A DNA stretch of 64,000 nucleotides, taken from contig CBDCTH010000012.1 in the NCBI GenBank assembly GCA_965222155.1, positions 416,001 through 480,000 on the forward strand, in the 5' to 3' direction. This stretch comes from Gammaproteobacteria bacterium. GTDB lineage: Bacteria; Pseudomonadota; Gammaproteobacteria; Eutrophobiales; Eutrophobiaceae. Under the pieces are notes generated by a model. That model saw only the letters and a list, made by a program, of their open reading frames with translations, did no database searches and was not told the origin of the DNA. This document shows, piece by piece, positions 1 to 64,000 of the stretch; the first letter of the stretch is position 1; every line of letters begins with the position of its first letter. The position numbers and the translations under genes are program-made.

Positions 1-1863
1 AAAGGATTTGTGCAACTCTGTTTCTATCAGTGATTGCAGGGCTGCAAGGCGCGCGGAAACTTCTAGTCTGGCAACGGAATCGCCCGCTAATTCAGGATGC
101 TCGTCACTCACCCACTCCAACGCAAGTAATTCACGGGCCAATGGAACTATAGCCCATGATGCCATCGACATGCCGACCATACTGTCCCAGGGGGCATCAT
201 GGTCGGCTGTTTCACGACACAGTTTTGTTGCTTCTTCTTCGCTCTCACCCTCGGTGGGCACGGCAAGAATAAATTGGCCTATGGCCCCCTTCTCAGGCTG
301 GTAATGCTCAACAGTATCGCGGAGAGCACTGACCGGTATGATGTTCACCTCAAACCATCGCATTGCCCCGGTTTCGTGATAGTGCCGCTTGGCAAGAATG
401 GGCTGAATGCCCGCCAGTGATTTAAGTTCCTTGAAATCTATCTCATTAATATGCTCAAGCGCTGACCGTGTGGCTTGATCAATATCAAAATCACTTCCGG
501 CAAAAATAGCATGTGCGTCAAGGTACTTTTTGAAGATGGTGAATGACCAATTATTCAGCTTTGACAGGGCATTCCGGAGTTCTTGATCAGATTTTTTATG
601 GAAACAGGTTTTCAGTACGTTGAAGTTTGCAATAATCCCTGATCGTTCCTTGAATAAATCTATGATGGCAATGGTTTTTAGAAGCTTGATATGAATTTCA
701 TTACCGCCCTGGGATTCACATCGTTCAAGCGCCTCAGCAGCCAGCGCCCAGCGATGACCGTCCGGGGATGCCAGTATGGACGGCTCCAGGTTGGCTCGTA
801 GATAATCCCAGAGCATATCCGGTGTATATAACCTCTCATCTTCGGCATGTTTCAGGAAATCCTGAAACCCGAATAGCTCTGCCGAATTCAGAAAACCGAA
901 CAGACTGCGCTGATTCTGGCCGAAACGGCGGCGTGAAATAGGTCCGAGCAGACAGGTAACGACCGGATGCAAGGGCCAGCATTCTGAAAGTTTGGAAGCG
1001 AGCCGCTCAGTATCGGTCTTGTTGTTTTGCTGCGTAACCTTGGCGACATTAGTGCAAAGATCATCCATATTTTCAGGCTGGCAATCACTTTCGATTGCGC
1101 GGGAAATCAGTTCTATCTGTTCTTCACCCGTCGCATTGATCACCAGGTCGATGAAGCGCCCTTGTATCTTTGCCCATTCATCCCGTATTTCATGGGAAAG
1201 CCGGTGGGTATATTCCTCGAATGACTGGTGCAGTATGCCGATTACCAGCAAGCGCCCCTTGCTCCTTGATGCAGCTTCGGCAAGCTGTTGAAAGACGTAT
1301 ATATCAGTTCCGTTCCTGACTGCAGCCTCCAGGAATTTGCCCATCTCATCGATGAACAACACCACACCGCCATACTTATCAGGTTTGTATTCGGCGGCAT
1401 CTGTAAGCGCTTTTATCAGGTTGCTTTCACTCCACCCGCCGCGTGGACGGCGTCTTGCAACTCGTTCTCGTCTCACTGCTTCTCCGATAACCCTGACAGG
1501 GTCATCCCTAACACCGACTACCGGCACAACGCGCCATCCTTCAGTTCCCAAAGGTAGCGCTTCCCCGATGGTATCCGTCAATTCCTGTCCGAATACCTTC
1601 AACGCTTGTGCGCGTAAAGATGAGTTGCCGTTCAACAATGCGCTCAATGCAACGACCAAACTGGATTTCCCACTTCCATACGGGCCGGTCCATGTGAATG
1701 CTCCCTGTCCGGTTTCGGATACGTGGCGCGCCATGGTCATCAGGACGTCGCTGTATGATTGTGGACAAATAAAGCCTTCCAATGCTGAGCTTTCAGTCAG
1801 ATCAGTATCGATGCGTATTGATCTTAAGAAGCGGCGGGCGATGTGGACGTGTTCGTTCAGCAT
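1..1863 (-). CDS. sspC: SspC/BrxC-like large P-loop ATPase (partial, runs off window start)
   Basis: Not in the ORF track; translated by hand from the ATG at 1863, which overlaps the DUF4007 stop (TAATG): MLNEHVHIARRFLRSIRIDTD..., Walker A TGPYGSGKSS, Walker B LFIDEMGKFLE, ...ILHQSFEEY...EWAKIQGRF. Confidence 0.75.
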   Translation of the reverse strand, partial: MLNEHVHIARRFLRSIRIDTDLTESSALEGFICPQSYSDVLMTMARHVSETGQGAFTWTGPYGSGKSSLVVALSALLNGNSSLRAQALKVFGQELTDTIGEALPLGTEGWRVVPVVGVRDDPVRVIGEAVRRERVARRRPRGGWSESNLIKALTDAAEYKPDKYGGVVLFIDEMGKFLEAAVRNGTDIYVFQQLAEAASRSKGRLLVIGILHQSFEEYTHRLSHEIRDEWAKIQGRFIDLVINATGEEQIELISRAIESDCQPENMDDLCTNVAKVTQQNNKTDTERLASKLSECWPLHPVVTCLLGPISRRRFGQNQRSLFGFLNSAELFGFQDFLKHAEDERLYTPDMLWDYLRANLEPSILASPDGHRWALAAEALERCESQGGNEIHIKLLKTIAIIDLFKERSGIIANFNVLKTCFHKKSDQELRNALSKLNNWSFTIFKKYLDAHAIFAGSDFDIDQATRSALEHINEIDFKELKSLAGIQPILAKRHYHETGAMRWFEVNIIPVSALRDTVEHYQPEKGAIGQFILAVPTEGESEEEATKLCRETADHDAPWDSMVGMSMASWAIVPLARELLALEWVSDEHPELAGDSVARLEVSARLAALQSLIETELHKSF

Positions 1864-2834
1864 TACCAGCTTGTTCCCTCTACGGTTGAACTGTCATAAT
1901 CGGAAAACAGGTATAGGAGTTTGGTTTCTTCGTCAATATCGATACTACGAACCACCTGTTTCAAACCGGCGGACTCAGACCACCGCAATCTCCCATCCGT
2001 TATATCTTCAAGTACTGTCAAGCGATCGACTACGTCATTCTCTTCCAAGGCAAACACGCGCCCCGGCCCGCCAGGTTCATAGGCGATAGCTTCAAATGAC
2101 AATGTATTAGCGTCGGAGTAGTGCGACCAGAAATCCAATAGAGCATATACAAACACGCTGTCAGAAAGGGTTGCCTTGGGACCGCGCACAAAACGAAATC
2201 CGTCTTTTTCACCTATGGCTTTTATCAAACCTAATTCCGTCAAAGGGGATTCCAAGGCATCATCGTGTCCGGTTCTCCCCGTTGGTTGTCGTGCTGCATA
2301 GGTCCGGATAAAACAGGCTACATCATTTTTAATAGTCGTATTTGAGACGCGGGGCCAGGCGCGATCTTGTGCAAGGCGTCCGATTTTTTGCAAGAACAAG
2401 TTACGGGTAAATATAACTGCAGGGTAATGGCTGAAAGCCCAAAACCAGGTTGTTTTCCTAGCTTGGGCAGCTAACTTCCAATGAATCAGCCAGAGTGTTG
2501 CGGGGTGTTCCATATATGGGTCGTGTCCTTTTATCCCGTTGTTTCCAAAAAGCTTTTTCCCAAGTATTGTCGTATGAACTGAATCTTCCTTATCAGACTC
2601 CTCAATAATACCACAGCTTGTTGCCCAATGGCGTATGGAGGCAACCATATTTTTTCCAACACCGTATCGTGCGATGGCGTCGTCACCCCAACACAGGGAT
2701 TTATTATCAGGGGTATCCTCGGTTTCAGCTACGCGATCAAATGCCTTTTTCAGCCATCCGTAGCGTAGTGGGAATGTCTCATGCCCCGAGAAATGTGGGC
2801 GATAATTCTGTTCATAGAGCGGTCTATGTGGCAT
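1863..2834 (-). CDS. sspB: DUF4007 family protein (SspB-like nickase)
   Basis: FSGHETFPLRYGWLKK, GVGKNMVASIRHW and DPYMEHPATLWLIHW are DUF4007 signatures. Confidence 0.85.
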   Translation of the reverse strand: MPHRPLYEQNYRPHFSGHETFPLRYGWLKKAFDRVAETEDTPDNKSLCWGDDAIARYGVGKNMVASIRHWATSCGIIEESDKEDSVHTTILGKKLFGNNGIKGHDPYMEHPATLWLIHWKLAAQARKTTWFWAFSHYPAVIFTRNLFLQKIGRLAQDRAWPRVSNTTIKNDVACFIRTYAARQPTGRTGHDDALESPLTELGLIKAIGEKDGFRFVRGPKATLSDSVFVYALLDFWSHYSDANTLSFEAIAYEPGGPGRVFALEENDVVDRLTVLEDITDGRLRWSESAGLKQVVRSIDIDEETKLLYLFSDYDSSTVEGTSW

Positions 2835-3010
2835 CGTTACGCGTCCTGTGTGATATAAAATGTTTTCCCTTCCTGGAGATGTCCTCCAGTTCGATTTTAA
2901 TGTAAAGGATATGCTATAGTCAATCTGTTTGTGAAAGTTATTTCCGTATTTTGGCTATGGCGTCGAGGATGTGTCTGACATAGAATTTATATTCTATCTG
3001 ATTGAATTAA

Positions 3011-4216
3011 ATGAGGATTTCAGAAACCATCTATTTGGACCATCAGGCGACAACACCTGTCGATCAGCAGGTTTTAGACAGAATGCTGCCTTATTTCAGG
3101 GAATCGTTCGGCAACCCCCATTCTGCAGACCATAGTCTCGGTTGGAAAAGTTCGCTTGCCGTGGAGCAGGCGGCAGCGCAAGTCGCAGATTTGATTGGTG
3201 CTGATGCCGATGAGATCATTTTCACGTCAGGCGCCACTGAAGCTAACAACATGGCACTGCTTGGACTTGCCCGTCATGGACGTTCTGATAGTAAGCGAAG
3301 ACTGTTTATTCTCAGTGATATTGAACACAAGTGTGTGCTTGCTGCCGGACGTGTTATTGCTGAACGACTTGGTTTTTCTGTAGAGCATCTCCCTGTCGAT
3401 GATGAGGGCCGGATCCTGTTGCCGTCATTAGAAGATGCCTTGAATGATGACGTGCTTGCCGTTTCCGTCATGGCTGTAAATAATGAAATCGGTACGATAC
3501 AAGAGATCAGTAATATATCCGAACTCGCCAGAAAAGCAGGCGCTATATTCCATTGCGATGCTGCCCAGGCCCCCGTTTCCATGGATTTACGGGAAATTGT
3601 AAAGCATGTAGATCTGTTGAGTCTTTCCGCCCACAAGATGTACGGTCCGAAAGGGATTGGCGCGCTCTACATTCGTCGTGAGTTACAGGATGATTTAGAA
3701 CCGCTTATCTACGGCGGCGGACAACAGGGTGGGTTGCGTTCAGGTACTGTTCCTACTCCTTTATGTGTAGGCATGGGTGCTGCAGCTGAACTTTTGAGTG
3801 GAAACGAAGCGAGACAGAAACGCGAGATTTTACGTCAACGACGAGACCGCTTTGTTGAAAAATTAACAGGTTTGCCGTGGCCCACGCGCTTGAATGGTCG
3901 TGCGGGGGAATACCGTCATCCCGGCAATGCCAATATCTGTTTCAATGGTTTCTCGGCCCAGGATATTTTACAGGTGCTTCAACCCCATCTTGCCGCGTCA
4001 ACCGGGTCTGCGTGTACATCAGGTATTCCTGAGCCGTCTCACGTTCTCAAAGCCATTGGTTTGACCCATGAAGATGCTGAAGCATCCATACGTTTCAGTC
4101 TTGGTTTCGATACAAGTGACGAAGATATTGATGAAGCCGTGAACTTGATAGACAATGCGCTTAACAGACTTTCAACTATGCAGATCAGTGTTTCAGCGGC
4201 AGGCGGCACCGGTTAG
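3011..4216 (+). CDS. IscS-like cysteine desulfurase (SspA/DndA role)
   Basis: IYLDHQATTP, FTSGATEANN, SAHKMYGPKGIG and STGSACTSG motifs; divergent from the DUF4007 gene. Confidence 0.9.
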   Translation: MRISETIYLDHQATTPVDQQVLDRMLPYFRESFGNPHSADHSLGWKSSLAVEQAAAQVADLIGADADEIIFTSGATEANNMALLGLARHGRSDSKRRLFILSDIEHKCVLAAGRVIAERLGFSVEHLPVDDEGRILLPSLEDALNDDVLAVSVMAVNNEIGTIQEISNISELARKAGAIFHCDAAQAPVSMDLREIVKHVDLLSLSAHKMYGPKGIGALYIRRELQDDLEPLIYGGGQQGGLRSGTVPTPLCVGMGAAAELLSGNEARQKREILRQRRDRFVEKLTGLPWPTRLNGRAGEYRHPGNANICFNGFSAQDILQVLQPHLAASTGSACTSGIPEPSHVLKAIGLTHEDAEASIRFSLGFDTSDEDIDEAVNLIDNALNRLSTMQISVSAAGGTG

Positions 4217-4231
4217 AGGATGATTGCCATT

Positions 4232-4258
4232 CTGGATTCCGGCTTCCGCCGGAATGAC
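4232..4258. repeat. REP-like palindrome CTGGATTCCGGC..GCCGGAATGAC (related copy at 4785-4811)
   Basis: Imperfect hairpins on both sides of gloA. Confidence 0.6.
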
Positions 4259-4292
4259 GCAAAATAAATAACCCCGATTAAGGAGAAAACCA

Positions 4293-4739
4293 ATGCGATA
4301 TCTACATACCATGCTCCGGGTCTCCGACTTGGACAAGACCATGTCTTTTTTCTGTGGCGTCATGGGCATGCAGGAAGTGCGACGCATGGAAAGCGAGAAG
4401 GGTCGTTTTACCCTGGTATTCCTGGCTGCATCCGGTGACGTGGACGGGATGGAAGGGCCGGGCCAGCCGGCGCCGGTGCTGGAGTTGACCCATAACTGGG
4501 ACCCGGAGGAATACACCGGCGGGCGTAATTTCGGTCATGTCGCTTTTGAGGTGGATGATATTTATGCCACATGTCAGAAGATTGCGGACAGCGGCGTGAC
4601 CATCAACCGGCCGCCGCGTGACGGCCACATGGCATTCCTGCGTACGCCGGATAATATCTCCATTGAGTTGTTGCAGAAGGGCGGGGCGCGGCCGCCGCAG
4701 GAGCCCTGGGCGTCTGCGGAGAATATAGGTGTGTGGTAG
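4293..4739 (+). CDS. gloA: Lactoylglutathione lyase (glyoxalase I)
   Basis: [27 protein letters not shown] and [10 protein letters not shown] motifs. Confidence 0.9.
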
Positions 4740-4825
4740 TCGACCGTCTTGTAATAAGGAGCCGTTTTGCGGCATGTTGTTCTACTGGATTCCTGCATTC
4801 GCAGGAATGGCGATTGGGGCGCCAG

Positions 4826-6316
4826 TTATTTCGTCAGTTTCTGATCCAGTAGCAGGTTCAGGGTAAAGCGCACCCCGAAGCCCGTGGTGTCGGTGGGGAT
4901 ATGGGCCAGGCCGCCCTTGTTGTTGCCGGCGGAGAGGTCCACGTGTATCCACGGGCAGTCGTGCTTGACGAACCGTTGCAGGAAGCGCGCTCCGAGGATA
5001 TGGTCCACGCCGGGGTCGCTGCTGCACTGCTTGGTATCGGCAAACTTGCTTTCCAGCGGCTCGTCATAGTCCTCATCCATGGGGAATGGCCAGACCCGCT
5101 CGCCGCTGTCCACGCCTGCCTTGACCATCCGGGGCAGAAACTCTTCCTGGTTGGTAAATACGCCGCTGTAGGTCTTGCCGATGGCGTAGACGCAGGCGCC
5201 GGTCAGGGTGGCGTAGTCGATGATCAGTTTCGGGCGGCAGCGGGAGGCCAGCACCAGTGTGTCTGCCAGCACCATCCTGCCTTCGGCGTCTGTGTGGACG
5301 ATCTCGATGGTGGTGCCGTCAACGGCGGTGACGATATCGCCGGGGTTGTAGGCGTCCGGGCCGATATGGTTGGTGCAGATTGCCAGCCAGCATTCAACGG
5401 GAAATTGGACCTTGAGCCGGGTCAAGGCCGTCAGGGCGCCTAACGCGACCGCGCTGCCTTCCATGTCCTCGTGCATTCCCATCATGTAGTTGTGGGGTTT
5501 CAGGTTGACGCCGCCGGTGTCGAAACAGATGCCCTTGCCCACCAGGGTCAGTGTATCTGTAGATTTCGGTTCGTCGGGCACATAACGCAGGCGCAGGATG
5601 CCGCCGTCCTTGTGCGGGCTGCCCTGGGCGACGGCCAGGAACGCGCCGGCCTTTTTCTTCTCCAGTTGGGCGATGCTGAAGAACTGGCTTTTCCAGCCGT
5701 ATTCTTTGGTCAGCCCGGCGATGCGCTTGCGATACAGGGCCGGGGTGAGTTCATTCTGGGGCAGGGCGGTCAGGTAGCGCGCCAGGGCGTTGCCCTCGTC
5801 TTCGGCGAAGGTGCGCTCGAACCCGTATTTTTCCGGTACGCCGAACAGGTGGATCTGTTTGAGCCTGTTGCGGTTTTTGCGCTTGCTGTGAAAGTCAGGC
5901 ATGTCTGCATCAGCCGCCAGGGCCGCCGCCAATAGGGCCTCCGCCACCCGCGCGGACTTTTTCGTGGTAAAGCCGATAACGGCGATGCCCAGTTCCCTCG
6001 CCTGGTAGTCATGATGGCCGTCGACCAGCTTGCGCGCCAGGGTGAGCAGTTCGAACGCGGACTGGTCGGGCTTGATGGTGGAGAGCGCGACGCGCCCGGC
6101 CTTGTCGTTGGGTAAATCGGTGAGCAGCAGTGGTGGGTTGTCAGCATCGTCTTGCTGCAGCCGCTTATGGCGTTTTTGCAGGACGTCGCGGTAGGGAAAT
6201 GACGGCCATCTACCCTTTGCCCCTGGTTCCTTGACGACGATTATCCAGTGTTCAAGGGCATCGAACCGGGTTGAGTCCGGCAGTTCTCCGAATTGTTGCA
6301 ATTGTGTCTGTTTCAT
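4826..6316 (-). CDS. M17 leucyl aminopeptidase family protein
   Basis: VGKGICFDTGG, HTDAEGRMVLAD and ATLTGA motifs. Confidence 0.92.
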   Translation of the reverse strand: MKQTQLQQFGELPDSTRFDALEHWIIVVKEPGAKGRWPSFPYRDVLQKRHKRLQQDDADNPPLLLTDLPNDKAGRVALSTIKPDQSAFELLTLARKLVDGHHDYQARELGIAVIGFTTKKSARVAEALLAAALAADADMPDFHSKRKNRNRLKQIHLFGVPEKYGFERTFAEDEGNALARYLTALPQNELTPALYRKRIAGLTKEYGWKSQFFSIAQLEKKKAGAFLAVAQGSPHKDGGILRLRYVPDEPKSTDTLTLVGKGICFDTGGVNLKPHNYMMGMHEDMEGSAVALGALTALTRLKVQFPVECWLAICTNHIGPDAYNPGDIVTAVDGTTIEIVHTDAEGRMVLADTLVLASRCRPKLIIDYATLTGACVYAIGKTYSGVFTNQEEFLPRMVKAGVDSGERVWPFPMDEDYDEPLESKFADTKQCSSDPGVDHILGARFLQRFVKHDCPWIHVDLSAGNNKGGLAHIPTDTTGFGVRFTLNLLLDQKLTK

Positions 6317-6395
6317 GCCTCGCCAATATATCAGGAAGCGGGTAAAAAAGGGAAAGCTTTACAGGGCAACCATACTTTCTCTCAGAGGGGATAAA

Positions 6396-6420
6396 GGGGA
6401 CAGATTTGAAATCTGTCCCC
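6396..6420. repeat. REP-like palindrome GGGGAC(A/G)GA..TC(T/C)GTCCCC; other copies at 7198-7221, 7583-7607, 10746-10770, 15295-15319, 31393-31417
   Basis: Six near-identical hairpins of about 25 bp read directly. Confidence 0.8.
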
Positions 6421-6436
6421 GGCGGCCCGGAAAGCA

Positions 6437-6492
6437 AATTTGGGACACCCATAAATTTAAAATGCTCGTGTAATTTATGGGTGTCCCAAATT
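6437..6492. repeat. REP-like inverted repeat GGGACACCCATAAAT...ATTTATGGGTGTCCC; half copies near 31141, 31167, 50891, 51481
   Basis: Inverted pair read directly. Confidence 0.7.
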
Positions 6493-6686
6493 GAGCAGGC
6501 TCACAGTTCTACGGGGTAGAATCCAAAAGTATGATCTTGCCCAAGGAAAACCTGGAAAAAAGCGCTGAAATGTCAGTCTCGATCGGCTACACTTGATAGT
6601 GAGTAAACGGGCGACCCGGATTTATCCGGGTCGCCCGGATAGTTGCGGATTGCCTACCCTTGAAACTAACTCTTGAGGTAGCGATC

Positions 6687-7058
6687 ATGAGCGTTGATTA
6701 TCAACTCATTGCTGGTATTGACTCTGCTGTTAAGGCAGAGAAAAGTGAAGATGGCTGGTATACGATAGTCAGGGACGGCGAAGTCCAATTGGGTGAACTG
6801 GTTACCGACAAGTACCGGAACCTGACCTTTAAGGTCACAGGCTTTGGTGCCCCCTTCTACGTTGCCGAAGTCCGTATCGAGGATGCGGGGGAAGGCTATT
6901 ACTCTTCTGTCATTATTGACTACCATGAGGCGGTCAATAATTTCGACAGGTACGAAAAAATAGCTGTCTGTCAGGCATTCCTGGAACCGGTGCGTCACCT
7001 TCGCCGCGTCCAACCGCAACGCGACATGCCTGTCGCGCTTGCAGCAGGTTGGAGCTGA
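6687..7058 (+). CDS. Hypothetical protein
   Basis: ORF with GAGGT RBS before the ATG at 6687, followed by an intrinsic terminator. Confidence 0.6.
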   Translation: MSVDYQLIAGIDSAVKAEKSEDGWYTIVRDGEVQLGELVTDKYRNLTFKVTGFGAPFYVAEVRIEDAGEGYYSSVIIDYHEAVNNFDRYEKIAVCQAFLEPVRHLRRVQPQRDMPVALAAGWS

Positions 7059-7065
7059 CCGGCGG

Positions 7066-7094
7066 AAAAGGCGATCTCTCGATCGCCTTTTTTT
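7066..7094 (+). terminator. Rho-independent terminator
   Basis: AAAAGGCGATC-tctc-GATCGCCTTTTTTT. Confidence 0.8.
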
Positions 7095-7268
7095 ATGCCG
7101 GAAGCGTTATTTTGCGCTATTCTTTGACTGTTGTAGAAGCAGGTGCTCCCGTTAAATCGGGGTCAATACAGTGATTCTTGCCGGATTCGAAGACAGCGGG
7201 GACAGATTTAAATCTGTCCCCCAGGAGTTAGCGGGAACGGCTGTTGTAGAAGTGTAGGAGTATAGGAA

Positions 7269-7628
7269 ATGAAACGGATATGTTACGTTATGTTTTTGCT
7301 GTTGATCCTGGTCCAGGGACGGGTGGTTTCCGGAGCTGACCTGTTGACGGGTGTTACGCGCCTGTCCTGTGAAGCCCTGCTTTGCCTGTCCTCGCCAGCG
7401 CGTCCCGCGGCCTGCAATGCAGCACTGTCATATTATTTTGCCATCAAGAAATTCACTTGGCCGGCGACGTTTGCAGCCAGGGTGAGGTTCCTGAACAAGT
7501 GTCCGACGGGTTCGCCGGAACTGGCCCGGTCGGTGGCTGACAAGGCCCCGCGGAGATGGGAGGCCGCACCGGGGACCATCCCGGGGACAGACCTGAGGTC
7601 TGTCCCCAGATACTTGGGGTCAGAGTAA
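7269..7628 (+). CDS. TrbM/KikA family conjugal transfer protein
   Basis: Signal peptide, then LTGVTRLSCEALLCLSS..P..C...L..YF.I........AR..FLNKCP, the TrbM cysteine pattern. The C-terminus runs through REP sequence. Confidence 0.75.
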   Translation: MKRICYVMFLLLILVQGRVVSGADLLTGVTRLSCEALLCLSSPARPAACNAALSYYFAIKKFTWPATFAARVRFLNKCPTGSPELARSVADKAPRRWEAAPGTIPGTDLRSVPRYLGSE

Positions 7629-7685
7629 AAATATGTAACAAGAGCTGGAAACGCCTGCCAATAACTGTATTTTTACTCTGACCCC
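7616..7685. repeat. REP-like inverted repeat GGGGTCAGAGTAAAA...TTTTACTCTGACCCC; other copies at 31445-31543, 60890-60975, 61781-61833
   Basis: Conserved arms with variable spacers. Confidence 0.8.
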
Positions 7686-7691
7686 GAATAT

Positions 7692-9347
7692 TTAGTCCAG
7701 GTAAGCAGGCTCCACGGTTACCCAGGATGTATGGATGATTTCGGCCAGTCTGCCCGGCATCTTTGCCATGGCCACCCTGGAAGGCAGCATCATCAGGGTA
7801 TTCGGGTGGATGTAATACACCTCTTCCTGGGTGATCAGGTTTCTCTCAGCGTATACCTCGCCGCCGGCTTTGTTGATATCCACGTTCATGCGGTAGCGGC
7901 TGGCCTGTTTCGTGCCGCTTTGCTGGGCGGCGTATTCGGCGGTTTCAAAGTCAGTGGGCTGGTAATACAGAGACATCTTGCAGTTGTTCTCAACGCTGAA
8001 CTCCAAGGCTTCAACGTTGACCAGCCGCCTGTTGACGGATTTCAGGTCTCCCAGGCTCTGGTAAGCAATGGCGATATGGCAATCAAACCCGGTGATTGTC
8101 GCCAGCATGTCTCCAAGGATATCGGTGGCGAGGAATTTCACCTCGTCTATGCCGATGAACAGGTGGCTGTTGCGCTCACGGCGCCGGTACATACGCGTCG
8201 TGGCCTGTAACAGGCATAACAGGAACACCTGGGTGGCACGTTTGACTACCGGATCGGTGGCAGACGAACGCACGTAGAGGACGGCGTTTTCCCGCAGCAC
8301 GCGCTCTATATCGACCCCCTTGCTGCGTCCCGGCTTCAGCGCGGACAAAGCCAGCATCTCCCGGGTCAGGTTGGTGACGGTGGGTGGGGGTTTCGCCGAG
8401 TCCCTGAGCAGTTTCGGCAAATCGATCAGTTCCTTATTCCACTTGTCGAAAACTGATTCCAGGAATTCCCGCTCACCTATCTTGTAGAAATCCGCAGTGT
8501 CGCCTCTTTCTGCGAGGTTATAGGCCTGCATCAGCCGGGTTTTGATTTCCCGGTCGGTGCCGGTCCTGAACGGCGACCATTTTCCCGGCAATTCACCGTT
8601 GAAATCGACGGTTACCAGTCGCCTGCCGGTTTCTTCGCAGGCTTTTTTCATGATCCCCAATGCGTGCCTGTCCGGCTTCACGTCAAAGAAAACCGTACAA
8701 AACCCCTGGCGTACGGACTGGTCCAGTTGTACGCCGAACAATATACCCTTGCCGGTCTGGGTGGCGCCCACCATCCGCTGGTTCCAGTTTTTCCAGTCTT
8801 CCATTGCGACGTACAGGGGTTTGTCGTCCTGGTGCAATCCGATAAACATTTTCCCGGCCTTGTAGTATTTCCCGGGCCGAAACTTCTTTTCCCGGTAGCG
8901 ATCGGCCTCGGTCCGTATATCGGAAACCTGGTCGCCTCGCTGCGATACCCGCCTGAATATGTACCAGGACGAGAAGCGCGGGTACAGGTAGCGCAGGAAA
9001 ACGATCCGGGTCAGCAGTCCGGCAAGCAGGCCGCCGGTTATCAGTCCCCACATCCTCCCGGCCTGGCTGATGATGACTATGTCCACAATATTATTGGCAG
9101 CCGTGATACTGCCTGTGACGCTTGTCGCCAGGAACCACAGGATTAACGGGAAACCCGGGAACAGAACAAGGAACATGAGCAACAGGAGCCGCCGCGCGTG
9201 CATTAAAAAGTGCTCTCCCGCGGTCAACTCCCTGTCCGATGCGAGCGGGAAGAAGCCGATGACGGTATTCGTGTAAAGAAGGGCGGTAAAACACAGCCAG
9301 AACCAGGGGTCGCTCCAGCTTGCCAGTCGGGACAGCAGATCATCCAT
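7692..9347 (-). CDS. Type IV coupling protein (VirD4/TraD-like)
   Basis: N-terminal TM helices, Walker A GATQTGKG, Walker B FIGIDE, AYQSLGDL, and TAEYAAQQSGT typical of T4CP C-domains. Confidence 0.8.
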   Translation of the reverse strand: MDDLLSRLASWSDPWFWLCFTALLYTNTVIGFFPLASDRELTAGEHFLMHARRLLLLMFLVLFPGFPLILWFLATSVTGSITAANNIVDIVIISQAGRMWGLITGGLLAGLLTRIVFLRYLYPRFSSWYIFRRVSQRGDQVSDIRTEADRYREKKFRPGKYYKAGKMFIGLHQDDKPLYVAMEDWKNWNQRMVGATQTGKGILFGVQLDQSVRQGFCTVFFDVKPDRHALGIMKKACEETGRRLVTVDFNGELPGKWSPFRTGTDREIKTRLMQAYNLAERGDTADFYKIGEREFLESVFDKWNKELIDLPKLLRDSAKPPPTVTNLTREMLALSALKPGRSKGVDIERVLRENAVLYVRSSATDPVVKRATQVFLLCLLQATTRMYRRRERNSHLFIGIDEVKFLATDILGDMLATITGFDCHIAIAYQSLGDLKSVNRRLVNVEALEFSVENNCKMSLYYQPTDFETAEYAAQQSGTKQASRYRMNVDINKAGGEVYAERNLITQEEVYYIHPNTLMMLPSRVAMAKMPGRLAEIIHTSWVTVEPAYLD

Positions 9348-9738
9348 ATTCCTTTTAGTCAGCGCAGTGTGAACGCCGACCTCCTCATATTATTTCCATC
9401 ACTTTTGAATACTACCAGAAAATTGGAAAATGAGCAGGGCAAACGCATACTCTGTAACCTTATCGCCCGGGACCCATCGCCATTTCCGTGGAAGCAGGCA
9501 TCCATTCAACAAAACAATTCCTTTAAAACTACATTTTGCCCCCAAAATGGCCCTTTTAAGCTCATTTATAGCCCCGTTTTAGTATTTATACATAATACAA
9601 TCAATGGGTTACCAGGGTTATACTGGTCCGACCCTATCCGCCTATCCGTTATTATGTTAGAATAGTGGGGTAACGGTTCCCGGGCTTTCTGCAGCGGGGG
9701 CTGTCGTGGACAATTACGGATATGGATAAAGGATCATC

Positions 9739-10737
9739 ATGTTAATCGCATTAACCAGCGCTGATTGGGAACTGGTCAGGTTCTACCTCTCGCCCATCCA
9801 ACCCCTGTTGGACAACGACCAGGTGACGAATATCATGGTCAACCGCTATGACGAGGTCTGGGCGGATGACCTGGATCAGGGTATGTATAAAACCGCACTT
9901 TCCTTCCCCGATGACGCTGCCGTTGCCACCCTGATTGAACAGATTGCCAATGCCTTGTCGCAATATTTTGATCCGCTGATAACGCCGATCATCAATGCGC
10001 GCCTGCCTGACGGCAGCCGGGTGTGTGCGACCCTGCCCGCGGCCACGCCCAGTGGTTGTACCTTGTCGATTCGCCTGCACCGGCGCCGCGGTCTGGACCT
10101 GGAACACCTGGTGGAGAGTCATACCATCAATACGGCAATGAGGGACCTGTTGCTGGATGCCGTCGAACGCGGTGACAATCTGCTGGTTTCCGGCGCCACC
10201 AACAGCGGCAAAACCACCCTGTTGAATGCCTTGTCCTTTGCCATTCCAAAGCGTGAGCGGATCGTGGTCTGCGAAGACGTGGCCGAGATCAGGCTCAACG
10301 CCCCGAATGTCGTACAAATGGAGGCGCAAAGACATGATTCCGAGGATACTCCCGCACTTACCCTGGCAACACTTCTCGCGACGTCCCTGCGGCAAAGGCC
10401 CGACCGGATCATCGTCGGAGAGATCAGGGAGCCGGATGCCGCTGAAGTATTCTTCCAGGCGTTGAATACGGGTCATCGCGGTGTGTACACTACATTGCAC
10501 GCGAACGACGCCGGATCGGCACTCAAACGTCTGGTCAGCCTGACCATGGGCCGTTCTACACTGCCGTTCAAGGTTATTGAAGCCGAATACTTGCACAACC
10601 TGGACCTGTTTTTGCACATGGACTACCTGGAAGGCAAGGGGGTGAGGCGGCTGACGGAGATCTGCGTCGTGGAGGCGGGGGAGTTGAAGCCTTGTTTTAA
10701 TTATAACGCTGCTGACGATGCCTGGCGGGAGAAGTGA
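9739..10737 (+). CDS. VirB11/CpaF family secretion ATPase
   Basis: ARLPDGSRV, GATNSGKTT, LRQRPDRIIVGEIR and NTGH..TLHAN motifs. Confidence 0.88.
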   Translation: MLIALTSADWELVRFYLSPIQPLLDNDQVTNIMVNRYDEVWADDLDQGMYKTALSFPDDAAVATLIEQIANALSQYFDPLITPIINARLPDGSRVCATLPAATPSGCTLSIRLHRRRGLDLEHLVESHTINTAMRDLLLDAVERGDNLLVSGATNSGKTTLLNALSFAIPKRERIVVCEDVAEIRLNAPNVVQMEAQRHDSEDTPALTLATLLATSLRQRPDRIIVGEIREPDAAEVFFQALNTGHRGVYTTLHANDAGSALKRLVSLTMGRSTLPFKVIEAEYLHNLDLFLHMDYLEGKGVRRLTEICVVEAGELKPCFNYNAADDAWREK

Positions 10738-10829
10738 ATGGAACAGGGGACAGATTTAAAATCTGTCCCCGTCAGCCAATGCGAAATTTTGCATACTATC
10801 CGCCCTGCAGATAACGTTAATTCTTGCCG

Positions 10830-12242
10830 ATGGTAACCGAGAACAAAACAGAAAAGCCCTGGGGTGGCCGGTTTACCGAAGCCACGGATCGGTTCGTGGA
10901 GGAGTTTACCCAATCCGTGTCTTTCGACCAGCGGCTGGCTCCTTATGATATCCGGGGGTCTATCGCCCATATGGCGATGCTGGCGCGCGTCGGCGTTTTG
11001 ACGGAGACCGAGTGTGAACAGATCAGCGGCGGGTTGAACGCCATCCTGGACCAGATTGAAGCAGGAGAGTTCAGCTGGAGGCAGGAACTGGAAGACGTTC
11101 ACATGAATATTGAAGCTGCACTGGTTGATCGGGTCGGTGAGGTCGGAAAAAAAGTGCATACCGGCCGTTCGCGCAATGACCAGGTTGCTACGGATATGCG
11201 CCTGTTCCTGCGCGCGGAAGTAGACAACATAAGGTCGTTATTGCTGCAGAACATGCAGGCGCTGGTAACACTGGCCGAGCAGGAGGCAGCGACCCTCATG
11301 CCGGGGTATACCCACCTGCAGCCGGCGCAGCCGATCACGTTCGGCCACCATATACTGGCCTGGTATGAAATGTTGAAGCGAGACCGGCAACGGCTCGGGG
11401 ATTGCCTGGAACGTATCAACGTACTGCCGCTGGGGGCCGCGGCATTGGCCGGAACGCGTTACCCTATCGACCGATCCTTGACCGCAGGGTTACTGGGGTT
11501 TACCGCCGTGGCGCAAAACTCACTGGACGCCGTGAGTGATCGGGACTTCATCATCGAATTCTGTGCTGCCGCGGCGCTGGTCATGTTGCACTTATCCCGG
11601 TTTTCCGAGGAATTGATCCTGTGGCTGTCGCCGGCTTTCGGCTTCATCGATCTCGACGATGCGTTGTGTACCGGTTCTTCCATCATGCCGCAAAAGAAAA
11701 ACCCGGACGTGGCGGAACTGGTACGCGGCAAGACGGGCCGTGTGTATGGCGACCTGATGGCTATGCTGACTATCATGAAGGGGCAACCACTGGCTTACAA
11801 CCGGGATAATCAGGAGGATAAGGAGTGTTTGTTCGACGCGGTGGATACACTGAAGCTGTGCCTGCATGCATACCTCAAGCTGGTTCCCTCAATACAGGTA
11901 AATCGCAAGGCCATGCTGGCTGCCGCGCAGAAGGGCTATCTGACTGCCACCGACCTGGCGGATTACCTGGCCATGAAAGGGGTGGCGTTCCGGGATGCCC
12001 ATGCCATCGTCGGCAACATCGTGCAGTATGCCATACGGCAGAACCGTGAGCTGGAACGCCTGGAACTTCCTGAATTACAGCAATTCCACGACGGAATTGA
12101 AGCTGACGTTCACGAATATCTGACGTTGCAAGGTTCCATTTCCGCCCGGGATCATTCGGGTGGGACCGCCCCCAACAGGGTCAAGGAGGCCATTGCAGAG
12201 GCGCGCCGGTACCTGGCGACAGTTGCTGCCGATACAGGCTAG
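10830..12242 (+). CDS. argH: Argininosuccinate lyase
   Basis: [15 protein letters not shown] and [12 protein letters not shown] motifs. Confidence 0.97.
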
Positions 12243-12263
12243 TTTGCCGGATTAACGGGGCCT

Positions 12264-15200
12264 GTGAAGAAGCTGATAAAGCTCTTGTTCTGGCTGGCCG
12301 GCCTGGCCGTTATCGTGATAGCGGTTGCGGTGTTCCTGATCACATCAATCGATCCCAATGAACACAAGGACTGGATTGCGGACAAGTTCCACGAGGAGAC
12401 AGGCCGCAGCATCTCCCTGGATGGGCCTGTTGCCTTAACCTTGTACCCCTGGTTGGGTCTGGAAGCGAGTGAAGTCAGCATCGCCAATACAGGAGAGTTC
12501 GGCGCCGGGCCGTTCGCCAACCTGGATTACATCAAGCTGCGGATCAAGTCACTCCCGTTGTTACGCGCAGAATACGAAGTGGATACGATTGTCGTCAAGG
12601 GCGCTGACATCAACCTGGTCCGGAACGAGCAGGGTGTTGCAAACTGGGATGATTACGACGGTTTGGATGAGGGCGCAGACAACAGGGATGAAGTAAAAAG
12701 AGACAAGCCGATCCTGCCCCTGGCCGCAGTCGCCCTAGGCGGTGTGGCCATAGAAGGCGCCAGGATCACCCTGGACGATCAACAGGCGGCGGCGCGCTAC
12801 GAAGTGTCTGATCTTGATGTGTCGACGGCAGAGCTGAAATACGGTGAACCCGTTGATATCAACATGAGTTTTCGCGGCAGGAGCAGCAGTCCGGAGCTGG
12901 ATGCTACAGTGGCCCTGACCGGAATCATTACCTATGCAACGGATGCGCAACGATTTTCTATTAATCCGCTGGATGTCAATGCCGTGATCAAAGGCAGGAA
13001 CATCCCCGGCGGCAGGACTTCTGCGAAGTTGTCCACTGCTGTCGACGTGAACCTGGATGCGGAAACAGTCACACTCTCCGATTTTACACTCAGCGCCCTG
13101 GACGCCGCGGTCAGGGGCAATCTCAGCGCGCGGCGTATCGAATCGCCCACTCCTGCCGTTGGCGCGACCCTCAACGCGCAAGGTTCGGACCTGGGGTTGT
13201 TGTTCAAGGTGGCCGAGATTGAACCGTTGGCTTCGCAGTTGGCCGGGTTGGCGGATCGGAGTTTCCAGATTAGTGCGACGTTGGATGCGGACTTACAGCG
13301 GGGTGATATTGACCTGTCCGAATTGTCGGCAAACCTGCTCGGCGCGGTCATCAGCGGCGAGGTGAAGGCCCGTAACATCCACTCCGACACGCCCGGTTAC
13401 CAGGGTGAATTGAATGCCGGAGGGCCTGATTTGCCCACCTTGATGCAGGTACTGGGTCAATTACAAGGGGGGCAGGATGCTGCACTGACCGGTTATGGTA
13501 AAAAACTGGCCGCTATTCCGGCAAAGGCATTCCGGCTAACCAGCGTTTTCGATGCCGACCTGAAAAGCGGTGACGTCTACGTGCCGAACCTGTCCCTTGA
13601 AGCACTGGGCATCGAGGCTACGGGCGCCCTGGACGCCAGGAATATGAAGAGCAGGAAAGGGACGGTGGAAGGCAATCTGAATATAAAGGGCAACCGCGTT
13701 GCGGGGTTGCTTAAGGCACTGGACCAGGCTGGGTTGGCCCAGGTGCTGCAATCAGTGGAGCTGGATACCCGCGTGCAGGGGACAAGCGCGGGCATTGCCC
13801 TGGAACCGATGACCCTGCAGGCCGTATTCGCCGGAAAGGATATACCCGGTTCGCCGGCTACAATGACTCTCAATGCCGACACCCGGCTCGACCTGGATCA
13901 GGAGACGCTGGTCTTTGACGGGTTTACCCTGGAGGGACTTGGGCTGGAATCCTCCGGTCACGTCGAGTTCAATAATATCTTCGATGAACTTGGCGCCGGC
14001 GGGAAAGTGGAGGTCCTGCCTTTTAACCTGCGCCGGCTTGCGCAACAACTCAAGCAGGAGCTTCCCGAAACAAAGGACGACAAAACTTTTACCAATGTTT
14101 CCCTGGCCGGACGGTTTGACAGCTCTGCAAACGGTCTGGACCTGGATCAACTGGTTTTGCAGGTGGACGATACGCGCCTGAGCGGTGAGTTCAGGATGAC
14201 CGATGGAAATCCAAAACCTGTTGTGCAGTTCGACTTGAACATGGATAAACTCGACCTCGACCGTTACCTGCAGGACGGATCGAAAAAGAGGCGGGAACCT
14301 GCGCAGTCGGGAAAGAAAGGCAGCAGGATTGCATCCCTTCCCATTGTTGCCGCCGGCACTACGGATATGGAGGGAGACCTGAGGATCGACAGCTTGATTA
14401 TTTCAAACGCGCGCCTGGATGGGTTCAGGTTGCACCTGAAAGCACAAGATGGCGTTCTGCGGGTAGGCCCGGTAGCCGCCAGCCTGTATGAAGGCAGGTT
14501 AACAGCCAGCGTCGACCTGGACGTGAACTCCGCAATCCCCACACTCACCCTCAAATCAGACTTGACGGGTATCCAGGCCGAACCTTTGCTGATGGATATG
14601 AAGAACAAGGCGCACCTGCGCGGCAAGGGTAATTTCACTGCTGCATTGACCGCTGAGGGTGCCAGCATTGCCGCCATGAAGCGTAGCCTGGATGGCCAAA
14701 TGAGCATGAGCTTCACCGAGGGCGCCATTACCGGCTTCAACCTGGGCCGGACGTTGCGCCAGTGGAAACAGTTCAAGAAGGGCAGGATCATCGATCTCGA
14801 GGAAACGGCGGCAACCGATTTTTCTGAATTTACCGGTAATCCCGTAGCAAAAGACGGCATTGTCCGAATGGATGACCTAGTCTTGAAAGCGCCGGCATTT
14901 CGCCTGCAAGGCACAGGCGTACTGGCGAACCTGCACACCGATACCATCGATTACCAGGCCCGGGCGACTGTCGTCAATACTACAAAAGGCGCGGGCGGAA
15001 AAGAACTGGCCGAACTGGAAGGGCTGGAACTGCCCCTCAAGGTCTCCGGCTCGCTGGATAATCCGAAAATAAGGCTTGCCTGGGAAGATATATTGTCCGG
15101 ATTACTGTTGAATAAAGTCTTTGACGTTCTCGATTTATCGCTTCCCGGGACAGGAGATCCCGGCGCTTCGGAAAAGGAGGAGGAAACGGATGGGGACTCC

Positions 15201-15275
15201 GGGTTCGACCCGGTTAAGGAGTTACTGAAAGAGGGCCTGAAAGAGGGTTTGAAGGGGATTTTCAAGAAGAACTGA
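12264..15275 (+). CDS. asmA: AsmA family protein
   Basis: N-terminal anchor ...IDPNEHKDWI...TGR and AsmA-like C-terminus; usual position upstream of mutY. Confidence 0.85.
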   Translation: MKKLIKLLFWLAGLAVIVIAVAVFLITSIDPNEHKDWIADKFHEETGRSISLDGPVALTLYPWLGLEASEVSIANTGEFGAGPFANLDYIKLRIKSLPLLRAEYEVDTIVVKGADINLVRNEQGVANWDDYDGLDEGADNRDEVKRDKPILPLAAVALGGVAIEGARITLDDQQAAARYEVSDLDVSTAELKYGEPVDINMSFRGRSSSPELDATVALTGIITYATDAQRFSINPLDVNAVIKGRNIPGGRTSAKLSTAVDVNLDAETVTLSDFTLSALDAAVRGNLSARRIESPTPAVGATLNAQGSDLGLLFKVAEIEPLASQLAGLADRSFQISATLDADLQRGDIDLSELSANLLGAVISGEVKARNIHSDTPGYQGELNAGGPDLPTLMQVLGQLQGGQDAALTGYGKKLAAIPAKAFRLTSVFDADLKSGDVYVPNLSLEALGIEATGALDARNMKSRKGTVEGNLNIKGNRVAGLLKALDQAGLAQVLQSVELDTRVQGTSAGIALEPMTLQAVFAGKDIPGSPATMTLNADTRLDLDQETLVFDGFTLEGLGLESSGHVEFNNIFDELGAGGKVEVLPFNLRRLAQQLKQELPETKDDKTFTNVSLAGRFDSSANGLDLDQLVLQVDDTRLSGEFRMTDGNPKPVVQFDLNMDKLDLDRYLQDGSKKRREPAQSGKKGSRIASLPIVAAGTTDMEGDLRIDSLIISNARLDGFRLHLKAQDGVLRVGPVAASLYEGRLTASVDLDVNSAIPTLTLKSDLTGIQAEPLLMDMKNKAHLRGKGNFTAALTAEGASIAAMKRSLDGQMSMSFTEGAITGFNLGRTLRQWKQFKKGRIIDLEETAATDFSEFTGNPVAKDGIVRMDDLVLKAPAFRLQGTGVLANLHTDTIDYQARATVVNTTKGAGGKELAELEGLELPLKVSGSLDNPKIRLAWEDILSGLLLNKVFDVLDLSLPGTGDPGASEKEEETDGDSGFDPVKELLKEGLKEGLKGIFKKN

Positions 15276-15639
15276 GCACTCATTAATGTGTAAAGGGGAC
15301 GGATTTCAAATCCGTCCCTCAGCAGTTCCCGCTAACTTCCGGGATCGATGGCATCTTGCCCTCGCCGAGGGCGGGACGCCCTCGATCCCAGGGCAATATC
15401 CCCCCATTTGCACAGAGTAACCTCGATTCGGGACAGAATGGCTGTTGAGACACAAAGTTAGCGGGAATGGCAGTCCGTCCCTATTCGTCATTCCGGCGTC
15501 TGCTCTCTGGCCGTTATTCCTGCAAAAGCAGAGAAGTGGCACAGGGACGTGCCGTCAACTCACCAAAGGACGGAAATTTAGTATAATTACATTCGCCCGA
15601 ACGTTGGCAGATAAAGTAACAACTCATGAAGAAATAACA

Positions 15640-16206
15640 ATGCGACACCTGTTAATCGTTAATCTGATTTTTTTCAGCGTATTGTCAAGCGCCGGAGAGA
15701 TAAAGTCAGCACACGTCGAGCATGAGGGCAACGATTACCGGCTGGACCTCACCGTGCAGGTTGAGGCCGGACAGGAAGGCATCTTGGCGCTCCTGATGGG
15801 CCACGATAATTTTCATGAGCTCAGCGACGCGATGATCGAATCGGCTCTTGTGCAGGACGCGCCCGAGGGTAAGACCCGGCGCCGGCTTGTCGTTGAAACC
15901 TGTATCGTGTTCTTCTGTTTCAGGGTCGTAATGGTCGAGGACCTGGAACAGTTCTCCGATGGCAGAATCCTGGCAAACATGGTCCCGGAAGAAAGTGATT
16001 TCAAATACGGCAGGACAGAATGGCAGATCGAGCCGCTCGGCCCGGGCCGGAGTAAAATCAACTATAGCTCCCAACTCCAGCCTGATTTCTGGATCCCACC
16101 CGCTATCGGCCCGTTTTTTCTGAAACGCAAAATGGTCACGGAAGTGCGGGATAGCGTTCTTAAGATGGAGAGTCTGGCCGCTGGCGCCTACAGCGAGGAG
16201 ACGTGA
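15640..16206 (+). CDS. SRPBCC/START-fold exported protein
   Basis: Signal peptide; C-x-x-F-F-C and PDFWIPP-IGP motifs. Confidence 0.65.
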   Translation: MRHLLIVNLIFFSVLSSAGEIKSAHVEHEGNDYRLDLTVQVEAGQEGILALLMGHDNFHELSDAMIESALVQDAPEGKTRRRLVVETCIVFFCFRVVMVEDLEQFSDGRILANMVPEESDFKYGRTEWQIEPLGPGRSKINYSSQLQPDFWIPPAIGPFFLKRKMVTEVRDSVLKMESLAAGAYSEET

Positions 16207-16240
16207 TATCCTGACCCCAAATATCAAATATCCTGGCTGA

Positions 16241-17284
16241 ATGCCGATGCCCGAACTTGCCGCCGCATTACTGCCCTGGTTCAGACAGCATGGCCGGCAT
16301 GATCTCCCCTGGCAGCAGGACGCCAGTCCCTATCGCGTCTGGGTATCCGAGATTATGCTGCAACAGACCCAGGTGAAGACCGTAATACCGTATTTCATCC
16401 GCTTTGTTGAACGGTTTCCGGACGCTGTCGCCCTGGCCGATGTTCCCCTGGACCGGGTGCTGCATCTCTGGACGGGGTTGGGATATTATGCCAGGGCGAG
16501 AAATATGCACCGGGCCGCACAGGTTATCTCCCGCGATTTCGCCGGTTGCCTGCCTGATGATGCGGAGGCTTTGATGGCATTGCCCGGCATCGGACGTTCC
16601 ACTGCGGGGGCAATAATGACACTGGGTCATGGCCGTCGCGCCCCCATCCTCGACGGTAACGTAAAACGGGTACTGGCCCGCTTTTATGGAATATACGGAT
16701 GGCCCGGCCATAGGGAGGTAGAGAAGCGCTTGTGGGAACTGGCCGAAAGGGAGACACCGCAATGGGAAACGGCCGCATACACACAGGCTATCATGGACCT
16801 GGGCGCTACGGTCTGTATCCGGTCCAGGCCGCGCTGCGCGGATTGTCCCCTGGCATCAGGTTGCCATGCATTCCGACACGGCGAACAGCAGCTATTGCCG
16901 ACCGGGAGAACAAGGAATTCACTACCGGTGCGTCGTGTGGTATTCGCGATACTGGAAAACGAGCAAGGGGAAATCCTGCTGGAAAAACGTCCCCCAGCCG
17001 GTGTATGGGGAGGGTTATGGAGTTTCCCGGAATACAGCTCCGACACGGAATTGATCGGCTGGATAAAGACCCGCGCTGTCCTGGTATCTGAGGCGCTCAC
17101 CACACTGCCGCAAATCCGCCACAGCTTCAGTCACTTTCACCTGGATATTACCCCGGTCAAAGCCGTAATCCGGGACAAGGCTGATACAATAGGGGATAAT
17201 GAAGTCTACCTCTGGTATGCGCCGGAACACGGGCCGGAAATAGGCATGGCCGCTCCGGTGAAAGCGCTGATGGAGAAAGCATAA
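16241..17284 (+). CDS. mutY: A/G-specific adenine glycosylase
   Basis: SEIMLQQTQV, LPGIGRSTAGAI, ILDGNVKRV and the Fe-S cysteine cluster. Confidence 0.97.
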   Translation: MPMPELAAALLPWFRQHGRHDLPWQQDASPYRVWVSEIMLQQTQVKTVIPYFIRFVERFPDAVALADVPLDRVLHLWTGLGYYARARNMHRAAQVISRDFAGCLPDDAEALMALPGIGRSTAGAIMTLGHGRRAPILDGNVKRVLARFYGIYGWPGHREVEKRLWELAERETPQWETAAYTQAIMDLGATVCIRSRPRCADCPLASGCHAFRHGEQQLLPTGRTRNSLPVRRVVFAILENEQGEILLEKRPPAGVWGGLWSFPEYSSDTELIGWIKTRAVLVSEALTTLPQIRHSFSHFHLDITPVKAVIRDKADTIGDNEVYLWYAPEHGPEIGMAAPVKALMEKA

Positions 17285-17330
17285 CTGACAGAGATATTCT
17301 AACGATACGATACACAGGAGAGAGAACATC

Positions 17331-17603
17331 ATGACACGTACCGTCACCTGCATAAAATTGAACCGGGAAGCAGAAGGACTGGTTGCCCCGCCATACCCCG
17401 GCGAACTGGGGGTGCGCATCTATGAAAACGTGTCGAAGGAAGCATGGCAGATGTGGCTGTCACACCAGACCATGCTGATCAACGAATACCGCCTGACCCC
17501 GTTCGAAGCGAAAGCGCGGGCATTCCTCGAAGAGGAAATGGAGAAATTTTTCTTCGGAGAGGGTTCTGAAAGACCGAAGGAGTTTGTGTCCCCTACCGAA
17601 TAG
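17331..17603 (+). CDS. yggX: Fe(II)-trafficking / oxidative damage protection protein
   Basis: [29 protein letters not shown]; follows mutY. Confidence 0.95.
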
Positions 17604-17699
17604 CCTGTAACTCCGCAAAAAGCCGGCAGTTTATTTGTTCGCAACACATTCTTGATATTACCGTTTGAAAAACTGTCCTTTATATAGGACAATAAGTTC

Positions 17700-17876
17700 A
17701 TGGATTACGAAGTCAGGTACACGGAGGTATTTGAGGATTGGCTTCGCGGATTACGCGACCTGCGGGCGGCAATGAAAATCACCGCCAGAATCAGACGGAT
17801 GGAGTTGGGCAACTTTGGGGACCACAAATCAGTGGGAGGAGGTGTCTATGAAAACCAAAAAATTCGACGTGATTGA
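17700..17876 (+). pseudogene. RelE-like addiction module killer toxin, C-terminal half deleted
   Basis: MDYEVRYTEVFEDWLRGLRD..ARIRRMELGNFGDHKSVGGGVYE then jumps into the antitoxin start; lacks ELRI..GPGYRVY. Confidence 0.75.
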
Positions 17877-18123
17877 CTTCCTGGACAGTGATGAGGCAAT
17901 TGTCGGATATCTCAATGCCGTGCTCGAAGATGGCGATGCCGAATTTTTCGTCAAGGTTGTTGGCGACGTTGCCCGCGCAAAAGGTATGATGAAAGTTGCC
18001 CGAGCAACCGGCTTGGGCCGACAAAACCTGTACCGATCGCTATCCAGTGGGGGCAACCCACGCATTAACACATTGTTTAAAGTCCTTGATGCCCTGAACA
18101 TCAGACTCTCCGTCGCTCGATAA
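17848..18123 (+). CDS. Addiction module antidote protein (HTH antitoxin)
   Basis: FDVIDFLDS, VARAKGM, GLGRQNLYRSLS..GNP motifs. Confidence 0.88.
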   Translation: MKTKKFDVIDFLDSDEAIVGYLNAVLEDGDAEFFVKVVGDVARAKGMMKVARATGLGRQNLYRSLSSGGNPRINTLFKVLDALNIRLSVAR

Positions 18124-18272
18124 CGACGTGTAATAGCGCCCACAGTCCTCAGGGATGCAGACAGCCTGGCTGCAGCCGTTATTGAAATCTTTGCTGTGTG
18201 CATGATCACCTTATACATTGGTATAACAGCAAATACTACATGACATCTTAGGTCGTGATTTTCCGTCAGTAA

Positions 18273-19526
18273 CAGGGCAAACGCATACTTTCATCCGGCT
18301 TGTCCAAACAGGATTTCAGCCCGTCTTTCATCACTCCACCCGGCCTGCTTGAGTTTCCCTCGCATACTGTTCTTCTGTGGGTGTAATCTCGCCAGGTTCA
18401 GACAGAAGCGCCGGATAATCCCCACGTTCTCCGCCCCGTCCCCTTTGCGGATCCGGCAATCCTCCTCCTTGAATGCCACGTCCAACACCCAATGCGCCTT
18501 GTTCTCCACCTCCCAATGCCGACGGATCCCCTGCGCCACCCGTTCAGCATCTAATGGCAGGGAACTGATATAGTACTGTGTCTCGGTCTCCACCTCCTGC
18601 CCCGGCAGGTGCCGTTCCCGCTCCATCTCAACCACCGTTTGCAGTCCCGGCCACTTGGCCGCCTCACTCACCCAGTCACTCACCGACACCTGCCGGCAGG
18701 TGCGCTTCTCCACCCGACCATGCCCCGCATCGACCTCCTCATACACCCCTGTCAGACCCGGTGTATCACGTCTAACCTTATGAAAGTACGCCTGTATTTC
18801 ACGCTGAAAGGTCTTGTGATTACCCTTCAGCGATAACGTGTAATCGCCCCCCTTCCCATGAATCTTGCGCGCTATCTTCTTCTGCGTATTCATCGCATCC
18901 GCGGTAATATGCGCCCCCTTTACCTGTAACAGTTCCAGCAACTCCATCACCGAGGCCTGCTCATTCTTCTTCCCCGACGACTTCATCTGCGCCAGCACCA
19001 ACCCGCATTCATGACCCCAGGCCGTGATGCTGTGCAAGGCCGCCTGCCGCACCCCGTCATGGGAACGCCTCAACGTCTTCCCATCCAACGCAATCTGTGC
19101 CTGTCCCCGTTCCCCGCGTACCTCATTCACCCAAGCAATGAACGCCCGGTTGAACTGCTCAGGGTCTATCGCACGCACCACCCGCGCAATCGTATCATCC
19201 ACCGGTACCCCGTTCGCAAACGGCCGGTATTGTCTCAACCAAACCAGCTTCTCATCGCCAAACTCCTTGATATCTTTCCACCCTTCCGCCCCCGATATGA
19301 CCGCACTCACCGTCAAAAACAGAATGTCCAACAGGTCATGACGCTTGTTGATATCACGCCGCGGGTCATCAATCGTCGCCAATTGTGACAGTAAACTCAT
19401 GGTGTTCTCCTCTTTTTGCGGTAATGACTGCTATGATCCACCCAAATTCCAGGAGTTCCCCACCTATCTATATCTCTTTGGAATAAAAAATACTCTGTTT
19501 ATGACTTAAAGTATGATCTTGCCCTG
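18273..19526 (-). mobile_element. ISAs1 family insertion sequence
   Basis: Ends CAGGGCAA..CATACTTT and AAAGTATGATCTTGCCCTG; 10-bp target duplication CCGTCAGTAA at 18263-18272 and 19527-19536. Confidence 0.93.
18291..19400 (-). CDS. ISAs1 family transposase
   Basis: DDPR, IALDGKTLR, ITADAMNTQK, HGRVEKR and RRHWEVENKAHWVLDV motifs. Confidence 0.95.
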   Translation of the reverse strand: MSLLSQLATIDDPRRDINKRHDLLDILFLTVSAVISGAEGWKDIKEFGDEKLVWLRQYRPFANGVPVDDTIARVVRAIDPEQFNRAFIAWVNEVRGERGQAQIALDGKTLRRSHDGVRQAALHSITAWGHECGLVLAQMKSSGKKNEQASVMELLELLQVKGAHITADAMNTQKKIARKIHGKGGDYTLSLKGNHKTFQREIQAYFHKVRRDTPGLTGVYEEVDAGHGRVEKRTCRQVSVSDWVSEAAKWPGLQTVVEMERERHLPGQEVETETQYYISSLPLDAERVAQGIRRHWEVENKAHWVLDVAFKEEDCRIRKGDGAENVGIIRRFCLNLARLHPQKNSMRGKLKQAGWSDERRAEILFGQAG

Positions 19527-19555
19527 CCGTCAGTAACCAATAAACAATCTCCCGC

Positions 19556-19584
19556 TTGACGGAAAACCCGGAGTAAGATTTAAT
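19556..19584 (+). promoter_or_regulatory. Putative sigma70 promoter of tRNA-Phe
   Basis: TTGACG-17 bp-TTTAAT. Confidence 0.45.
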
Positions 19585-19632
19585 ACCTCCCTTTCTCCAA
19601 CGCCTCCTCACCCTTGGCGCCCGTATTGATTT

Positions 19633-19705
19633 GGCCAGGTAGCTCAGTAGGTAGAGCAGGGGACTGAAAATCCCTGTGTCGGCAGTTCGATTCTGTCCCT
19701 GGCCA
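19633..19705 (+). tRNA. tRNA-Phe(GAA), CCA not encoded
   Basis: GGCCAGG acceptor stem, CTGAAAA anticodon loop, GTTCGATTC T-loop. Confidence 0.95.
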
Positions 19706-19710
19706 TACTT
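19695..19710 (+). repeat. att core 1 GTCCCTGGCCATACTT (tRNA-Phe 3' end)
   Basis: Identical 16-mer found six times in the window. Confidence 0.9.
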
Positions 19711-19747
19711 ATCTACAAATATTGACGCTGATGAGCGTCATTCTGCA

Positions 19748-19948
19748 CTATGTGGTTTCAAATTCCAGAGAGGACCATTTGATGCTGGAGGAACGCTTGG
19801 AAAGATTCAACATCTCTACGCCTACGAGTTCGTTGGCTTCATTGTAGTCGAGAACAACTCCTGGCGAGACCTCTTCTGATTCGACAATTTTTGAATCATC
19901 CAGACGCAGGTAGAGTGCGTCAGCTTCTTTATCAACGTGCAGTTTCAT
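19748..19948 (-). CDS. DUF2283 family antitoxin-like protein
   Basis: D.EADALYLRL..SEEVSPGVVLDY..VGVEML. Confidence 0.85.
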   Translation of the reverse strand: MKLHVDKEADALYLRLDDSKIVESEEVSPGVVLDYNEANELVGVEMLNLSKRSSSIKWSSLEFETT

Positions 19949-20095
19949 AATTTTTCTCGCTTGCTTCGGTCAAAGAATACGCTTACCACCCGCCAGGGTG
20001 CACTCGGGTGTTTACTGCTACCCGTAAGGTGCGATCGCCATTTTCGGGGATGCGACGGAAAAATCGCTCTACAAACGGATCGTTCGGGTCCGGTG
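19945..20095 (-). pseudogene. DUF4258-like toxin remnant (5' truncated, frameshifted)
   Basis: RRIPENGDRTLRVAVN..PWRVVSVFFDR in the paralogous copy; this copy has a 1-bp deletion. Confidence 0.6.
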
Positions 20096-20096
20096 A

Positions 20097-20182
20097 AAGG
20101 GGGGTTTAAGGAGAAATAACAGGCATAAATGGCACATAAACTGAACTGGAACAAATAGTCAGGCAGGTCCGACCCTATCCTG
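20097..20182 (+). repeat. Dispersed ~85-bp element end (..AAATAACAGGCATA..GGTCCGACCCTATCC); copies at 30390-30474, 41320-41406 and inverted at 28458-28540
   Basis: Direct sequence identity; the GGTCCGACCC terminus is shared with the RAYT remnants. Confidence 0.7.
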
Positions 20183-20216
20183 CAAAATATCCTTATATGC
20201 CAGGTGCAGCTTCCTG

Positions 20217-20510
20217 TCAGGCTACTTCAAGTTTTTCGAAATCGTCGAGGTTGATCTTCTGCCGCGCTTCCCATAAATCATAGTTATCCTGCATTGACAA
20301 CCAGCTTTCCGGGGACCTGCCGATGACTTTGGACAGCTTGAGCGCCATAGTCGGCGTGATGCTGCTCTTGGCGTTGAGAATCCGGCTGATCACGGATTCA
20401 CTGACTCGTAACCTCTCAGCCAGTTCTTTCGCGCCGATGTTAAAGGGTTCCAGGTAGACCCGTTTGATAAACACTCCCGGATGCATGGGATTATGTTGCT
20501 CGATACTCAT
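20217..20510 (-). CDS. higA: HigA family antitoxin
   Basis: HNPMHPG, ITPTMALKL and SPESWLSMQ motifs. Confidence 0.9.
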   Translation of the reverse strand: MSIEQHNPMHPGVFIKRVYLEPFNIGAKELAERLRVSESVISRILNAKSSITPTMALKLSKVIGRSPESWLSMQDNYDLWEARQKINLDDFEKLEVA

Positions 20511-20788
20511 TAGTGATAATCCTCATAATCTACGGCATAGGCGTCGCTGTCCATGAACTCGAATATGATCCGCCAGTTGCCGCTTACGTTAATTGCCCAC
20601 TGCCCTCTCTTATCACCCTTGAGTGGGTGCATGCGCCAACCGGGTATATTCATATCCTCGATTGTGAACGCAGTATGCAAGGCCTGTAACCGTTCCTCAA
20701 TTCGCGCTTTATGGGTTGACTGAATACCGGCCGTGCTACCCGTGGTGAAGAATTTCTCTAATCCCTTATGCTTAAAGCTCCTGATCAT
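20510..20788 (-). CDS. higB: HigB/RelE family toxin
   Basis: MIRSFKHKGL, HPLKGD, VSGNWRI and DYEDYH motifs. Confidence 0.9.
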   Translation of the reverse strand: MIRSFKHKGLEKFFTTGSTAGIQSTHKARIEERLQALHTAFTIEDMNIPGWRMHPLKGDKRGQWAINVSGNWRIIFEFMDSDAYAVDYEDYH

Positions 20789-20896
20789 GACGGCTTGTAC
20801 TTTACACTTGCGCAAGTTGGAATTCAAGGATGAATTCACAGTTTAATTGTTCCTAAGGTACTGACAAATTAACTCCCGAAAATACATAATGCCGGT

Positions 20897-21580
20897 ATGA
20901 ATATATACAAACGTCACCGGTTTCCACCCGATATCATCAGTTATGCAGTCTGGCTATATTTTCGATTCAATCTTAGCCACTGGGATATTGAAGACCTGCT
21001 GGCACAACGTGGAATAATCGTCAGCTATGAATCCATCAGGTTATGGTGCATCAAGTTTGGCCGGATTTATGCCAGACGGTTGAAGCGCCGACACACAGGT
21101 TATGGAGACACATTCTTCATGGATGAAGTCTTCGTGAAGATAAACGGCAAGCAGCAATATCTATGGCGAGCTGTTGACCAGGAGGGTGAAGTGGTTGATG
21201 TATTTCTACAGTCGCGTCGTGATGGGGTAGCGGCTAAACGATTCTTTAAACGCCTGCTGCGAAGACAGGATGAAGAGCCCAGGCAAATTGTAACCGATAA
21301 ATTACGACGCTATGGCATCGCGCAGCGTGCGCTGATCCCGGAGACTATCCATAACACAGCACAGTATGCCAATAACAGGGCGGAATTATCTCATCAGCCG
21401 ACCAGAGTCAGAGAACGCGGGATAAGGCGATTCAAGTCAACTGCGCAGGCTCAGCGATTTTTGAATGTCCACGCGGCAGTGTACAATCTTTTCAACCTTG
21501 GACGACATCTTGTAAGCGCCAGGCATTACAGAAAACTCAGGATAGATGCCTTTGGACAATGGACAATAGCCGTTGCTTGA
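20897..21580 (+). CDS. IS6 family transposase (left IR at 20857; right IR lost)
   Basis: YKRHRFPP, MDEVFVKING, VTDKL and NNRAELSHQPTR motifs. Confidence 0.92.
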   Translation: MNIYKRHRFPPDIISYAVWLYFRFNLSHWDIEDLLAQRGIIVSYESIRLWCIKFGRIYARRLKRRHTGYGDTFFMDEVFVKINGKQQYLWRAVDQEGEVVDVFLQSRRDGVAAKRFFKRLLRRQDEEPRQIVTDKLRRYGIAQRALIPETIHNTAQYANNRAELSHQPTRVRERGIRRFKSTAQAQRFLNVHAAVYNLFNLGRHLVSARHYRKLRIDAFGQWTIAVA

Positions 21581-21751
21581 TTCCGGACAATGAATTTCTA
21601 CTGTGACCTTCCCCCAATAAACTGGACCAATCTAAACTAGAGTTTTCCGCAATTTGGCCCTTCTGACCTGCCCCCTACGGATCAGACCGAATGGATGGGA
21701 TGAACTGAAGGGAGGGCGAAACTCCGAAGGGTGTATCTACGGGTCCTTCTC

Positions 21752-22111
21752 TCAGGTCTCGCCAATAAGACTTTCCAACGGAATGGACAGCTTGGAATGA
21801 AGGTTTCTTATCATGGCCAACGAGAGTTCACGGCGCCGGTTGAGGATGTCCGAAACCCTGCCCCGGTTGCCGATACAGGGCTCCAGGTCCTTTCTCGTCA
21901 GGTTCATTTGCTCCATCCTGAATTTTATGGCATCCACGGGGTCCGGCGGAGCAATCCGGTGATGCTTGTCTTCATAATCTTCAACTAGGATTAGCAGGAT
22001 ATCCAGTTTGTCACCCGCTGCCGTCCCTTCTTCGGCTCCCCACAACCTTTCGATTTCTGCAAGGGTCTGGTCGTAATCCTGTTCATTTCTTATGGGTTGA
22101 ATATCCATCAT
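21752..22111 (-). CDS. HigA-type HTH antitoxin
   Basis: IRNEQDY, PPDPVDAIKFRMEQ and RRELSLAMIRNLH motifs. Confidence 0.88.
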   Translation of the reverse strand: MMDIQPIRNEQDYDQTLAEIERLWGAEEGTAAGDKLDILLILVEDYEDKHHRIAPPDPVDAIKFRMEQMNLTRKDLEPCIGNRGRVSDILNRRRELSLAMIRNLHSKLSIPLESLIGET

Positions 22112-22409
22112 ACGTCTCCGCATCAATAGTGTCATATTGCTTGTGAGTGCCGATAAACTTCACAAAACAGGCCTGTCTCTGGTAATCGATAGCAACAACC
22201 AGCCGGTACTTATTCCCTGCTATATTGAAAACCACACGGTTGTTTTTGAGGATACTCGCCGCCCCGAACTGTGCTTTCAACTCCTGGGGCTTAGTCCATG
22301 AAGCCCTTATTACTTCAAAATACCAAGACTCCAATGGCCCCTTCGCATCAGCATATTCAGGCACCGACTCCCAGAACTCCCTTAATGACCTTTTTGCGAT
22401 TACCCGCAC
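22083..22409 (-). CDS. HigB mRNA interferase toxin
   Basis: MRVIAKRSLREFWE, RVVFNIAGNKYRL and FIGTHKQYD motifs. Confidence 0.9.
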   Translation of the reverse strand: MRVIAKRSLREFWESVPEYADAKGPLESWYFEVIRASWTKPQELKAQFGAASILKNNRVVFNIAGNKYRLVVAIDYQRQACFVKFIGTHKQYDTIDAETYDGYSTHKK

Positions 22410-22559
22410 AGGGATTATTATAGATGATTCCTGATTGGGATCAAGCTAAGATTTGAGTAGTGTCAAATCACCAAACTCGATATTTACTGATAATTCAATA
22501 TCTTGCACGTCCTCACGAAGTTTACATATCTCTCCCGCAGAGACGTAAAATCATACCGG

Positions 22560-22664
22560 ATATATTGTTGGTACAGATGTTGGGATAATAAAAATAGTGA
22601 AGTTATTAATTACAATAAATCAATAAGTTATAAATGTAATACTATTACGTCCCTGGCCATACTT
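22560..22664 (+). repeat. att arm plus core 2 (core 22649-22664)
   Basis: TGTTGGTACAGATGTTGGGATA arm repeats, IHF-like AATCAATAAGTTA, then TACTATTAC and the core. Confidence 0.85.
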
Positions 22665-22694
22665 ATCCGCCTGAATCGAATCGGCCATTATAGG

Positions 22695-22798
22695 GTGAGG
22701 CGCCGTGAAACGCTGATTGCCCGGCCGCGTTTTGGCTATCGGCGTCTGCATGTGTTATTGCAGCGGGAAGGCTGGGCGGCGAATCACAAGCGCATTAA
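22695..22798 (+). pseudogene. IS3-family transposase fragment
   Basis: RPRFGYRRLHVLLQREGWAANHKRI. Confidence 0.7.
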
Positions 22799-22854
22799 TT
22801 TAGAGAAGAGTATAACCTGGGGTTGAGAACGGTGCTGATGAGCGTCATTCTGCG

Positions 22855-23055
22855 CTACATGGTTTCAAATTCCAGGGAGGACCATTTTATGCTGGAGGAA
22901 CGCTTGGAAAGATTCAACATCTCTAAGCCTACGAGTTCATTGGCTTCATTGTAATCAAGAACTACTCCGGGCGAGACCTCTTCTGATTCGACATTTTTTG
23001 AATCATCCAGGCGCAGGTAGAGTGCGTCAGCTTCATTATCAACGTGCAGTTTCAT
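22855..23055 (-). CDS. DUF2283 family protein (diverged paralog, no DUF4258 partner)
   Basis: Near-identical protein to 19748-19948. Confidence 0.85.
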   Translation of the reverse strand: MKLHVDNEADALYLRLDDSKNVESEEVSPGVVLDYNEANELVGLEMLNLSKRSSSIKWSSLEFETM

Positions 23056-23061
23056 AAACAA

Positions 23062-23397
23062 TCAGGAATAAATTTCAAGGCAACTGCTCTCGTGATCATT
23101 ATAGAAGTCATGAATTCTATCCTGGTTGTTGATCAGGAGGCCAAGTACATACCACTTGGGCTTGTTACCACATTTGAGCCAGATAACTTTGGGCGGTTTG
23201 CCATGTAACAGGCTGAGTTCGTGAAAATCTGAGTCCTTGGTAACAATCGTATAACCATTATCTTTGGCAAATCGCCAGATAGTCATATCGTCTGCCTGCT
23301 CAAGACCCAGTGATCTGACTTGCGTTGAACCGGGGTAGATGGACTTGATCTTGTCCAGCAACCGGTACGGCAGGTTCTGGTCCAAGAGCAACTTCAA
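23062..23397 (-). CDS. DUF5615 PIN-like toxin
   Basis: MKLLLDQNL, IVTKDSDF and PPKVIWL.CGN motifs. Confidence 0.88.
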   Translation of the reverse strand: MKLLLDQNLPYRLLDKIKSIYPGSTQVRSLGLEQADDMTIWRFAKDNGYTIVTKDSDFHELSLLHGKPPKVIWLKCGNKPKWYVLGLLINNQDRIHDFYNDHESSCLEIYS

Positions 23398-23621
23398 GTC
23401 TGTGCTATCGTAGATAACTGGTGTTCACGGTCGGCAGCAAAGGCAAGACAAGCTCTGATATCATCCCTGGTCAGTTCCGGATAATCGTCCAGAATCTCAG
23501 TTTCGCTCATACCTGACGCCAACCAGTCCAGCACATCATAGACGGTGATCCGCATGGAGCGGATACACGGCTTGCCGCCACGCTTACCTGGTTCGATGGT
23601 AATGTAATTTTGATAGTTCAT
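23394..23621 (-). CDS. DUF433 antitoxin
   Basis: PGKRGGKPCIR..RITV..YPELT.DDI.ACL.FA. Confidence 0.9.
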   Translation of the reverse strand: MNYQNYITIEPGKRGGKPCIRSMRITVYDVLDWLASGMSETEILDDYPELTRDDIRACLAFAADREHQLSTIAQT

Positions 23622-23709
23622 TATGTGGTGCACCACATTGAGTAACAGCATAAACCTTAATCACGATCCTTTACAAGTAATACTACTCATTTAATTGGCT
23701 TAGTCCCAT

Positions 23710-24005
23710 CTGACATGCCCCCTGCGGATCAGACTGAATGAATGGGATGAACCGCAGGCAGGGCGAAACACCGAATGGCGGATCTACGGGTCCTGCCCTC
23801 AGGTCTCGCCAATAAGACTTTCCAACGGAATGGACAGCCTGGAATGAAGGTTTCTTATCATGGCCAACGAGAGTTCCAAGCGCCGGTTCAGAATATCCGA
23901 AACCCTCATACATCTCCACAATAATTACTGATAAATCAATGTCTTGCACGTTCTCACGAAGTTTATATATCGTCCCCGCAGAGAAGTAAAGCCATATCGG
24001 AATAA
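23710..24005. repeat. Deleted, diverged paralog of 21663-21860 fused to 22481-22560 (HigA 3' remnant plus arm-proximal sequence)
   Basis: Shares GGATCAGAC..CAGGTCTCGCCAATAAGACTTTCCAACGG and CTTGCACG.CTCACGAAGTTTA. Confidence 0.75.
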
Positions 24006-24068
24006 ATGTTGTAACGGCATTTATTAAACCAATAAAAATGCATTTATAACAGTATCTTATCAGTCCAG

Positions 24069-24093
24069 TACTATTACGTCCCTGGCCATACTT
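24069..24093 (+). repeat. att core 3 (24078-24093) with degenerate arm
   Basis: TACTATTACGTCCCTGGCCATACTT. Confidence 0.85.
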
Positions 24094-24195
24094 TTGCCTG
24101 AATCGAACCGGCCATTGTCAGGCCATGCGCTGTTCTGCGAGAGTCGGCGCATCTTGAGTGTCGTGACTTGGTTACGACTGGCAGTCGTACTTTTT

Positions 24196-24396
24196 TCACT
24201 TCACAGCCTCAATCAAATCGATATCTTTTCTAAGCATCTCATTGATCAATTCATTCACCTCGACGCCTTTCGATGCGGCCCTCTCTTTAAGGTAATCAAG
24301 TACGTCATCGTCCAGGTAGACAGGCAGGTTAAATTTAGCTCCGGGCCGGTAAAATTTACCGCGCTCGCCTTCGGTAAAATCGTATTCGTCTCTCAT
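24196..24396 (-). CDS. BrnA/CopG-like antitoxin, cognate toxin absent
   Basis: MRDEYDF..RGKFY..PVYLD.DVL.Y. Confidence 0.75.
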   Translation of the reverse strand: MRDEYDFTEGERGKFYRPGAKFNLPVYLDDDVLDYLKERAASKGVEVNELINEMLRKDIDLIEAVK

Positions 24397-24397
24397 T

Positions 24398-24550
24398 GGG
24401 TATTGACAAGTTAACTAAAAAATCAAGGATTTCTTGATTTTTCATACGCTATTGAAAAATAAATAGCTACGATAATCAACAAGTTGAATTTTGTGCGCGA
24501 ACACAAACTTTAGCTAAAACGGTGATTTTTCCGTTAACTTGTCAATACCC
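24398..24550. mobile_element. 153-bp MITE
   Basis: 18-bp perfect terminal IR GGGTATTGACAAGTTAAC; ATT on both flanks; non-coding. Confidence 0.8.
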
Positions 24551-24575
24551 ATTTTTCAGCGGGTATCGAAAAATA

Positions 24576-24866
24576 TCAGGACGCATGAGGTCTGGCCATC
24601 AGGTCAACCCCCAGTGACTTCATGACTGCAAGCATGGTTTTAAGCCTCGGATTCCCTTTCTCACTGAAAGATCGATAAAGCTGTTCGCGTGACAACCCAG
24701 TCTCCCTGGCAAGTTCTGTCATGCCCTTGACGCGAGCTGCCACACCCATCGCCTTGGCAATGTATACAGCGTCCCCGGTTTCCAGGGCGTCAGTAACAAA
24801 TTCTGCTATTGTTTCAGGGCTGGTCAGGTAATCAGCCGGGTCAAATTCAGTAAATGTTTCAGCCAT
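24576..24866 (-). CDS. Addiction module antidote protein
   Basis: FDPADYL, ARVKGMTELARETGLSREQLYRS and GNPRL motifs. Confidence 0.88.
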   Translation of the reverse strand: MAETFTEFDPADYLTSPETIAEFVTDALETGDAVYIAKAMGVAARVKGMTELARETGLSREQLYRSFSEKGNPRLKTMLAVMKSLGVDLMARPHAS

Positions 24867-25110
24867 TTTGTTTCCTCCAATCGGTTAAAATCCGGCATGC
24901 AGTATCAATGTCCCTGCGTTGTGTACCCTTATCGCCTCCGCAAAGTAGGATGATCATTGTGTCTCCCCGTTGATGGAAATAGACCCGGTATCCCGGCCCG
25001 TAGTGTATCCGTAGTTCACTCACTCAGTTGCCGACAGGCGCAACATCACCCGGTAACCCTTCCATCAGCCGGTTGATCCGGGAGACAATTCTGGCTCTTC
25101 CGGTTTCAAT
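24859..25110 (-). pseudogene. Addiction module killer toxin pseudogene
   Basis: Manual translation RARIVSRINRL..GLPGDVAPVGN*VSELRIHYGPGYRVYF..LLCGGDK: internal TGA and missing N-terminus. Confidence 0.8.
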
Positions 25111-25223
25111 CTTTTTCACTGGTTTATTGTAGTTTATTGACTACACATAAGCAATGTTTTTCTGTGTAGGCAAAATAAAATGTTTGAATTCCAGGGACAC
25201 GAATTCCAGGGACACAATACTTA

Positions 25224-26791
25224 GTCGTCCCTGAATAACCCCAAAAGCTATTCTAACCTGTTGATTATATTTATATAAGTTACGTTTTTTTCTGGACTGA
25301 TAGTGCCGGTTTTGGTATCATGGACCTTCATTTTCTTGCAATATCGGAGATAAAAATGACGCCCAGACAACCTGACGCCGCTACCCGCACCGCAACCGAC
25401 CTGTTCCGCGAACGCCTGGACACTATGCTCAACCAACGCCATGCCTTATATCGCCTGGCCGACCTGATAGAGTGGTCGGTGTTTGATAAGGAGTTCGGGT
25501 CACTGTACTGCCCGGATAACGGTTGTCCGGGGAAACCGACCCGGTTGATGGTGGGGTTGCAGTATCTCAAGCATGTGTATGGGTTATCGGACGAGGCAGT
25601 GGTGTCGGGCTGGGTGGAGAATCCGTATTGGCAGTATGTCTGCGGGGCGGTGTACTTTCAGCATGAGGCGCCGGTAGACCCGAGCAGCCTGACGCGCTGT
25701 CGCCAACGCATTGGGGAGTCGGGGTGTGCGCGGATTTTACAGGTGACGGTGGCGCTGGGGGTGCAGAGCAAGGCAGTGAAGACGACGGACTTCAAACGGG
25801 TGACGGTGGACACCACGGTACAGGAGATAAGCGGTGAGTTATCCGACCGACAGCAAGTTGCTGAATCGGTCCCGGGTGCGGTGGGTACGGTTATGTCACA
25901 AACAGGGGGTGGTGTTACGCCAGAGCACTGCCCGCAAGGGGCCGCGGGCGTTACAACAGGCGAACCGCTACGGTCATGCCAAACAGTATCGGCGGCTGCG
26001 GCGCGAGGTGAAGCGGTTACGCACGTATCTGGGCCGGGTGGTGCGTGACAGTGAGCGTAACACCGCTGGCAATCCGGCACAGCAGCGTATCTTTGCCGAT
26101 GAATTGGCCTTAGCCAAGCGGCTGCTGGCGCAGCAGAAACAGGATAAACACAAGCTGTACAGCCTGCATGCGCCGGAGGTGGAATGTATCAGTAAGGGCA
26201 AGGTGGCTAAACGTTATGAATTCGGGGTGAAGGCGAGCATTGCCACCACGAACAAGAGCAACTTCGTGGTGGGGGGTATGGCCTTGCCGGGCAGTCCGTA
26301 TGACGGGCACACCTTGAAGGAAGCCCTGGCACAGGTGCGGCGCTTGACCGGGACGAGTATTGACGAGGCGTTTGTGGACAGGGGCTATCGGGGGCATGAT
26401 GAAACGGCGAGTACGGTGTATATCTCCGGGCAGAAGCGCGGCATTAAAACCCAACGATTGAAACGGTCGCTCAAGCGCCGCCAGGCAATTGAACCGGTCA
26501 TCGGTCATTTGAAAGCCGACGGGCTGTTAGGGCGCAATCACCTGACAGGGACACAAGGCGACCAATTAAATGTCCTGTTGAGTTGTGCCGGCCACAACCT
26601 GCGCCTGGTCCTGAGACGGCTCAGGTTTTTTTGTCTCGAAAAAAGGATACTTATACTGGCTTGGCTCCGCGTGTTGGTGCCCGCAGCGCGTCTGTCAGGC
26701 ATCGGCACACAGTTGAACCAAAAGCTGGCTGGTCTGGCTCCGCTACCGACGTCCATAATGGCAGCCTGAAATCGGGTTTTTCAGGATCGAC
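25224..26791 (+). mobile_element. IS5 family element, frameshifted transposase (copy 1)
   Basis: IRs GTCGTCCCTGAATAACCC and GGGTTTTTCAGGATCGAC; VDTTVQE/YPTD split by an extra base near 25828; AFVDRGYRG and IEPVIGHLK motifs. Confidence 0.9.
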
Positions 26792-26880
26792 AAGTTAAGG
26801 GTACTCTGATAAGCGAACCATGAAACAGACGTGGTGCTAACAATATTTCGAATCGCCCAGGATTTAATTTCGAGCCTACC

Positions 26881-27138
26881 ATGAGATTAACGGACGTTAA
26901 AGAAGTTATAGGTCCGGACGGTACGATTATTAAAGCTGACCCATTCGGTAATAATCTTGCTATTGCCTGTGAAAATGAGAATTGCGAATATCCAGTACTT
27001 TTGATTGCTCGCAAACATCAACGAGGAAACAGTAGAGGTAATCCCGCTGTGTGTAGACGTTGTCGTAGCGCCTATTACCTGGATACTGATCGCTCTAATT
27101 CAGAAACACTATACATTCACAAGTTGCCTAAACAATAA
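26881..27138 (+). CDS. Small Cys-rich hypothetical protein (possible Zn ribbon)
   Basis: C-x4-C and C-x2-C pairs; AT-rich ORF between IS elements. Confidence 0.5.
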   Translation: MRLTDVKEVIGPDGTIIKADPFGNNLAIACENENCEYPVLLIARKHQRGNSRGNPAVCRRCRSAYYLDTDRSNSETLYIHKLPKQ

Positions 27139-27154
27139 ACCAATGGTCTGTATA

Positions 27155-27853
27155 GGGTACTGACAAATTAACTCTTTTGGCCCAGTAGAAACTTATTGTT
27201 AGGAATCAAGCGATGGCTGTTGTCCATAGTCCAAAGGCATCTATCCTGAGTTTTTTGTAATGCTCAGCGCTTACAAGATGTCGTCCAAGGTTGAAAAGAT
27301 TGTACACTGCCGCGCGGACATCCAGAAATTGCTGAGCCTGCGCTGTTGACTTGAATCGCCTCATCCCGCGTTCTCTGACTCTGGTCGGCTGATGAGATAA
27401 TTCCGCCCTGTTATTGGCATACTGTGCTGTGTTATGTATAGTCTCCGGGATCAGCGCACGCTGCGCGATGCCATAGCGTCGTAATTTATCGGTTACAATT
27501 TGCCTGGGTTCTTCACCCTGTCTTCGCAGCAGGCGTTTGAAGAATCGTTTAGCCGCTGCCCCATCACGGCGCGATTGAATAAATACATCAATAACTTCAC
27601 CCTCCTGGTCAACAGCCCACCACAGATATTGCTGATTGCCGTTTATCTTCACGAAGACTTCATCTATGTAGAATGTGTCTCCATAACCTGTGTGCCAGCA
27701 GGTGTGCCAGCAGGTCTTCAATATCCCGGTGGCTAAGATTGAATCGAAAGTAAAGCCAGACAGCATAGCTGATGATAGCGGGTGGAAACCGGTGACGTTT
27801 AGTTGTATTCATACCGGCATTATCCATTTTCGGGAGTTAATTTGTCAGTACCC
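27155..27853 (-). mobile_element. IS6 family element with internal deletion
   Basis: Both IRs GGGTACTGACAAATTAACT present; the transposase lacks the segment between EDLLA and HTGYG. Confidence 0.88.
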
Positions 27854-27854
27854 A

Positions 27855-28015
27855 AGGGGGCGCCGACTGACGGCCGTGCTTGGTGCGGCCGGCGGGTGGT
27901 TCGGGGCGGTTCCTGGCTCAGTGATCCGCGGGCCCTGCGTTCCGCCGACCGTTACGGGTTCACCCGCTCGTCCCGCGGCAGCGATATCGGCTTCCGCCTG
28001 GCCCAGGACAAGTAG
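27855..28015 (+). pseudogene. C-terminal FGE-sulfatase (C-type lectin fold) fragment
   Basis: RVVRGGSW....LRSA.R.......GFRLAQD*; 5' end cut by IS6. Confidence 0.75.
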
Positions 28016-28149
28016 AACGAAGTTGAGATACGATGCCGGTTGAGCAGGCTTCGGACTATTTCGAACGCTTGTGATTCAGGGCTTGATAGCTGATGATAAT
28101 CAACCCGGCAATGAATACACCAAAGGTGAAAATGAACAGGTATTCCATG

Positions 28150-28377
28150 TTATAACTCCTCTAATCGGTCAAGACAGGTAAAGACACGACGGTTGATGAA
28201 AACCAGAATGATTGTCACGACAATAACGGACATTGAGCAGAGTATCAGGATGGATTGCCTGGCTGTTTCAAAGTTCTGAACAAACCACGCCAGCAACGAG
28301 AGGTCTGTGACAGTCATAATAGCGAAAATAATCTTGTACCATCCAATTTCCTGCTCAATTCGGTTAACCTCGGACAT
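28150..28377 (-). CDS. Small two-TM hypothetical protein
   Basis: Hydrophobic 75-aa ORF. Confidence 0.55.
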   Translation of the reverse strand: MSEVNRIEQEIGWYKIIFAIMTVTDLSLLAWFVQNFETARQSILILCSMSVIVVTIILVFINRRVFTCLDRLEEL

Positions 28378-28811
28378 GTAGCAATTATAGCACAGCCTGA
28401 GTCGCTCCCGATGTCTATTCCCGAGTATGGAACGCGAAAACCAGCACTATAGCACTATAGGGTCGGACTGGTCTAACTACTTGTTTCAAATTAGTTTATA
28501 TGCCAACTATGCCTGTTATTTCCTCTTAGATCCCCCTTTTTGCCATCAAAATCGAGGTTGTAAAAACTCCATGTCTGTTTGACGGCATTACTCTCCTGAT
28601 TCGAAGTGGTCTGCCTGTGCTGCATCTGATACTTCCTCCTTAAAGTCCTGTATTGACATATGAAAAACACAGTCTAAGCGTAGAACAGCACGTTTTTTAG
28701 ACATGGTTTTTCTTTATTTTCAGTAGCTTCTGCCAGGCTGGCCTGGTCTGATTCTGTACTGTAGTTCGCGGCAAATCTGTTCAGGGGCACGTCAGAAATC
28801 ATGCCGGATAA

Positions 28812-28911
28812 ATTGTTGGGACAGATGTTGGGATAAAAAAATTAGTAAGTAAATAATTAATACTAATCAACAGGTTATAAATATAATACTATTACGTCCC
28901 TGGCCATACTT
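28812..28911 (+). repeat. att arm plus core 4 (core 28896-28911)
   Basis: TGTTGGGACAGATGTTGGGATA, IHF-like AATCAACAGGTTA, then TACTATTAC and the core. Confidence 0.85.
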
Positions 28912-29055
28912 ATCTACAAATACTGACGCTGATCTATCCTCAATAATCCGAGCCAAATCAGTTTAAAGGGAGAAGACCATTTAAGTTATTTTCTAACGTA
29001 ATCACTGGTATCGCTTTAAGGGTGCAGGTCACTCATCAGGAGCGATTCAATAGTT

Positions 29056-29499
29056 TCATTCGGCAACTTTGACCTCGGTCTCCATGAGAGGCGCAAAAGG
29101 ATTAATCACACGCAAGCCATCGTAATCCTGCTCGCTGCTCATGTCTTCGGAGTACACGGCATCGCAGCCGCAGGCGCGCGCTGCCGCCAAAATGGCGCTG
29201 TCCCAATAAGACAACCCGAAGCGCTCACGGATTGCGAACGCAGCGCGCATCACATCACTCGTTACAGATTGCACACGAAAGCGGTGTAGGGACTCTACAA
29301 AATTCACGGCTTCGCGGTGTGTGAGCGCGCCCAATCGCGAAGCACGGGTTGCCTGTACGTAGAATTCCTGCAGGACCTGTACGGATAGGGCAAGATCGCG
29401 CGCCGTAAGCAAGCTGATAGCGCGTCGCTGTTTGTCCGCGTCCGCGCCGCTGACGGCATAAATCAGAACATTGGTGTCAAGGAAGCGCAGCGCGCTCAT
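29056..29499 (-). CDS. VapC/PIN domain toxin
   Basis: FLDTNVLIYA, SVQVLQEFY, SYWDSAI and YSEDM motifs. Confidence 0.9.
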   Translation of the reverse strand: MSALRFLDTNVLIYAVSGADADKQRRAISLLTARDLALSVQVLQEFYVQATRASRLGALTHREAVNFVESLHRFRVQSVTSDVMRAAFAIRERFGLSYWDSAILAAARACGCDAVYSEDMSSEQDYDGLRVINPFAPLMETEVKVAE

Positions 29500-29740
29500 G
29501 CAACGCGCTACGAGGAAGATTGTCGGTTGCTCGTAACCCCGCACCGCGGGCGCGGATATCTTCCAGAGTCCTGTCCTGGAGTTGACTGAGCCGATCGAAC
29601 TCGGTCCCGATAACTCGTCCCTGGACCAATGCCAGGAGATATTCGCGCACAAGAGCTGATACCGATGTCCCCGTTTCAGCCGCTTTGACGCGGGAGAGCC
29701 GGTATGTTTCGTCGTCTACGGATACAGTGATATTTTTCAT
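29477..29740 (-). CDS. Ribbon-helix-helix antitoxin
   Basis: MKNITVSVDD..RVKAAE.GTSVSALVREYL; overlaps the PIN gene. Confidence 0.85.
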   Translation of the reverse strand: MKNITVSVDDETYRLSRVKAAETGTSVSALVREYLLALVQGRVIGTEFDRLSQLQDRTLEDIRARGAGLRATDNLPRSALHERAALP

Positions 29741-29902
29741 CGACACAGTTTCACATTTATTGTGCTACACAGGTTAGACCAGGTACTGACCAACGTCAAG
29801 CAAGTCTTCAACTAAATTTCTGACCCTGGACAAACACATGTCGCAGGGGGCTGGTCAGTGGGCGGTTAACCAGCCAATATAGGCCGGAACGGTTAAAAAT
29901 TC

Positions 29903-30002
29903 ATGTTGGTGCAAATGTTGGTTAAATTAAATTATAAGAATTATTATTTTAATAAAAACAATAAGATAAAATAATAATTATATTGCGTCCCTGGCCATAC
30001 TT
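29903..30002 (+). repeat. att arm plus core 5 (core 29987-30002)
   Basis: TGTTGGTGCAAATGTTGGTTA, AT-rich tract, then TATTGC and the core. Confidence 0.85.
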
Positions 30003-30039
30003 ATCTATAAATATTGACGCTGATGAGCGTCATTCTGCA

Positions 30040-30240
30040 CTATGTGGTTTCAAATTCCAGAGAGGACCATTTGATGCTGGAGGAACGCTTGGAAAGATTC
30101 AACATCTCTACGCCTACGAGTTCGTTGGCTTCATTGTAGTCGAGAACAACTCCTGGCGAGACCTCTTCTGATTCGACAATTTTTGAATCATCCAGACGCA
30201 GGTAGAGTGCGTCAGCTTCTTTATCAACGTGCAGTTTCAT
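30040..30240 (-). CDS. DUF2283 family protein (duplicate)
   Basis: Identical protein to 19748-19948. Confidence 0.85.
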   Translation of the reverse strand: MKLHVDKEADALYLRLDDSKIVESEEVSPGVVLDYNEANELVGVEMLNLSKRSSSIKWSSLEFETT

Positions 30241-30388
30241 AATTTTTCTCGCTTGCTTCGGTCAAAGAATACACTTACCACCCGCCAGGGTGCAACTCGG
30301 GTGTTTACTGCTACCCGTAAGGTGCGATCACCATTTTCGGGGATGCGACGGAAAAATCGCTCTACAAACGGATCGTTCGGGTCCGGTG
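30237..30388 (-). pseudogene. DUF4258-like toxin remnant (5' truncated)
   Basis: PDPNDPFVERFFRRIPENGDRTLRVAVN..PWRVVSVFFDR; the N-terminus is replaced by the dispersed element end. Confidence 0.6.
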
Positions 30389-30508
30389 AAAGGGGGTTTA
30401 AGGAGAAATAACAGGCATAAATGGCACATAAACTGAACTGGAACAAATAGTCAGGCAGGTCCGACCCTATCCTGCAAAATATCCTTATATGCCAGGTGTA
30501 GCCTCCTG

Positions 30509-30802
30509 TCAGGCTACTTCAAGTTTTTCGAAATCGTCGAGGTTGATCTTCTGCCGCGCTTCCCATAAATCATAGTTATCCTGCATTGACAACCAGCTTT
30601 CCGGGGACCTGCCGATGACTTTGGACAGCTTGAGCGCCATAGTCGGCGTGATGCTGCTCTTGGCGTTGAGAATCCGGCTGATCACGGATTCACTGACTCG
30701 TAACCTCTCAGCCAGTTCTTTCGCGCCGATGTTAAAGGGTTCCAGGTAGACCCGTTTGATAAACACTCCCGGATGCATGGGATTATGTTGCTCGATACTC
30801 AT
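30509..30802 (-). CDS. higA: HigA antitoxin (duplicate)
   Basis: Identical protein to 20217-20510. Confidence 0.9.
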   Translation of the reverse strand: MSIEQHNPMHPGVFIKRVYLEPFNIGAKELAERLRVSESVISRILNAKSSITPTMALKLSKVIGRSPESWLSMQDNYDLWEARQKINLDDFEKLEVA

Positions 30803-31080
30803 TAGTGATAATCCTCATAATCTACGGCATAGGCGTCGCTGTCCATGAACTCGAATATGATCCGCCAGTTGCCGCTTACGTTAATTGCCCACTGCCCTCT
30901 CTTATCACCCTTGAGTGGGTGCATGCGCCAACCGGGTATATTCATATCCTCGATTGTGAACGCAGTATGCAAGGCCTGTAACCGTTCCTCAATTCGCGCT
31001 TTATGGGTTGACTGAATACCGGCCGTGCTACCCGTGGTGAAGAATTTCTCTAATCCCTTATGCTTAAAGCTCCTGATCAT
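30802..31080 (-). CDS. higB: HigB toxin (duplicate)
   Basis: Identical protein to 20510-20788. Confidence 0.9.
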   Translation of the reverse strand: MIRSFKHKGLEKFFTTGSTAGIQSTHKARIEERLQALHTAFTIEDMNIPGWRMHPLKGDKRGQWAINVSGNWRIIFEFMDSDAYAVDYEDYH

Positions 31081-31574
31081 GACGGCTTGTACTTTACACT
31101 TGCGCAAGTTGGAATTCAAGGATGAATTCGCAGTTAATTCGGGACACCCATAAAAAAGTTAATTCAGGACACCCATAAAATGGGGACAGGCACAAGCCTG
31201 TCTGCAGTACAGGCTCAGACCAGTCCAGCCTGACAGGAACCTACTGATAATAAAGGGAAACTGTCACAAACGACGTGCTGTCCCAGGCTTGAACTGCGAT
31301 TTTCATACGCCGAAACAGGACTTTAACCCGGATTTCTCACCAGATGATGCGATGATCGCGTAGGATCTTTGATGTGCACCTTCCATCTCTCCGGGGACGG
31401 ATTTCAAATCCGTCCCCTTATGCAGTACGGGCGCCCGGCGAAGGATATTTGGGGTCAGAGGATATTTAGGGTCAGAGTAAAAATACAGTCAGTTTGGCAA
31501 GTGGTAGTGGCTTGTTGTTGAGTATTTTTACTCTGACCCCAAACTCTCATGATCAGGGCTTTGCACACCCCGAC

Positions 31575-33345
31575 TGCATGTAACTGAGAAACTCCAAGGA
31601 TGCGGGAGACCCGCATCCCCGGAGTTGGCTAACGCCCCGTTCTGGTGCACTATACGACTGCGGCAGCGGGACCGAGGACGCTTTTATTTCGGTGCCTTTT
31701 GAGCCCGACCCCAAACTGTTCCCGGTCAACGGCTTCGAACCCCGCCCTGTACCCGGCGCCGCCGAGGACGCACAGCAAAATGAACCCCTCCCGCACGGGA
31801 TGCGAGTCAGCTATCCGTTGCCCCCCGCGGCCGCATGTTGTTACACCATCACCACTACTACGGAGGAAGCGTTATGTCACACAGTGTACACACTGATACC
31901 CTGCACGTCATCCATGCCCGCGCCGCGGGCCTTGACGTGCATAAAATGCAGATCACCGCGACCGTGCGTCTGGCGCGGCCCGGCAGCGAGGCCGAGACCC
32001 ACACCCGCAGCTTCAGCGCCCTGCCCAGCGGTCTGGGCGAGTTGACCCGCTGGTTGCTTGGCTACCAGGTCAGCGCCGCGCTGATGGCGGCCACCGGCGT
32101 CTACTGGGAGGGGGTCTTCGATGCGCTCGACGGCGCCGGCATTGAACCGCGCCTGGTGCCTGCCCAGCACGTCAAGCAACTCAAGGGACGCAAGACCGAT
32201 ATCGCCGACAGCGTCTGGCTGGCGCGTATCTGCCAGTTCGGTCTGTGTACGCCCAGTTTCGTGCCGCCGCCGGCGTTCCGCGACCTGCGCAAGGTGTCAC
32301 GCCAACGACGCAAGGTCGTGCGCCTGTGTGCCACCCTGCGCACCCGCACCCATCACATCCTCGACCGCGCCGGCCTGCGGGTGGGCGGCGTGCTCTCGGA
32401 CCTGTTCGGCGCCAATGGCCGGCGCATTCTTGACGGGCTTGCCGCCGGCCGCTCGCGCGAGGACATCCTGGCCGCCCTCTCACGTCATGTCCGGCCCCGG
32501 CTGGCCGACCTGTGCGATGCGCTCAGCACCCAACTCGCCCCACACGCCCGCTTCATCCTCCGGGACCAGTTGGACGCTTTCGAGCAGGCCCGCGCACGGC
32601 GCAACGCCTACGACGCCTTCATCCAAGACCGACTGGCGCCGTACCGCAACCAGATTGACCTGTTGACCACCCTGCCCGGCATCGACCGGGACTCGGCTTG
32701 CGCCATCCTCATCGAACTCGGTCCCGACATCCATGTCTTCCCCTCACACCGGCACTGCGCCGCCTGGGCCGGCCTGTGCCCCGGCAACAACGAAAGCGCC
32801 GGCAAGAAACGCACCGGCACAACCCGCAAGGGCAACACCGTCCTGCGCAGCATCCTCGTCGAGTGCGCCCACGGCGCCGCCCGGACTATCCAGTGCCAGT
32901 GCCAGGGCTACCACAAGGCCCTCACCGTGCGGCGCGGCGACAAGCGGGCGAGCGTCGCCAGCGCCCACAAACTGCTGCGTATCATCTACCGCATGCTCGC
33001 CACCGGCCAGGTCTACCGCGACCCCGACACCGACTACGAGGCGCTCTTGGTCAAGCGCAACGCACCCCGCTGGATAGCCATGTTGAAAAAACACGGCATG
33101 GACCCGGCAACCCGGTCGACAACGACCCAGGCCACCGCCTGACCACGGCGCCGGGCGGCCTGCACTGCCCGGAGAACAGCCGCCGCGCCGTAGCGTAAGC
33201 CTGACCCGGCCGCAGGCCCTAACGCGGGGCAGCCTGCAAGACCATAACGGGCAGCGCTGTAGCGCATCCTTCCCCGCCGGTCAGACCGAACCGGCAGGCT
33301 TGTCGCGCCCTGATGCCTGGGATACACTAAAAGTTACACAGCAAA
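31575..33345 (+). mobile_element. IS110 family element (ends approximate)
   Basis: High-GC block; sub-terminal IR TGTAACT (~31579) and AGTTACA (~33332); long structured non-coding ends. Confidence 0.7.
31874..33142 (+). CDS. IS110 family recombinase/transposase, probably inactive
   Basis: GLDVHK, MAATGVYW (canonical MEATG), GRKTDIADS, LPGI and GLCPGNNESAGK motifs. Confidence 0.9.
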   Translation: MSHSVHTDTLHVIHARAAGLDVHKMQITATVRLARPGSEAETHTRSFSALPSGLGELTRWLLGYQVSAALMAATGVYWEGVFDALDGAGIEPRLVPAQHVKQLKGRKTDIADSVWLARICQFGLCTPSFVPPPAFRDLRKVSRQRRKVVRLCATLRTRTHHILDRAGLRVGGVLSDLFGANGRRILDGLAAGRSREDILAALSRHVRPRLADLCDALSTQLAPHARFILRDQLDAFEQARARRNAYDAFIQDRLAPYRNQIDLLTTLPGIDRDSACAILIELGPDIHVFPSHRHCAAWAGLCPGNNESAGKKRTGTTRKGNTVLRSILVECAHGAARTIQCQCQGYHKALTVRRGDKRASVASAHKLLRIIYRMLATGQVYRDPDTDYEALLVKRNAPRWIAMLKKHGMDPATRSTTTQATA

Positions 33346-33667
33346 TATCCGAGGGCGCATCAAGCGCAGTCTGTAATGGCGACATGGTAAGAACATTGTA
33401 ACTTCTCAATAACCCCGTGCAAACGGTATTTTTCGCTGAACTCCCTGAGTTGCATGCACTACTATGCAGTCTATGGAGTCAGATACGATTATTCAAGGTC
33501 GCAGTGTTACCCCGCAGGCCATCCCTCCCAAGGAAATATGCCCCTTATGGTCAGAGTATGCCCAAATCCGGCATGAATCACTGTATTGACCTCGATTTAG
33601 CGGGAGTGCCTTTGGAAAATACTCTGTCTGTCTTGACAAGCCAACTCACAGGTGGGATAATCCCCCC

Positions 33668-33901
33668 ATGAGTGCGACACGAGCAGATGCCAAGAAACGC
33701 ATCGTCATTCCAGGAGCCAGACCGGGGGATGTCTTCGATATCCAACGACAGGGGAATGAACGATATGTGCTCGTCCGCCTGCAGCGGCCTGATTCAACGC
33801 CAAGGAAGAGCCGCGCAGCGTGTCTTGAGGCGATGGCCCGGTCGCCGCTGCGTTTGACGCTTTCGTGGGAACAACTGCGACAGATCACGCGCGAGCCATG
33901 A
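33668..33901 (+). CDS. Putative AbrB-like antitoxin
   Basis: ADAKKRIVIP..PGDVF; coupled by ATGA to the PIN gene. Confidence 0.65.
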   Translation: MSATRADAKKRIVIPGARPGDVFDIQRQGNERYVLVRLQRPDSTPRKSRAACLEAMARSPLRLTLSWEQLRQITREP

Positions 33902-34314
33902 TGTTTCTCGACACCAACGTCTTGATCTATTCATCAGAGGACGGAGTACAGCACCATGACTGGGCGCGGCGGATCATTGCCGACGCCGTATCTACCGACG
34001 GGGCGGCCATCAATGCCGTCTGTCTTGCCGAGGTCTGTGTTGGTGAGGAAGACCCGGCGACTGTGGCGGACCGTATCCGTGGTTGGGGCGTTGAGATTCT
34101 TGATGTGCCGGTTGCTGCTGCGGAAGTCTGTGCAGCGGCATACCAACAGTACCGGGAACGAAGGTGGCAACAGTCTGGTAAGGACTCGCCACGCACTCCC
34201 TTGCCAGACTTCTTTATCGGAGCTCATGCCCAGATTATGGACTGGGCACTGGCGACAGCGGACATATCCAGAATCAGGACATATTTTCCATCCGTGTCGC
34301 TGATAACACCCTGA
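33898..34314 (+). CDS. VapC/PIN toxin
   Basis: FLDTNVLI, LPDFFIGAHA, LATAD and YFPSV motifs. Confidence 0.9.
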   Translation: MMFLDTNVLIYSSEDGVQHHDWARRIIADAVSTDGAAINAVCLAEVCVGEEDPATVADRIRGWGVEILDVPVAAAEVCAAAYQQYRERRWQQSGKDSPRTPLPDFFIGAHAQIMDWALATADISRIRTYFPSVSLITP

Positions 34315-34333
34315 GCACAGGATGTGACAGGAT

Positions 34334-34471
34334 GGGGTCAGACCAGTTTAATCTGTCACAACTTACTGATAATAAAGATAAATCATCTTTATAAGCAGGC
34401 TATCAAGCGGTTAGACTGTGGTTTTTTATGGGCAAAACAGATGGTTATGTTGGTCCGACTCTGGTTGGGGG
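34334..34471 (+). mobile_element. RAYT-derived miniature element
   Basis: Matches the left ~100 bp and right ~35 bp of the 51684-52050 remnant with the middle deleted. Confidence 0.7.
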
Positions 34472-34484
34472 ACATGAAATCCGG

Positions 34485-34720
34485 ATGCTGACGCTCTATG
34501 ACAAATCGGAACGCTCGACGATTCCCGGTCATACACTCAAACAAATAGCGGATGCCATTAAACATGAAAAAGCGTGATATCGGGGCTGAAATACTTGAAG
34601 GCATTGATGAAATTCAAGCGTACAAGAAGGGCAAGATTAAACTGAAGGCGACTAGGCTTTCTGCGCCGTCAAAGCCAAAAGCCATTCGCTCTAAGTTAGC
34701 TCTGTCACAATCGGCATTTG
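34485..34720 (+). pseudogene. RelE-type toxin tail plus truncated HTH antitoxin
   Basis: ..MLTLYDKSERSTIP..LKQI.. then MKKRDIGAEILEGI..IRSKLALSQSAFA, cut by IS21 sequence. Confidence 0.7.
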
Positions 34721-35492
34721 CCAGCCAGTCGGGGAGTGACTGGGTCCAAGTGGTGTAGTTGGAGGCGCCCAGGACCGCGACAAAGAGCTGGGCCTGGCGC
34801 ACCTCACCGGTCCCTGCATCAATCACCGGCACAGTGGTACCGCTGTAATCGACAAAGCACTTCTCACCGGCCTTGTGAGATTGCCGCAGGGTGCGCCGCT
34901 GTGGGCCGCACCAGTGCCGGTAGCGGTCACAGCACTGGGAGTAGCTGTAACACCGGTTCGGGTAGCTTTGGGTATCCTCTTCCTACAGCAGCCGTTTGGT
35001 TACATGCGGACGGTTCAGTTCCGGGTGCATTGCCGGCCAGTCCGGAACCTGCTGGCGCCGGCGGCTGCCGGTATCGGTGCCGGGCTAGAACAGTGGGGCC
35101 AACCGGGTGTCATCCAGGTCCGCGGGGAGCGGCCAGCCCAGTTGCAGGGCCTGGGCCCGGCTGAGCAGCTTCTGGATGCCGCCGATACTCAGCTTGGTGC
35201 TGCGGCTGATGTCACGGCTGGACAGACCGGCTGCGTGCCGGCGCCGGAGTACGTCTCGTAGTTTACGCATTGTTATCCTCTTGCCTGGCATGGTGGGTGC
35301 CTCCAAAAAAGGAGAGCGCCTGCCAGAGGGTTACAAGTTCAATGCGTTGAGTGTGATTCCGGTTGATTGTGAACGGTGATTCCGGGAGCGTGAACAGTGA
35401 TTCCGAAAATGACCGGGAAAGTGTTCACGTTCAACCGGAACAGGTGTTCACGTTCAACCAGAATGAGTGTTCACGATCAGCCGGATTACGCA
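34721..35492 (-). mobile_element. IS21 family left end and istA fragment
   Basis: Terminus TGCGTAATCCGG with multiple GTGAAC repeats; MPGKRITMRKLR..LGWPLP and GEVRQAQLFVAVLGASNYT, frameshifted. Confidence 0.85.
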
Positions 35493-36205
35493 CCGGCCCA
35501 GGTTGAGTGCACCAGGGTAGTGCGAGGTCCGGTTGATATGAACGGAGGCAAGCCGGCGTATTCGCCACCTTGTTCTGCCAGTTTTGCCAACGTGGCAGCA
35601 GCGACGTCGTTTTCATTGGCGCCTTCGTGTGATGCTGCAAAAGCCGAGTGCATGGCAGCACTGCAAATTTTCCCCGCCTGGCGGGTATAGACCAATTCTT
35701 TTTCTGATTTAATCATCCGTAGCTCCTCTACCAGACCTGAAGCATCGCTAATCGACCCTGAGCGCTGTAGTGCATCAGTCAGTTCAAGGTATTGAGATGA
35801 TGTAATAAACCAGGCGTTCGTTTCCAAACCGATACGTTTATTTTCATAGCCCAATTCACTGATTAAGGCTAACAGGACTGTCACTGGATTATCTGTATCA
35901 CCATATGAGCAAGTCTTACGCTTCCAACTACGGCCCAGGGTGTTAAATGATTCAATCTTGCGGGTAAATACCACAGGATCATGCTCATGGGTGACAACAC
36001 AGGCCTGTAAGTAGTAGTAACCGGGCGTATCGTGGCCGGTTAAGTAATATATATTCTCTGGAGTGAAGGAGATGAACGCATCGAGCTCTTTTTCGTTCAT
36101 GAGCTGATGACAGGCATTCAGTCGTCGCTGGTATTCTCCGTCTGAGAAAGGAAGATCCATGATCAATGGATCTGTCCTGGTTTCAATCAGTGAAGTTTTA
36201 TTCAT
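35493..36205 (-). pseudogene. M24 Xaa-Pro peptidase family protein truncated by IS21
   Basis: PFS..EY..RL, PENIYYLTG, LRMIKS..E and STGPRT..HSTW; C-terminal catalytic half missing. Confidence 0.8.
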
Positions 36206-36382
36206 TAGTATCGTCCGCTAGTTATTGAGTAAGTCCAGCAACGAGATTTTTGCAGTCTGCCTGGATCAGTTCAGGGGGAGAACACCACCACCACCACAAA
36301 GTCTGTTTTCTATCCGGAAAAATGGCATTTATCTCCGGGGCGAGATAATTCCAGGCCAGCTTAATGGAGGAAGAATACAAAG

Positions 36383-36673
36383 TCAGCCCGTTTGAACGCG
36401 CTCCATGCGACTGTAGATTTGCCTGTTCTTTTGTTCCAGTTCCCATAAGTTCAGTTTAGCCTGCATGGCCAGCCAGAACTCGGGCGTGCTACCCAGCACA
36501 CAACTCAGGCGAATGGCCAGATCTTCAGTGACGTCACCACGCTCGTTTACGACTTTCGACATGGTATTGCGCGCAACACCACATCGCTCGGCCAGTGAAC
36601 TGACAGATAATCCGGTTTCAGGCAGGATGACATTTCTAATCAACGCGCCCGGGTGTGAGGGTTTACGGCTCAT
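36383..36673 (-). CDS. HigA family antitoxin
   Basis: PSHPG, DLAIRL and TPEFWLAMQ motifs. Confidence 0.88.
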   Translation of the reverse strand: MSRKPSHPGALIRNVILPETGLSVSSLAERCGVARNTMSKVVNERGDVTEDLAIRLSCVLGSTPEFWLAMQAKLNLWELEQKNRQIYSRMERVQTG

Positions 36674-36835
36674 CAGTGATAATCCTCCAGGTTTACATCG
36701 ACAACATCTTCACCATCCATCTTCCAGGTAATACGCCAGTTGCCAGTAACACGAACGTTGTATTCGCTCTTTCTTGCGCCTTTCAGTTTGTGAAAATACA
36801 GTCCTGCGATATCCATCTCTTCCGCCTTTAAACGC
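36673..36835 (-). pseudogene. HigB toxin, N-terminus missing
   Basis: FHKLKG..VRVTGNWRITW..DVNLEDYH only. Confidence 0.75.
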
Positions 36836-36888
36836 ATGTCTGTTTTTTCCGGCATTTTGATAAAGGTATAACAAATGATAAAAAAAAG

Positions 36889-38190
36889 TTACTGGCCCAA
36901 GATGCCGAAATAGACAAAGGTCACACCGAAAATTCCCATTACCAGAATGCCCAGCAGACTCCAAATTTCTATGATTTTGGAATGCCTGTGTTCCGGGGCT
37001 ACATCCGATGAAAACATGGCACGGTGATTCATATATGCCATCAATGGGCTGGTCAGGAAGGCAACACTGGTAGCAAAGTCAATGAAAGCCCGGAAAGAGC
37101 TTGTAAACAGCATGAGTACCGTAGCCGCACCAACGCACTGAATAATGATCAGGTGTACGTAATATTTGTTTTCGTGTGCGACAGACTTCTCGCTCCGCTG
37201 TATCAGTGTTTCGTTAGTGAGTTCCGTCTTACTATGTTGGTGATGAGTGACTAAAGAGCTGATACAGCGTGGATATGCATCGATAATCGTCAGTAAGGTA
37301 GACAACATCACAATAACAGCTACAGCCGAAATGATGGGATAGGTAAAACTACCGATCGCGGATGTAAAGAGGGAGATCAACTGTGCAGCAAAGCCATTGG
37401 GTGAATCCGCAACCTCAATACCCGGCTGGTACATGAGCACCGTACCTAAAATTAAAAAGCCGAGAGCCAAAATAGCTGTTATTGCATAGCCGAGATTAAA
37501 GTCAAAGCGTGCGTTTGCAGGGGTAAACGCCTTGCCGATATCTTTCGACTTTGCACAAACCCAGAGGGATTGAAATACGGCTACGCCCAGTGGAGAAGGC
37601 ATCCAACCGGTCAGGGCTATAATAAACAGCAGGGTAGCCCGGTCCATCTCTCCGGGAAGCTTTAAAGACGCTCTGCTCCAATCGATATCAGGTATAATCA
37701 GGGTGATGGCCAGGACAAGAATCGCGACCAGTAGCGCGATAAAACCCTTGGAAACCTGTTCGAATAGATGATACCCACCGCCGATAAGCAGCACAGCGCA
37801 TAATACCAGCAGAATCATTACTACCACACCGGGGTTGAGGTCCAGCGACAAGGCACTACCGACCAGACCGGCGGTTACCAGTGCAATGGCGGCAGTAGCT
37901 ACAAATATGTTTACTAACGTGTCAAATCCTAATACCGCAATCGCCCAACGACCTTGGCGGAAGTAGCTGTCAACCAGGCTGAAACCCGACGCGGCGGCGT
38001 ATTCAGAGCCAAAGCGAAATGCCGGGTATTTGACAATACAGGCAATCAAAATAAAGCTGGCCATGGCCAGACCGAAGCTGGCGCCGGCTCGGGTCGATTG
38101 TACCAGATGCGAAGTACCGATGGAGGCAGCGGCAAACAGGATCCCTGGGCCAATCTTGGCTCCCAATGACCTGAGAGTAGATTCATTCAT
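36889..38190 (-). CDS. NRAMP-like (APC superfamily) permease
   Basis: GPGILFAAASIGTSHLVQSTRAGA and GWMP motifs; about 11 TM segments. Confidence 0.8.
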   Translation of the reverse strand: MNESTLRSLGAKIGPGILFAAASIGTSHLVQSTRAGASFGLAMASFILIACIVKYPAFRFGSEYAAASGFSLVDSYFRQGRWAIAVLGFDTLVNIFVATAAIALVTAGLVGSALSLDLNPGVVVMILLVLCAVLLIGGGYHLFEQVSKGFIALLVAILVLAITLIIPDIDWSRASLKLPGEMDRATLLFIIALTGWMPSPLGVAVFQSLWVCAKSKDIGKAFTPANARFDFNLGYAITAILALGFLILGTVLMYQPGIEVADSPNGFAAQLISLFTSAIGSFTYPIISAVAVIVMLSTLLTIIDAYPRCISSLVTHHQHSKTELTNETLIQRSEKSVAHENKYYVHLIIIQCVGAATVLMLFTSSFRAFIDFATSVAFLTSPLMAYMNHRAMFSSDVAPEHRHSKIIEIWSLLGILVMGIFGVTFVYFGILGQ

Positions 38191-38383
38191 AATAATGGGA
38201 CCTTATCATTAGTATTCGATGAAATCTTTTGCTCAGGCATCTCGTCACTAAATCCTTCGTAAATTTTTACTTTCTGTTCTTTATCCATGTCTCTATCTCT
38301 CACTTAATCGAATTATCATCAAACCCGCTAAGTATCGCAGTTGACGTCATTGACATCTGTATGGTTTTTTCTACTATAGTTTA

Positions 38384-39951
38384 GTCGCCCCTGAAAAACT
38401 CAATAAATCGTCCTAACTGATTGATCATATTGATGTAAGTTGTATTTTTTCCTGGACTGATAGTGCCGGTTTTGGTATCATGGACCTTCATTTTCTTGCA
38501 ATATCGGAGATAAAAATGACGCCCAGACAACCTGACGCCGCTACCCGCACCTCAACCGACCTGTTCCGCGAACGCCTGGACACTATGCTCAACCAACGCC
38601 ATGCCTTATATCGCCTGGCCGACCTGGTGGACTGGTCGGTGTTTGATAAGGCATTCGGTGCGCGGTACTGCCCGGACAACGGTTGTCCGGGGAAACCGAC
38701 CCGGTTGAGGGTGGGGTTGCACTATCTGACGCATTGTTATGGGTTATCGGACGAGGCAGTGGTGTCGGGTTGGGTGGAGAATCCGTATTGGCAGTATGTC
38801 TGCGGGGCGGTGTACTTTCAGCATGAGGCGCCGGTAGACCCGAGCAGCCTGACGCGCTGTCGCCAACGCATTGGGGAGTCGGGGTGTGCGCGGATTTTAC
38901 AGGTGACGGTGGCGCTGGGGGTGCAGAGCAAGGCAGTGAAGACGACGGACTTCAAACGGGTGACGGTGGACACCACGGTACAGGAGATAAGCGGTGAGTT
39001 ATCCGACCGACAGCAAGTTGCTGAATCGGTCCCGGGTGCGGTGGGTACGGTTATGTCACAAACAGGGGGTGGTGTTACGCCAGAGCACTGCCCGCAAGGG
39101 GCCGCGGGCGTTACAACAGGCGAACCGCTACGGTCATGCCAAACAGTATCGGCGGCTGCGGCGCGAGGTGAAGCGGTTACGCACGTACCTGGGCCGGGTG
39201 GTGCGTGACAGTGAGCGTAACACCGCTGGCAATCCGGCACAGCAGCGTATCTTTGCCGATGAATTGGCCTTAGCCAAGCGACTGCTGGCGCAGCAGAAAC
39301 AGGATAAACACAAGCTGTACAGCCTGCATGCCCCGGCGGTGGAATGTATCAGTAAAGGGAAGGCGCACAAGCGGTATGAATTCGGGGTGAAGGCGAGTAT
39401 TGCCACCACGAACAAGAGTAACTTCGTGGTGGGGGGTATGGCCTTGCCGGGCAGTCCGTATGACGGGCACACCTTGAAGGAAGCCCTGGCACAGGTGCGG
39501 CGCTTGACCGGGACGAGTATTGATGAGGCGTTTGTGGACAGGGGCTATCGGGGGCATGATGAAACGGCGAGTACGGTGTATATCTCCGGGCAGAAGCGCG
39601 GCATTAAAACCCAACGATTGAAACGGTCGCTCAAGCGCCGCCAGGCAATTGAACCGGTGATCGGTCATTTGAAAGCCGACGGGCTGTTAGGGCGCAATCA
39701 CCTGAAAGGGACACAAGGCGACCAATTAAATGTCCTGTTGAGTTGTGCCGGCCACAACCTGCGCCTGATCCTGAGACGGCTCAGGTTTTTTTGTCTCGAA
39801 AAAAGGATACTTATACTGGCTTGGCTCCGCGTGTTGGTGCCCGCAGCGCGTCTGTCAGGCGTCGGCACACAGTTGAACCGAAAGCTGGCTGGTCTGGCTC
39901 CGCTACCGGTACCCATAATGGCAGCTTGAAACCGGGTTTTTCAGGATCGAC
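38384..39951 (+). mobile_element. IS5 family element, frameshifted (copy 2)
   Basis: Paralog of 25224-26791; flanked by direct repeat TAGTTTA. Confidence 0.9.
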
Positions 39952-40414
39952 TAGTTTAGTGCTTTCTGCCTTGCTTCCTACACCATTTCCGGAAGCATAG
40001 TTGGTGCATAGACATGTGTTAGGTATTCTAGAATATTGCCGACAAAAAACATAAAATAACATCCAAATCAGTGACCTGCCCCCGACGACGCGCCCGATGT
40101 TTGAGTTAGAGTTCGGGTTCAATGTATAACGTCTTGACCTTCAGTTGGCTCAACCAGTCACGTAAGACATGGGCCTGGAACGAGCGCCCTGGATGACAGC
40201 CTGCCGGGAAATATTATCACCTGCGCCTGCATCCGTTTTCCTGCGCGAAATGACCCGCAAAAAGTATGATATTGCCGCTCATGACTTATTGGATGATATA
40301 TTTGATATCGTTGAATTGGGCAAATATAAAATGCTGATAATCAGTGCAGATGAGTTTCTTCGCTACCTGATATAACTCTTTTTTCTCACCCGTAGAGTCC
40401 CAAAATTAAGCAAA

Positions 40415-40506
40415 ATTAAATGTGGGAATAAAATATTATTACAATACTTTTTAATTCTAAATCAATAAGATATAAAGTTAGTACTATTGCGTCCCTGGCC
40501 ATACTT
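40415..40506 (+). repeat. att arm plus core 6 (core 40491-40506), last tRNA-Phe repeat seen
   Basis: AT-rich arm, AATCAATAAGATA, then TACTATTGC and the core. Confidence 0.85.
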
Positions 40507-40538
40507 TTACACGATCCCCGAACTGATGTCGTAGGTCT

Positions 40539-41228
40539 TTATCTGGATACCTGGAAGCTGGGGCCGTCGGCCAGCTTTAACATGTTGCCATCGAACGTCG
40601 CTTCGAAGGTCTCATCGGTAGCGTAGTCGGCCTTACCGTCACGGACTTCGAACCAGCGCATGGCCTCGAGCCGAATGTCGTGCTCTTTCCTTTTGTAACG
40701 GCCGGACCCCGCGAGCCAACCGCCCTCGGGCTCGGTCACGAGGACGAAATGCTGGTCGGTTAGAGCCAGCATCCCACGGTCCAAGTCGATGAGATCTGCT
40801 TTGTTGGTGGGGACTTTGACCAGCTTTTCGGTGGCCCCGTTGGCGAAGCTGAGGAAGAGATTCTCGCCCGATCGTTTGTAGCCGACGTCGTGGCTGGTAT
40901 TCGACCGTGCCGCCAGGAGAGACTCCCCGGCCGGCGTAACCACGATGCCGGTGTCAACGTCGAACCGCACGATGTCCTTCGACTTGAATTGGTACCTGCC
41001 GATGTGGGCGTCCGTGAGTTGCTCTTCCATGGGCTCGCTGCCGTGCATCGCCTGGTGAACGAACCGCCCTTCATTAAAAAGAAACAGTCCGACCAGTGGC
41101 TTGACCCCATGCGTCGGCCTATCGAACGACTCGTAGATCCAGAGCCCGGCGATTTCGTCGGCGGAAGCAAGGCGCGCTGCGGCGAAACATACGAAAAGCG
41201 TCAGAGCCAGTGCGAATTTCGTCTTCAC
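40539..41228 (-). CDS. Exported hypothetical protein
   Basis: Signal peptide; beta-rich sequence (IAGLWIY, lipocalin-like start). Confidence 0.6.
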   Translation of the reverse strand: MKTKFALALTLFVCFAAARLASADEIAGLWIYESFDRPTHGVKPLVGLFLFNEGRFVHQAMHGSEPMEEQLTDAHIGRYQFKSKDIVRFDVDTGIVVTPAGESLLAARSNTSHDVGYKRSGENLFLSFANGATEKLVKVPTNKADLIDLDRGMLALTDQHFVLVTEPEGGWLAGSGRYKRKEHDIRLEAMRWFEVRDGKADYATDETFEATFDGNMLKLADGPSFQVSR

Positions 41229-41466
41229 GCGGCGATTATATCACGCTAATATTCATTACTTCCCCCCTGAACGAGAATCAACTCCTGCTGCTGAAGGACG
41301 CGCTCGATTTTGATAGAAAAAAGGGGGTTTTAAGGAGAAATAACAGGCATAGATGGCACATAAACTGAACTGAAACAAATAGTTAGGCAGGTCCGACCCT
41401 ATCCTGACTATCCTGATAGAGTAGTCGAACCGGAAGTGCCGCATTACAAAACGAGGATAAAACGAT

Positions 41467-42153
41467 ATGGGTGGGTTAGTGATGGTCCGTAATTTTTTTA
41501 GCAGTGTCGTCCTGTCACTATTTTGCCCTGCTTTGTATGCAGAAGATTGGGTGCCGGTGTATGAGGAACCGCGGCACAAACTGGCGTTTGAGAATGATCA
41601 TGCCATGATCCTGAATGTTAATTTACCACCCGGTTATGTGAGTCTCTACCATGAACATAAGATTGACCTGCTTTACGTCACGATAGTGGGGACGAAAGTA
41701 TGGGCAGAACCCCTGGGTGGGGAAAGAAGAGAGGCAGACGTTAAAACCGGTGATTTGAGATTCAGTTCTGATAACCACGGCTTACCTCACGTCCATCGTG
41801 TGGGGAATATCGGTACAACCCCCTTCCATGTTATTGGCATCGGCATTAAGGACAGCATATCTAATGACACGACGGCACTGGAGGGCAATACCAGTGCTAT
41901 GACTTTGGTCATGGAAAAACCCCATGCCAGTGTCTACCGGGTCCGGTTGCAGCCGGGAGAGAAAACGGGGCTCCATACGCATCACCTTCCCTATACGAAG
42001 GTTTATCTGTCCGTTGGGAACGTATTGGATAGCAACGGAAATATGCAGCAGGTCGAGGCCGGTGATTTTCTCTGGCAGGCGGGTGGTGCGAGTCACGGCT
42101 ATGAAAACGCGGGTGATAACGAAATTACGATTATAGAAATGCTGTGGCGATGA
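41467..42153 (+). CDS. Exported tandem-cupin-like protein
   Basis: EEPRHKL.FEN, SLYHEH, LQPGEKTGLHTH and H..EN.G motifs. Confidence 0.7.
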   Translation: MGGLVMVRNFFSSVVLSLFCPALYAEDWVPVYEEPRHKLAFENDHAMILNVNLPPGYVSLYHEHKIDLLYVTIVGTKVWAEPLGGERREADVKTGDLRFSSDNHGLPHVHRVGNIGTTPFHVIGIGIKDSISNDTTALEGNTSAMTLVMEKPHASVYRVRLQPGEKTGLHTHHLPYTKVYLSVGNVLDSNGNMQQVEAGDFLWQAGGASHGYENAGDNEITIIEMLWR

Positions 42154-42337
42154 CAGGCACAAACAGAGGTGGAGCAAAAAGCTGTTGGTTGTGGTGCTGT
42201 TTGATGAATTCGAGTTGCTGGATGTATTCGGCCCACTCGAAATGTACGGCATGGTGCCCGAGAGTATTGAGATCTGTATGGTCGCAGAAAATCCCGGCGA
42301 ACTGGGACCCTTTCGCTAAAGTTTATGGTCTGATCTA

Positions 42338-42448
42338 AGGGATGAATACTTGAACAGTCATGAGTTTGGATCGCTCGAGGTTGCACGTCGGAAGATCGAA
42401 GCTTGGCGGATCGACTATAATGACCATCGGCCGCACAGTTTTCTGGGC
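42338..42448 (+). pseudogene. IS3-family transposase C-terminal fragment
   Basis: RDEYLNSHEFGSLEVARRKIEAWRIDYNDHRPHS. Confidence 0.75.
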
Positions 42449-42564
42449 ATCGATATCGATGTGGCATGAACCGTGAACTGCATTGGTCGGATGGTGACGC
42501 ATCATAGTCAGATAGCGCTAACAGATAGTTGCAAATTTATAGAATCCCGTTACCTTATACACCG

Positions 42565-43212
42565 ATGAATATCCAGCCTGATCCAGCTAAAGTATCCGCC
42601 CTGTCACCGGGAACGGCAGTTTATTCCAAGGGCAGACAAAAACTGCATGAAATACTCAAGGTAGCCACAGAGGTACTTGCTTTCAAAGGCTACAGCGCGT
42701 TTACCATGCGTAATATCGCATCGAGGCTGGGCATTACCCACAGAAACCTCCAATACTATTTTAAAACAAAGAGCAGCCTGTTCCAGGCAGTGGTCGAATA
42801 CATGATCGAACTGGAACTGCAGACTGCTCGTGAAGCCGTTGACAGGGAAGATTTGACCCCGGAAGATAAGTTCAGCGCCTTCATCAAGTACAGCATACGG
42901 GATAATGAAATCCCACTTATCCGCGGTTTTCAGTTTGAGCTCTGGGCATTGGCCACCCGCGATAAGTTCGCGGCCGAATGCCGGGACAGGACGACGAATG
43001 CGTACTGTGATTTTATCGTGTCATTGATCGAACCTCTAACGCCACGGTTAAGCGAAGCAGAACGAAATTCAAAGGCCGCCATTATTCTTTCCCTGTTACA
43101 GGGATCTCCCCTGATTACCAATCTTGGTGGAAACGGCAGTGTTGACATTGAGAATATCGAGCAAAGTTTCCTGGATGAAGCCTTTGCCATCCTCACCTTT
43201 TCCAGCTCCTGA
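42565..43212 (+). CDS. TetR/AcrR family regulator
   Basis: GYSAFTMRNIA..G....LQYYFKTK HTH. Confidence 0.9.
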   Translation: MNIQPDPAKVSALSPGTAVYSKGRQKLHEILKVATEVLAFKGYSAFTMRNIASRLGITHRNLQYYFKTKSSLFQAVVEYMIELELQTAREAVDREDLTPEDKFSAFIKYSIRDNEIPLIRGFQFELWALATRDKFAAECRDRTTNAYCDFIVSLIEPLTPRLSEAERNSKAAIILSLLQGSPLITNLGGNGSVDIENIEQSFLDEAFAILTFSSS

Positions 43213-43296
43213 TTGTCGCAGCGGTAGCCCTGGCCGTCTCAACTCTGAATACCCGGGACTCGCAGGGAAATTTTTTCTTGACCTTTTTCTACACTC

Positions 43297-43320
43297 GGCT
43301 AAAATTAGCCTAACGGCTAA
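43297..43320 (+). promoter_or_regulatory. Palindromic operator overlapping a -10 box (second copy at 49583-49606)
   Basis: GGCTAAAATTAGCCTA is identical at both sites, each downstream of TCTTGA. Confidence 0.7.
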
Positions 43321-43347
43321 TAATGTGATGTAGTTCGCTTATTACAC

Positions 43348-43695
43348 ATGAAAGACAAATATGAACTCTATGATCTCAAAGTGGAAGTCATAGCCGATGA
43401 TGACGGCAAGCCCATGGTGTGCCAACACAAGGAGGGTGACTATTTTACCGTCACTGATGATGATCTCATCGAATTCCCTCCTGGTGTGCGTTTTCCCATG
43501 TATTCACTGGCAGCGATTCTACCCCTGCTACCGGCCAAACAACGGGAAACGCAAAAATTCGACTGGATGAGTACCGATGCCGTCATCGCCTGTCCGGACC
43601 CCAACTGTGGTGGACGTTTTCTTATCACTCGCGGGGAGAAGCGTGTATACCGCCACAGCGAGAATACCCTGACTCCCACACCTGAGGGCGATTAA
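43348..43695 (+). CDS. TIGR04076 family protein
   Basis: ELYDLKVEV, C.H..GDYF, YSLAAILPLLPAKQR and DWMSTD..IACPDPNC motifs. Confidence 0.8.
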   Translation: MKDKYELYDLKVEVIADDDGKPMVCQHKEGDYFTVTDDDLIEFPPGVRFPMYSLAAILPLLPAKQRETQKFDWMSTDAVIACPDPNCGGRFLITRGEKRVYRHSENTLTPTPEGD

Positions 43696-43783
43696 CTAAT
43701 ATGAAACTTTTTTTTACAGTGCGTGGGACGGTGTCCGGTAAATTGTGAACATTGACCATTCGTGATATAGGAGGGGAAAAGAA

Positions 43784-46049
43784 ATGCCAGTCATAAACAA
43801 AACCATTTTCAGTTGTGTTGCCGCTTTACTTGTTTCTGTCTTGAGCGTACCGCTTGTCACCGTGCAGGCCCAGAACAACAATAATGAACTGGTCCTGGAG
43901 GAAATCGTGGTCACGGCACGCAAACGCGAGGAAAATCTGCAGGATGCGCCCATCTCCATCACAACATTCAGCGCTGAAGATATCGAGGCGCGTCACATAT
44001 TGAATATAGGAGATGTCGGTCAATTTACTCCGAACCTGCAGTTCAACCAGGTCGCACCTAACTCCGGCTTTGCCAATTCTTCAGACATCTCCATACGCGG
44101 TATCGGATAAAGTGATTTTGTACTTGTCATCGATCCGGGTGTAGGGATATTTCTTGATGGCCTATACATCAGTCGATCGGTGGGCGCCCTTCTCGATACC
44201 GTGGACGTGGGTAGCATCGAAGTCCTGAAAGGCCCTCAGGGGACAATTTTCGGCAAGAACACTATCGGTGGAGCGTTGGTCATCAACTCCGCCAAACCCA
44301 GCCAGACGCCCGGCGCTTCCATGAGTGTTACCACCGGCAGATATGATCGACTTGATTTTCGCGGCAGCTTCAATGTTCCGCTATCCGAAAACCTGGCCGT
44401 TCGCGGCAATATCTCGCGCCAGAGGCGTGACGGGCACCTGACTCATCTTACCACTGGAGAGAAACAAGGTAACAAGGATTCCGTTGCAGGACGGTTTTCG
44501 GCACTCTGGACACCAACGGAAGACTTTGAACTGCTTGTAGCCGTTGACGGCAGTACGGCCAATGAACAGGGCCCTAATGTACTGAATATTACTATGAGTG
44601 ATAGCCCGGCGACGGATGGCGTATTTGGGAGATTGCATAATTCGCTGTTCAGTGGTAATCCGCTGGTCTGTGACAATGCCAATGCCGACCCGGCGCGCTT
44701 TATGACGCCGGAATGTTACAACAGCCAGTACGCCGCGCCGGACAAGGAGAGTAATTATGCAACAGGCCCGAATGTATCCGACGTGGATATCTGGGGTGTC
44801 ATGGGTAATGCCTCATACAGGATAAACGACAACGTTTCAATAAAATCCATTACGGCTTACAGAGAGATATCCGGGTTCTCAGGACGCGATCTCGACAGCA
44901 CGCCAGTCTTCATCTGGAACAACGATATCACTTATGATCAGCAGCAGTTCAGTCAGGAGATCCAGTTAACCGGTACGGGCTTCGATGATCGTCTGAATTG
45001 GTTGCTCGGCGCATTTTATATGAGAGAAGAAGGTGACAGCGCCGATACGGTTTCCATTAATATTGGAACCCTTTTCTCCGGAGGAGCCATCGATAACGAC
45101 ACCTGGGCGGTCTTTACCTAGTTGAATTATGACGTCACCGAACGCATTACCCTGAATTTTGGCGCCCGTTACACGGACGAGACAAAACGCTGGACACCTG
45201 ATCAGAGTTTTGGCGGAGCGCCGCTGCTGCCCAATGTGGAAGCTACTACCGGCGGAAGTGAATTCACACCCGCGGTGACCCTTCAGTACGCCTTCACTGA
45301 TGATATTAACGGTTATTTTACCTATTCAAAGGGTTTCAAGGGGGGAGGCTATACTCAACGTATAGGTCCGCCCGGCATACGACCTGCGCCGGGACAGGAT
45401 CCAAGAGAAGTCATTCCCACATTCAAACCGGAATTCGCGGAAAACTTTGAAGTCGGATTTAAAAGTGAACTATTCAACCGCCGAGTGCGTCTCAATGGCG
45501 CCGTTTTTTATACCGATTACACGGATCTTCAGATTAATGTGCGCATCGGTTTTGTCCCGACGGTACGCAACGCCGGGGATGTTGAACTCTACGGTGGTGA
45601 GCTCGAATTTGAAGCGCTGGCGACAGACTGGCTAAGGCTGAATGGTGGTCTCGGTTATGTCAGCCACGAATTCGAAAGAGTTGGCGCTGACGCCGTGGGA
45701 ATAACGATTGATAGTAAACTACCCAATGCTCCCGAACTTTCCGGTACAGTCGGATTTACCGTTTATGGACACTCTTGCCCTCAAGATTCGGGGTGATCTT
45801 TCCTACAAGAGCAGTATGTACAAGGATTCCGCCAACACCCGCATATTGAAGGAGAACGGCACTACGCTCATCAACCTGTCGGCGAAGTTGTCCCACATCA
45901 ATTCGGGCTGGCACATGATCGCCGGCGGCACCAACATTACTAATCGGAAGTACATAACTTCCGGTCTGCTATCGGGCGGTGGCGGTTACACCTCGGCCAC
46001 TTTCTCCCGCGGCGCCGAATGGTACCTGAGCCTCGGTTACGAGTTCTAA
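43784..46049 (+). pseudogene. TonB-dependent receptor pseudogene
   Basis: LEEIVVTARKREE, IEVLKGPQGT.FGKN and terminal YEF; in-frame stops at 44108 and 45119 and a frameshift near 45765. Confidence 0.9.
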
Positions 46050-46208
46050 AATGACAACGAACTGCCGCCCGAAGGAACAGGGCGGCAGTAGTTTGCAGGG
46101 AAAAGGACCCTGAGGTTTATCTTTTGTCGGATGTATTTCGTTTCCATAGTTATTATCATTCAAATATGGTGATTGCCAGGCCACGAGACAATTGCCAAAT
46201 CCGTAATC

Positions 46209-47570
46209 ATGAGCGCAACTGCAGCAAGTCTGGCTAATCACCAGCGCCCTCCCTTAAGGTACGCGTGGTATGTGGTTTTCATATTAATTCTGGCTTATAT
46301 CACCGCCTTTCTGGACCGGTTGATCCTAAGCCTGCTGGTGGACCCCATCCGTGAAGACCTGAATATCAGTGATTTTCAGATCGGTCTGCTGCAGGGCTTT
46401 GCCTTTGCCCTGTTCTATTCACTTTGCATCCTGCCTGCAGGCTGGCTCATTGACCGATACAACCGGCGCAACCTGCTGCTAGCCGGTATATTCATCTGGT
46501 CCATGATGACCATAGCGTGTGGCCTGTCGAAGAATTTCGAACAGCTCTTCCTCGCCCGTATGGGTGTGGGGATCGGTGAAGCGGTACTCAATCCCGTTGC
46601 CTATTCACTCATCTGCGATTACTTCCCGAAGAAGAAGTGGCCGGCGGCTATCGGTGTGTACTCTGTGGGAGGCGCCATAGGCGCTGGTCTTGCTTATATG
46701 TTCGGCGCGGCGGCTGCCACGGTCACCCTGACCATGGGAGCGGGTCAGGAGTTTCCTATTGTGGGCTATGTCGCTGCCTGGCAAGCGCCTTTTATTATTG
46801 TCGGCGCGCCGGGCCTCATTGTTGTCCTGCTGTGCATGACTATTGCCGAACCGATTCGCGGTATACAGGAAGCGATCAGGACGACAGGTGAGAAACTGTT
46901 GCCGTTTTTCCGTGAGCGCTGGCGGTTATGTATATGCTATTGTCTTGGCATCGGACTTCTCAATGCCTTCAGCTATGCCAACTTTTCCTGGATTCCTACT
47001 TATTTTGATCGCATTCATGGATGGCCGACTAACGAAACGGCCATCTACCTGGGTATCCTCATGCTCACTTTCGGTACCGCGGGCATCCTGTCCGGTGGTT
47101 ACGGCGCCATCTACCTGCAAAAGTACTTCAGGGACTCCACTCTACGCCTGGCAATGTTCACTGCCATTCTGCTGGGGCCTCTTAGCGTTACTGCCGCACT
47201 CATTTCAAACCCCTGGATATCGCTGGCCCTTTACGCCCCGGTCTTTTACTTCATGACAGCCTTTGTCTCCCTCGGGCCTACAAGCATTCAGTTGGTTACC
47301 CCCACAGAGTTCAGAGGCAGAGTGACGGCCTTTGCGCTGCTGGGCACAAACATACTTGCGATCTCCATTGGGCCGGTTTCCGTAGCTACAGTAACCGATT
47401 ATCTTTTTCATGATGACATGATGGTGCATAAATCCCTGGCCATTGCCGCTGGAGGTCTGGCCCTGTTCTCGGCCCTGTTCCTATACCTGGGGCTGAAACC
47501 CTACCGCAGGGCACTGGACCTGGCAGCGCAGAAGGAAGAACCGCCATCACCGGAACTCAGCCGTGCCTGA
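46209..47570 (+). CDS. MFS transporter (spinster-like)
   Basis: FLDR.ILSLL, D.QIGLLQG and ARMGVGIGEA motifs. Confidence 0.9.
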   Translation: MSATAASLANHQRPPLRYAWYVVFILILAYITAFLDRLILSLLVDPIREDLNISDFQIGLLQGFAFALFYSLCILPAGWLIDRYNRRNLLLAGIFIWSMMTIACGLSKNFEQLFLARMGVGIGEAVLNPVAYSLICDYFPKKKWPAAIGVYSVGGAIGAGLAYMFGAAAATVTLTMGAGQEFPIVGYVAAWQAPFIIVGAPGLIVVLLCMTIAEPIRGIQEAIRTTGEKLLPFFRERWRLCICYCLGIGLLNAFSYANFSWIPTYFDRIHGWPTNETAIYLGILMLTFGTAGILSGGYGAIYLQKYFRDSTLRLAMFTAILLGPLSVTAALISNPWISLALYAPVFYFMTAFVSLGPTSIQLVTPTEFRGRVTAFALLGTNILAISIGPVSVATVTDYLFHDDMMVHKSLAIAAGGLALFSALFLYLGLKPYRRALDLAAQKEEPPSPELSRA

Positions 47571-49548
47571 TAGCTCAAGAATAAAGATAACGATCAATGA
47601 ACGAGCAGTTATCGCCGATGGGATGGAATTCGGGGCCAGCGGCGCCTATGAAAGATGTCAAGGGAAGGCCAATTTCACTATTCACCCTGAATATCACGGC
47701 TTTTCTCAAATCGTCGACCTGGCTCACGCGGAGTATAACAACGAAGGCTGCGTGGAGTTTTCCACGGACCTCTGCATATTAAAACCCCTCGACCTGGTCC
47801 GAGGGAACCGACGTTTGCTCTATGATGTAGTTAACCGGGGTAATAAGCGTGTGCTGGTGGATTTCAATGAGGCAATGGAAGGTGAGAACAATTGTCTTGC
47901 CAATGATCTTTCAGGACGAGCAGCGCTGGGCAACGGTTTCCTGTTACGCCAGGGCTACACTATTGTCTGGTCGGCCTGGCAGGGTGACATCCAGGCTGGC
48001 AATCATCGCATGAGCATGGACTTGCCCCATGCCAGGGGAATCAAAGGACAGTTGAGGACGGAACTCATTACCGAGGAATCCAATGTACATTTTCTGCCCC
48101 TGAGTGGTAACCCCTGGACGCGGAGTTATGAAAGCGTATCCCTGGATACGACGCTGGCCACCCTGACCTGGCGCGAACATGAAAATGATCAACGCACGCC
48201 CTTGTCACCCGATGCCTGGCAATTTGGCTATCCGGACGACCAGGGGAACATAGTCCCTTCGGCAGGTCACTGTTACATAAAACAAGGATTTAAACCGGGG
48301 TGGCTTTATGAACTTATCTATACGGCTTGTGAACCGCCGGTTATGGGTCTGGGATTTATCGGTGTGCAACAGCTGGTTTCCTTTCTCATGTCCGGGGAAG
48401 ATGATGATTCCGGTAATCAAAACCCCCTGTATGACAGCAGGGCAAGACTGGAGAAAGCCTATGCCTACGGCATCTCTCAAAGCGCCCGCTTCCTGCGGGA
48501 GTTTGTCTACAGGGGTTATAACGCAAGTCCGAACGGCCGGAGAGTCTTTGACGGCATACTGGCCCATGTGGCCGGGGCGGGACGTGTGGTGCTTAACTAC
48601 CGCTTTGCCCAGCCCGGCCGCTTCCCCAGACAACATGCGGATCATCTTTATCCCTCAGACCAGTTTCCCTTCGCCTACCAGGTTATCAATGATCCGCTGT
48701 CGGGCAGGACCGATGGCATATTGAAGCGGCCCGACACGGACCCCCAGGTGATACACAGCCAGACATCGGCGGAATACTGGGAGAGAAGAGGTTCTCTGGT
48801 GCATACGGATCCCCTCGGTAATGACCTGCCGTCTCATGAGACGGCCAGGGTTTATCTGTTTTCTTCCGCACCCCATGTACCCTGTCCTGAAGCCAGCCTG
48901 GTTGCCGATGCCCAGGCCTATTCAAAGAACCGGCTCAATACCACACCCCTGCTACGGGCTCTGCTTGTGGCCCTGGATGAGTGGGTGACAGAAGGAATCG
49001 AACCACCGCCGGATAACGTTCCTCGAGCGGATGATGGTACAGCCGTGACAGCGGAACAGGCCAGGGAATTGTTTCCCTGTATAAACGATGTACGGTTTCC
49101 AGGCAGCCACAACCGGCTTTTCATCCAGGATTTCGGTCCGGGTTACGAACACGGCCTGATGGACCGGGAGCCGCCGGAGGAAGATAGACAGCGGGAATAT
49201 ACTGTACTCGTTCCAAAGACTGATGCTGACGGCCTGGAAATCGCCGGTCTGCGCATTCCTGACGTGGAAGTTCCCCTGGCCACTTGTACGGGCTGGAACA
49301 TGCGGCCACCGGGGCGTGCGGGCAATGATCAGTCCGGTGTGTTGGGAGGCCGGTTTTCCTTCGCCGCAACGGAAGAGGAACGAATAAATAACGGCGACCC
49401 ACGGCCTTCCATTGAATCCCGATACAGGAACCATGAAGAATATTTTCAGCGCGTCAGGGAAGCTGTACAGAATCTGGTCAACCGACGGTTGTTACTGGAT
49501 GATGACGCCGAGGGGTATATCACGGCGGCAGAAGAAACCGGGAAGTGA
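47563..49548 (+). CDS. Alpha/beta hydrolase domain protein
   Basis: LYDVVNRG, nucleophile GISQSARFLR, EYW.R.GSL, TGWN and DPRPSIE.RY motifs. Confidence 0.75.
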   Translation: MPDSSRIKITINERAVIADGMEFGASGAYERCQGKANFTIHPEYHGFSQIVDLAHAEYNNEGCVEFSTDLCILKPLDLVRGNRRLLYDVVNRGNKRVLVDFNEAMEGENNCLANDLSGRAALGNGFLLRQGYTIVWSAWQGDIQAGNHRMSMDLPHARGIKGQLRTELITEESNVHFLPLSGNPWTRSYESVSLDTTLATLTWREHENDQRTPLSPDAWQFGYPDDQGNIVPSAGHCYIKQGFKPGWLYELIYTACEPPVMGLGFIGVQQLVSFLMSGEDDDSGNQNPLYDSRARLEKAYAYGISQSARFLREFVYRGYNASPNGRRVFDGILAHVAGAGRVVLNYRFAQPGRFPRQHADHLYPSDQFPFAYQVINDPLSGRTDGILKRPDTDPQVIHSQTSAEYWERRGSLVHTDPLGNDLPSHETARVYLFSSAPHVPCPEASLVADAQAYSKNRLNTTPLLRALLVALDEWVTEGIEPPPDNVPRADDGTAVTAEQARELFPCINDVRFPGSHNRLFIQDFGPGYEHGLMDREPPEEDRQREYTVLVPKTDADGLEIAGLRIPDVEVPLATCTGWNMRPPGRAGNDQSGVLGGRFSFAATEEERINNGDPRPSIESRYRNHEEYFQRVREAVQNLVNRRLLLDDDAEGYITAAEETGK

Positions 49549-49582
49549 CACCGGAGTTTTATCTTGAAATATCGTTACAGTT

Positions 49583-49606
49583 GGCTAAAATTAGCCTACT
49601 GGCGAA
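49583..49606 (+). promoter_or_regulatory. Second copy of the putative TetR operator
   Basis: GGCTAAAATTAGCCTACTGGCGAA. Confidence 0.7.
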
Positions 49607-49671
49607 TAAATTTTTTGGATATCCCTTGGTACCTGGCCTGAGGACGATTAACAAAAGAGAAAACGGTAACC

Positions 49672-50814
49672 ATGGAAACAATTGAACTAAGACCCGGTTT
49701 TGCCATTCCCCGCCTGTTGAAAGGCAACTGGCAGATAGCGGAAGACCACAGCGACAGGGAGTTCGACGAAAACGGTCTGGTGGAGGATCTCATCACCTTT
49801 GCCGAAGTCGGCATGACCACTTATGTCTGTGGTGATATTTATGTGGGTGTGGAGGCAAAGCTCGGTAAATTCCGCCGAATCTATAAAGACCGTTTCGGTG
49901 AAGAGGCAGCCGGCAGGATCAAGGTCTTCACAACCTATGTGCCGTACTTCCTCGAGGAAGAAAACCTCAGGAATCACAGTTTCTCGGACGTGGAGAAGAT
50001 CATCAACCGTTCCCTGGAGCGGCTTGGTCAGGAATGCATCGACCTCATACAGATGCACTGGTGGGAATTCGCCATCCCGGGCCACGTGGACATGGCGCTG
50101 CACCTGCAGAAATTGCAGCAGGCAGGCAAGATAGACAAGCTGGCGGTGACCAATTACGACGTTGAGCACACAAAGGAGATCCTGGATGCTGGAGTCGATC
50201 TGGTTTCCAACACCGTACAGTATTCCCTCACGGACCGCCGGCCGGAGAACGGGATGGTGGACCTCTGTGCCAGACATGACATGAAACTCCTGTGTTACGG
50301 CGCCCTGGGTGGTGGACTCTTCAGTGAAAAATGGCTGGGCATTGCCGACCCGGGCACGCCGGCTTTCGAGAACGTATCCCTGGACAAGTACTACCGCATC
50401 GTCTGTGATTTTGGCGGCTGGGCACTATTCCAGGAACTGTTGCAAGTCCTCAAGGACATCGGCGCTAAACACGGTGTGAACATCGGCAACGTGGCCGTCC
50501 GTTATGTGCTGGAGCGTGACCAGGCAGGCGCCGTGATCGTTGGAGCCCGTCACACTCGTCAACTGCAGGAAAACCTGCGGGTGTTCGATTTTTCGCTGAA
50601 TGAGGAAGACTACGGAAAAATTAATGCCATACTGGTTGAAAGCACGGGTCCCAACGGAGATATCTACAGTGTAGACAGGGAGGAAAACAGGGATGCCCTG
50701 GAGGAACCGAAGACGGAGTACTTCGATGTGGAGAACGGCAGGCTGGTGCGGAAAATCCGGGAACCAGTGTCCGTGCCAGAACCCTATGGGCACCATTTAG
50801 CGGCTGAACACTGA
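49672..50814 (+). CDS. Aldo/keto reductase
   Basis: KGNWQ, DIY.GVE, SL.RLG...DLIQMHWW, QYSL.DRRP and LLCYG motifs. Confidence 0.88.
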   Translation: METIELRPGFAIPRLLKGNWQIAEDHSDREFDENGLVEDLITFAEVGMTTYVCGDIYVGVEAKLGKFRRIYKDRFGEEAAGRIKVFTTYVPYFLEEENLRNHSFSDVEKIINRSLERLGQECIDLIQMHWWEFAIPGHVDMALHLQKLQQAGKIDKLAVTNYDVEHTKEILDAGVDLVSNTVQYSLTDRRPENGMVDLCARHDMKLLCYGALGGGLFSEKWLGIADPGTPAFENVSLDKYYRIVCDFGGWALFQELLQVLKDIGAKHGVNIGNVAVRYVLERDQAGAVIVGARHTRQLQENLRVFDFSLNEEDYGKINAILVESTGPNGDIYSVDREENRDALEEPKTEYFDVENGRLVRKIREPVSVPEPYGHHLAAEH

Positions 50815-51089
50815 CAGGAAATCCCGAACCTGGTTTTATGTTAAGAAGAAGACAATTATTGAAATGCAGTGCTTCGGTCATAGTAATTCAGGACACCCAC
50901 AAATCATGATGGGTAGTGTCAATATTTTCGTTATAAATGGATAACCTGCGGCGATTTGTGATAAAATCCACAAGCTCCAGGAAAAAATGTGTGGACAGGT
51001 TCAACGCATAGAATTATATTAAAGATAACTCAGAACCGGTAGATAACGGGCACGCGCTGACTACACAAGGAGACTAAGGAAAATACATC

Positions 51090-51440
51090 ATGTCAATGGA
51101 ATTAATTGCCTTAATCGGTATCGGCGTGACGGTAATCAGTATCGGCGTTGCGCTGGCCGCTCTTATCCTGAATACTCAACGTAACCTGCGGTCTGATATG
51201 CAGGCTCAGCGGGACGAGACCCAAGCAGAATTCAAGGCCGCGCAGGCTGATATGCAGGCCCAGCGGGACGAGACGCGGGCAGAATTCAAGGCCGTGAGGA
51301 CGGAGATGCAGGCCCAGCGGGAAGTAATAATCAGTTTACTGGAACGCATGGCACACCTGGAAGGATTGCTTGAGGGTCTGCGAGAAGCGATCACAGGCCG
51401 ACGCGTGGCTGAAGATGCGGGGAAATACGATCCGCGCTGA
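51090..51440 (+). CDS. Membrane-anchored coiled-coil protein with 18-aa repeats
   Basis: TM helix, then MQAQRDET.AEFKA repeats, then ERMAHLEGLLEGL. Confidence 0.7.
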   Translation: MSMELIALIGIGVTVISIGVALAALILNTQRNLRSDMQAQRDETQAEFKAAQADMQAQRDETRAEFKAVRTEMQAQREVIISLLERMAHLEGLLEGLREAITGRRVAEDAGKYDPR

Positions 51441-51502
51441 ACACCGGCGCCAACCTCTCGCACATTGTCCAGAGTAATCCGGGACACCCATAAATCAACG
51501 CC

Positions 51503-51675
51503 TTGTGCTGTGAGACCCGTCATGTCGACGGGCAGCATTACGCGCTCGAGCGCAAGGCGCGCATCGAATGGCTCAAGGGCGGTGCCGGGGAGACCTGCCG
51601 CATTCTTTCCAACGCCCGCTGCCTGTCCGAAGGCATCGACGTGCCGGCGCTGGCCGCGGTGCTGTTCATGGAACT
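51503..51675 (+). pseudogene. Type ISP-like restriction helicase fragment
   Basis: HVDG..CRILSNARCLSEGIDVPAL.AVLFM. Confidence 0.7.
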
Positions 51676-51683
51676 GGGAGGAT

Positions 51684-52390
51684 GGGGTCAGACCAGTTTA
51701 ATCTGTCACAACTTACTGATAATAAAGATAAATCATCTTTATAAGCAGGCTATCAGGCGGTTAGACTGTGGTTTTTTATGGACAAAACAGGCATTTAAGG
51801 AGGAAGCATCATGCCAAGAGCTAATCGTATCTTTTTACCGGGCCACATCTGGCACATCACCCACTGGTGTCATAACAAAGAAGTCCTGCTTAAGTTTGCT
51901 AATGACCGACAACGTTGGTTGCAAGGAAGACCTTGCCTGTTACAGCCTCCATTATCATAGCAAAATGGGGCTTTTAAGAGAATATAACAGCCATAAATAG
52001 AAAATAAACTAAGCAAAACAGATGGTTATGTGGGTCCGACCCTGGTTAGGGGGGTCCGAATAAAGATAAATCATCTTTATAAGCAGGCTATCAGGCGGTT
52101 AGACTGTGGTTTTTTTATGGACAAAACAGGCATTTAAGGAGGAAGCATCATGCCAAGAGCTAATCGTATCTTTTTACCGGGCCACATCTGGCACATCACC
52201 CACTGGTGTCATAACAAAGAAGTCCTGCTTAAGTTTGCTAATGACCGACAGCGTTGGTTGCAAGGAAGACCTTGCCTGTTACAGCCTCCATTGTCATAGC
52301 AAAATGGGGCTTTTAAGAGAATATAACAGCCATAAATAGAAAATAAACTAAGCAAAACAGATGGTTATGTGGGTCCGACCCTGGTTAGGG
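51684..52390 (+). mobile_element. Tandem (338-bp period) internally deleted RAYT/Y1 transposase remnants
   Basis: MPRANRIFLPGHIWHITHWCHNKEVLLKFANDR at 51810 and ~52150; ends GGGGTCAGACC and GGTCCGACCC. Confidence 0.75.
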
Positions 52391-52437
52391 CTGGTTAGGG
52401 TTAGGATTTGTGAATTTAAAATGAACAGAGTTGCGGG

Positions 52438-52902
52438 TTACAGGTTCTCCGCGATCACCCTCGGGGTCAGGATGAGTTCCTTCATATCGTTGCCCGGTGA
52501 TACCAGTTCCGCATAGCTGGTTTCCTGATAATAGGTCCGGTAATCCGGGTGGATGACCCAGAGTTCTATGAATTCAGGGCCTTCCATTACCAGTCCCTTG
52601 TCGTGGTTGAACAGGAGGCCCGTTTCAAATCTGCGTTGCCCGGCAATCCGGACGGTCTTCACGCCCGGCGCTTCGCCGACGCCTGCGACCGGCTTGCAGA
52701 AATCACCGCTTTCCCGGCTGCGGCAACGCAAGTGGTAGTTGTCGACAGGTTGATGCGTGCTACTGTCTATAGCCTTGAAGCGGATAGGGATGATTTCCAG
52801 CCGATTGATTTGACTACGTTTCCACAGGCCGTGGTAGTCACCTGTCAGGAAGCCCCCTAACGCGGCTGCCAGGCAAGTCAGTGTGATGATAAGGGTTTTC
52901 AT
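52438..52902 (-). CDS. Hypothetical membrane-anchored protein
   Basis: ORF directly downstream of cysQ with an N-terminal hydrophobic segment. Confidence 0.55.
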   Translation of the reverse strand: MKTLIITLTCLAAALGGFLTGDYHGLWKRSQINRLEIIPIRFKAIDSSTHQPVDNYHLRCRSRESGDFCKPVAGVGEAPGVKTVRIAGQRRFETGLLFNHDKGLVMEGPEFIELWVIHPDYRTYYQETSYAELVSPGNDMKELILTPRVIAENL

Positions 52903-52921
52903 CGACGGGTCACCAGTCTGT

Positions 52922-53710
52922 TCACAAACGGTTTTCCCACCCGAATGCCGGGTCGGCAACCACGACGAAGTCCGGGTTTAACAAGGATTCCTTGGCATTA
53001 TAGCGCAAGCGGTTAAAACCGGTGTCCGTTACCCCGCCTCCCGCTTCCTCGACGATGCACTGGCCGGCGGCGCTATCCCACTCCGAGGTGGGTCCGAAGC
53101 GTGCGTATATATCGGCAATTCCTTCAGCCACCAGGCAGAATTTCAGGGAACTGCCGATTGCTATAGTCTCGATCTGGTCACCCATCTTCCCGAAGAACGC
53201 CTGCTGCCGCTTGTTGCCGTGAGAGCGGCTGCCGGCGATGACCAGGGCGTCAACCCTGCTGGCCTTTGCCTTGATTCTGAGGCCCGCAGCGCCGTTGCCC
53301 TGCTTGTAGGCCCCCTCGTTTCTGGCCGCATAATAACAAAGATCCTTGACCGGCGCGTAAATGACGCCCAGAACGGGATAGTTTTCCCGGATCAGGGCGA
53401 TATTCACGGTGAACTCTCCGTTGCGTTTGATGAACTCGCGGGTGCCGTCAAGGGGGTCTACCAGCCAGTATTGATCCCAGGTTTTCCTGGTCGAGTAAGG
53501 GATATGTGCAGATTCCTCGGACAACACCGGTATATCCGGAGTCAGCAGCGCGAGCCTGCTGCAGATCACGTCATGGGAGGCCAAGTCCGCCCTGGTGAGG
53601 GGCGACCTGTCGGTCTTGTTGCGGACCTCGAAGTCCGTCACATAGACTTCCATGATTTTATCCGCCGCTTCCTTTGCGATTACTGCAGCGGCTTCAGTTA
53701 ATTCTGACAT
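52922..53710 (-). CDS. cysQ: 3'(2'),5'-bisphosphate nucleotidase
   Basis: WLVDPLDGTREFI, GSSLKFCLVAEG and EWDSAAGQ motifs. Confidence 0.95.
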   Translation of the reverse strand: MSELTEAAAVIAKEAADKIMEVYVTDFEVRNKTDRSPLTRADLASHDVICSRLALLTPDIPVLSEESAHIPYSTRKTWDQYWLVDPLDGTREFIKRNGEFTVNIALIRENYPVLGVIYAPVKDLCYYAARNEGAYKQGNGAAGLRIKAKASRVDALVIAGSRSHGNKRQQAFFGKMGDQIETIAIGSSLKFCLVAEGIADIYARFGPTSEWDSAAGQCIVEEAGGGVTDTGFNRLRYNAKESLLNPDFVVVADPAFGWENRL

Positions 53711-53722
53711 AGTTATTTTGGG

Positions 53723-54403
53723 TTAGATGCGCCGGCAATAAATCAGTTCCCATACCCGGTTGTTCAATTCAAGCCCGCGCTGTTCGAACTTCGTCAGCGA
53801 CCGCCACAGGGGCCGTGGACTGAAGTTGCCGCGCCCTGCCAGGTTGATCAGGCCGGTTTCGGCGTCACATACGGCCAGCATGTATTCTGCCAAATCCCGG
53901 GAATCGGTGGCAAGGTATAATTGCCCCTCAAGTTTCATCCTGCTTGTGAGTCTGTTGATAAAACCAGGCTGCACGAGGCGGCGCTTGTGGTGGCGTTTTT
54001 TGGGCCACGGGTCCGGGAAATGGATATAGATGGACGTCATTGACTCTTCCGGTATCTGCCGGTTGACGACGTCGACGATGTCATGGTTGATGACCCGGAT
54101 ATTGGTAAGCCCGTATTCGGCAACACCGTATAACAGACGCCCGATGCCGGGACGATGTACTTCAACGGCCAGGTAATCAATTTCAGGGTTCGCCCTGGCC
54201 AGCCTGAGTGTAGTCTCGCCCATGCCCGTGCCGATATCCAGCACCCTGGGCGCCTCCCGGTTAAATAGTGTATGCAGGTCCAGCGTTTCATCCTGGTAAT
54301 CGATGCCGAAGTCAACCCAATATCGATCTATGGCAGCAGCTTGTGCTTTCGTGAGTCGGCTCTGTCTTAATACGTAACTTTTGACAGAGTGTTTAAATGG
54401 CAA
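53723..54403 (-). CDS. trmB: tRNA (guanine-N7)-methyltransferase
   Basis: LDIGTGMG, FPDPWPKKRHHKRR and TKFEQRG motifs. Confidence 0.95.
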   Translation of the reverse strand: MPFKHSVKSYVLRQSRLTKAQAAAIDRYWVDFGIDYQDETLDLHTLFNREAPRVLDIGTGMGETTLRLARANPEIDYLAVEVHRPGIGRLLYGVAEYGLTNIRVINHDIVDVVNRQIPEESMTSIYIHFPDPWPKKRHHKRRLVQPGFINRLTSRMKLEGQLYLATDSRDLAEYMLAVCDAETGLINLAGRGNFSPRPLWRSLTKFEQRGLELNNRVWELIYCRRI

Positions 54404-54433
54404 TGTTTACAACCAGCTTGCACGCGGCGCGGG

Positions 54434-55219
54434 TTAGCTGAAGAAGGTCCCGTCGATAGGGGATGACGCGCTGGCATAAGCGCGTCTCGGCATACGCCCG
54501 GCCAGGTAAGCCTGCCGTCCTGCTTGTATGCCCTTGTTCATTGCTGACGCCATTAATACTGGATTTTTAGCCTCTGCGATCGCCGTGTTCATCAATACAC
54601 CGTCACAGCCGAGTTCCATGGCAATCGCCGCGTCCGAGGCGGTGCCGACCCCGGCATCCACCAAAATCGGCACACCGGCGTTTTCGACAATCGTTCTGAT
54701 GTTATAGGGGTTGCGAATGCCCAGTCCGGAACCGATAGGAGCGGCCAGCGGCATGACTGCGATACAGCCCAGTTCTTCAAAGCGCAGCGCCATGATAGGG
54801 TCATCGTTGGTATAAACCATCACCTTGAAATTATCCCTGATGAGTATCTCCGCAGCCTCCAGGGTTTGCGGGATATCCGGGTACAGGGTTTTTTTGTCGC
54901 CCAGCACCTCCAGCTTTACCAGGTCATGACCATTGAGCAATTCACGCGCTAACCGACAGGTCCGCACCGCCGAGTCCGCATCAAAACAACCTGCCGTGTT
55001 GGGAAGGATGGTAAACCTGTCGGGGCTGATATAGTCAAGCAGGTTGGGTTCATCCTTTTCCTGGCCGATGTTGGTGCGACGAATCGCTACCGTGACAATT
55101 TCCGCCCCACTGGCTTCAATCGCCAGGCGGGTTTCTTCCAGGTCTTTGTACTTGCCTGTACCGACCAGCAGGCGGGACGAGTAAACCTTATCGGCGATGA
55201 TTAATGTGTCTTCTGGCAT
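54434..55219 (-). CDS. thiG: Thiazole synthase
   Basis: LPNTAGC, VKLEV and [12 protein letters not shown] motifs. Confidence 0.97.
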
Positions 55220-55270
55220 TACTGAATTTTCTCATATGTGAAAATATGTATCGACAGTGTATATGTAGCC

Positions 55271-55375
55271 GCAGGTTCGGGCAGGCTATTTAAGGCTATC
55301 ATCCGCAGGGATAGCGGATGGTAAGCGTACAGGGATGTATTCACAGCGGGCCTTAAACAGCCTGCCCGAACCTGC
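55271..55375. repeat. Long intergenic inverted repeat between thiS and thiG
   Basis: GCAGGTTCGGGCAGGCT.TTTAAGGC...GCCTTAAA.AGCCTGCCCGAACCTGC. Confidence 0.75.
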
Positions 55376-55401
55376 CTCCACAGTTCATTCAGGATACCTG
55401 T

Positions 55402-55599
55402 TTACCCCCCGCCGATTGCGGTGACTATTTCTATTTGATCCCCGTCCGCCAGTCGATGCTGATCAAAGGCGCTGCGCGAGACGATTTCCCTGTTGATTTC
55501 CACAGCTACATTGTCCTCAATTTCCAACGCTGAAATTAGATCGGACACCGTCGCCACGTTTGCCAGGGATGTTTTTTCACCATTAACCAATAAATTCAT
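55402..55599 (-). CDS. thiS: Sulfur carrier protein ThiS
   Basis: VNGE..AVEIN..IV, C-terminal GG. Confidence 0.92.
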   Translation of the reverse strand: MNLLVNGEKTSLANVATVSDLISALEIEDNVAVEINREIVSRSAFDQHRLADGDQIEIVTAIGGG

Positions 55600-55666
55600 G
55601 GATGCTATTATACAAAATCTTTTCACTCCCGGCGCAGCTCATTGTAAGATAGACCGGTTGACCCTT

Positions 55667-55737
55667 GCGGGTGTAGTTCAATGGCAGAACATCAGCTTCC
55701 CAAGCTGAGAACGTGGGTTCGATTCCCATCACCCGCT
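55667..55737 (+). tRNA. tRNA-Gly(CCC), CCA not encoded
   Basis: GCGGGTG stem, TTCCCAA anticodon loop, GGTTCGATTCC. Confidence 0.93.
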
Positions 55738-58400
55738 TAACTGAACAATTCCAACTGGTTCCTGAGGGCTGCCTGGGCGGCGGCAAGGCGGGCGATAGGT
55801 ACTCGGAACGGGGAGCAGGAGATATAGTCCAGTTGTACCGACTGGAAAAAATTGATCGACTCCGGGTCACCCCCATGCTCGCCGCAAATCCCGCATTTTA
55901 ATTCCCGTTTTACCGATCTGCCCCTGTGTACGGCCTGTTCGACCAGTTGGCCGACGCCGGCGACGTCCATAGTCTGAAACGGGTTCTCCTCCAGCAGGTT
56001 TTTCGCCAGGTATTCGGACATGAAGCTGCCGATATCGTCCCTGCTGTAGCCCAGGGTCATCTGGGTAAGGTCGTTGGTGCCGAAGCTGAAGAAGTCGGCA
56101 TGCACGGCGATGTCGTCCGCGGTAATGGCAGCCCTGGGTACCTCTATCATGGTGCCGATGGGAATATCCAGTTTACCGGTGAACTTTTTCTTGAGTTTCA
56201 CCTGGCTGATAACCTGCTCCACTTTTTTCCTCAGCATGGACAGCTCGCTTTCCAGCCCCACCAGCGGGATCATAATCTCCGGTTGCGCATTGATGCGTTT
56301 TCTCCTGCAGTTGATGGCCGCCTCGACGATGGCGGCCACCTGCATTTCCAGGATTTCCGGGTAGGTCACGGTCAACCGGCAACCGCGATGACCCAACATG
56401 GGATTGACTTCGTGCAGCTGGTTGACCCGCCGGATAATCCTGTCGATGCTCACCTTCATGCTCCGGGCAAGCTGACGCTGCAATTTTACGTCCTCCGGCA
56501 GGAATTCATGCAGCGGCGGGTCCAGCAAGCGTATCGTGACCGGCAGGCCGCGCATGGTGCTGAAAATCCCCTCGAAGTCCCGGCGCTGGAAAGGCAGCAG
56601 TTTTTTCAGCGCCGCGCGCCGCGCAGTCTCGTCCTCGGCGAGGATCATCTCACGCATTGCCGCGATACGATTCTCACCGAAGAACATGTGTTCGGTCCGG
56701 CAAAGCCCGATCCCCTCGGCGCCGAACTCCAGGGCCGTGGCTGCATCCATAGGGGTATCTGCGTTGGTGCGTATCACCAGTTTCCGCGTCCTGTCGGCCC
56801 AGGCCATCAGTGTTTTGAATTCTCTTGTGAAGGTAGGCGGCTGCATGGCGACTTCGCCCAGCATGATTTCGCCGTTGCTGCCGTCTATACTGATGATATC
56901 CTCCTGAGTGATTATCCTGTTCCTGATAGTCAGGGTCTTGCGTTTAGCGTCGATAATCAGATCGTTTGCGCCGGTTACGCAACACTTTCCCCAGCCACGC
57001 GCCACGACCGCAGCATGACTGGTTGACCCGCCTGTGGAGGTCAATATCGCCTCGGCGACGTGCATGCCGTGAATATCCTCGGGGCTGGTCTCCCGCCTGA
57101 CGAGAATGACGGGTTGACCGTTTTCACTCTGCTCAACCGCTTCATCCGCGCTGAAAACAAGATAACCGGACGCGGCCCCGGGCGATGCCGGCAGGCCCGT
57201 AGTCAGTACGTTCCGCTTTGCCTTGTGGTCGAAGGAGGGCAGTAACACCTGGTTCAGGTCATTGGCGGGGACACGCAACAACGCGTCCTTCTGGTTGATT
57301 AGGGTTTCCTTGACCATATCCACCGCAATTTTTATCGCCGCTGCGCCCGTCCGTTTCCCGGTACGCGTCTGTAACATGTACAACACGCTTTTTTCGATGG
57401 TAAATTCGATATCCTGCATATCCTTGTAGTGGGCTTCCAGGATATGTTTCACCTTGAGCAGTTGCTCATAGATCTCCGGGCGCCACTTTTTCATCTTGGC
57501 CACCGGCTGCGGCGTGCGAATGCCTGCAACCACATCTTCTCCCTGGGCGTTGATCAGGAATTCCCCGTAAAATTGATTTTTCCCTGTGGTCGGGTCCCGG
57601 GTAAAGGCGACGCCGGTGCCAGAATCGTTGCCCATGTTGCCGAATACCATGGACTGGATATTGGCCGCGGTACCGATCAGTCCGCGGATGTTGTTTATCT
57701 TGCGATAAGCCTGCGCCCGGGGAGTGTTCCAGCTTTGAAACACCGCTTCGATGGCCTTCTCAAGTTGCTCATGGGGCGCCTGGGGAAATGTTTCACCACT
57801 GTATTGTTTATAGACCTTCTTATAGGCGGCGATTAGCTTTTCCAGGCCCTCTTCGTTCAAGTCGGCATCCTCACTGACCCCGTACTGTTGTTTGATCCGG
57901 GTGAAATGGGCCTCGAAATGCTCATGTTCGACACCCATGACCACGTTGCCGAACATATTGATCAGGCGCCGGTAGGCATCCAGCGCGAAGCGCCTGTTGC
58001 CCGTTTGCCGGCCAATCCCGATTACGGATTGGTCTGTCAGGCCCAGGTTCAGGATCGTATCCAGCATGCCCGGCATACTCGCGGCCGCGCCGCTCCTGAC
58101 GGAGACCAGTAACGGGTTGTCGTCGTCACCGAACCTCTTGCCGGTCTCCTTCTCCAGACGGGTCATGTTCAGCCTGATACTGCCCTGCAGCCCCTTCGGG
58201 AGCTTGCCGTCACTCTGGTAGTACTCGGCACATGTGGTGGTGGTAATGGTGAAACCCGGCGGGACGGGCAGGCCGATGCTGGTCATCTCAGCCAGGTTGG
58301 CGCCCTTGCCGCCGAGTAGACTTACATCATTCCGGCCGCCTTCGGATAATTGGTTGCCGAAGTAATAGGTGCGCTTTACGTTGTTCAGCTTGCTGGTCAA
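55737..58400 (-). CDS. ppdK: Pyruvate, phosphate dikinase
   Basis: LGGKGANLAEM, TSHAAVVARG and GICGEHGG motifs. Confidence 0.96.
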   Translation of the reverse strand: MTSKLNNVKRTYYFGNQLSEGGRNDVSLLGGKGANLAEMTSIGLPVPPGFTITTTTCAEYYQSDGKLPKGLQGSIRLNMTRLEKETGKRFGDDDNPLLVSVRSGAAASMPGMLDTILNLGLTDQSVIGIGRQTGNRRFALDAYRRLINMFGNVVMGVEHEHFEAHFTRIKQQYGVSEDADLNEEGLEKLIAAYKKVYKQYSGETFPQAPHEQLEKAIEAVFQSWNTPRAQAYRKINNIRGLIGTAANIQSMVFGNMGNDSGTGVAFTRDPTTGKNQFYGEFLINAQGEDVVAGIRTPQPVAKMKKWRPEIYEQLLKVKHILEAHYKDMQDIEFTIEKSVLYMLQTRTGKRTGAAAIKIAVDMVKETLINQKDALLRVPANDLNQVLLPSFDHKAKRNVLTTGLPASPGAASGYLVFSADEAVEQSENGQPVILVRRETSPEDIHGMHVAEAILTSTGGSTSHAAVVARGWGKCCVTGANDLIIDAKRKTLTIRNRIITQEDIISIDGSNGEIMLGEVAMQPPTFTREFKTLMAWADRTRKLVIRTNADTPMDAATALEFGAEGIGLCRTEHMFFGENRIAAMREMILAEDETARRAALKKLLPFQRRDFEGIFSTMRGLPVTIRLLDPPLHEFLPEDVKLQRQLARSMKVSIDRIIRRVNQLHEVNPMLGHRGCRLTVTYPEILEMQVAAIVEAAINCRRKRINAQPEIMIPLVGLESELSMLRKKVEQVISQVKLKKKFTGKLDIPIGTMIEVPRAAITADDIAVHADFFSFGTNDLTQMTLGYSRDDIGSFMSEYLAKNLLEENPFQTMDVAGVGQLVEQAVHRGRSVKRELKCGICGEHGGDPESINFFQSVQLDYISCSPFRVPIARLAAAQAALRNQLELFS

Positions 58401-58406
58401 GACGTC

Positions 58407-59861
58407 TTATTCCTGACCGGTCCACAGGTCCATAAAGGTATTGACAGGCATGGCCTCAAGCGCAGGCCGGCTTGCACAGGCCGCGAGGATAGCGTCTTTC
58501 CGGGCCGTGGAGAAGTGCCCGGCTACCGCGTTGTTGAACTTTTCCAGCAACAGGGGAATGCCCTTTTTGCGCCGTCGCCGATGACCGACAGGGTATTCGA
58601 CGACTACCTTATCCGTCCTGGAACCGTCCCGGAAAACCACCTGCACCGAATTGCCTATGGCGCGTTTATCCGGGTCATGATAATCGATAGTGAACTGCCT
58701 GTTTTCCGTTACCTCCATCTTGTCCCTGAGTGCATCGATACGCGGGTCCGCGGCAACGTCATCTTCGTAATCCTCTGCGACCAGTCGACCGAAAATCAAG
58801 GGTATTGCCGTCATGTATTGAATGCAGTGATCACGGTCGGCAGGATTATCCAGCGGGCCGGTCTTATCGATAATCCGCGCCCCGGCTTCCTGTGTTTCCA
58901 CTATCACTTTGTCTATTTCCTCCAGGCGATCTTTCACCTGTTGGTGCAGCTCCATGGCCGCTTCGACCGCGGTCTGTGCATGAAACTCTGCCGGAAATGA
59001 GATCTTGAATAATATGTTTTCCATGACATAACAGCCAAACGGCTGTTCTACGAGAATATCATTTCCTTTGAACAACACCTCCTGAAATCCCCAGTGTCCG
59101 GCGCTCAGCGCCGAGGGGTAACCCATCTCGCCGGTCAGCGAGATGAGGGCATGGCGCACTGCCCGGCTGGTCGCATCGCCTGCCGCCCAGCTTTTTCTCG
59201 AACCGGTATTGGGCGCATGACGGTAGGTGCGTAACGCGCCGCCGTCGATCCAGGCATTGGAAACGGCATTGATAACCTGTTCCCGAGTACCGCCCAGCAT
59301 TTTAGTGACCACGGCTGTGCTGGCGATGCGAACGAGCAGGACATGGTCCAGGCCGACACCGTTAAAGCTGTTTTTCAGGGCGAGTACACCCTGGATCTCA
59401 TGGGCCTGGATCATGCCGTTGAGGACGTCTGCGATGGTCAGCGGGTCTCGCCTTGCGCTGATATTTTCCAGGCTGAGATAGTCGGCGACCGCAAGAATAC
59501 CGCCAAGATTATCGGAAGGATGTCCCCATTCTGCAGCCAGCCAGGTGTCGTTGAAGTCCAGCCAGCGCACCTGCGCGCCGATATTGAATGCCGCCTGCAC
59601 CGGGTCCAGCCGGTAGTTGGTGCCGGGCACCCGCGCCCCGTTCGGCATTTCGGCTCCGGGCACCACCGGCCCCAGCATCTTTGTGCAGGCAGGAAATTTG
59701 AGCGCCATCATAGCGCAGGCCAGGGTATCCAGCAGGCAGTAAAATGCAGTACTGCGCGCCTCCTCGCTTGCGGTCTCGCCGCCCAATACATAATCGGCAA
59801 TATTCTGCAACAGCACATCGGCCGAGGGCCTTTTGGCGTCTCGTACGCCCATATTTGACAT
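58407..59861 (-). CDS. prpD: 2-methylcitrate dehydratase
   Basis: [20 protein letters not shown] and [10 protein letters not shown] motifs. Confidence 0.96.
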
Positions 59862-59994
59862 GTGTGAGTCTCTCCAAAGTTTGTATCAGTTTAATATCAT
59901 ATTCATTGTCCGGCAAAAAAGATAAACAAAGAGTCGCCCCCGGCTTACGACATGCCGGGGCAGGCTCCGGCGACACAGTATCATACTGGATGCC

Positions 59995-60090
59995 GGGACA
60001 AGCCCGGCATGACGACGGGGGTCAAACCCGGCATGACGACAGGGGTCAAACCCGGCATGACGACGGGGGACAAGCCCGGCATGACGACGG
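59995..60090 (+). repeat. Four tandem 24-bp repeats GGG(A/T)CAA(G/A)CCCGGCATGACGAC.G
   Basis: Read directly; grows out of a REP-like hairpin GGATGCCGGGACAAGCCCGGCATGAC. Confidence 0.85.
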
Positions 60091-60116
60091 CTGGGGGCGA
60101 CACATTTTGCAACCTG

Positions 60117-60854
60117 TCAATGACCTTTTTTCGCCGCTGCATTCTGGACTGCCGTCAAGATGCCGCGCAGGATATTATATTCATTGCCGTCCAATCGGGT
60201 GCGATTGAACAGGCGTTTGAGGCGGCGCATCAGACGGCGCGGTTGCTCCGGGTCGAGATAGCCGATGTCGGACAGCGTATCCTGGATGTGTTGATAAAAG
60301 TATTCCATCTGTTCCGCTGTAACCGGGGATTCCGGATTATCGCGGGCAGTTTCCGTTTCTTGCCGGGCGAGATACTGCTTGCCGATTTCATAGCAGATAA
60401 TCTGTGCCGCCGAAGCAATATTCAGGGAGGAAAAATCCTTATTGGTCGGTATGCGGATCATGGCATGGCATATTTCCAGTTGTTCATTGGACAGTCCGGA
60501 ACTTTCGCGTCCGAAAACGACAGCCATGCCGGCTGTGGTGTTGACACGGGCGATGATCTGCTCTGCCGCAGCTTCAGGTGTGACCTCCGGCCAGGCGATG
60601 CTTCTTGCACGCGCGCTGCTGCCGAACACAAGTTCACAGTCCGCAACCGCTTCTTCAAGACTTGGAAATACCTGGCTGTGGGCCAGAATATCGTCCGCAC
60701 CCGCGGCCCTGGCGGAGCATTCCGCACTGGGAAAGCGCTGGGGGGACACCAGTACCAGTTGTTCCAGGCCCATGGTCTTCATTGCCCGGGCGGTGGCGCC
60801 GATATTTCCCGGGTGTGTCGTATTTACCAGGACAATCTTTACGTTTTCCAGCAT
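60117..60854 (-). CDS. trmJ: tRNA 2'-O-methyltransferase TrmJ (SPOUT family)
   Basis: HPGNIGATARAMKTMG, VFGRESSGL and SLNIA motifs. Confidence 0.93.
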   Translation of the reverse strand: MLENVKIVLVNTTHPGNIGATARAMKTMGLEQLVLVSPQRFPSAECSARAAGADDILAHSQVFPSLEEAVADCELVFGSSARARSIAWPEVTPEAAAEQIIARVNTTAGMAVVFGRESSGLSNEQLEICHAMIRIPTNKDFSSLNIASAAQIICYEIGKQYLARQETETARDNPESPVTAEQMEYFYQHIQDTLSDIGYLDPEQPRRLMRRLKRLFNRTRLDGNEYNILRGILTAVQNAAAKKGH

Positions 60855-61004
60855 ATAATGAATCTCCGGAACCGGTTTCAGTGATGTAAGATATTTGGGG
60901 TCAGAGTAAAATACTTGATAGTACAGCAACATAATCTATCGGATTAACCGTATTTTTACTCTGACCCCAAATATCCCCCAATATCCTAACCGTAGGAGAA
61001 AAAA

Positions 61005-61781
61005 ATGCACCCTATGATGAATATAGGAATCCGCGCAGTCCGTTCCGCAGGTGATTTTATCACCCGCTGCATGGACCAATTGCAGGGTATCGCAGTCACG
61101 GAAAAAAGTCGTAATGATTTTGTCAGTGAAGTCGATAGACGCGCGGAACTGATGATTATCGAAGGCCTGCACAATGCTTATCCCGACCACGCCATTCTGG
61201 CCGAGGAAAGCGGTGCGCAAGGGGATGGCGATTACCAGTGGATCATCGACCCGCTCGACGGCACGACGAATTTCCTGCATGGATTTCCCCAGTTTGCAAT
61301 CTCGGTTGCATTAAAGCACAAAGGCATCCTTGAGCAGGGCATTATTTATGACCCGCTACGCCAGGAATTGTTCACTGCGAGCAGGGGCGACGGCGCCCAC
61401 CTGGATGGACGGCGCATCCGTGTTACCCGGCTGAATACGCTTGAAGGCGCACTGATCGGCACCGGGTTTCCGTTTCGATCGCTGGACAAGCTCGATACCT
61501 ATATTGAAGTATTCCGAAAATTGACTGCCGTCACTGCCGGCATAAGACGGCCGGGAGCGGCCTCCCTGGACCTTGCCTACGTCGCCAGTGGTCGTCTGGA
61601 CGGGTTTTGGGAATACGGATTGGAACAATGGGACATTGCCGCCGGGGCCTTGCTGATCCAGGAGGCCGGAGGATATGTCAGTGACATAGACGACGCCAGT
61701 CCCTGGAAGGATACCGGTAACATCGTTGCGGGAAATCCCATCGTCCATGACCTGTTGCTGGATGTAATCCGCGCTGCATAA
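61005..61781 (+). CDS. suhB: Inositol monophosphatase SuhB
   Basis: WIIDPLDGTTNFLHG and WDIAAG motifs; divergent from trmJ. Confidence 0.95.
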   Translation: MHPMMNIGIRAVRSAGDFITRCMDQLQGIAVTEKSRNDFVSEVDRRAELMIIEGLHNAYPDHAILAEESGAQGDGDYQWIIDPLDGTTNFLHGFPQFAISVALKHKGILEQGIIYDPLRQELFTASRGDGAHLDGRRIRVTRLNTLEGALIGTGFPFRSLDKLDTYIEVFRKLTAVTAGIRRPGAASLDLAYVASGRLDGFWEYGLEQWDIAAGALLIQEAGGYVSDIDDASPWKDTGNIVAGNPIVHDLLLDVIRAA

Positions 61782-61887
61782 TATTTGGGGTCAGAGTAAA
61801 AACTCATTGAGTTTTTACTCTGACCCCAAATATACCTATACAGCTATTCTTTGCAGGTGATAAACTGTTCGATGATGTGGTCACCGC

Positions 61888-62112
61888 TCACGATGTTTTG
61901 CCTGCTGCCGACTCTTTGTGTTCATCACAGCAATAATAGCGCGTTGCGTGTTTTATCGCGGAGGTGTGCGGGATGTATAACCGGCAATAATCGCATTGGA
62001 CCATTTTCGCGATGCGGCTTTCGTCTCCCTCTGGTTTTTCCCCAGGAAAAAACCGCTTGAGCAAGGCGAACAGCAAAACCAGTAATGCAATTATAATTAA
62101 CAGGCGTAACAC
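61888..62112 (-). CDS. PP0621-like small protein
   Basis: TM helix, then MVQC..C..YIP..YCC.EH. Confidence 0.7.
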   Translation of the reverse strand: MLRLLIIIALLVLLFALLKRFFPGEKPEGDESRIAKMVQCDYCRLYIPHTSAIKHATRYYCCDEHKESAAGKTS

Positions 62113-62255
62113 TTTTTCTAAAGACGTATAATCCGCGTTCCCGACGATTTTCTTGTAAAACACCGGTGCATAGAGTGAAGTAATATAATATCCGGGTTGC
62201 TATCCGGTATCCATGCTGCATTGTCTGCAAAGCAATGATAATGAGAGTTTAGGAG

Positions 62256-63425
62256 ATGAATCTACACGAATACCAGGCAAAAATTCTTTTTTCAGAATTC
62301 GATATACCCGTACCCAAAGGAAAATCTGCCGGTTCCGTAGCGGACGCCCTCGAAATTGCCGACGAACTGGGCGGTAACCGCTGGGTCGTAAAAGCCCAGG
62401 TTCATGCCGGGGGACGCGGTAAAGCCGGAGGTGTAAGACTGGTAACCGGCAAACAGGAACTGGAAGATTATGTCAACAGTCTGCTGGGTACAATCCTGGT
62501 TACAAAACAATCCGGGGCTGAAGGTAAACCGGTAAATTGCGTGCTGGTTTCAGCTCTGTCGGATATCGAGACCGAGTTGTACCTGGGTATGCTGGTTGAC
62601 AGGAGCCGGCGCCGGATTGCGGTTATGGCCTCCGCCGCCGGAGGAATGGATATAGAAGAAGTCGCCGCGACGGAACCCGAAAAGATATTCACCTTCGCCA
62701 TCGACCCGGTGATGGGACTACAGCATTATCAATGCCGGGCTTTGGGTATTTCGCTGGGACTGGATGGATCGCAAAGCAAACAACTGACAAAAATTTTGTC
62801 GGGCCTGTACCGGCTGTTTGTCGACAAGGATCTCAGCCTGATTGAAATAAATCCCCTCGTCATTACCAAAGAAGGAGATCTGGAAGCCCTGGATGCCAAG
62901 GTTGCCGTGGATGATAATGCCATATATCGTCAGGCGGAACTGGAAAGCTGGCGGGATCCGAGCCAGGAAGATGAGAAAGAGAATAAGGCCAAGGTATTCG
63001 ACCTGAATTACGTCGCGCTGGATGGCGATATCGCCTGCATGGTGAACGGGGCCGGCCTGGCCATGGCAACCATGGATATCATCAAGTTGCATGGCGGCGA
63101 TCCCGCCAATTTTCTGGACGTGGGCGGCGGGGCGACGACGGAACGCGTTACCGAAGCCTTTAAGCTGATCACGTCGGACACGAAAGTAAGGGCGATCCTG
63201 GTCAATATCTTCGGCGGCATAGTTCGCTGCGACCTGATAGCAGAAGGAATTATCGCGGCAGTCAGGGAAGTAGGGCTCGATATTCCGGTTGTGGTCAGGC
63301 TGGAAGGCACCAGGGTTGAAGAAGGTAAGCTGCTGCTCAATGAAAGCGGCCTGAAGATCACGTCGGCCGATGGTCTGAGTGATGCCGCAGATAAGGTTGT
63401 GGCGATGAGTCGGGGAGAGAACTGA
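62256..63425 (+). CDS. sucC: Succinyl-CoA synthetase beta subunit
   Basis: [19 protein letters not shown] and [11 protein letters not shown] motifs. Confidence 0.97.
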
Positions 63426-64000
63426 TGGCTGTCCTGGTGAATAATGATACAAAGGTAATCGTCCAGGGATTTACCGGGCGCCAGGGCACTTTCCATGCAG
63501 AACAGGCGCTCGAATACGGGACGCAAATAGTCGGTGGCGTTACCCCGGGGCGCGGTGGCCAGACTCACCTGGACAGGCCTGTGTTCAATACCGTAAAAGA
63601 GGCGGTCATGGAAACCGCCGCGGACGCAAGTATGATAATGGTCCCGGCGGCGTTTGCGGCGCAGGCAATTACTGAGGCTGCCGAGGCCGGAATCAGGCTC
63701 ATAGTCTGTATCACCGAAGGCATCCCGATTATTGATATGGTCAGGGCCCGCGCCAGCATCGACCTGTATCCTGGAGTAAGGTTGATCGGCCCCAACTGCC
63801 CCGGCATCATTACGCCGGGGGAATGCAAGATAGGCATTATGCCGGGCCATATCCACAAGCCCGGTTGTATCGGTATCGTTTCCCGCTCGGGCACTTTAAC
63901 CTATGAGGCGGTACACCAGACCACACTGGCCGGACTTGGCCAGAGCACCTGTATCGGCGTCGGTGGCGATCCGATACACGGCATGAATTTCATTGATTGC
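63425..64000 (+). CDS. sucD: Succinyl-CoA synthetase alpha subunit (partial)
   Basis: [23 protein letters not shown] and SRSGTLTYE motifs. Confidence 0.95.

Follow-up and report, generated by a model that had tools for sequence, protein, structure and literature searches.

A tandem array of small toxin-antitoxin (TA) cassettes devoid of integrase genes lies downstream of tRNA-Phe in the window, i.e. the whole 64,000-nt stretch of DNA analysed here, which belongs to a 4.55-Mb genome (G000). This array was probably built by site-specific, CIME-like accretion of integrase-less, att-flanked TA cassettes, driven by the integrases of visiting islands.

Structure and cargo of the tRNA-Phe array

The array is delimited by a 16-mer core, GTCCCTGGCCATACTT, present in six exact copies on the plus strand (c1 to c6, Table 1), against 0.02 expected copies in the window; none of 100 shuffles reached six. 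No further core site was found in the window when up to 2 mismatches were allowed, and no other copy of the 16-mer was detected across the genome. Core c1 consists of the last 11 nt of the tRNA-Phe gene, in which CCA is not encoded, and 5 nt of flanking sequence; such a core, matching the target tRNA gene at its 3' terminus and restored upon integration, is a feature of P4-type integrase att sites. The core-to-core distances are 2954, 1429, 4818, 1091 and 10504 nt (units U1 to U5). These core positions, their single orientation and the unit lengths had been reported by a sequence-only reading of this DNA and were reproduced exactly by motif search, and the genome-wide search that it had proposed returned the array copies only. 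Past c6, the DNA is common to G000, G022 and G019.

The cargo was identified by a Pfam scan of the 30 ORFs of the array. Adjacent small toxin and antitoxin genes above the Pfam cut-off, predicted to form type II TA systems, belong to HigBA, VapBC, Gp49/HI1420 and DUF5615/DUF433, and TA activity is predicted for these operons. The TA genes are encoded on the minus strand, the single exception to this orientation, previously described as predominant, being the PIN-domain gene of U5. Among the TA genes listed in the sequence-only reading, HigBA, DUF433/DUF5615, VapBC (as PIN/RHH), DUF2283 and the killer/antidote pair were recovered with Pfam, but no BrnA-like family was detected in the 30 ORFs. 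The HigB_toxin gene of U1 and its 127-aa partner correspond to components A and B of PADLOC PD-Lambda-2. The HigA/HigB-fragment module of U5 (36383..36855) is core-proximal in G022 and G014 and is also found in G019 (BLAST 90-95%).

U2 and U4 are the only simple cassettes, the other three units (U1, U3 and U5) being composites: IS elements have joined cassettes together there and eliminated internal cores. The IS complement of these three units amounts to two IS5-like copies, one transposase gene of the IS6 family, one IS110-family gene and a remnant of IS6. The IS6-family element of U1 replaces an internal core, and the segment duplicated between U1 and U5 stops at this element, identity with U5 ending at 20848. 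The IS elements of these units had gone unmentioned in the earlier reading.

Table 1. Predicted features of the array (positions in the window)
Feature	Position	Strand	Evidence
tRNA-Phe(GAA), attB-bearing anchor of the array	19632..19706	+	ARAGORN; Rfam tRNA 70.1 bits
Core c1 (tRNA 3' end + 5 nt)	19695..19710	+	exact match
Type B left end (P') of U1, minus-strand terminator-like hairpin	19711..19740	+	
DUF2283 gene (U1)	19748..19948	-	Pfam PF10049, 8.4e-18
87-nt dispersed repeat D7 (U1)	20096..20182	.	22 BLAST hits in genome
HigA-type HTH antitoxin (U1)	20217..20510	-	Pfam HTH_3, 3.7e-10
HigB-like toxin (U1)	20510..20839	-	Pfam PF05015 (HigB-like_toxin), 3.4e-21
IS6-family element (U1), transposase 20897-21580	20852..21603	+	Pfam DDE_Tnp_IS240; repeat arms
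HigB_toxin cassette (U1), also in G022, G014, G016	21691..22664	-	BLAST 86.6-88.2%
127-aa partner of HigB_toxin (U1)	21752-22135	-	
HigB_toxin gene (U1)	22083-22409	-	Pfam PF09907, 1.5e-31
P arm of U1	22529..22648	+	arm model 101.6 bits
Core c2	22649..22664	+	exact match
U2 cassette, type A left end	22665..24093	-	Pfam, cores, arm
DUF2283 gene (U2)	22855-23061	-	Pfam
DUF5615 gene (U2)	23062-23397	-	Pfam
DUF433 gene (U2)	23394-23651	-	Pfam
P arm of U2	23958-24077		arm alignment
Core c3 (U2 end)	24078..24093	+	exact match
U3 left part, HI1420-type antidote/Gp49 killer cassette	24094..25220	-	
dnstrm_HI1420 antidote (U3)	24576-24866	-	Pfam PF21716, 4.7e-26
Gp49 killer fragment, 54 aa, truncated (U3)	24859-25023	-	Pfam Gp49, 1e-3
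IS5-like element copy 1 (U3)	25221..26799	+	Pfam DUF772, DDE_Tnp_1
IS6-family remnant (U3), inverted relative to U1 copy	27183..27852	-	Pfam DDE_Tnp_IS240
U3 right part, cassette remnant, 75-aa membrane-like ORF 28150-28377	27909..28911	-	
P arm of U3	28776-28895		arm alignment
Core c4 (U3 end)	28896..28911	+	exact match
U4 cassette, type B left end	28912..30002	-	cores, arm
VapC-like PIN gene (U4)	29056-29652	-	Pfam PIN, 8.2e-13
RHH antitoxin (U4)	29477-29746	-	Pfam RHH_1, 2.9e-5
P arm of U4	29867-29986		arm alignment
Core c5 (U4 end)	29987..30002	+	exact match
U5 left part, 99.2% copy of 19695-20848	29987..31139	-	
DUF2283 gene (U5 left)	30040-30240	-	
HigA gene (U5 left)	30509-30802	-	
HigB gene (U5 left)	30802-31119	-	
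IS110-family transposase gene (U5)	31835..33142	+	Pfam PF01548, PF02371
PIN-domain gene (U5)	33865..34314	+	Pfam PIN, 4.5e-9
Creatinase/M24 peptidase gene fragment (U5), non-TA cargo, truncated	35486..36205	-	Pfam
HigA gene (U5)	36383-36673	-	Pfam HTH_3
60-aa HigB fragment (U5), truncated	36673-36855	-	
Nramp-like transporter gene (U5), weak	36889..38190	-	PF01566 28.6 bits, below the 29.8 cut-off
IS5-like element copy 2 (U5)	38381..39959	+	95.8% identical to copy 1
P arm of U5	40371..40490	+	arm model 69.2 bits
Core c6, distal array end	40491..40506	+	exact match

Arms, left ends and the cognate integrase

A conserved P arm of ~120-135 nt directly precedes each of the five non-tRNA cores, in line with the related unit ends described previously, and is conserved in 14/14 aligned junctions from 6 genomes. 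Relative to the core, TGT(T/G)G(G/T) hexamers are located on this arm at -83 and -71 (at one position or more in 14/14 arms, at both in 10/14), and an exact IHF-like box is found at -31 in 5/14 arms. Such repeats at a fixed distance from the core would correspond to the arm-type sites of P4-type att sites. Judging from conservation, the hexamers are putative integrase-binding sites and IHF could also be used at the arms; overall, the sites resemble those of a lambda/P4-type integrase, with classical attP/attR arms. Arms of 120 nt could also support homologous recombination.

Only two left-end types are present, recurring across unrelated cargo: (i) the ATCTA.AAATA.TGACGCTGAT type, after c1, c4 and c5 (3/5 units), which the sequence-only reading had recognized as a shared unit start, and (ii) a second, TCGCCTGAATCGAACCGGCC-like type, after c2 and c3 (2/5 units). 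Arm-type hexamers are absent from the cassette left ends (1 chance-like match among 17 left ends examined), whereas the left end of an island (IME) beside its integrase gene does have them; a lone cassette may therefore not be a competent attP.

No match to tyrosine (PF00589) or serine (PF00239) recombinases was obtained in the window, in agreement with the earlier statement that no unit carries an integrase, and neither relaxase nor integrase is encoded by the 30 array ORFs, which include only the DDE/DEDD transposases of IS elements. CIMEs are defined, in the available text of PMC5704250, as keeping attL and attR without integration and transfer genes. The units of the array likewise lack such genes of their own and are att-flanked, with identical cores, P arms and the same arm that closes integrase-bearing islands. 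Furthermore, searches of the G000 genome for an arm-binding (P4-type) integrase with PF13356, PF22022 and the G022 integrase each gave 0 matches. The cognate integrase associated with P4-type att sites, which the sequence-only reading had suggested looking for, is thus missing from G000 but present at tRNA-Phe in G022.

In G022, the gene order is tRNA-Phe, integrase, relaxase-like gene, R-M genes, P arm, core and cassettes, i.e. the tandem layout of tRNA, IME and cassettes that cis-mobilisation requires. The integrase contains Arm-DNA-bind_3, Phage_int_M and Phage_integrase domains, and this integrase-plus-relaxase island ends in the same arm as the array units. Three islands at tRNA-Leu, whose integrases are 70-72% identical (same clade), also end in this arm, together with a 14-20-nt repeat of their own tRNA end. 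An arm is located downstream within 20 kb for 5/9 integrases with at least 70% identity, and within 60 kb for 6/33 more distant ones. Within the genus, arms are found in 9/9 integrase-positive versus 7/14 integrase-negative genomes. The arm family is restricted to the genus, the arm model matching 16/23 of its genomes versus 0/103 genomes of 33 other genera.

Variation among relatives and competing explanations

The comparison of the locus across relatives, also proposed in the sequence-only reading, revealed whole-unit differences at the cores and permuted cassette orders. Six cores are present in G000, five in G022, three each in G014 and G013, two each in G016 and G019, and one or none in the other congeners. 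G010 has no arm, and its tRNA-Phe is 3.9 kb from tRNA-Gly, versus 36 kb in G000. In contigs of other strains, cassettes are linked differently and the breakpoints fall within arms or left ends: 25171 (U3) is joined straight to a P arm, and in X11 and X12 contigs a type B left end is joined to 27909. Among these contigs, none of which spans a core, neither a circle nor an excision product was detected. Between G002 and G000, the DUF2283 cassette is 96-97% identical and the flanks 68-84%, in favour of site-specific accretion; less favourable to it, cassette identity between G000 and G014/G022 (87-91%) is not clearly above that of the flanks (81-88%).

Decay alone, in which the units would be eroded stumps of separate integrase islands at tRNA-Phe, the cassettes never having moved as such and the TA modules having survived through addiction, is an unlikely explanation. 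Decay of ICEs and IMEs is a published route to CIMEs (according to the available text of PMC5704250), an IME with the same arm occupies tRNA-Phe in G022, and U3 and U5 are big and IS-rich. However, independent deletions would not yield two left-end types across unrelated cargo, and the same ~1.06-kb cassette with an identical pair of ends is found in 4 genomes beside different neighbours. Decay also fits poorly with the permuted cassette order of G022 (A-B-C) and G014 (C-A-B), in which cassettes are 94.9-95.9% identical versus 76-82% for the flanks, and with the lack of cargo homology between the array and the 4 IMEs inspected by blastn and tblastx, only tRNA matches being found. 

It is very unlikely that arrays were reshaped by RecA recombination between ~120-nt arms or cores together with whole-array transfer, the integrase having inserted whole islands only. 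The arms are 64-90% alike over ~50-100 nt and all in direct repeat, the left parts of U1 and U5 are near-identical copies and the integrase is missing from the genome, all of which would suit RecA, but the duplicated segment begins with the very first core base (19695/29987) and not inside the arm, and the 2.57 kb (two cassettes) distinguishing G016 from G015 are inserted exactly at the core. Moreover, the arms of neighbouring cassettes (~65-80%) are too divergent for efficient homologous exchange, and the hexamer-core distances, fixed across unrelated cargo, point to a protein-DNA architecture.

An integron-type (IntI/attC, CALIN) or Xer/dif-module system is highly improbable, although small, uniformly oriented, TA-rich cassettes are also described for chromosomal integrons and Acinetobacter dif modules in the available text of the sources, PMC3856429 among them. 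Two 327-aa recombinases encoded elsewhere score 50-67 bits versus the 220-bit cut-off of the integron integrase model NF040815 (NCBIfam), and the arms do not fold as attC-like hairpins (DNA fold z-scores of -2.16 to +0.55 for 5 arms on both strands; 1/10 strands below -2); integron or CALIN membership was therefore rejected. Judging from repeat orientation and sequence, Xer-dependent dif modules do not fit either, the six repeats being direct copies of the tRNA's own 3' end and not alternating. The term "integron-like", used in the sequence-only reading, holds as an analogy only.

Lastly, an assembly artefact from collapsed or mis-joined repeats has a negligible probability: short-read unitigs do stop at the cores and no contig bridges one, but other, independently assembled genomes show the same architecture, some of them as single-contig chromosomes (G022, G014, G019), the unit cargo is unique, and X8 main-strain contigs match unit interiors with 0 differences.

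Known systems and proposed mechanism

Vibrio chromosomal integrons contain extended arrays of small mobile cassettes that all share one orientation; each cassette is bounded by a short recombination site and has no recombinase of its own, and TA cassettes are prominent among them. In contrast, the present array has no IntI, attI or folded attC; its site is a tRNA 3' end with a lambda-type P arm, its recombinase would come from a visiting island and not from the platform, and its cassettes, unlike integron cassettes, appear to have their own expression signals. Acinetobacter dif modules have XerC/XerD sites in alternating orientation and are carried on plasmids, whereas direct tRNA-end copies with 120-nt arms are found here on the chromosome. 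The ssrA islands of Dehalococcoides are multi-kb elements with their own integrase modules, unlike these integrase-less TA minicassettes. As far as the available texts describe them, Acinetobacter pdif/dif modules are small, recombinase-less, site-flanked, often TA-encoding and shuffled between replicons (PMC13141974, PMC12907356), and the tandem Dehalococcoides islands result from serial site-specific integration at the 3' end of a small-RNA gene, leaving direct repeats (PMC3146451).

CIMEs and tandem accretion are treated in the available text of PMC5704250 for ICESt1-related elements of Streptococcus thermophilus (reference list including Pavlovic 2004 and Bellanger 2011). In common with the array, CIMEs are described there as att-flanked and tandemly arranged where a target gene ends (3' side), with further elements integrating at the att site and cis mobilisation by a functional neighbour possible. 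The array differs from them by its ~1-kb single-operon TA cassettes with just two recurrent left-end types, by up to 5-6 units per array at several tRNAs across the genus, shuffled between species, and by the lack of cargo homology to helper islands (4 IMEs) and of a helper integrase in the host genome.

Under site-specific accretion, each 16-bp core repeat would be an att junction left by a P4/lambda-type tyrosine integrase with an N-terminal arm-binding domain. The basic unit would be an integrase-less cassette of ~1.0-1.4 kb, beginning with one of the two short conserved left ends and carrying a single operon, either type II TA or TA-like defence, oriented towards the tRNA. The P arm of the units also closes the integrase-plus-relaxase IMEs of the genus at tRNA-Phe or tRNA-Leu, and the cassettes most likely move upon IME integration at the tRNA copy of the core. 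We infer excision and integration events in which the IME integrase could (i) excise the IME and the downstream cassettes as a single circle (cis-mobilisation) or (ii) recombine any two cores, leading to gain, loss and permutation. Arm-type hexamers are found beside the integrase gene of the island but not at the left ends of the cassettes, so that joint mobilisation with an island, in cis, is no less likely than insertion of single cassettes in trans. Later IS6, IS5-like and IS110 insertions, together with deletions, would have generated the composite units. Serial accretion at a tRNA att site, as put forward in the sequence-only reading, stands as regards integrase-less units, whole-unit differences among congeners and permutation, but not as regards U1, U3 and U5 as single insertions.

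As G000 has no integrase of this family, its array would now be at rest. Because the same cassettes are found in related species in varying combinations and order, the tRNA-Phe gene acts as a docking site where TA cassettes accumulate.

Core repeats, arms and left ends

The 16-mer GTCCCTGGCCATACTT is present six times in the window (cores c1 to c6), always on the + strand, the first copy being the end of tRNA-Phe(GAA), with 11 nt of tRNA and 5 nt of flank. Chance would give 0.02 copies in the window, and six were reached by none of 100 shuffles; no extra site was found in the window at up to 2 mismatches, and a search of the whole host genome (G000; 4,553,329 bases, 12 contigs) returned the six window copies and no others. 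The lengths proposed by the sequence-only reading for the units between successive cores (U1 to U5) agree with those measured here.

Flank alignment placed a related, AT-rich arm of ~120-135 nt (the P arm) before every non-tRNA core. In an alignment of 14 arm-core junctions from six genomes (A2), TGT(T/G)G(G/T) hexamers are fixed at -83 and -71 from the core; each of the 14 arms carries one or both, and 10 carry both. A box at -31 in 5 of the 14 arms fits the IHF consensus (WATCAANNNNTTR). Several units had also been described as beginning with related sequence, which holds within two short conserved types of left end, not for a single type: (i) type B (ATCTACAAATATTGACGCTGAT-like), which contains on its minus strand a hairpin resembling a terminator, is found after c1, c4 and c5 and, in the relative G002, after the tRNA; (ii) type A (TCGCCTGAATCGAACCGGCC-like) is found after c2, after c3 and at most junctions of G022, G014, G016 and G013. 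Type A left ends contain GAATCGAAC (22665-22690 and 24094-24115 in the window; loci L026, L027, L028 and L036), which is the reverse complement of the tRNA T-loop box GTTCGATTC; where a type A left end adjoins the tRNA copy (G016, G013), a 9-bp inverted repeat, ~25 nt apart, surrounds the core.

A promoter function of the arms was rejected, as promoter-like sites are not enriched (18 versus 14.7 +/- 3.3) and, for the HigB_toxin gene, the best upstream site is not within the arm. Elsewhere in G000, a weak arm-like sequence (C12:1399162-1399278, minus strand; 28.3 bits, E 7.9e-6) lacks a core and any tRNA within 15 kb.

Features of the tRNA-Phe locus, in window positions
Feature	Position	Length (nt)	Content or remark
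Transposase gene	18291-19400 (-)		DDE_Tnp_1_assoc + DDE_Tnp_1, presumably ISAs1-type; directly upstream of tRNA-Phe; 4 near-full-length BLAST matches in genome
tRNA-Phe(GAA)	19632-19706
Core c1	19695
U1	c1 to c2	2954	DUF2283; HigB-like toxin + HTH antitoxin; IS6-family element; HigB_toxin (PF09907) + 127-aa partner
IS6-family element, U1	20852-21603
HigB_toxin pair, U1	21752-22409 (-)
Core c2	22649
U2	c2 to c3	1429	DUF2283, DUF5615, DUF433
Core c3	24078
U3	c3 to c4	4818	HI1420-type antidote; 54-aa Gp49 killer fragment; 75-aa ORF
IS5-like element, U3	25221-26799
Inverted IS6 remnant, U3	27183-27852
Core c4	28896
U4	c4 to c5	1091	PIN toxin + RHH antitoxin
Core c5	29987
U5	c5 to c6	10504	Left part: 99.2% copy of first 1155 nt of U1; remainder: IS110-family gene, PIN gene, truncated creatinase-family gene, HigA + 60-aa HigB fragment, weak Nramp-like gene; second IS5-like copy, 95.8% identical to that of U3
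~125-nt element, U5	31460-31588
Core c6	40491
D7 repeat	20096-20182; 30388-30474; 41320-41406; inverted 28452-28539	87	Dispersed repeat
Segment after array	40507-52950

Cargo of the units

A Pfam scan of 30 ORFs of the window matched toxin-antitoxin (TA) genes in all of U1 to U5, as had been read from the sequence; a BrnA-like gene, also named in that reading, was not found among the 30. U1, U3 and U5 are composites. The identity between U1 and U5 ends at 20848, four bases short of the IS6 element, and the HigB_toxin cassette begins only 88 nt past the end of that element, at the place expected for its missing core and left end; in G022 two cores bound this cassette as a separate 1057-nt unit. 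U3 appears to be two cassettes fused around IS elements, since contigs of other strains show 25171 joined straight to a P arm and, separately, a type B left end joined to 27909.

The HigB_toxin pair of U1 matches PADLOC models PD-Lambda-2 A (1.5e-39) and PD-Lambda-2 B (3.1e-41, over positions 1-120 of the 402-position model only). PD-Lambda-2 is a three-gene system, and the cassette may, by sequence similarity, be a cut-down relative of this anti-phage system.

Two repeats were also noted. D7 is found a short way downstream of HigA in both U1 and U5 and inside cassettes of G022 and G019, and has 22 BLAST matches in the genome, several of them clustered 0.1-6 kb apart (e.g. four at C12:1285057-1287674); it may be a TA-associated terminator, a small RNA or a MITE. 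Sequences 81-84% identical to the ~125-nt element of U5 lie in G016, G002 and G019, there in array-flanking sequence and not in a cassette interior; the element looks like a small mobile repeat. Furthermore, ~12 kb between the array end and the genes syntenic with G010 are absent from G010; this arm-free segment contains a cupin gene, a TetR gene and others, and, judging from the translation, probably encodes a TonB-dependent receptor; it may be a further island or part of a lineage-specific core.

Congeners and integrase islands

Exact copies of the core were found in 8 of the 41 genomes searched, all 8 belonging to the genus of the window. One-mismatch matches in G072 were set aside as an unrelated repeat with no tRNA nearby; such matches also occur in G083 and G088. 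Comparison at the cores, between different species of one genus and not between strains, revealed the whole-unit and order differences that serial insertion had been taken to imply. At the locus, with up to 1 mismatch, the core is present six times in G000, five times in G022, three times in G014 and in G013 (as a variant ending ATATTT) and twice in G016 and in G019. The tRNA-Phe to tRNA-Gly distance is 3.9 kb in G010, the arm-free comparison, versus 36 kb in the window genome. In G016, 2.57 kb (two cassettes, with a degenerate inner core) separate the tRNA from the sequence that directly follows the core in G015. G015 itself was rejected as an empty site, since arms follow its tRNA at distances of 0.6 and 4.7 kb and it carries degenerate-core units.

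Individual segments recur between species: window positions 21691-22686 in G022, G014 and G016 (86.6-88.2%), positions 36383-36828 in G022, G014 and G019 (90-95%), and the DUF2283 segment in G002, at 96-97% versus 68-84% for its flanks. The cassettes of G014 and G022 are 94.9-95.9% identical, their flanks 76-82%. G014 reads C-A-B and G022 A-B-C, and both preserve the A-B junction together with its core. This difference is a circular permutation, as would be expected from re-entry of a multi-cassette circle via another core or from a shift of one cassette to the place nearest the tRNA. Additional orders, broken within arms and left ends, appear among contigs of other sequencing runs (e.g. 22634>28887, 25171>22547, 28927>22834), at depths of 13.6 in run X8 (main strain ~120) and 60.6 in run X12; being contigs, they lend weak support. 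The unitigs of the main strain end at cores, and none bridges one.

An integrase is encoded at this site in G022. After its tRNA-Phe, in which CCA is encoded, comes the gene of a 399-aa integrase whose domains are Arm-DNA-bind_3, Phage_int_M and Phage_integrase. The genes that follow include one with a MobA/VirD2-like relaxase match, one for a DNA methylase and one whose SmaI-like endonuclease match falls slightly short of the Pfam cut-off; ~12 kb downstream come a cassette-type P arm, the first core and the cassettes. This island, an integrative mobilizable element, stands in tandem with the array of cassettes. At the left end of the island, hexamer-like repeats adjoin the integrase gene; cassette left ends lack such hexamers, with one chance-like match among 17 examined.

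Homologues of the G022 integrase are present in 9 of the 23 genomes of the genus (28 matches in G022). Three tRNA-Leu islands, with integrases 70-72% identical, each close with an arm of the same kind and a 14-20-nt repeat of the tRNA end. Over 42 of the 63 integrase matches, a same-strand arm lies downstream within 20 kb for 5 of 9 integrases of at least 70% identity, and within 60 kb for 6 of 33 more distant ones. The arm-plus-core model R1 had matches in 16 of the 23 genus genomes but none in 103 genomes that represent 33 other genera within the family, a result that doubles as a specificity control. Arms are present in 9 of 9 integrase-positive and 7 of 14 integrase-negative genomes of the genus, counts that are not independent because the genomes are kin. 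A second array lies at tRNA-Arg(CCT) in G013 (C3:3377000-3394000, L040, positions 4592-12455), where the tRNA-Arg 3' end follows each of three arm junctions and the units measure ~1.4, 5.0 and 1.35 kb. Junction pairs with other tRNA ends were found in G009, G014, G018, G020 and G002; by the look of the ORFs, the cargo of these other-tRNA arrays includes AbiE-like and Gp49/HTH-like genes. The G013 array at tRNA-Arg and the G019 array at tRNA-Phe have a 712-nt cargo segment in common (83.6%), and no cargo is common to the window array and the four islands inspected. G015 has four matches to a 423-aa integrase with near-equal scores of 390.2-392.4 bits (C1:97253, 526578 and 751332; C7:411022), one of them 3.5 kb upstream of tRNA-Phe, which suggests a multi-copy element using a tyrosine recombinase.

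The units of the window are without an integrase, as the sequence-only reading held: PF00589 has six matches and PF00239 three in the G000 genome, none of them in the window. The PF00589 matches comprise two Xer-like proteins (300 and 305 aa), two 327-aa paralogues (C12:2409265 and C4:433090) and an adjacent pair of 742 and 425 aa (C4:336402-340491; L011, L012); no arm-binding domain was found in the 742-, 425- and 327-aa recombinases. PF13356 (arm-binding domain) and PF22022 (central domain) have no match in the G000 genome, and no homologue of the G022 integrase was found there. Since G000 lacks an integrase of that family, its array would be at rest and being degraded by IS elements.

Assembly of the array and its meaning

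The best-supported reading, from comparative sequence evidence, is that the array would be a product of classical tyrosine-integrase chemistry at the tRNA 3' end. An island attP (P arm, core and left arm) would integrate at the tRNA, regenerating it and displacing the old end, so that repeated events would stack units, the newest adjoining the tRNA. Once an island occupies the tRNA copy, which is the arrangement in G022, the left end of the island and any downstream P arm and core would form a complete site pair, and island and cassettes could then exit together in a single circle. Cassettes could be deleted, duplicated or permuted if any pair of cores recombined. The cassettes fit cis-mobilizable elements (CIMEs) as defined in PMC5704250, because P arm and core are kept, the left end is minimal and there is no integrase; two of the four CIME features considered were found, namely att-flanked units and units without their own integration or transfer genes, and the other two, origin by decay and mobilisation in cis, may apply.

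A bolder reading would make tRNA genes a third gene-cassette platform, beside integrons and dif modules, docking ~1-kb TA/defence cassettes with a one-sided attP at tRNA Phe, Arg and Leu, which P4-type integrases of transient islands would capture, excise and re-order independently, in trans and genus-wide. The two conserved left-end types and uniform units of ~1.06-1.1 kb argue against cassettes being mere random stumps; left ends without hexamers argue against integration of lone cassette circles, and we hold this platform tentatively, at somewhat below an even chance. The label integron-like did not stand: the integron membership test was negative, and attC-like folding of the arms was rejected (no hairpins; DNA fold z-scores of -2.16 to +0.55 for five arms on both strands). 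The test for dif modules was negative too. The IS110-family recombinase of U5 was rejected as maker of the array, since it adjoins no core and has two BLAST matches in the genome, one near full length.

Tandem accretion and CIMEs are already described (PMC5704250). Chromosomal integrons that hold TA cassettes are also known, and so are dif modules with TA genes on Acinetobacter plasmids. The open-access papers searched yielded no description of tRNA-anchored arrays of integrase-less TA cassettes, nor of arrays of at least five kb-sized, integrase-less TA cassettes with a common positioned P arm, several tRNAs and interspecies exchange.

In summary, the locus would be a TA/defence island built and reshuffled from kb-sized modules by ordinary tRNA-targeting integrases, without an integron. 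With its 16-bp core, its candidate integrase and a 120-nt arm in which the hexamers have set positions, the system offers a test bed for how much attP a hitch-hiker needs. Should the cassettes prove to move as units, a general platform for cassette capture would exist at tRNA att sites, one that island-finding software would miss because it looks for an integrase. TA-rich regions of uncultured bacteria can be orphaned arrays that outlast their helper integrase.
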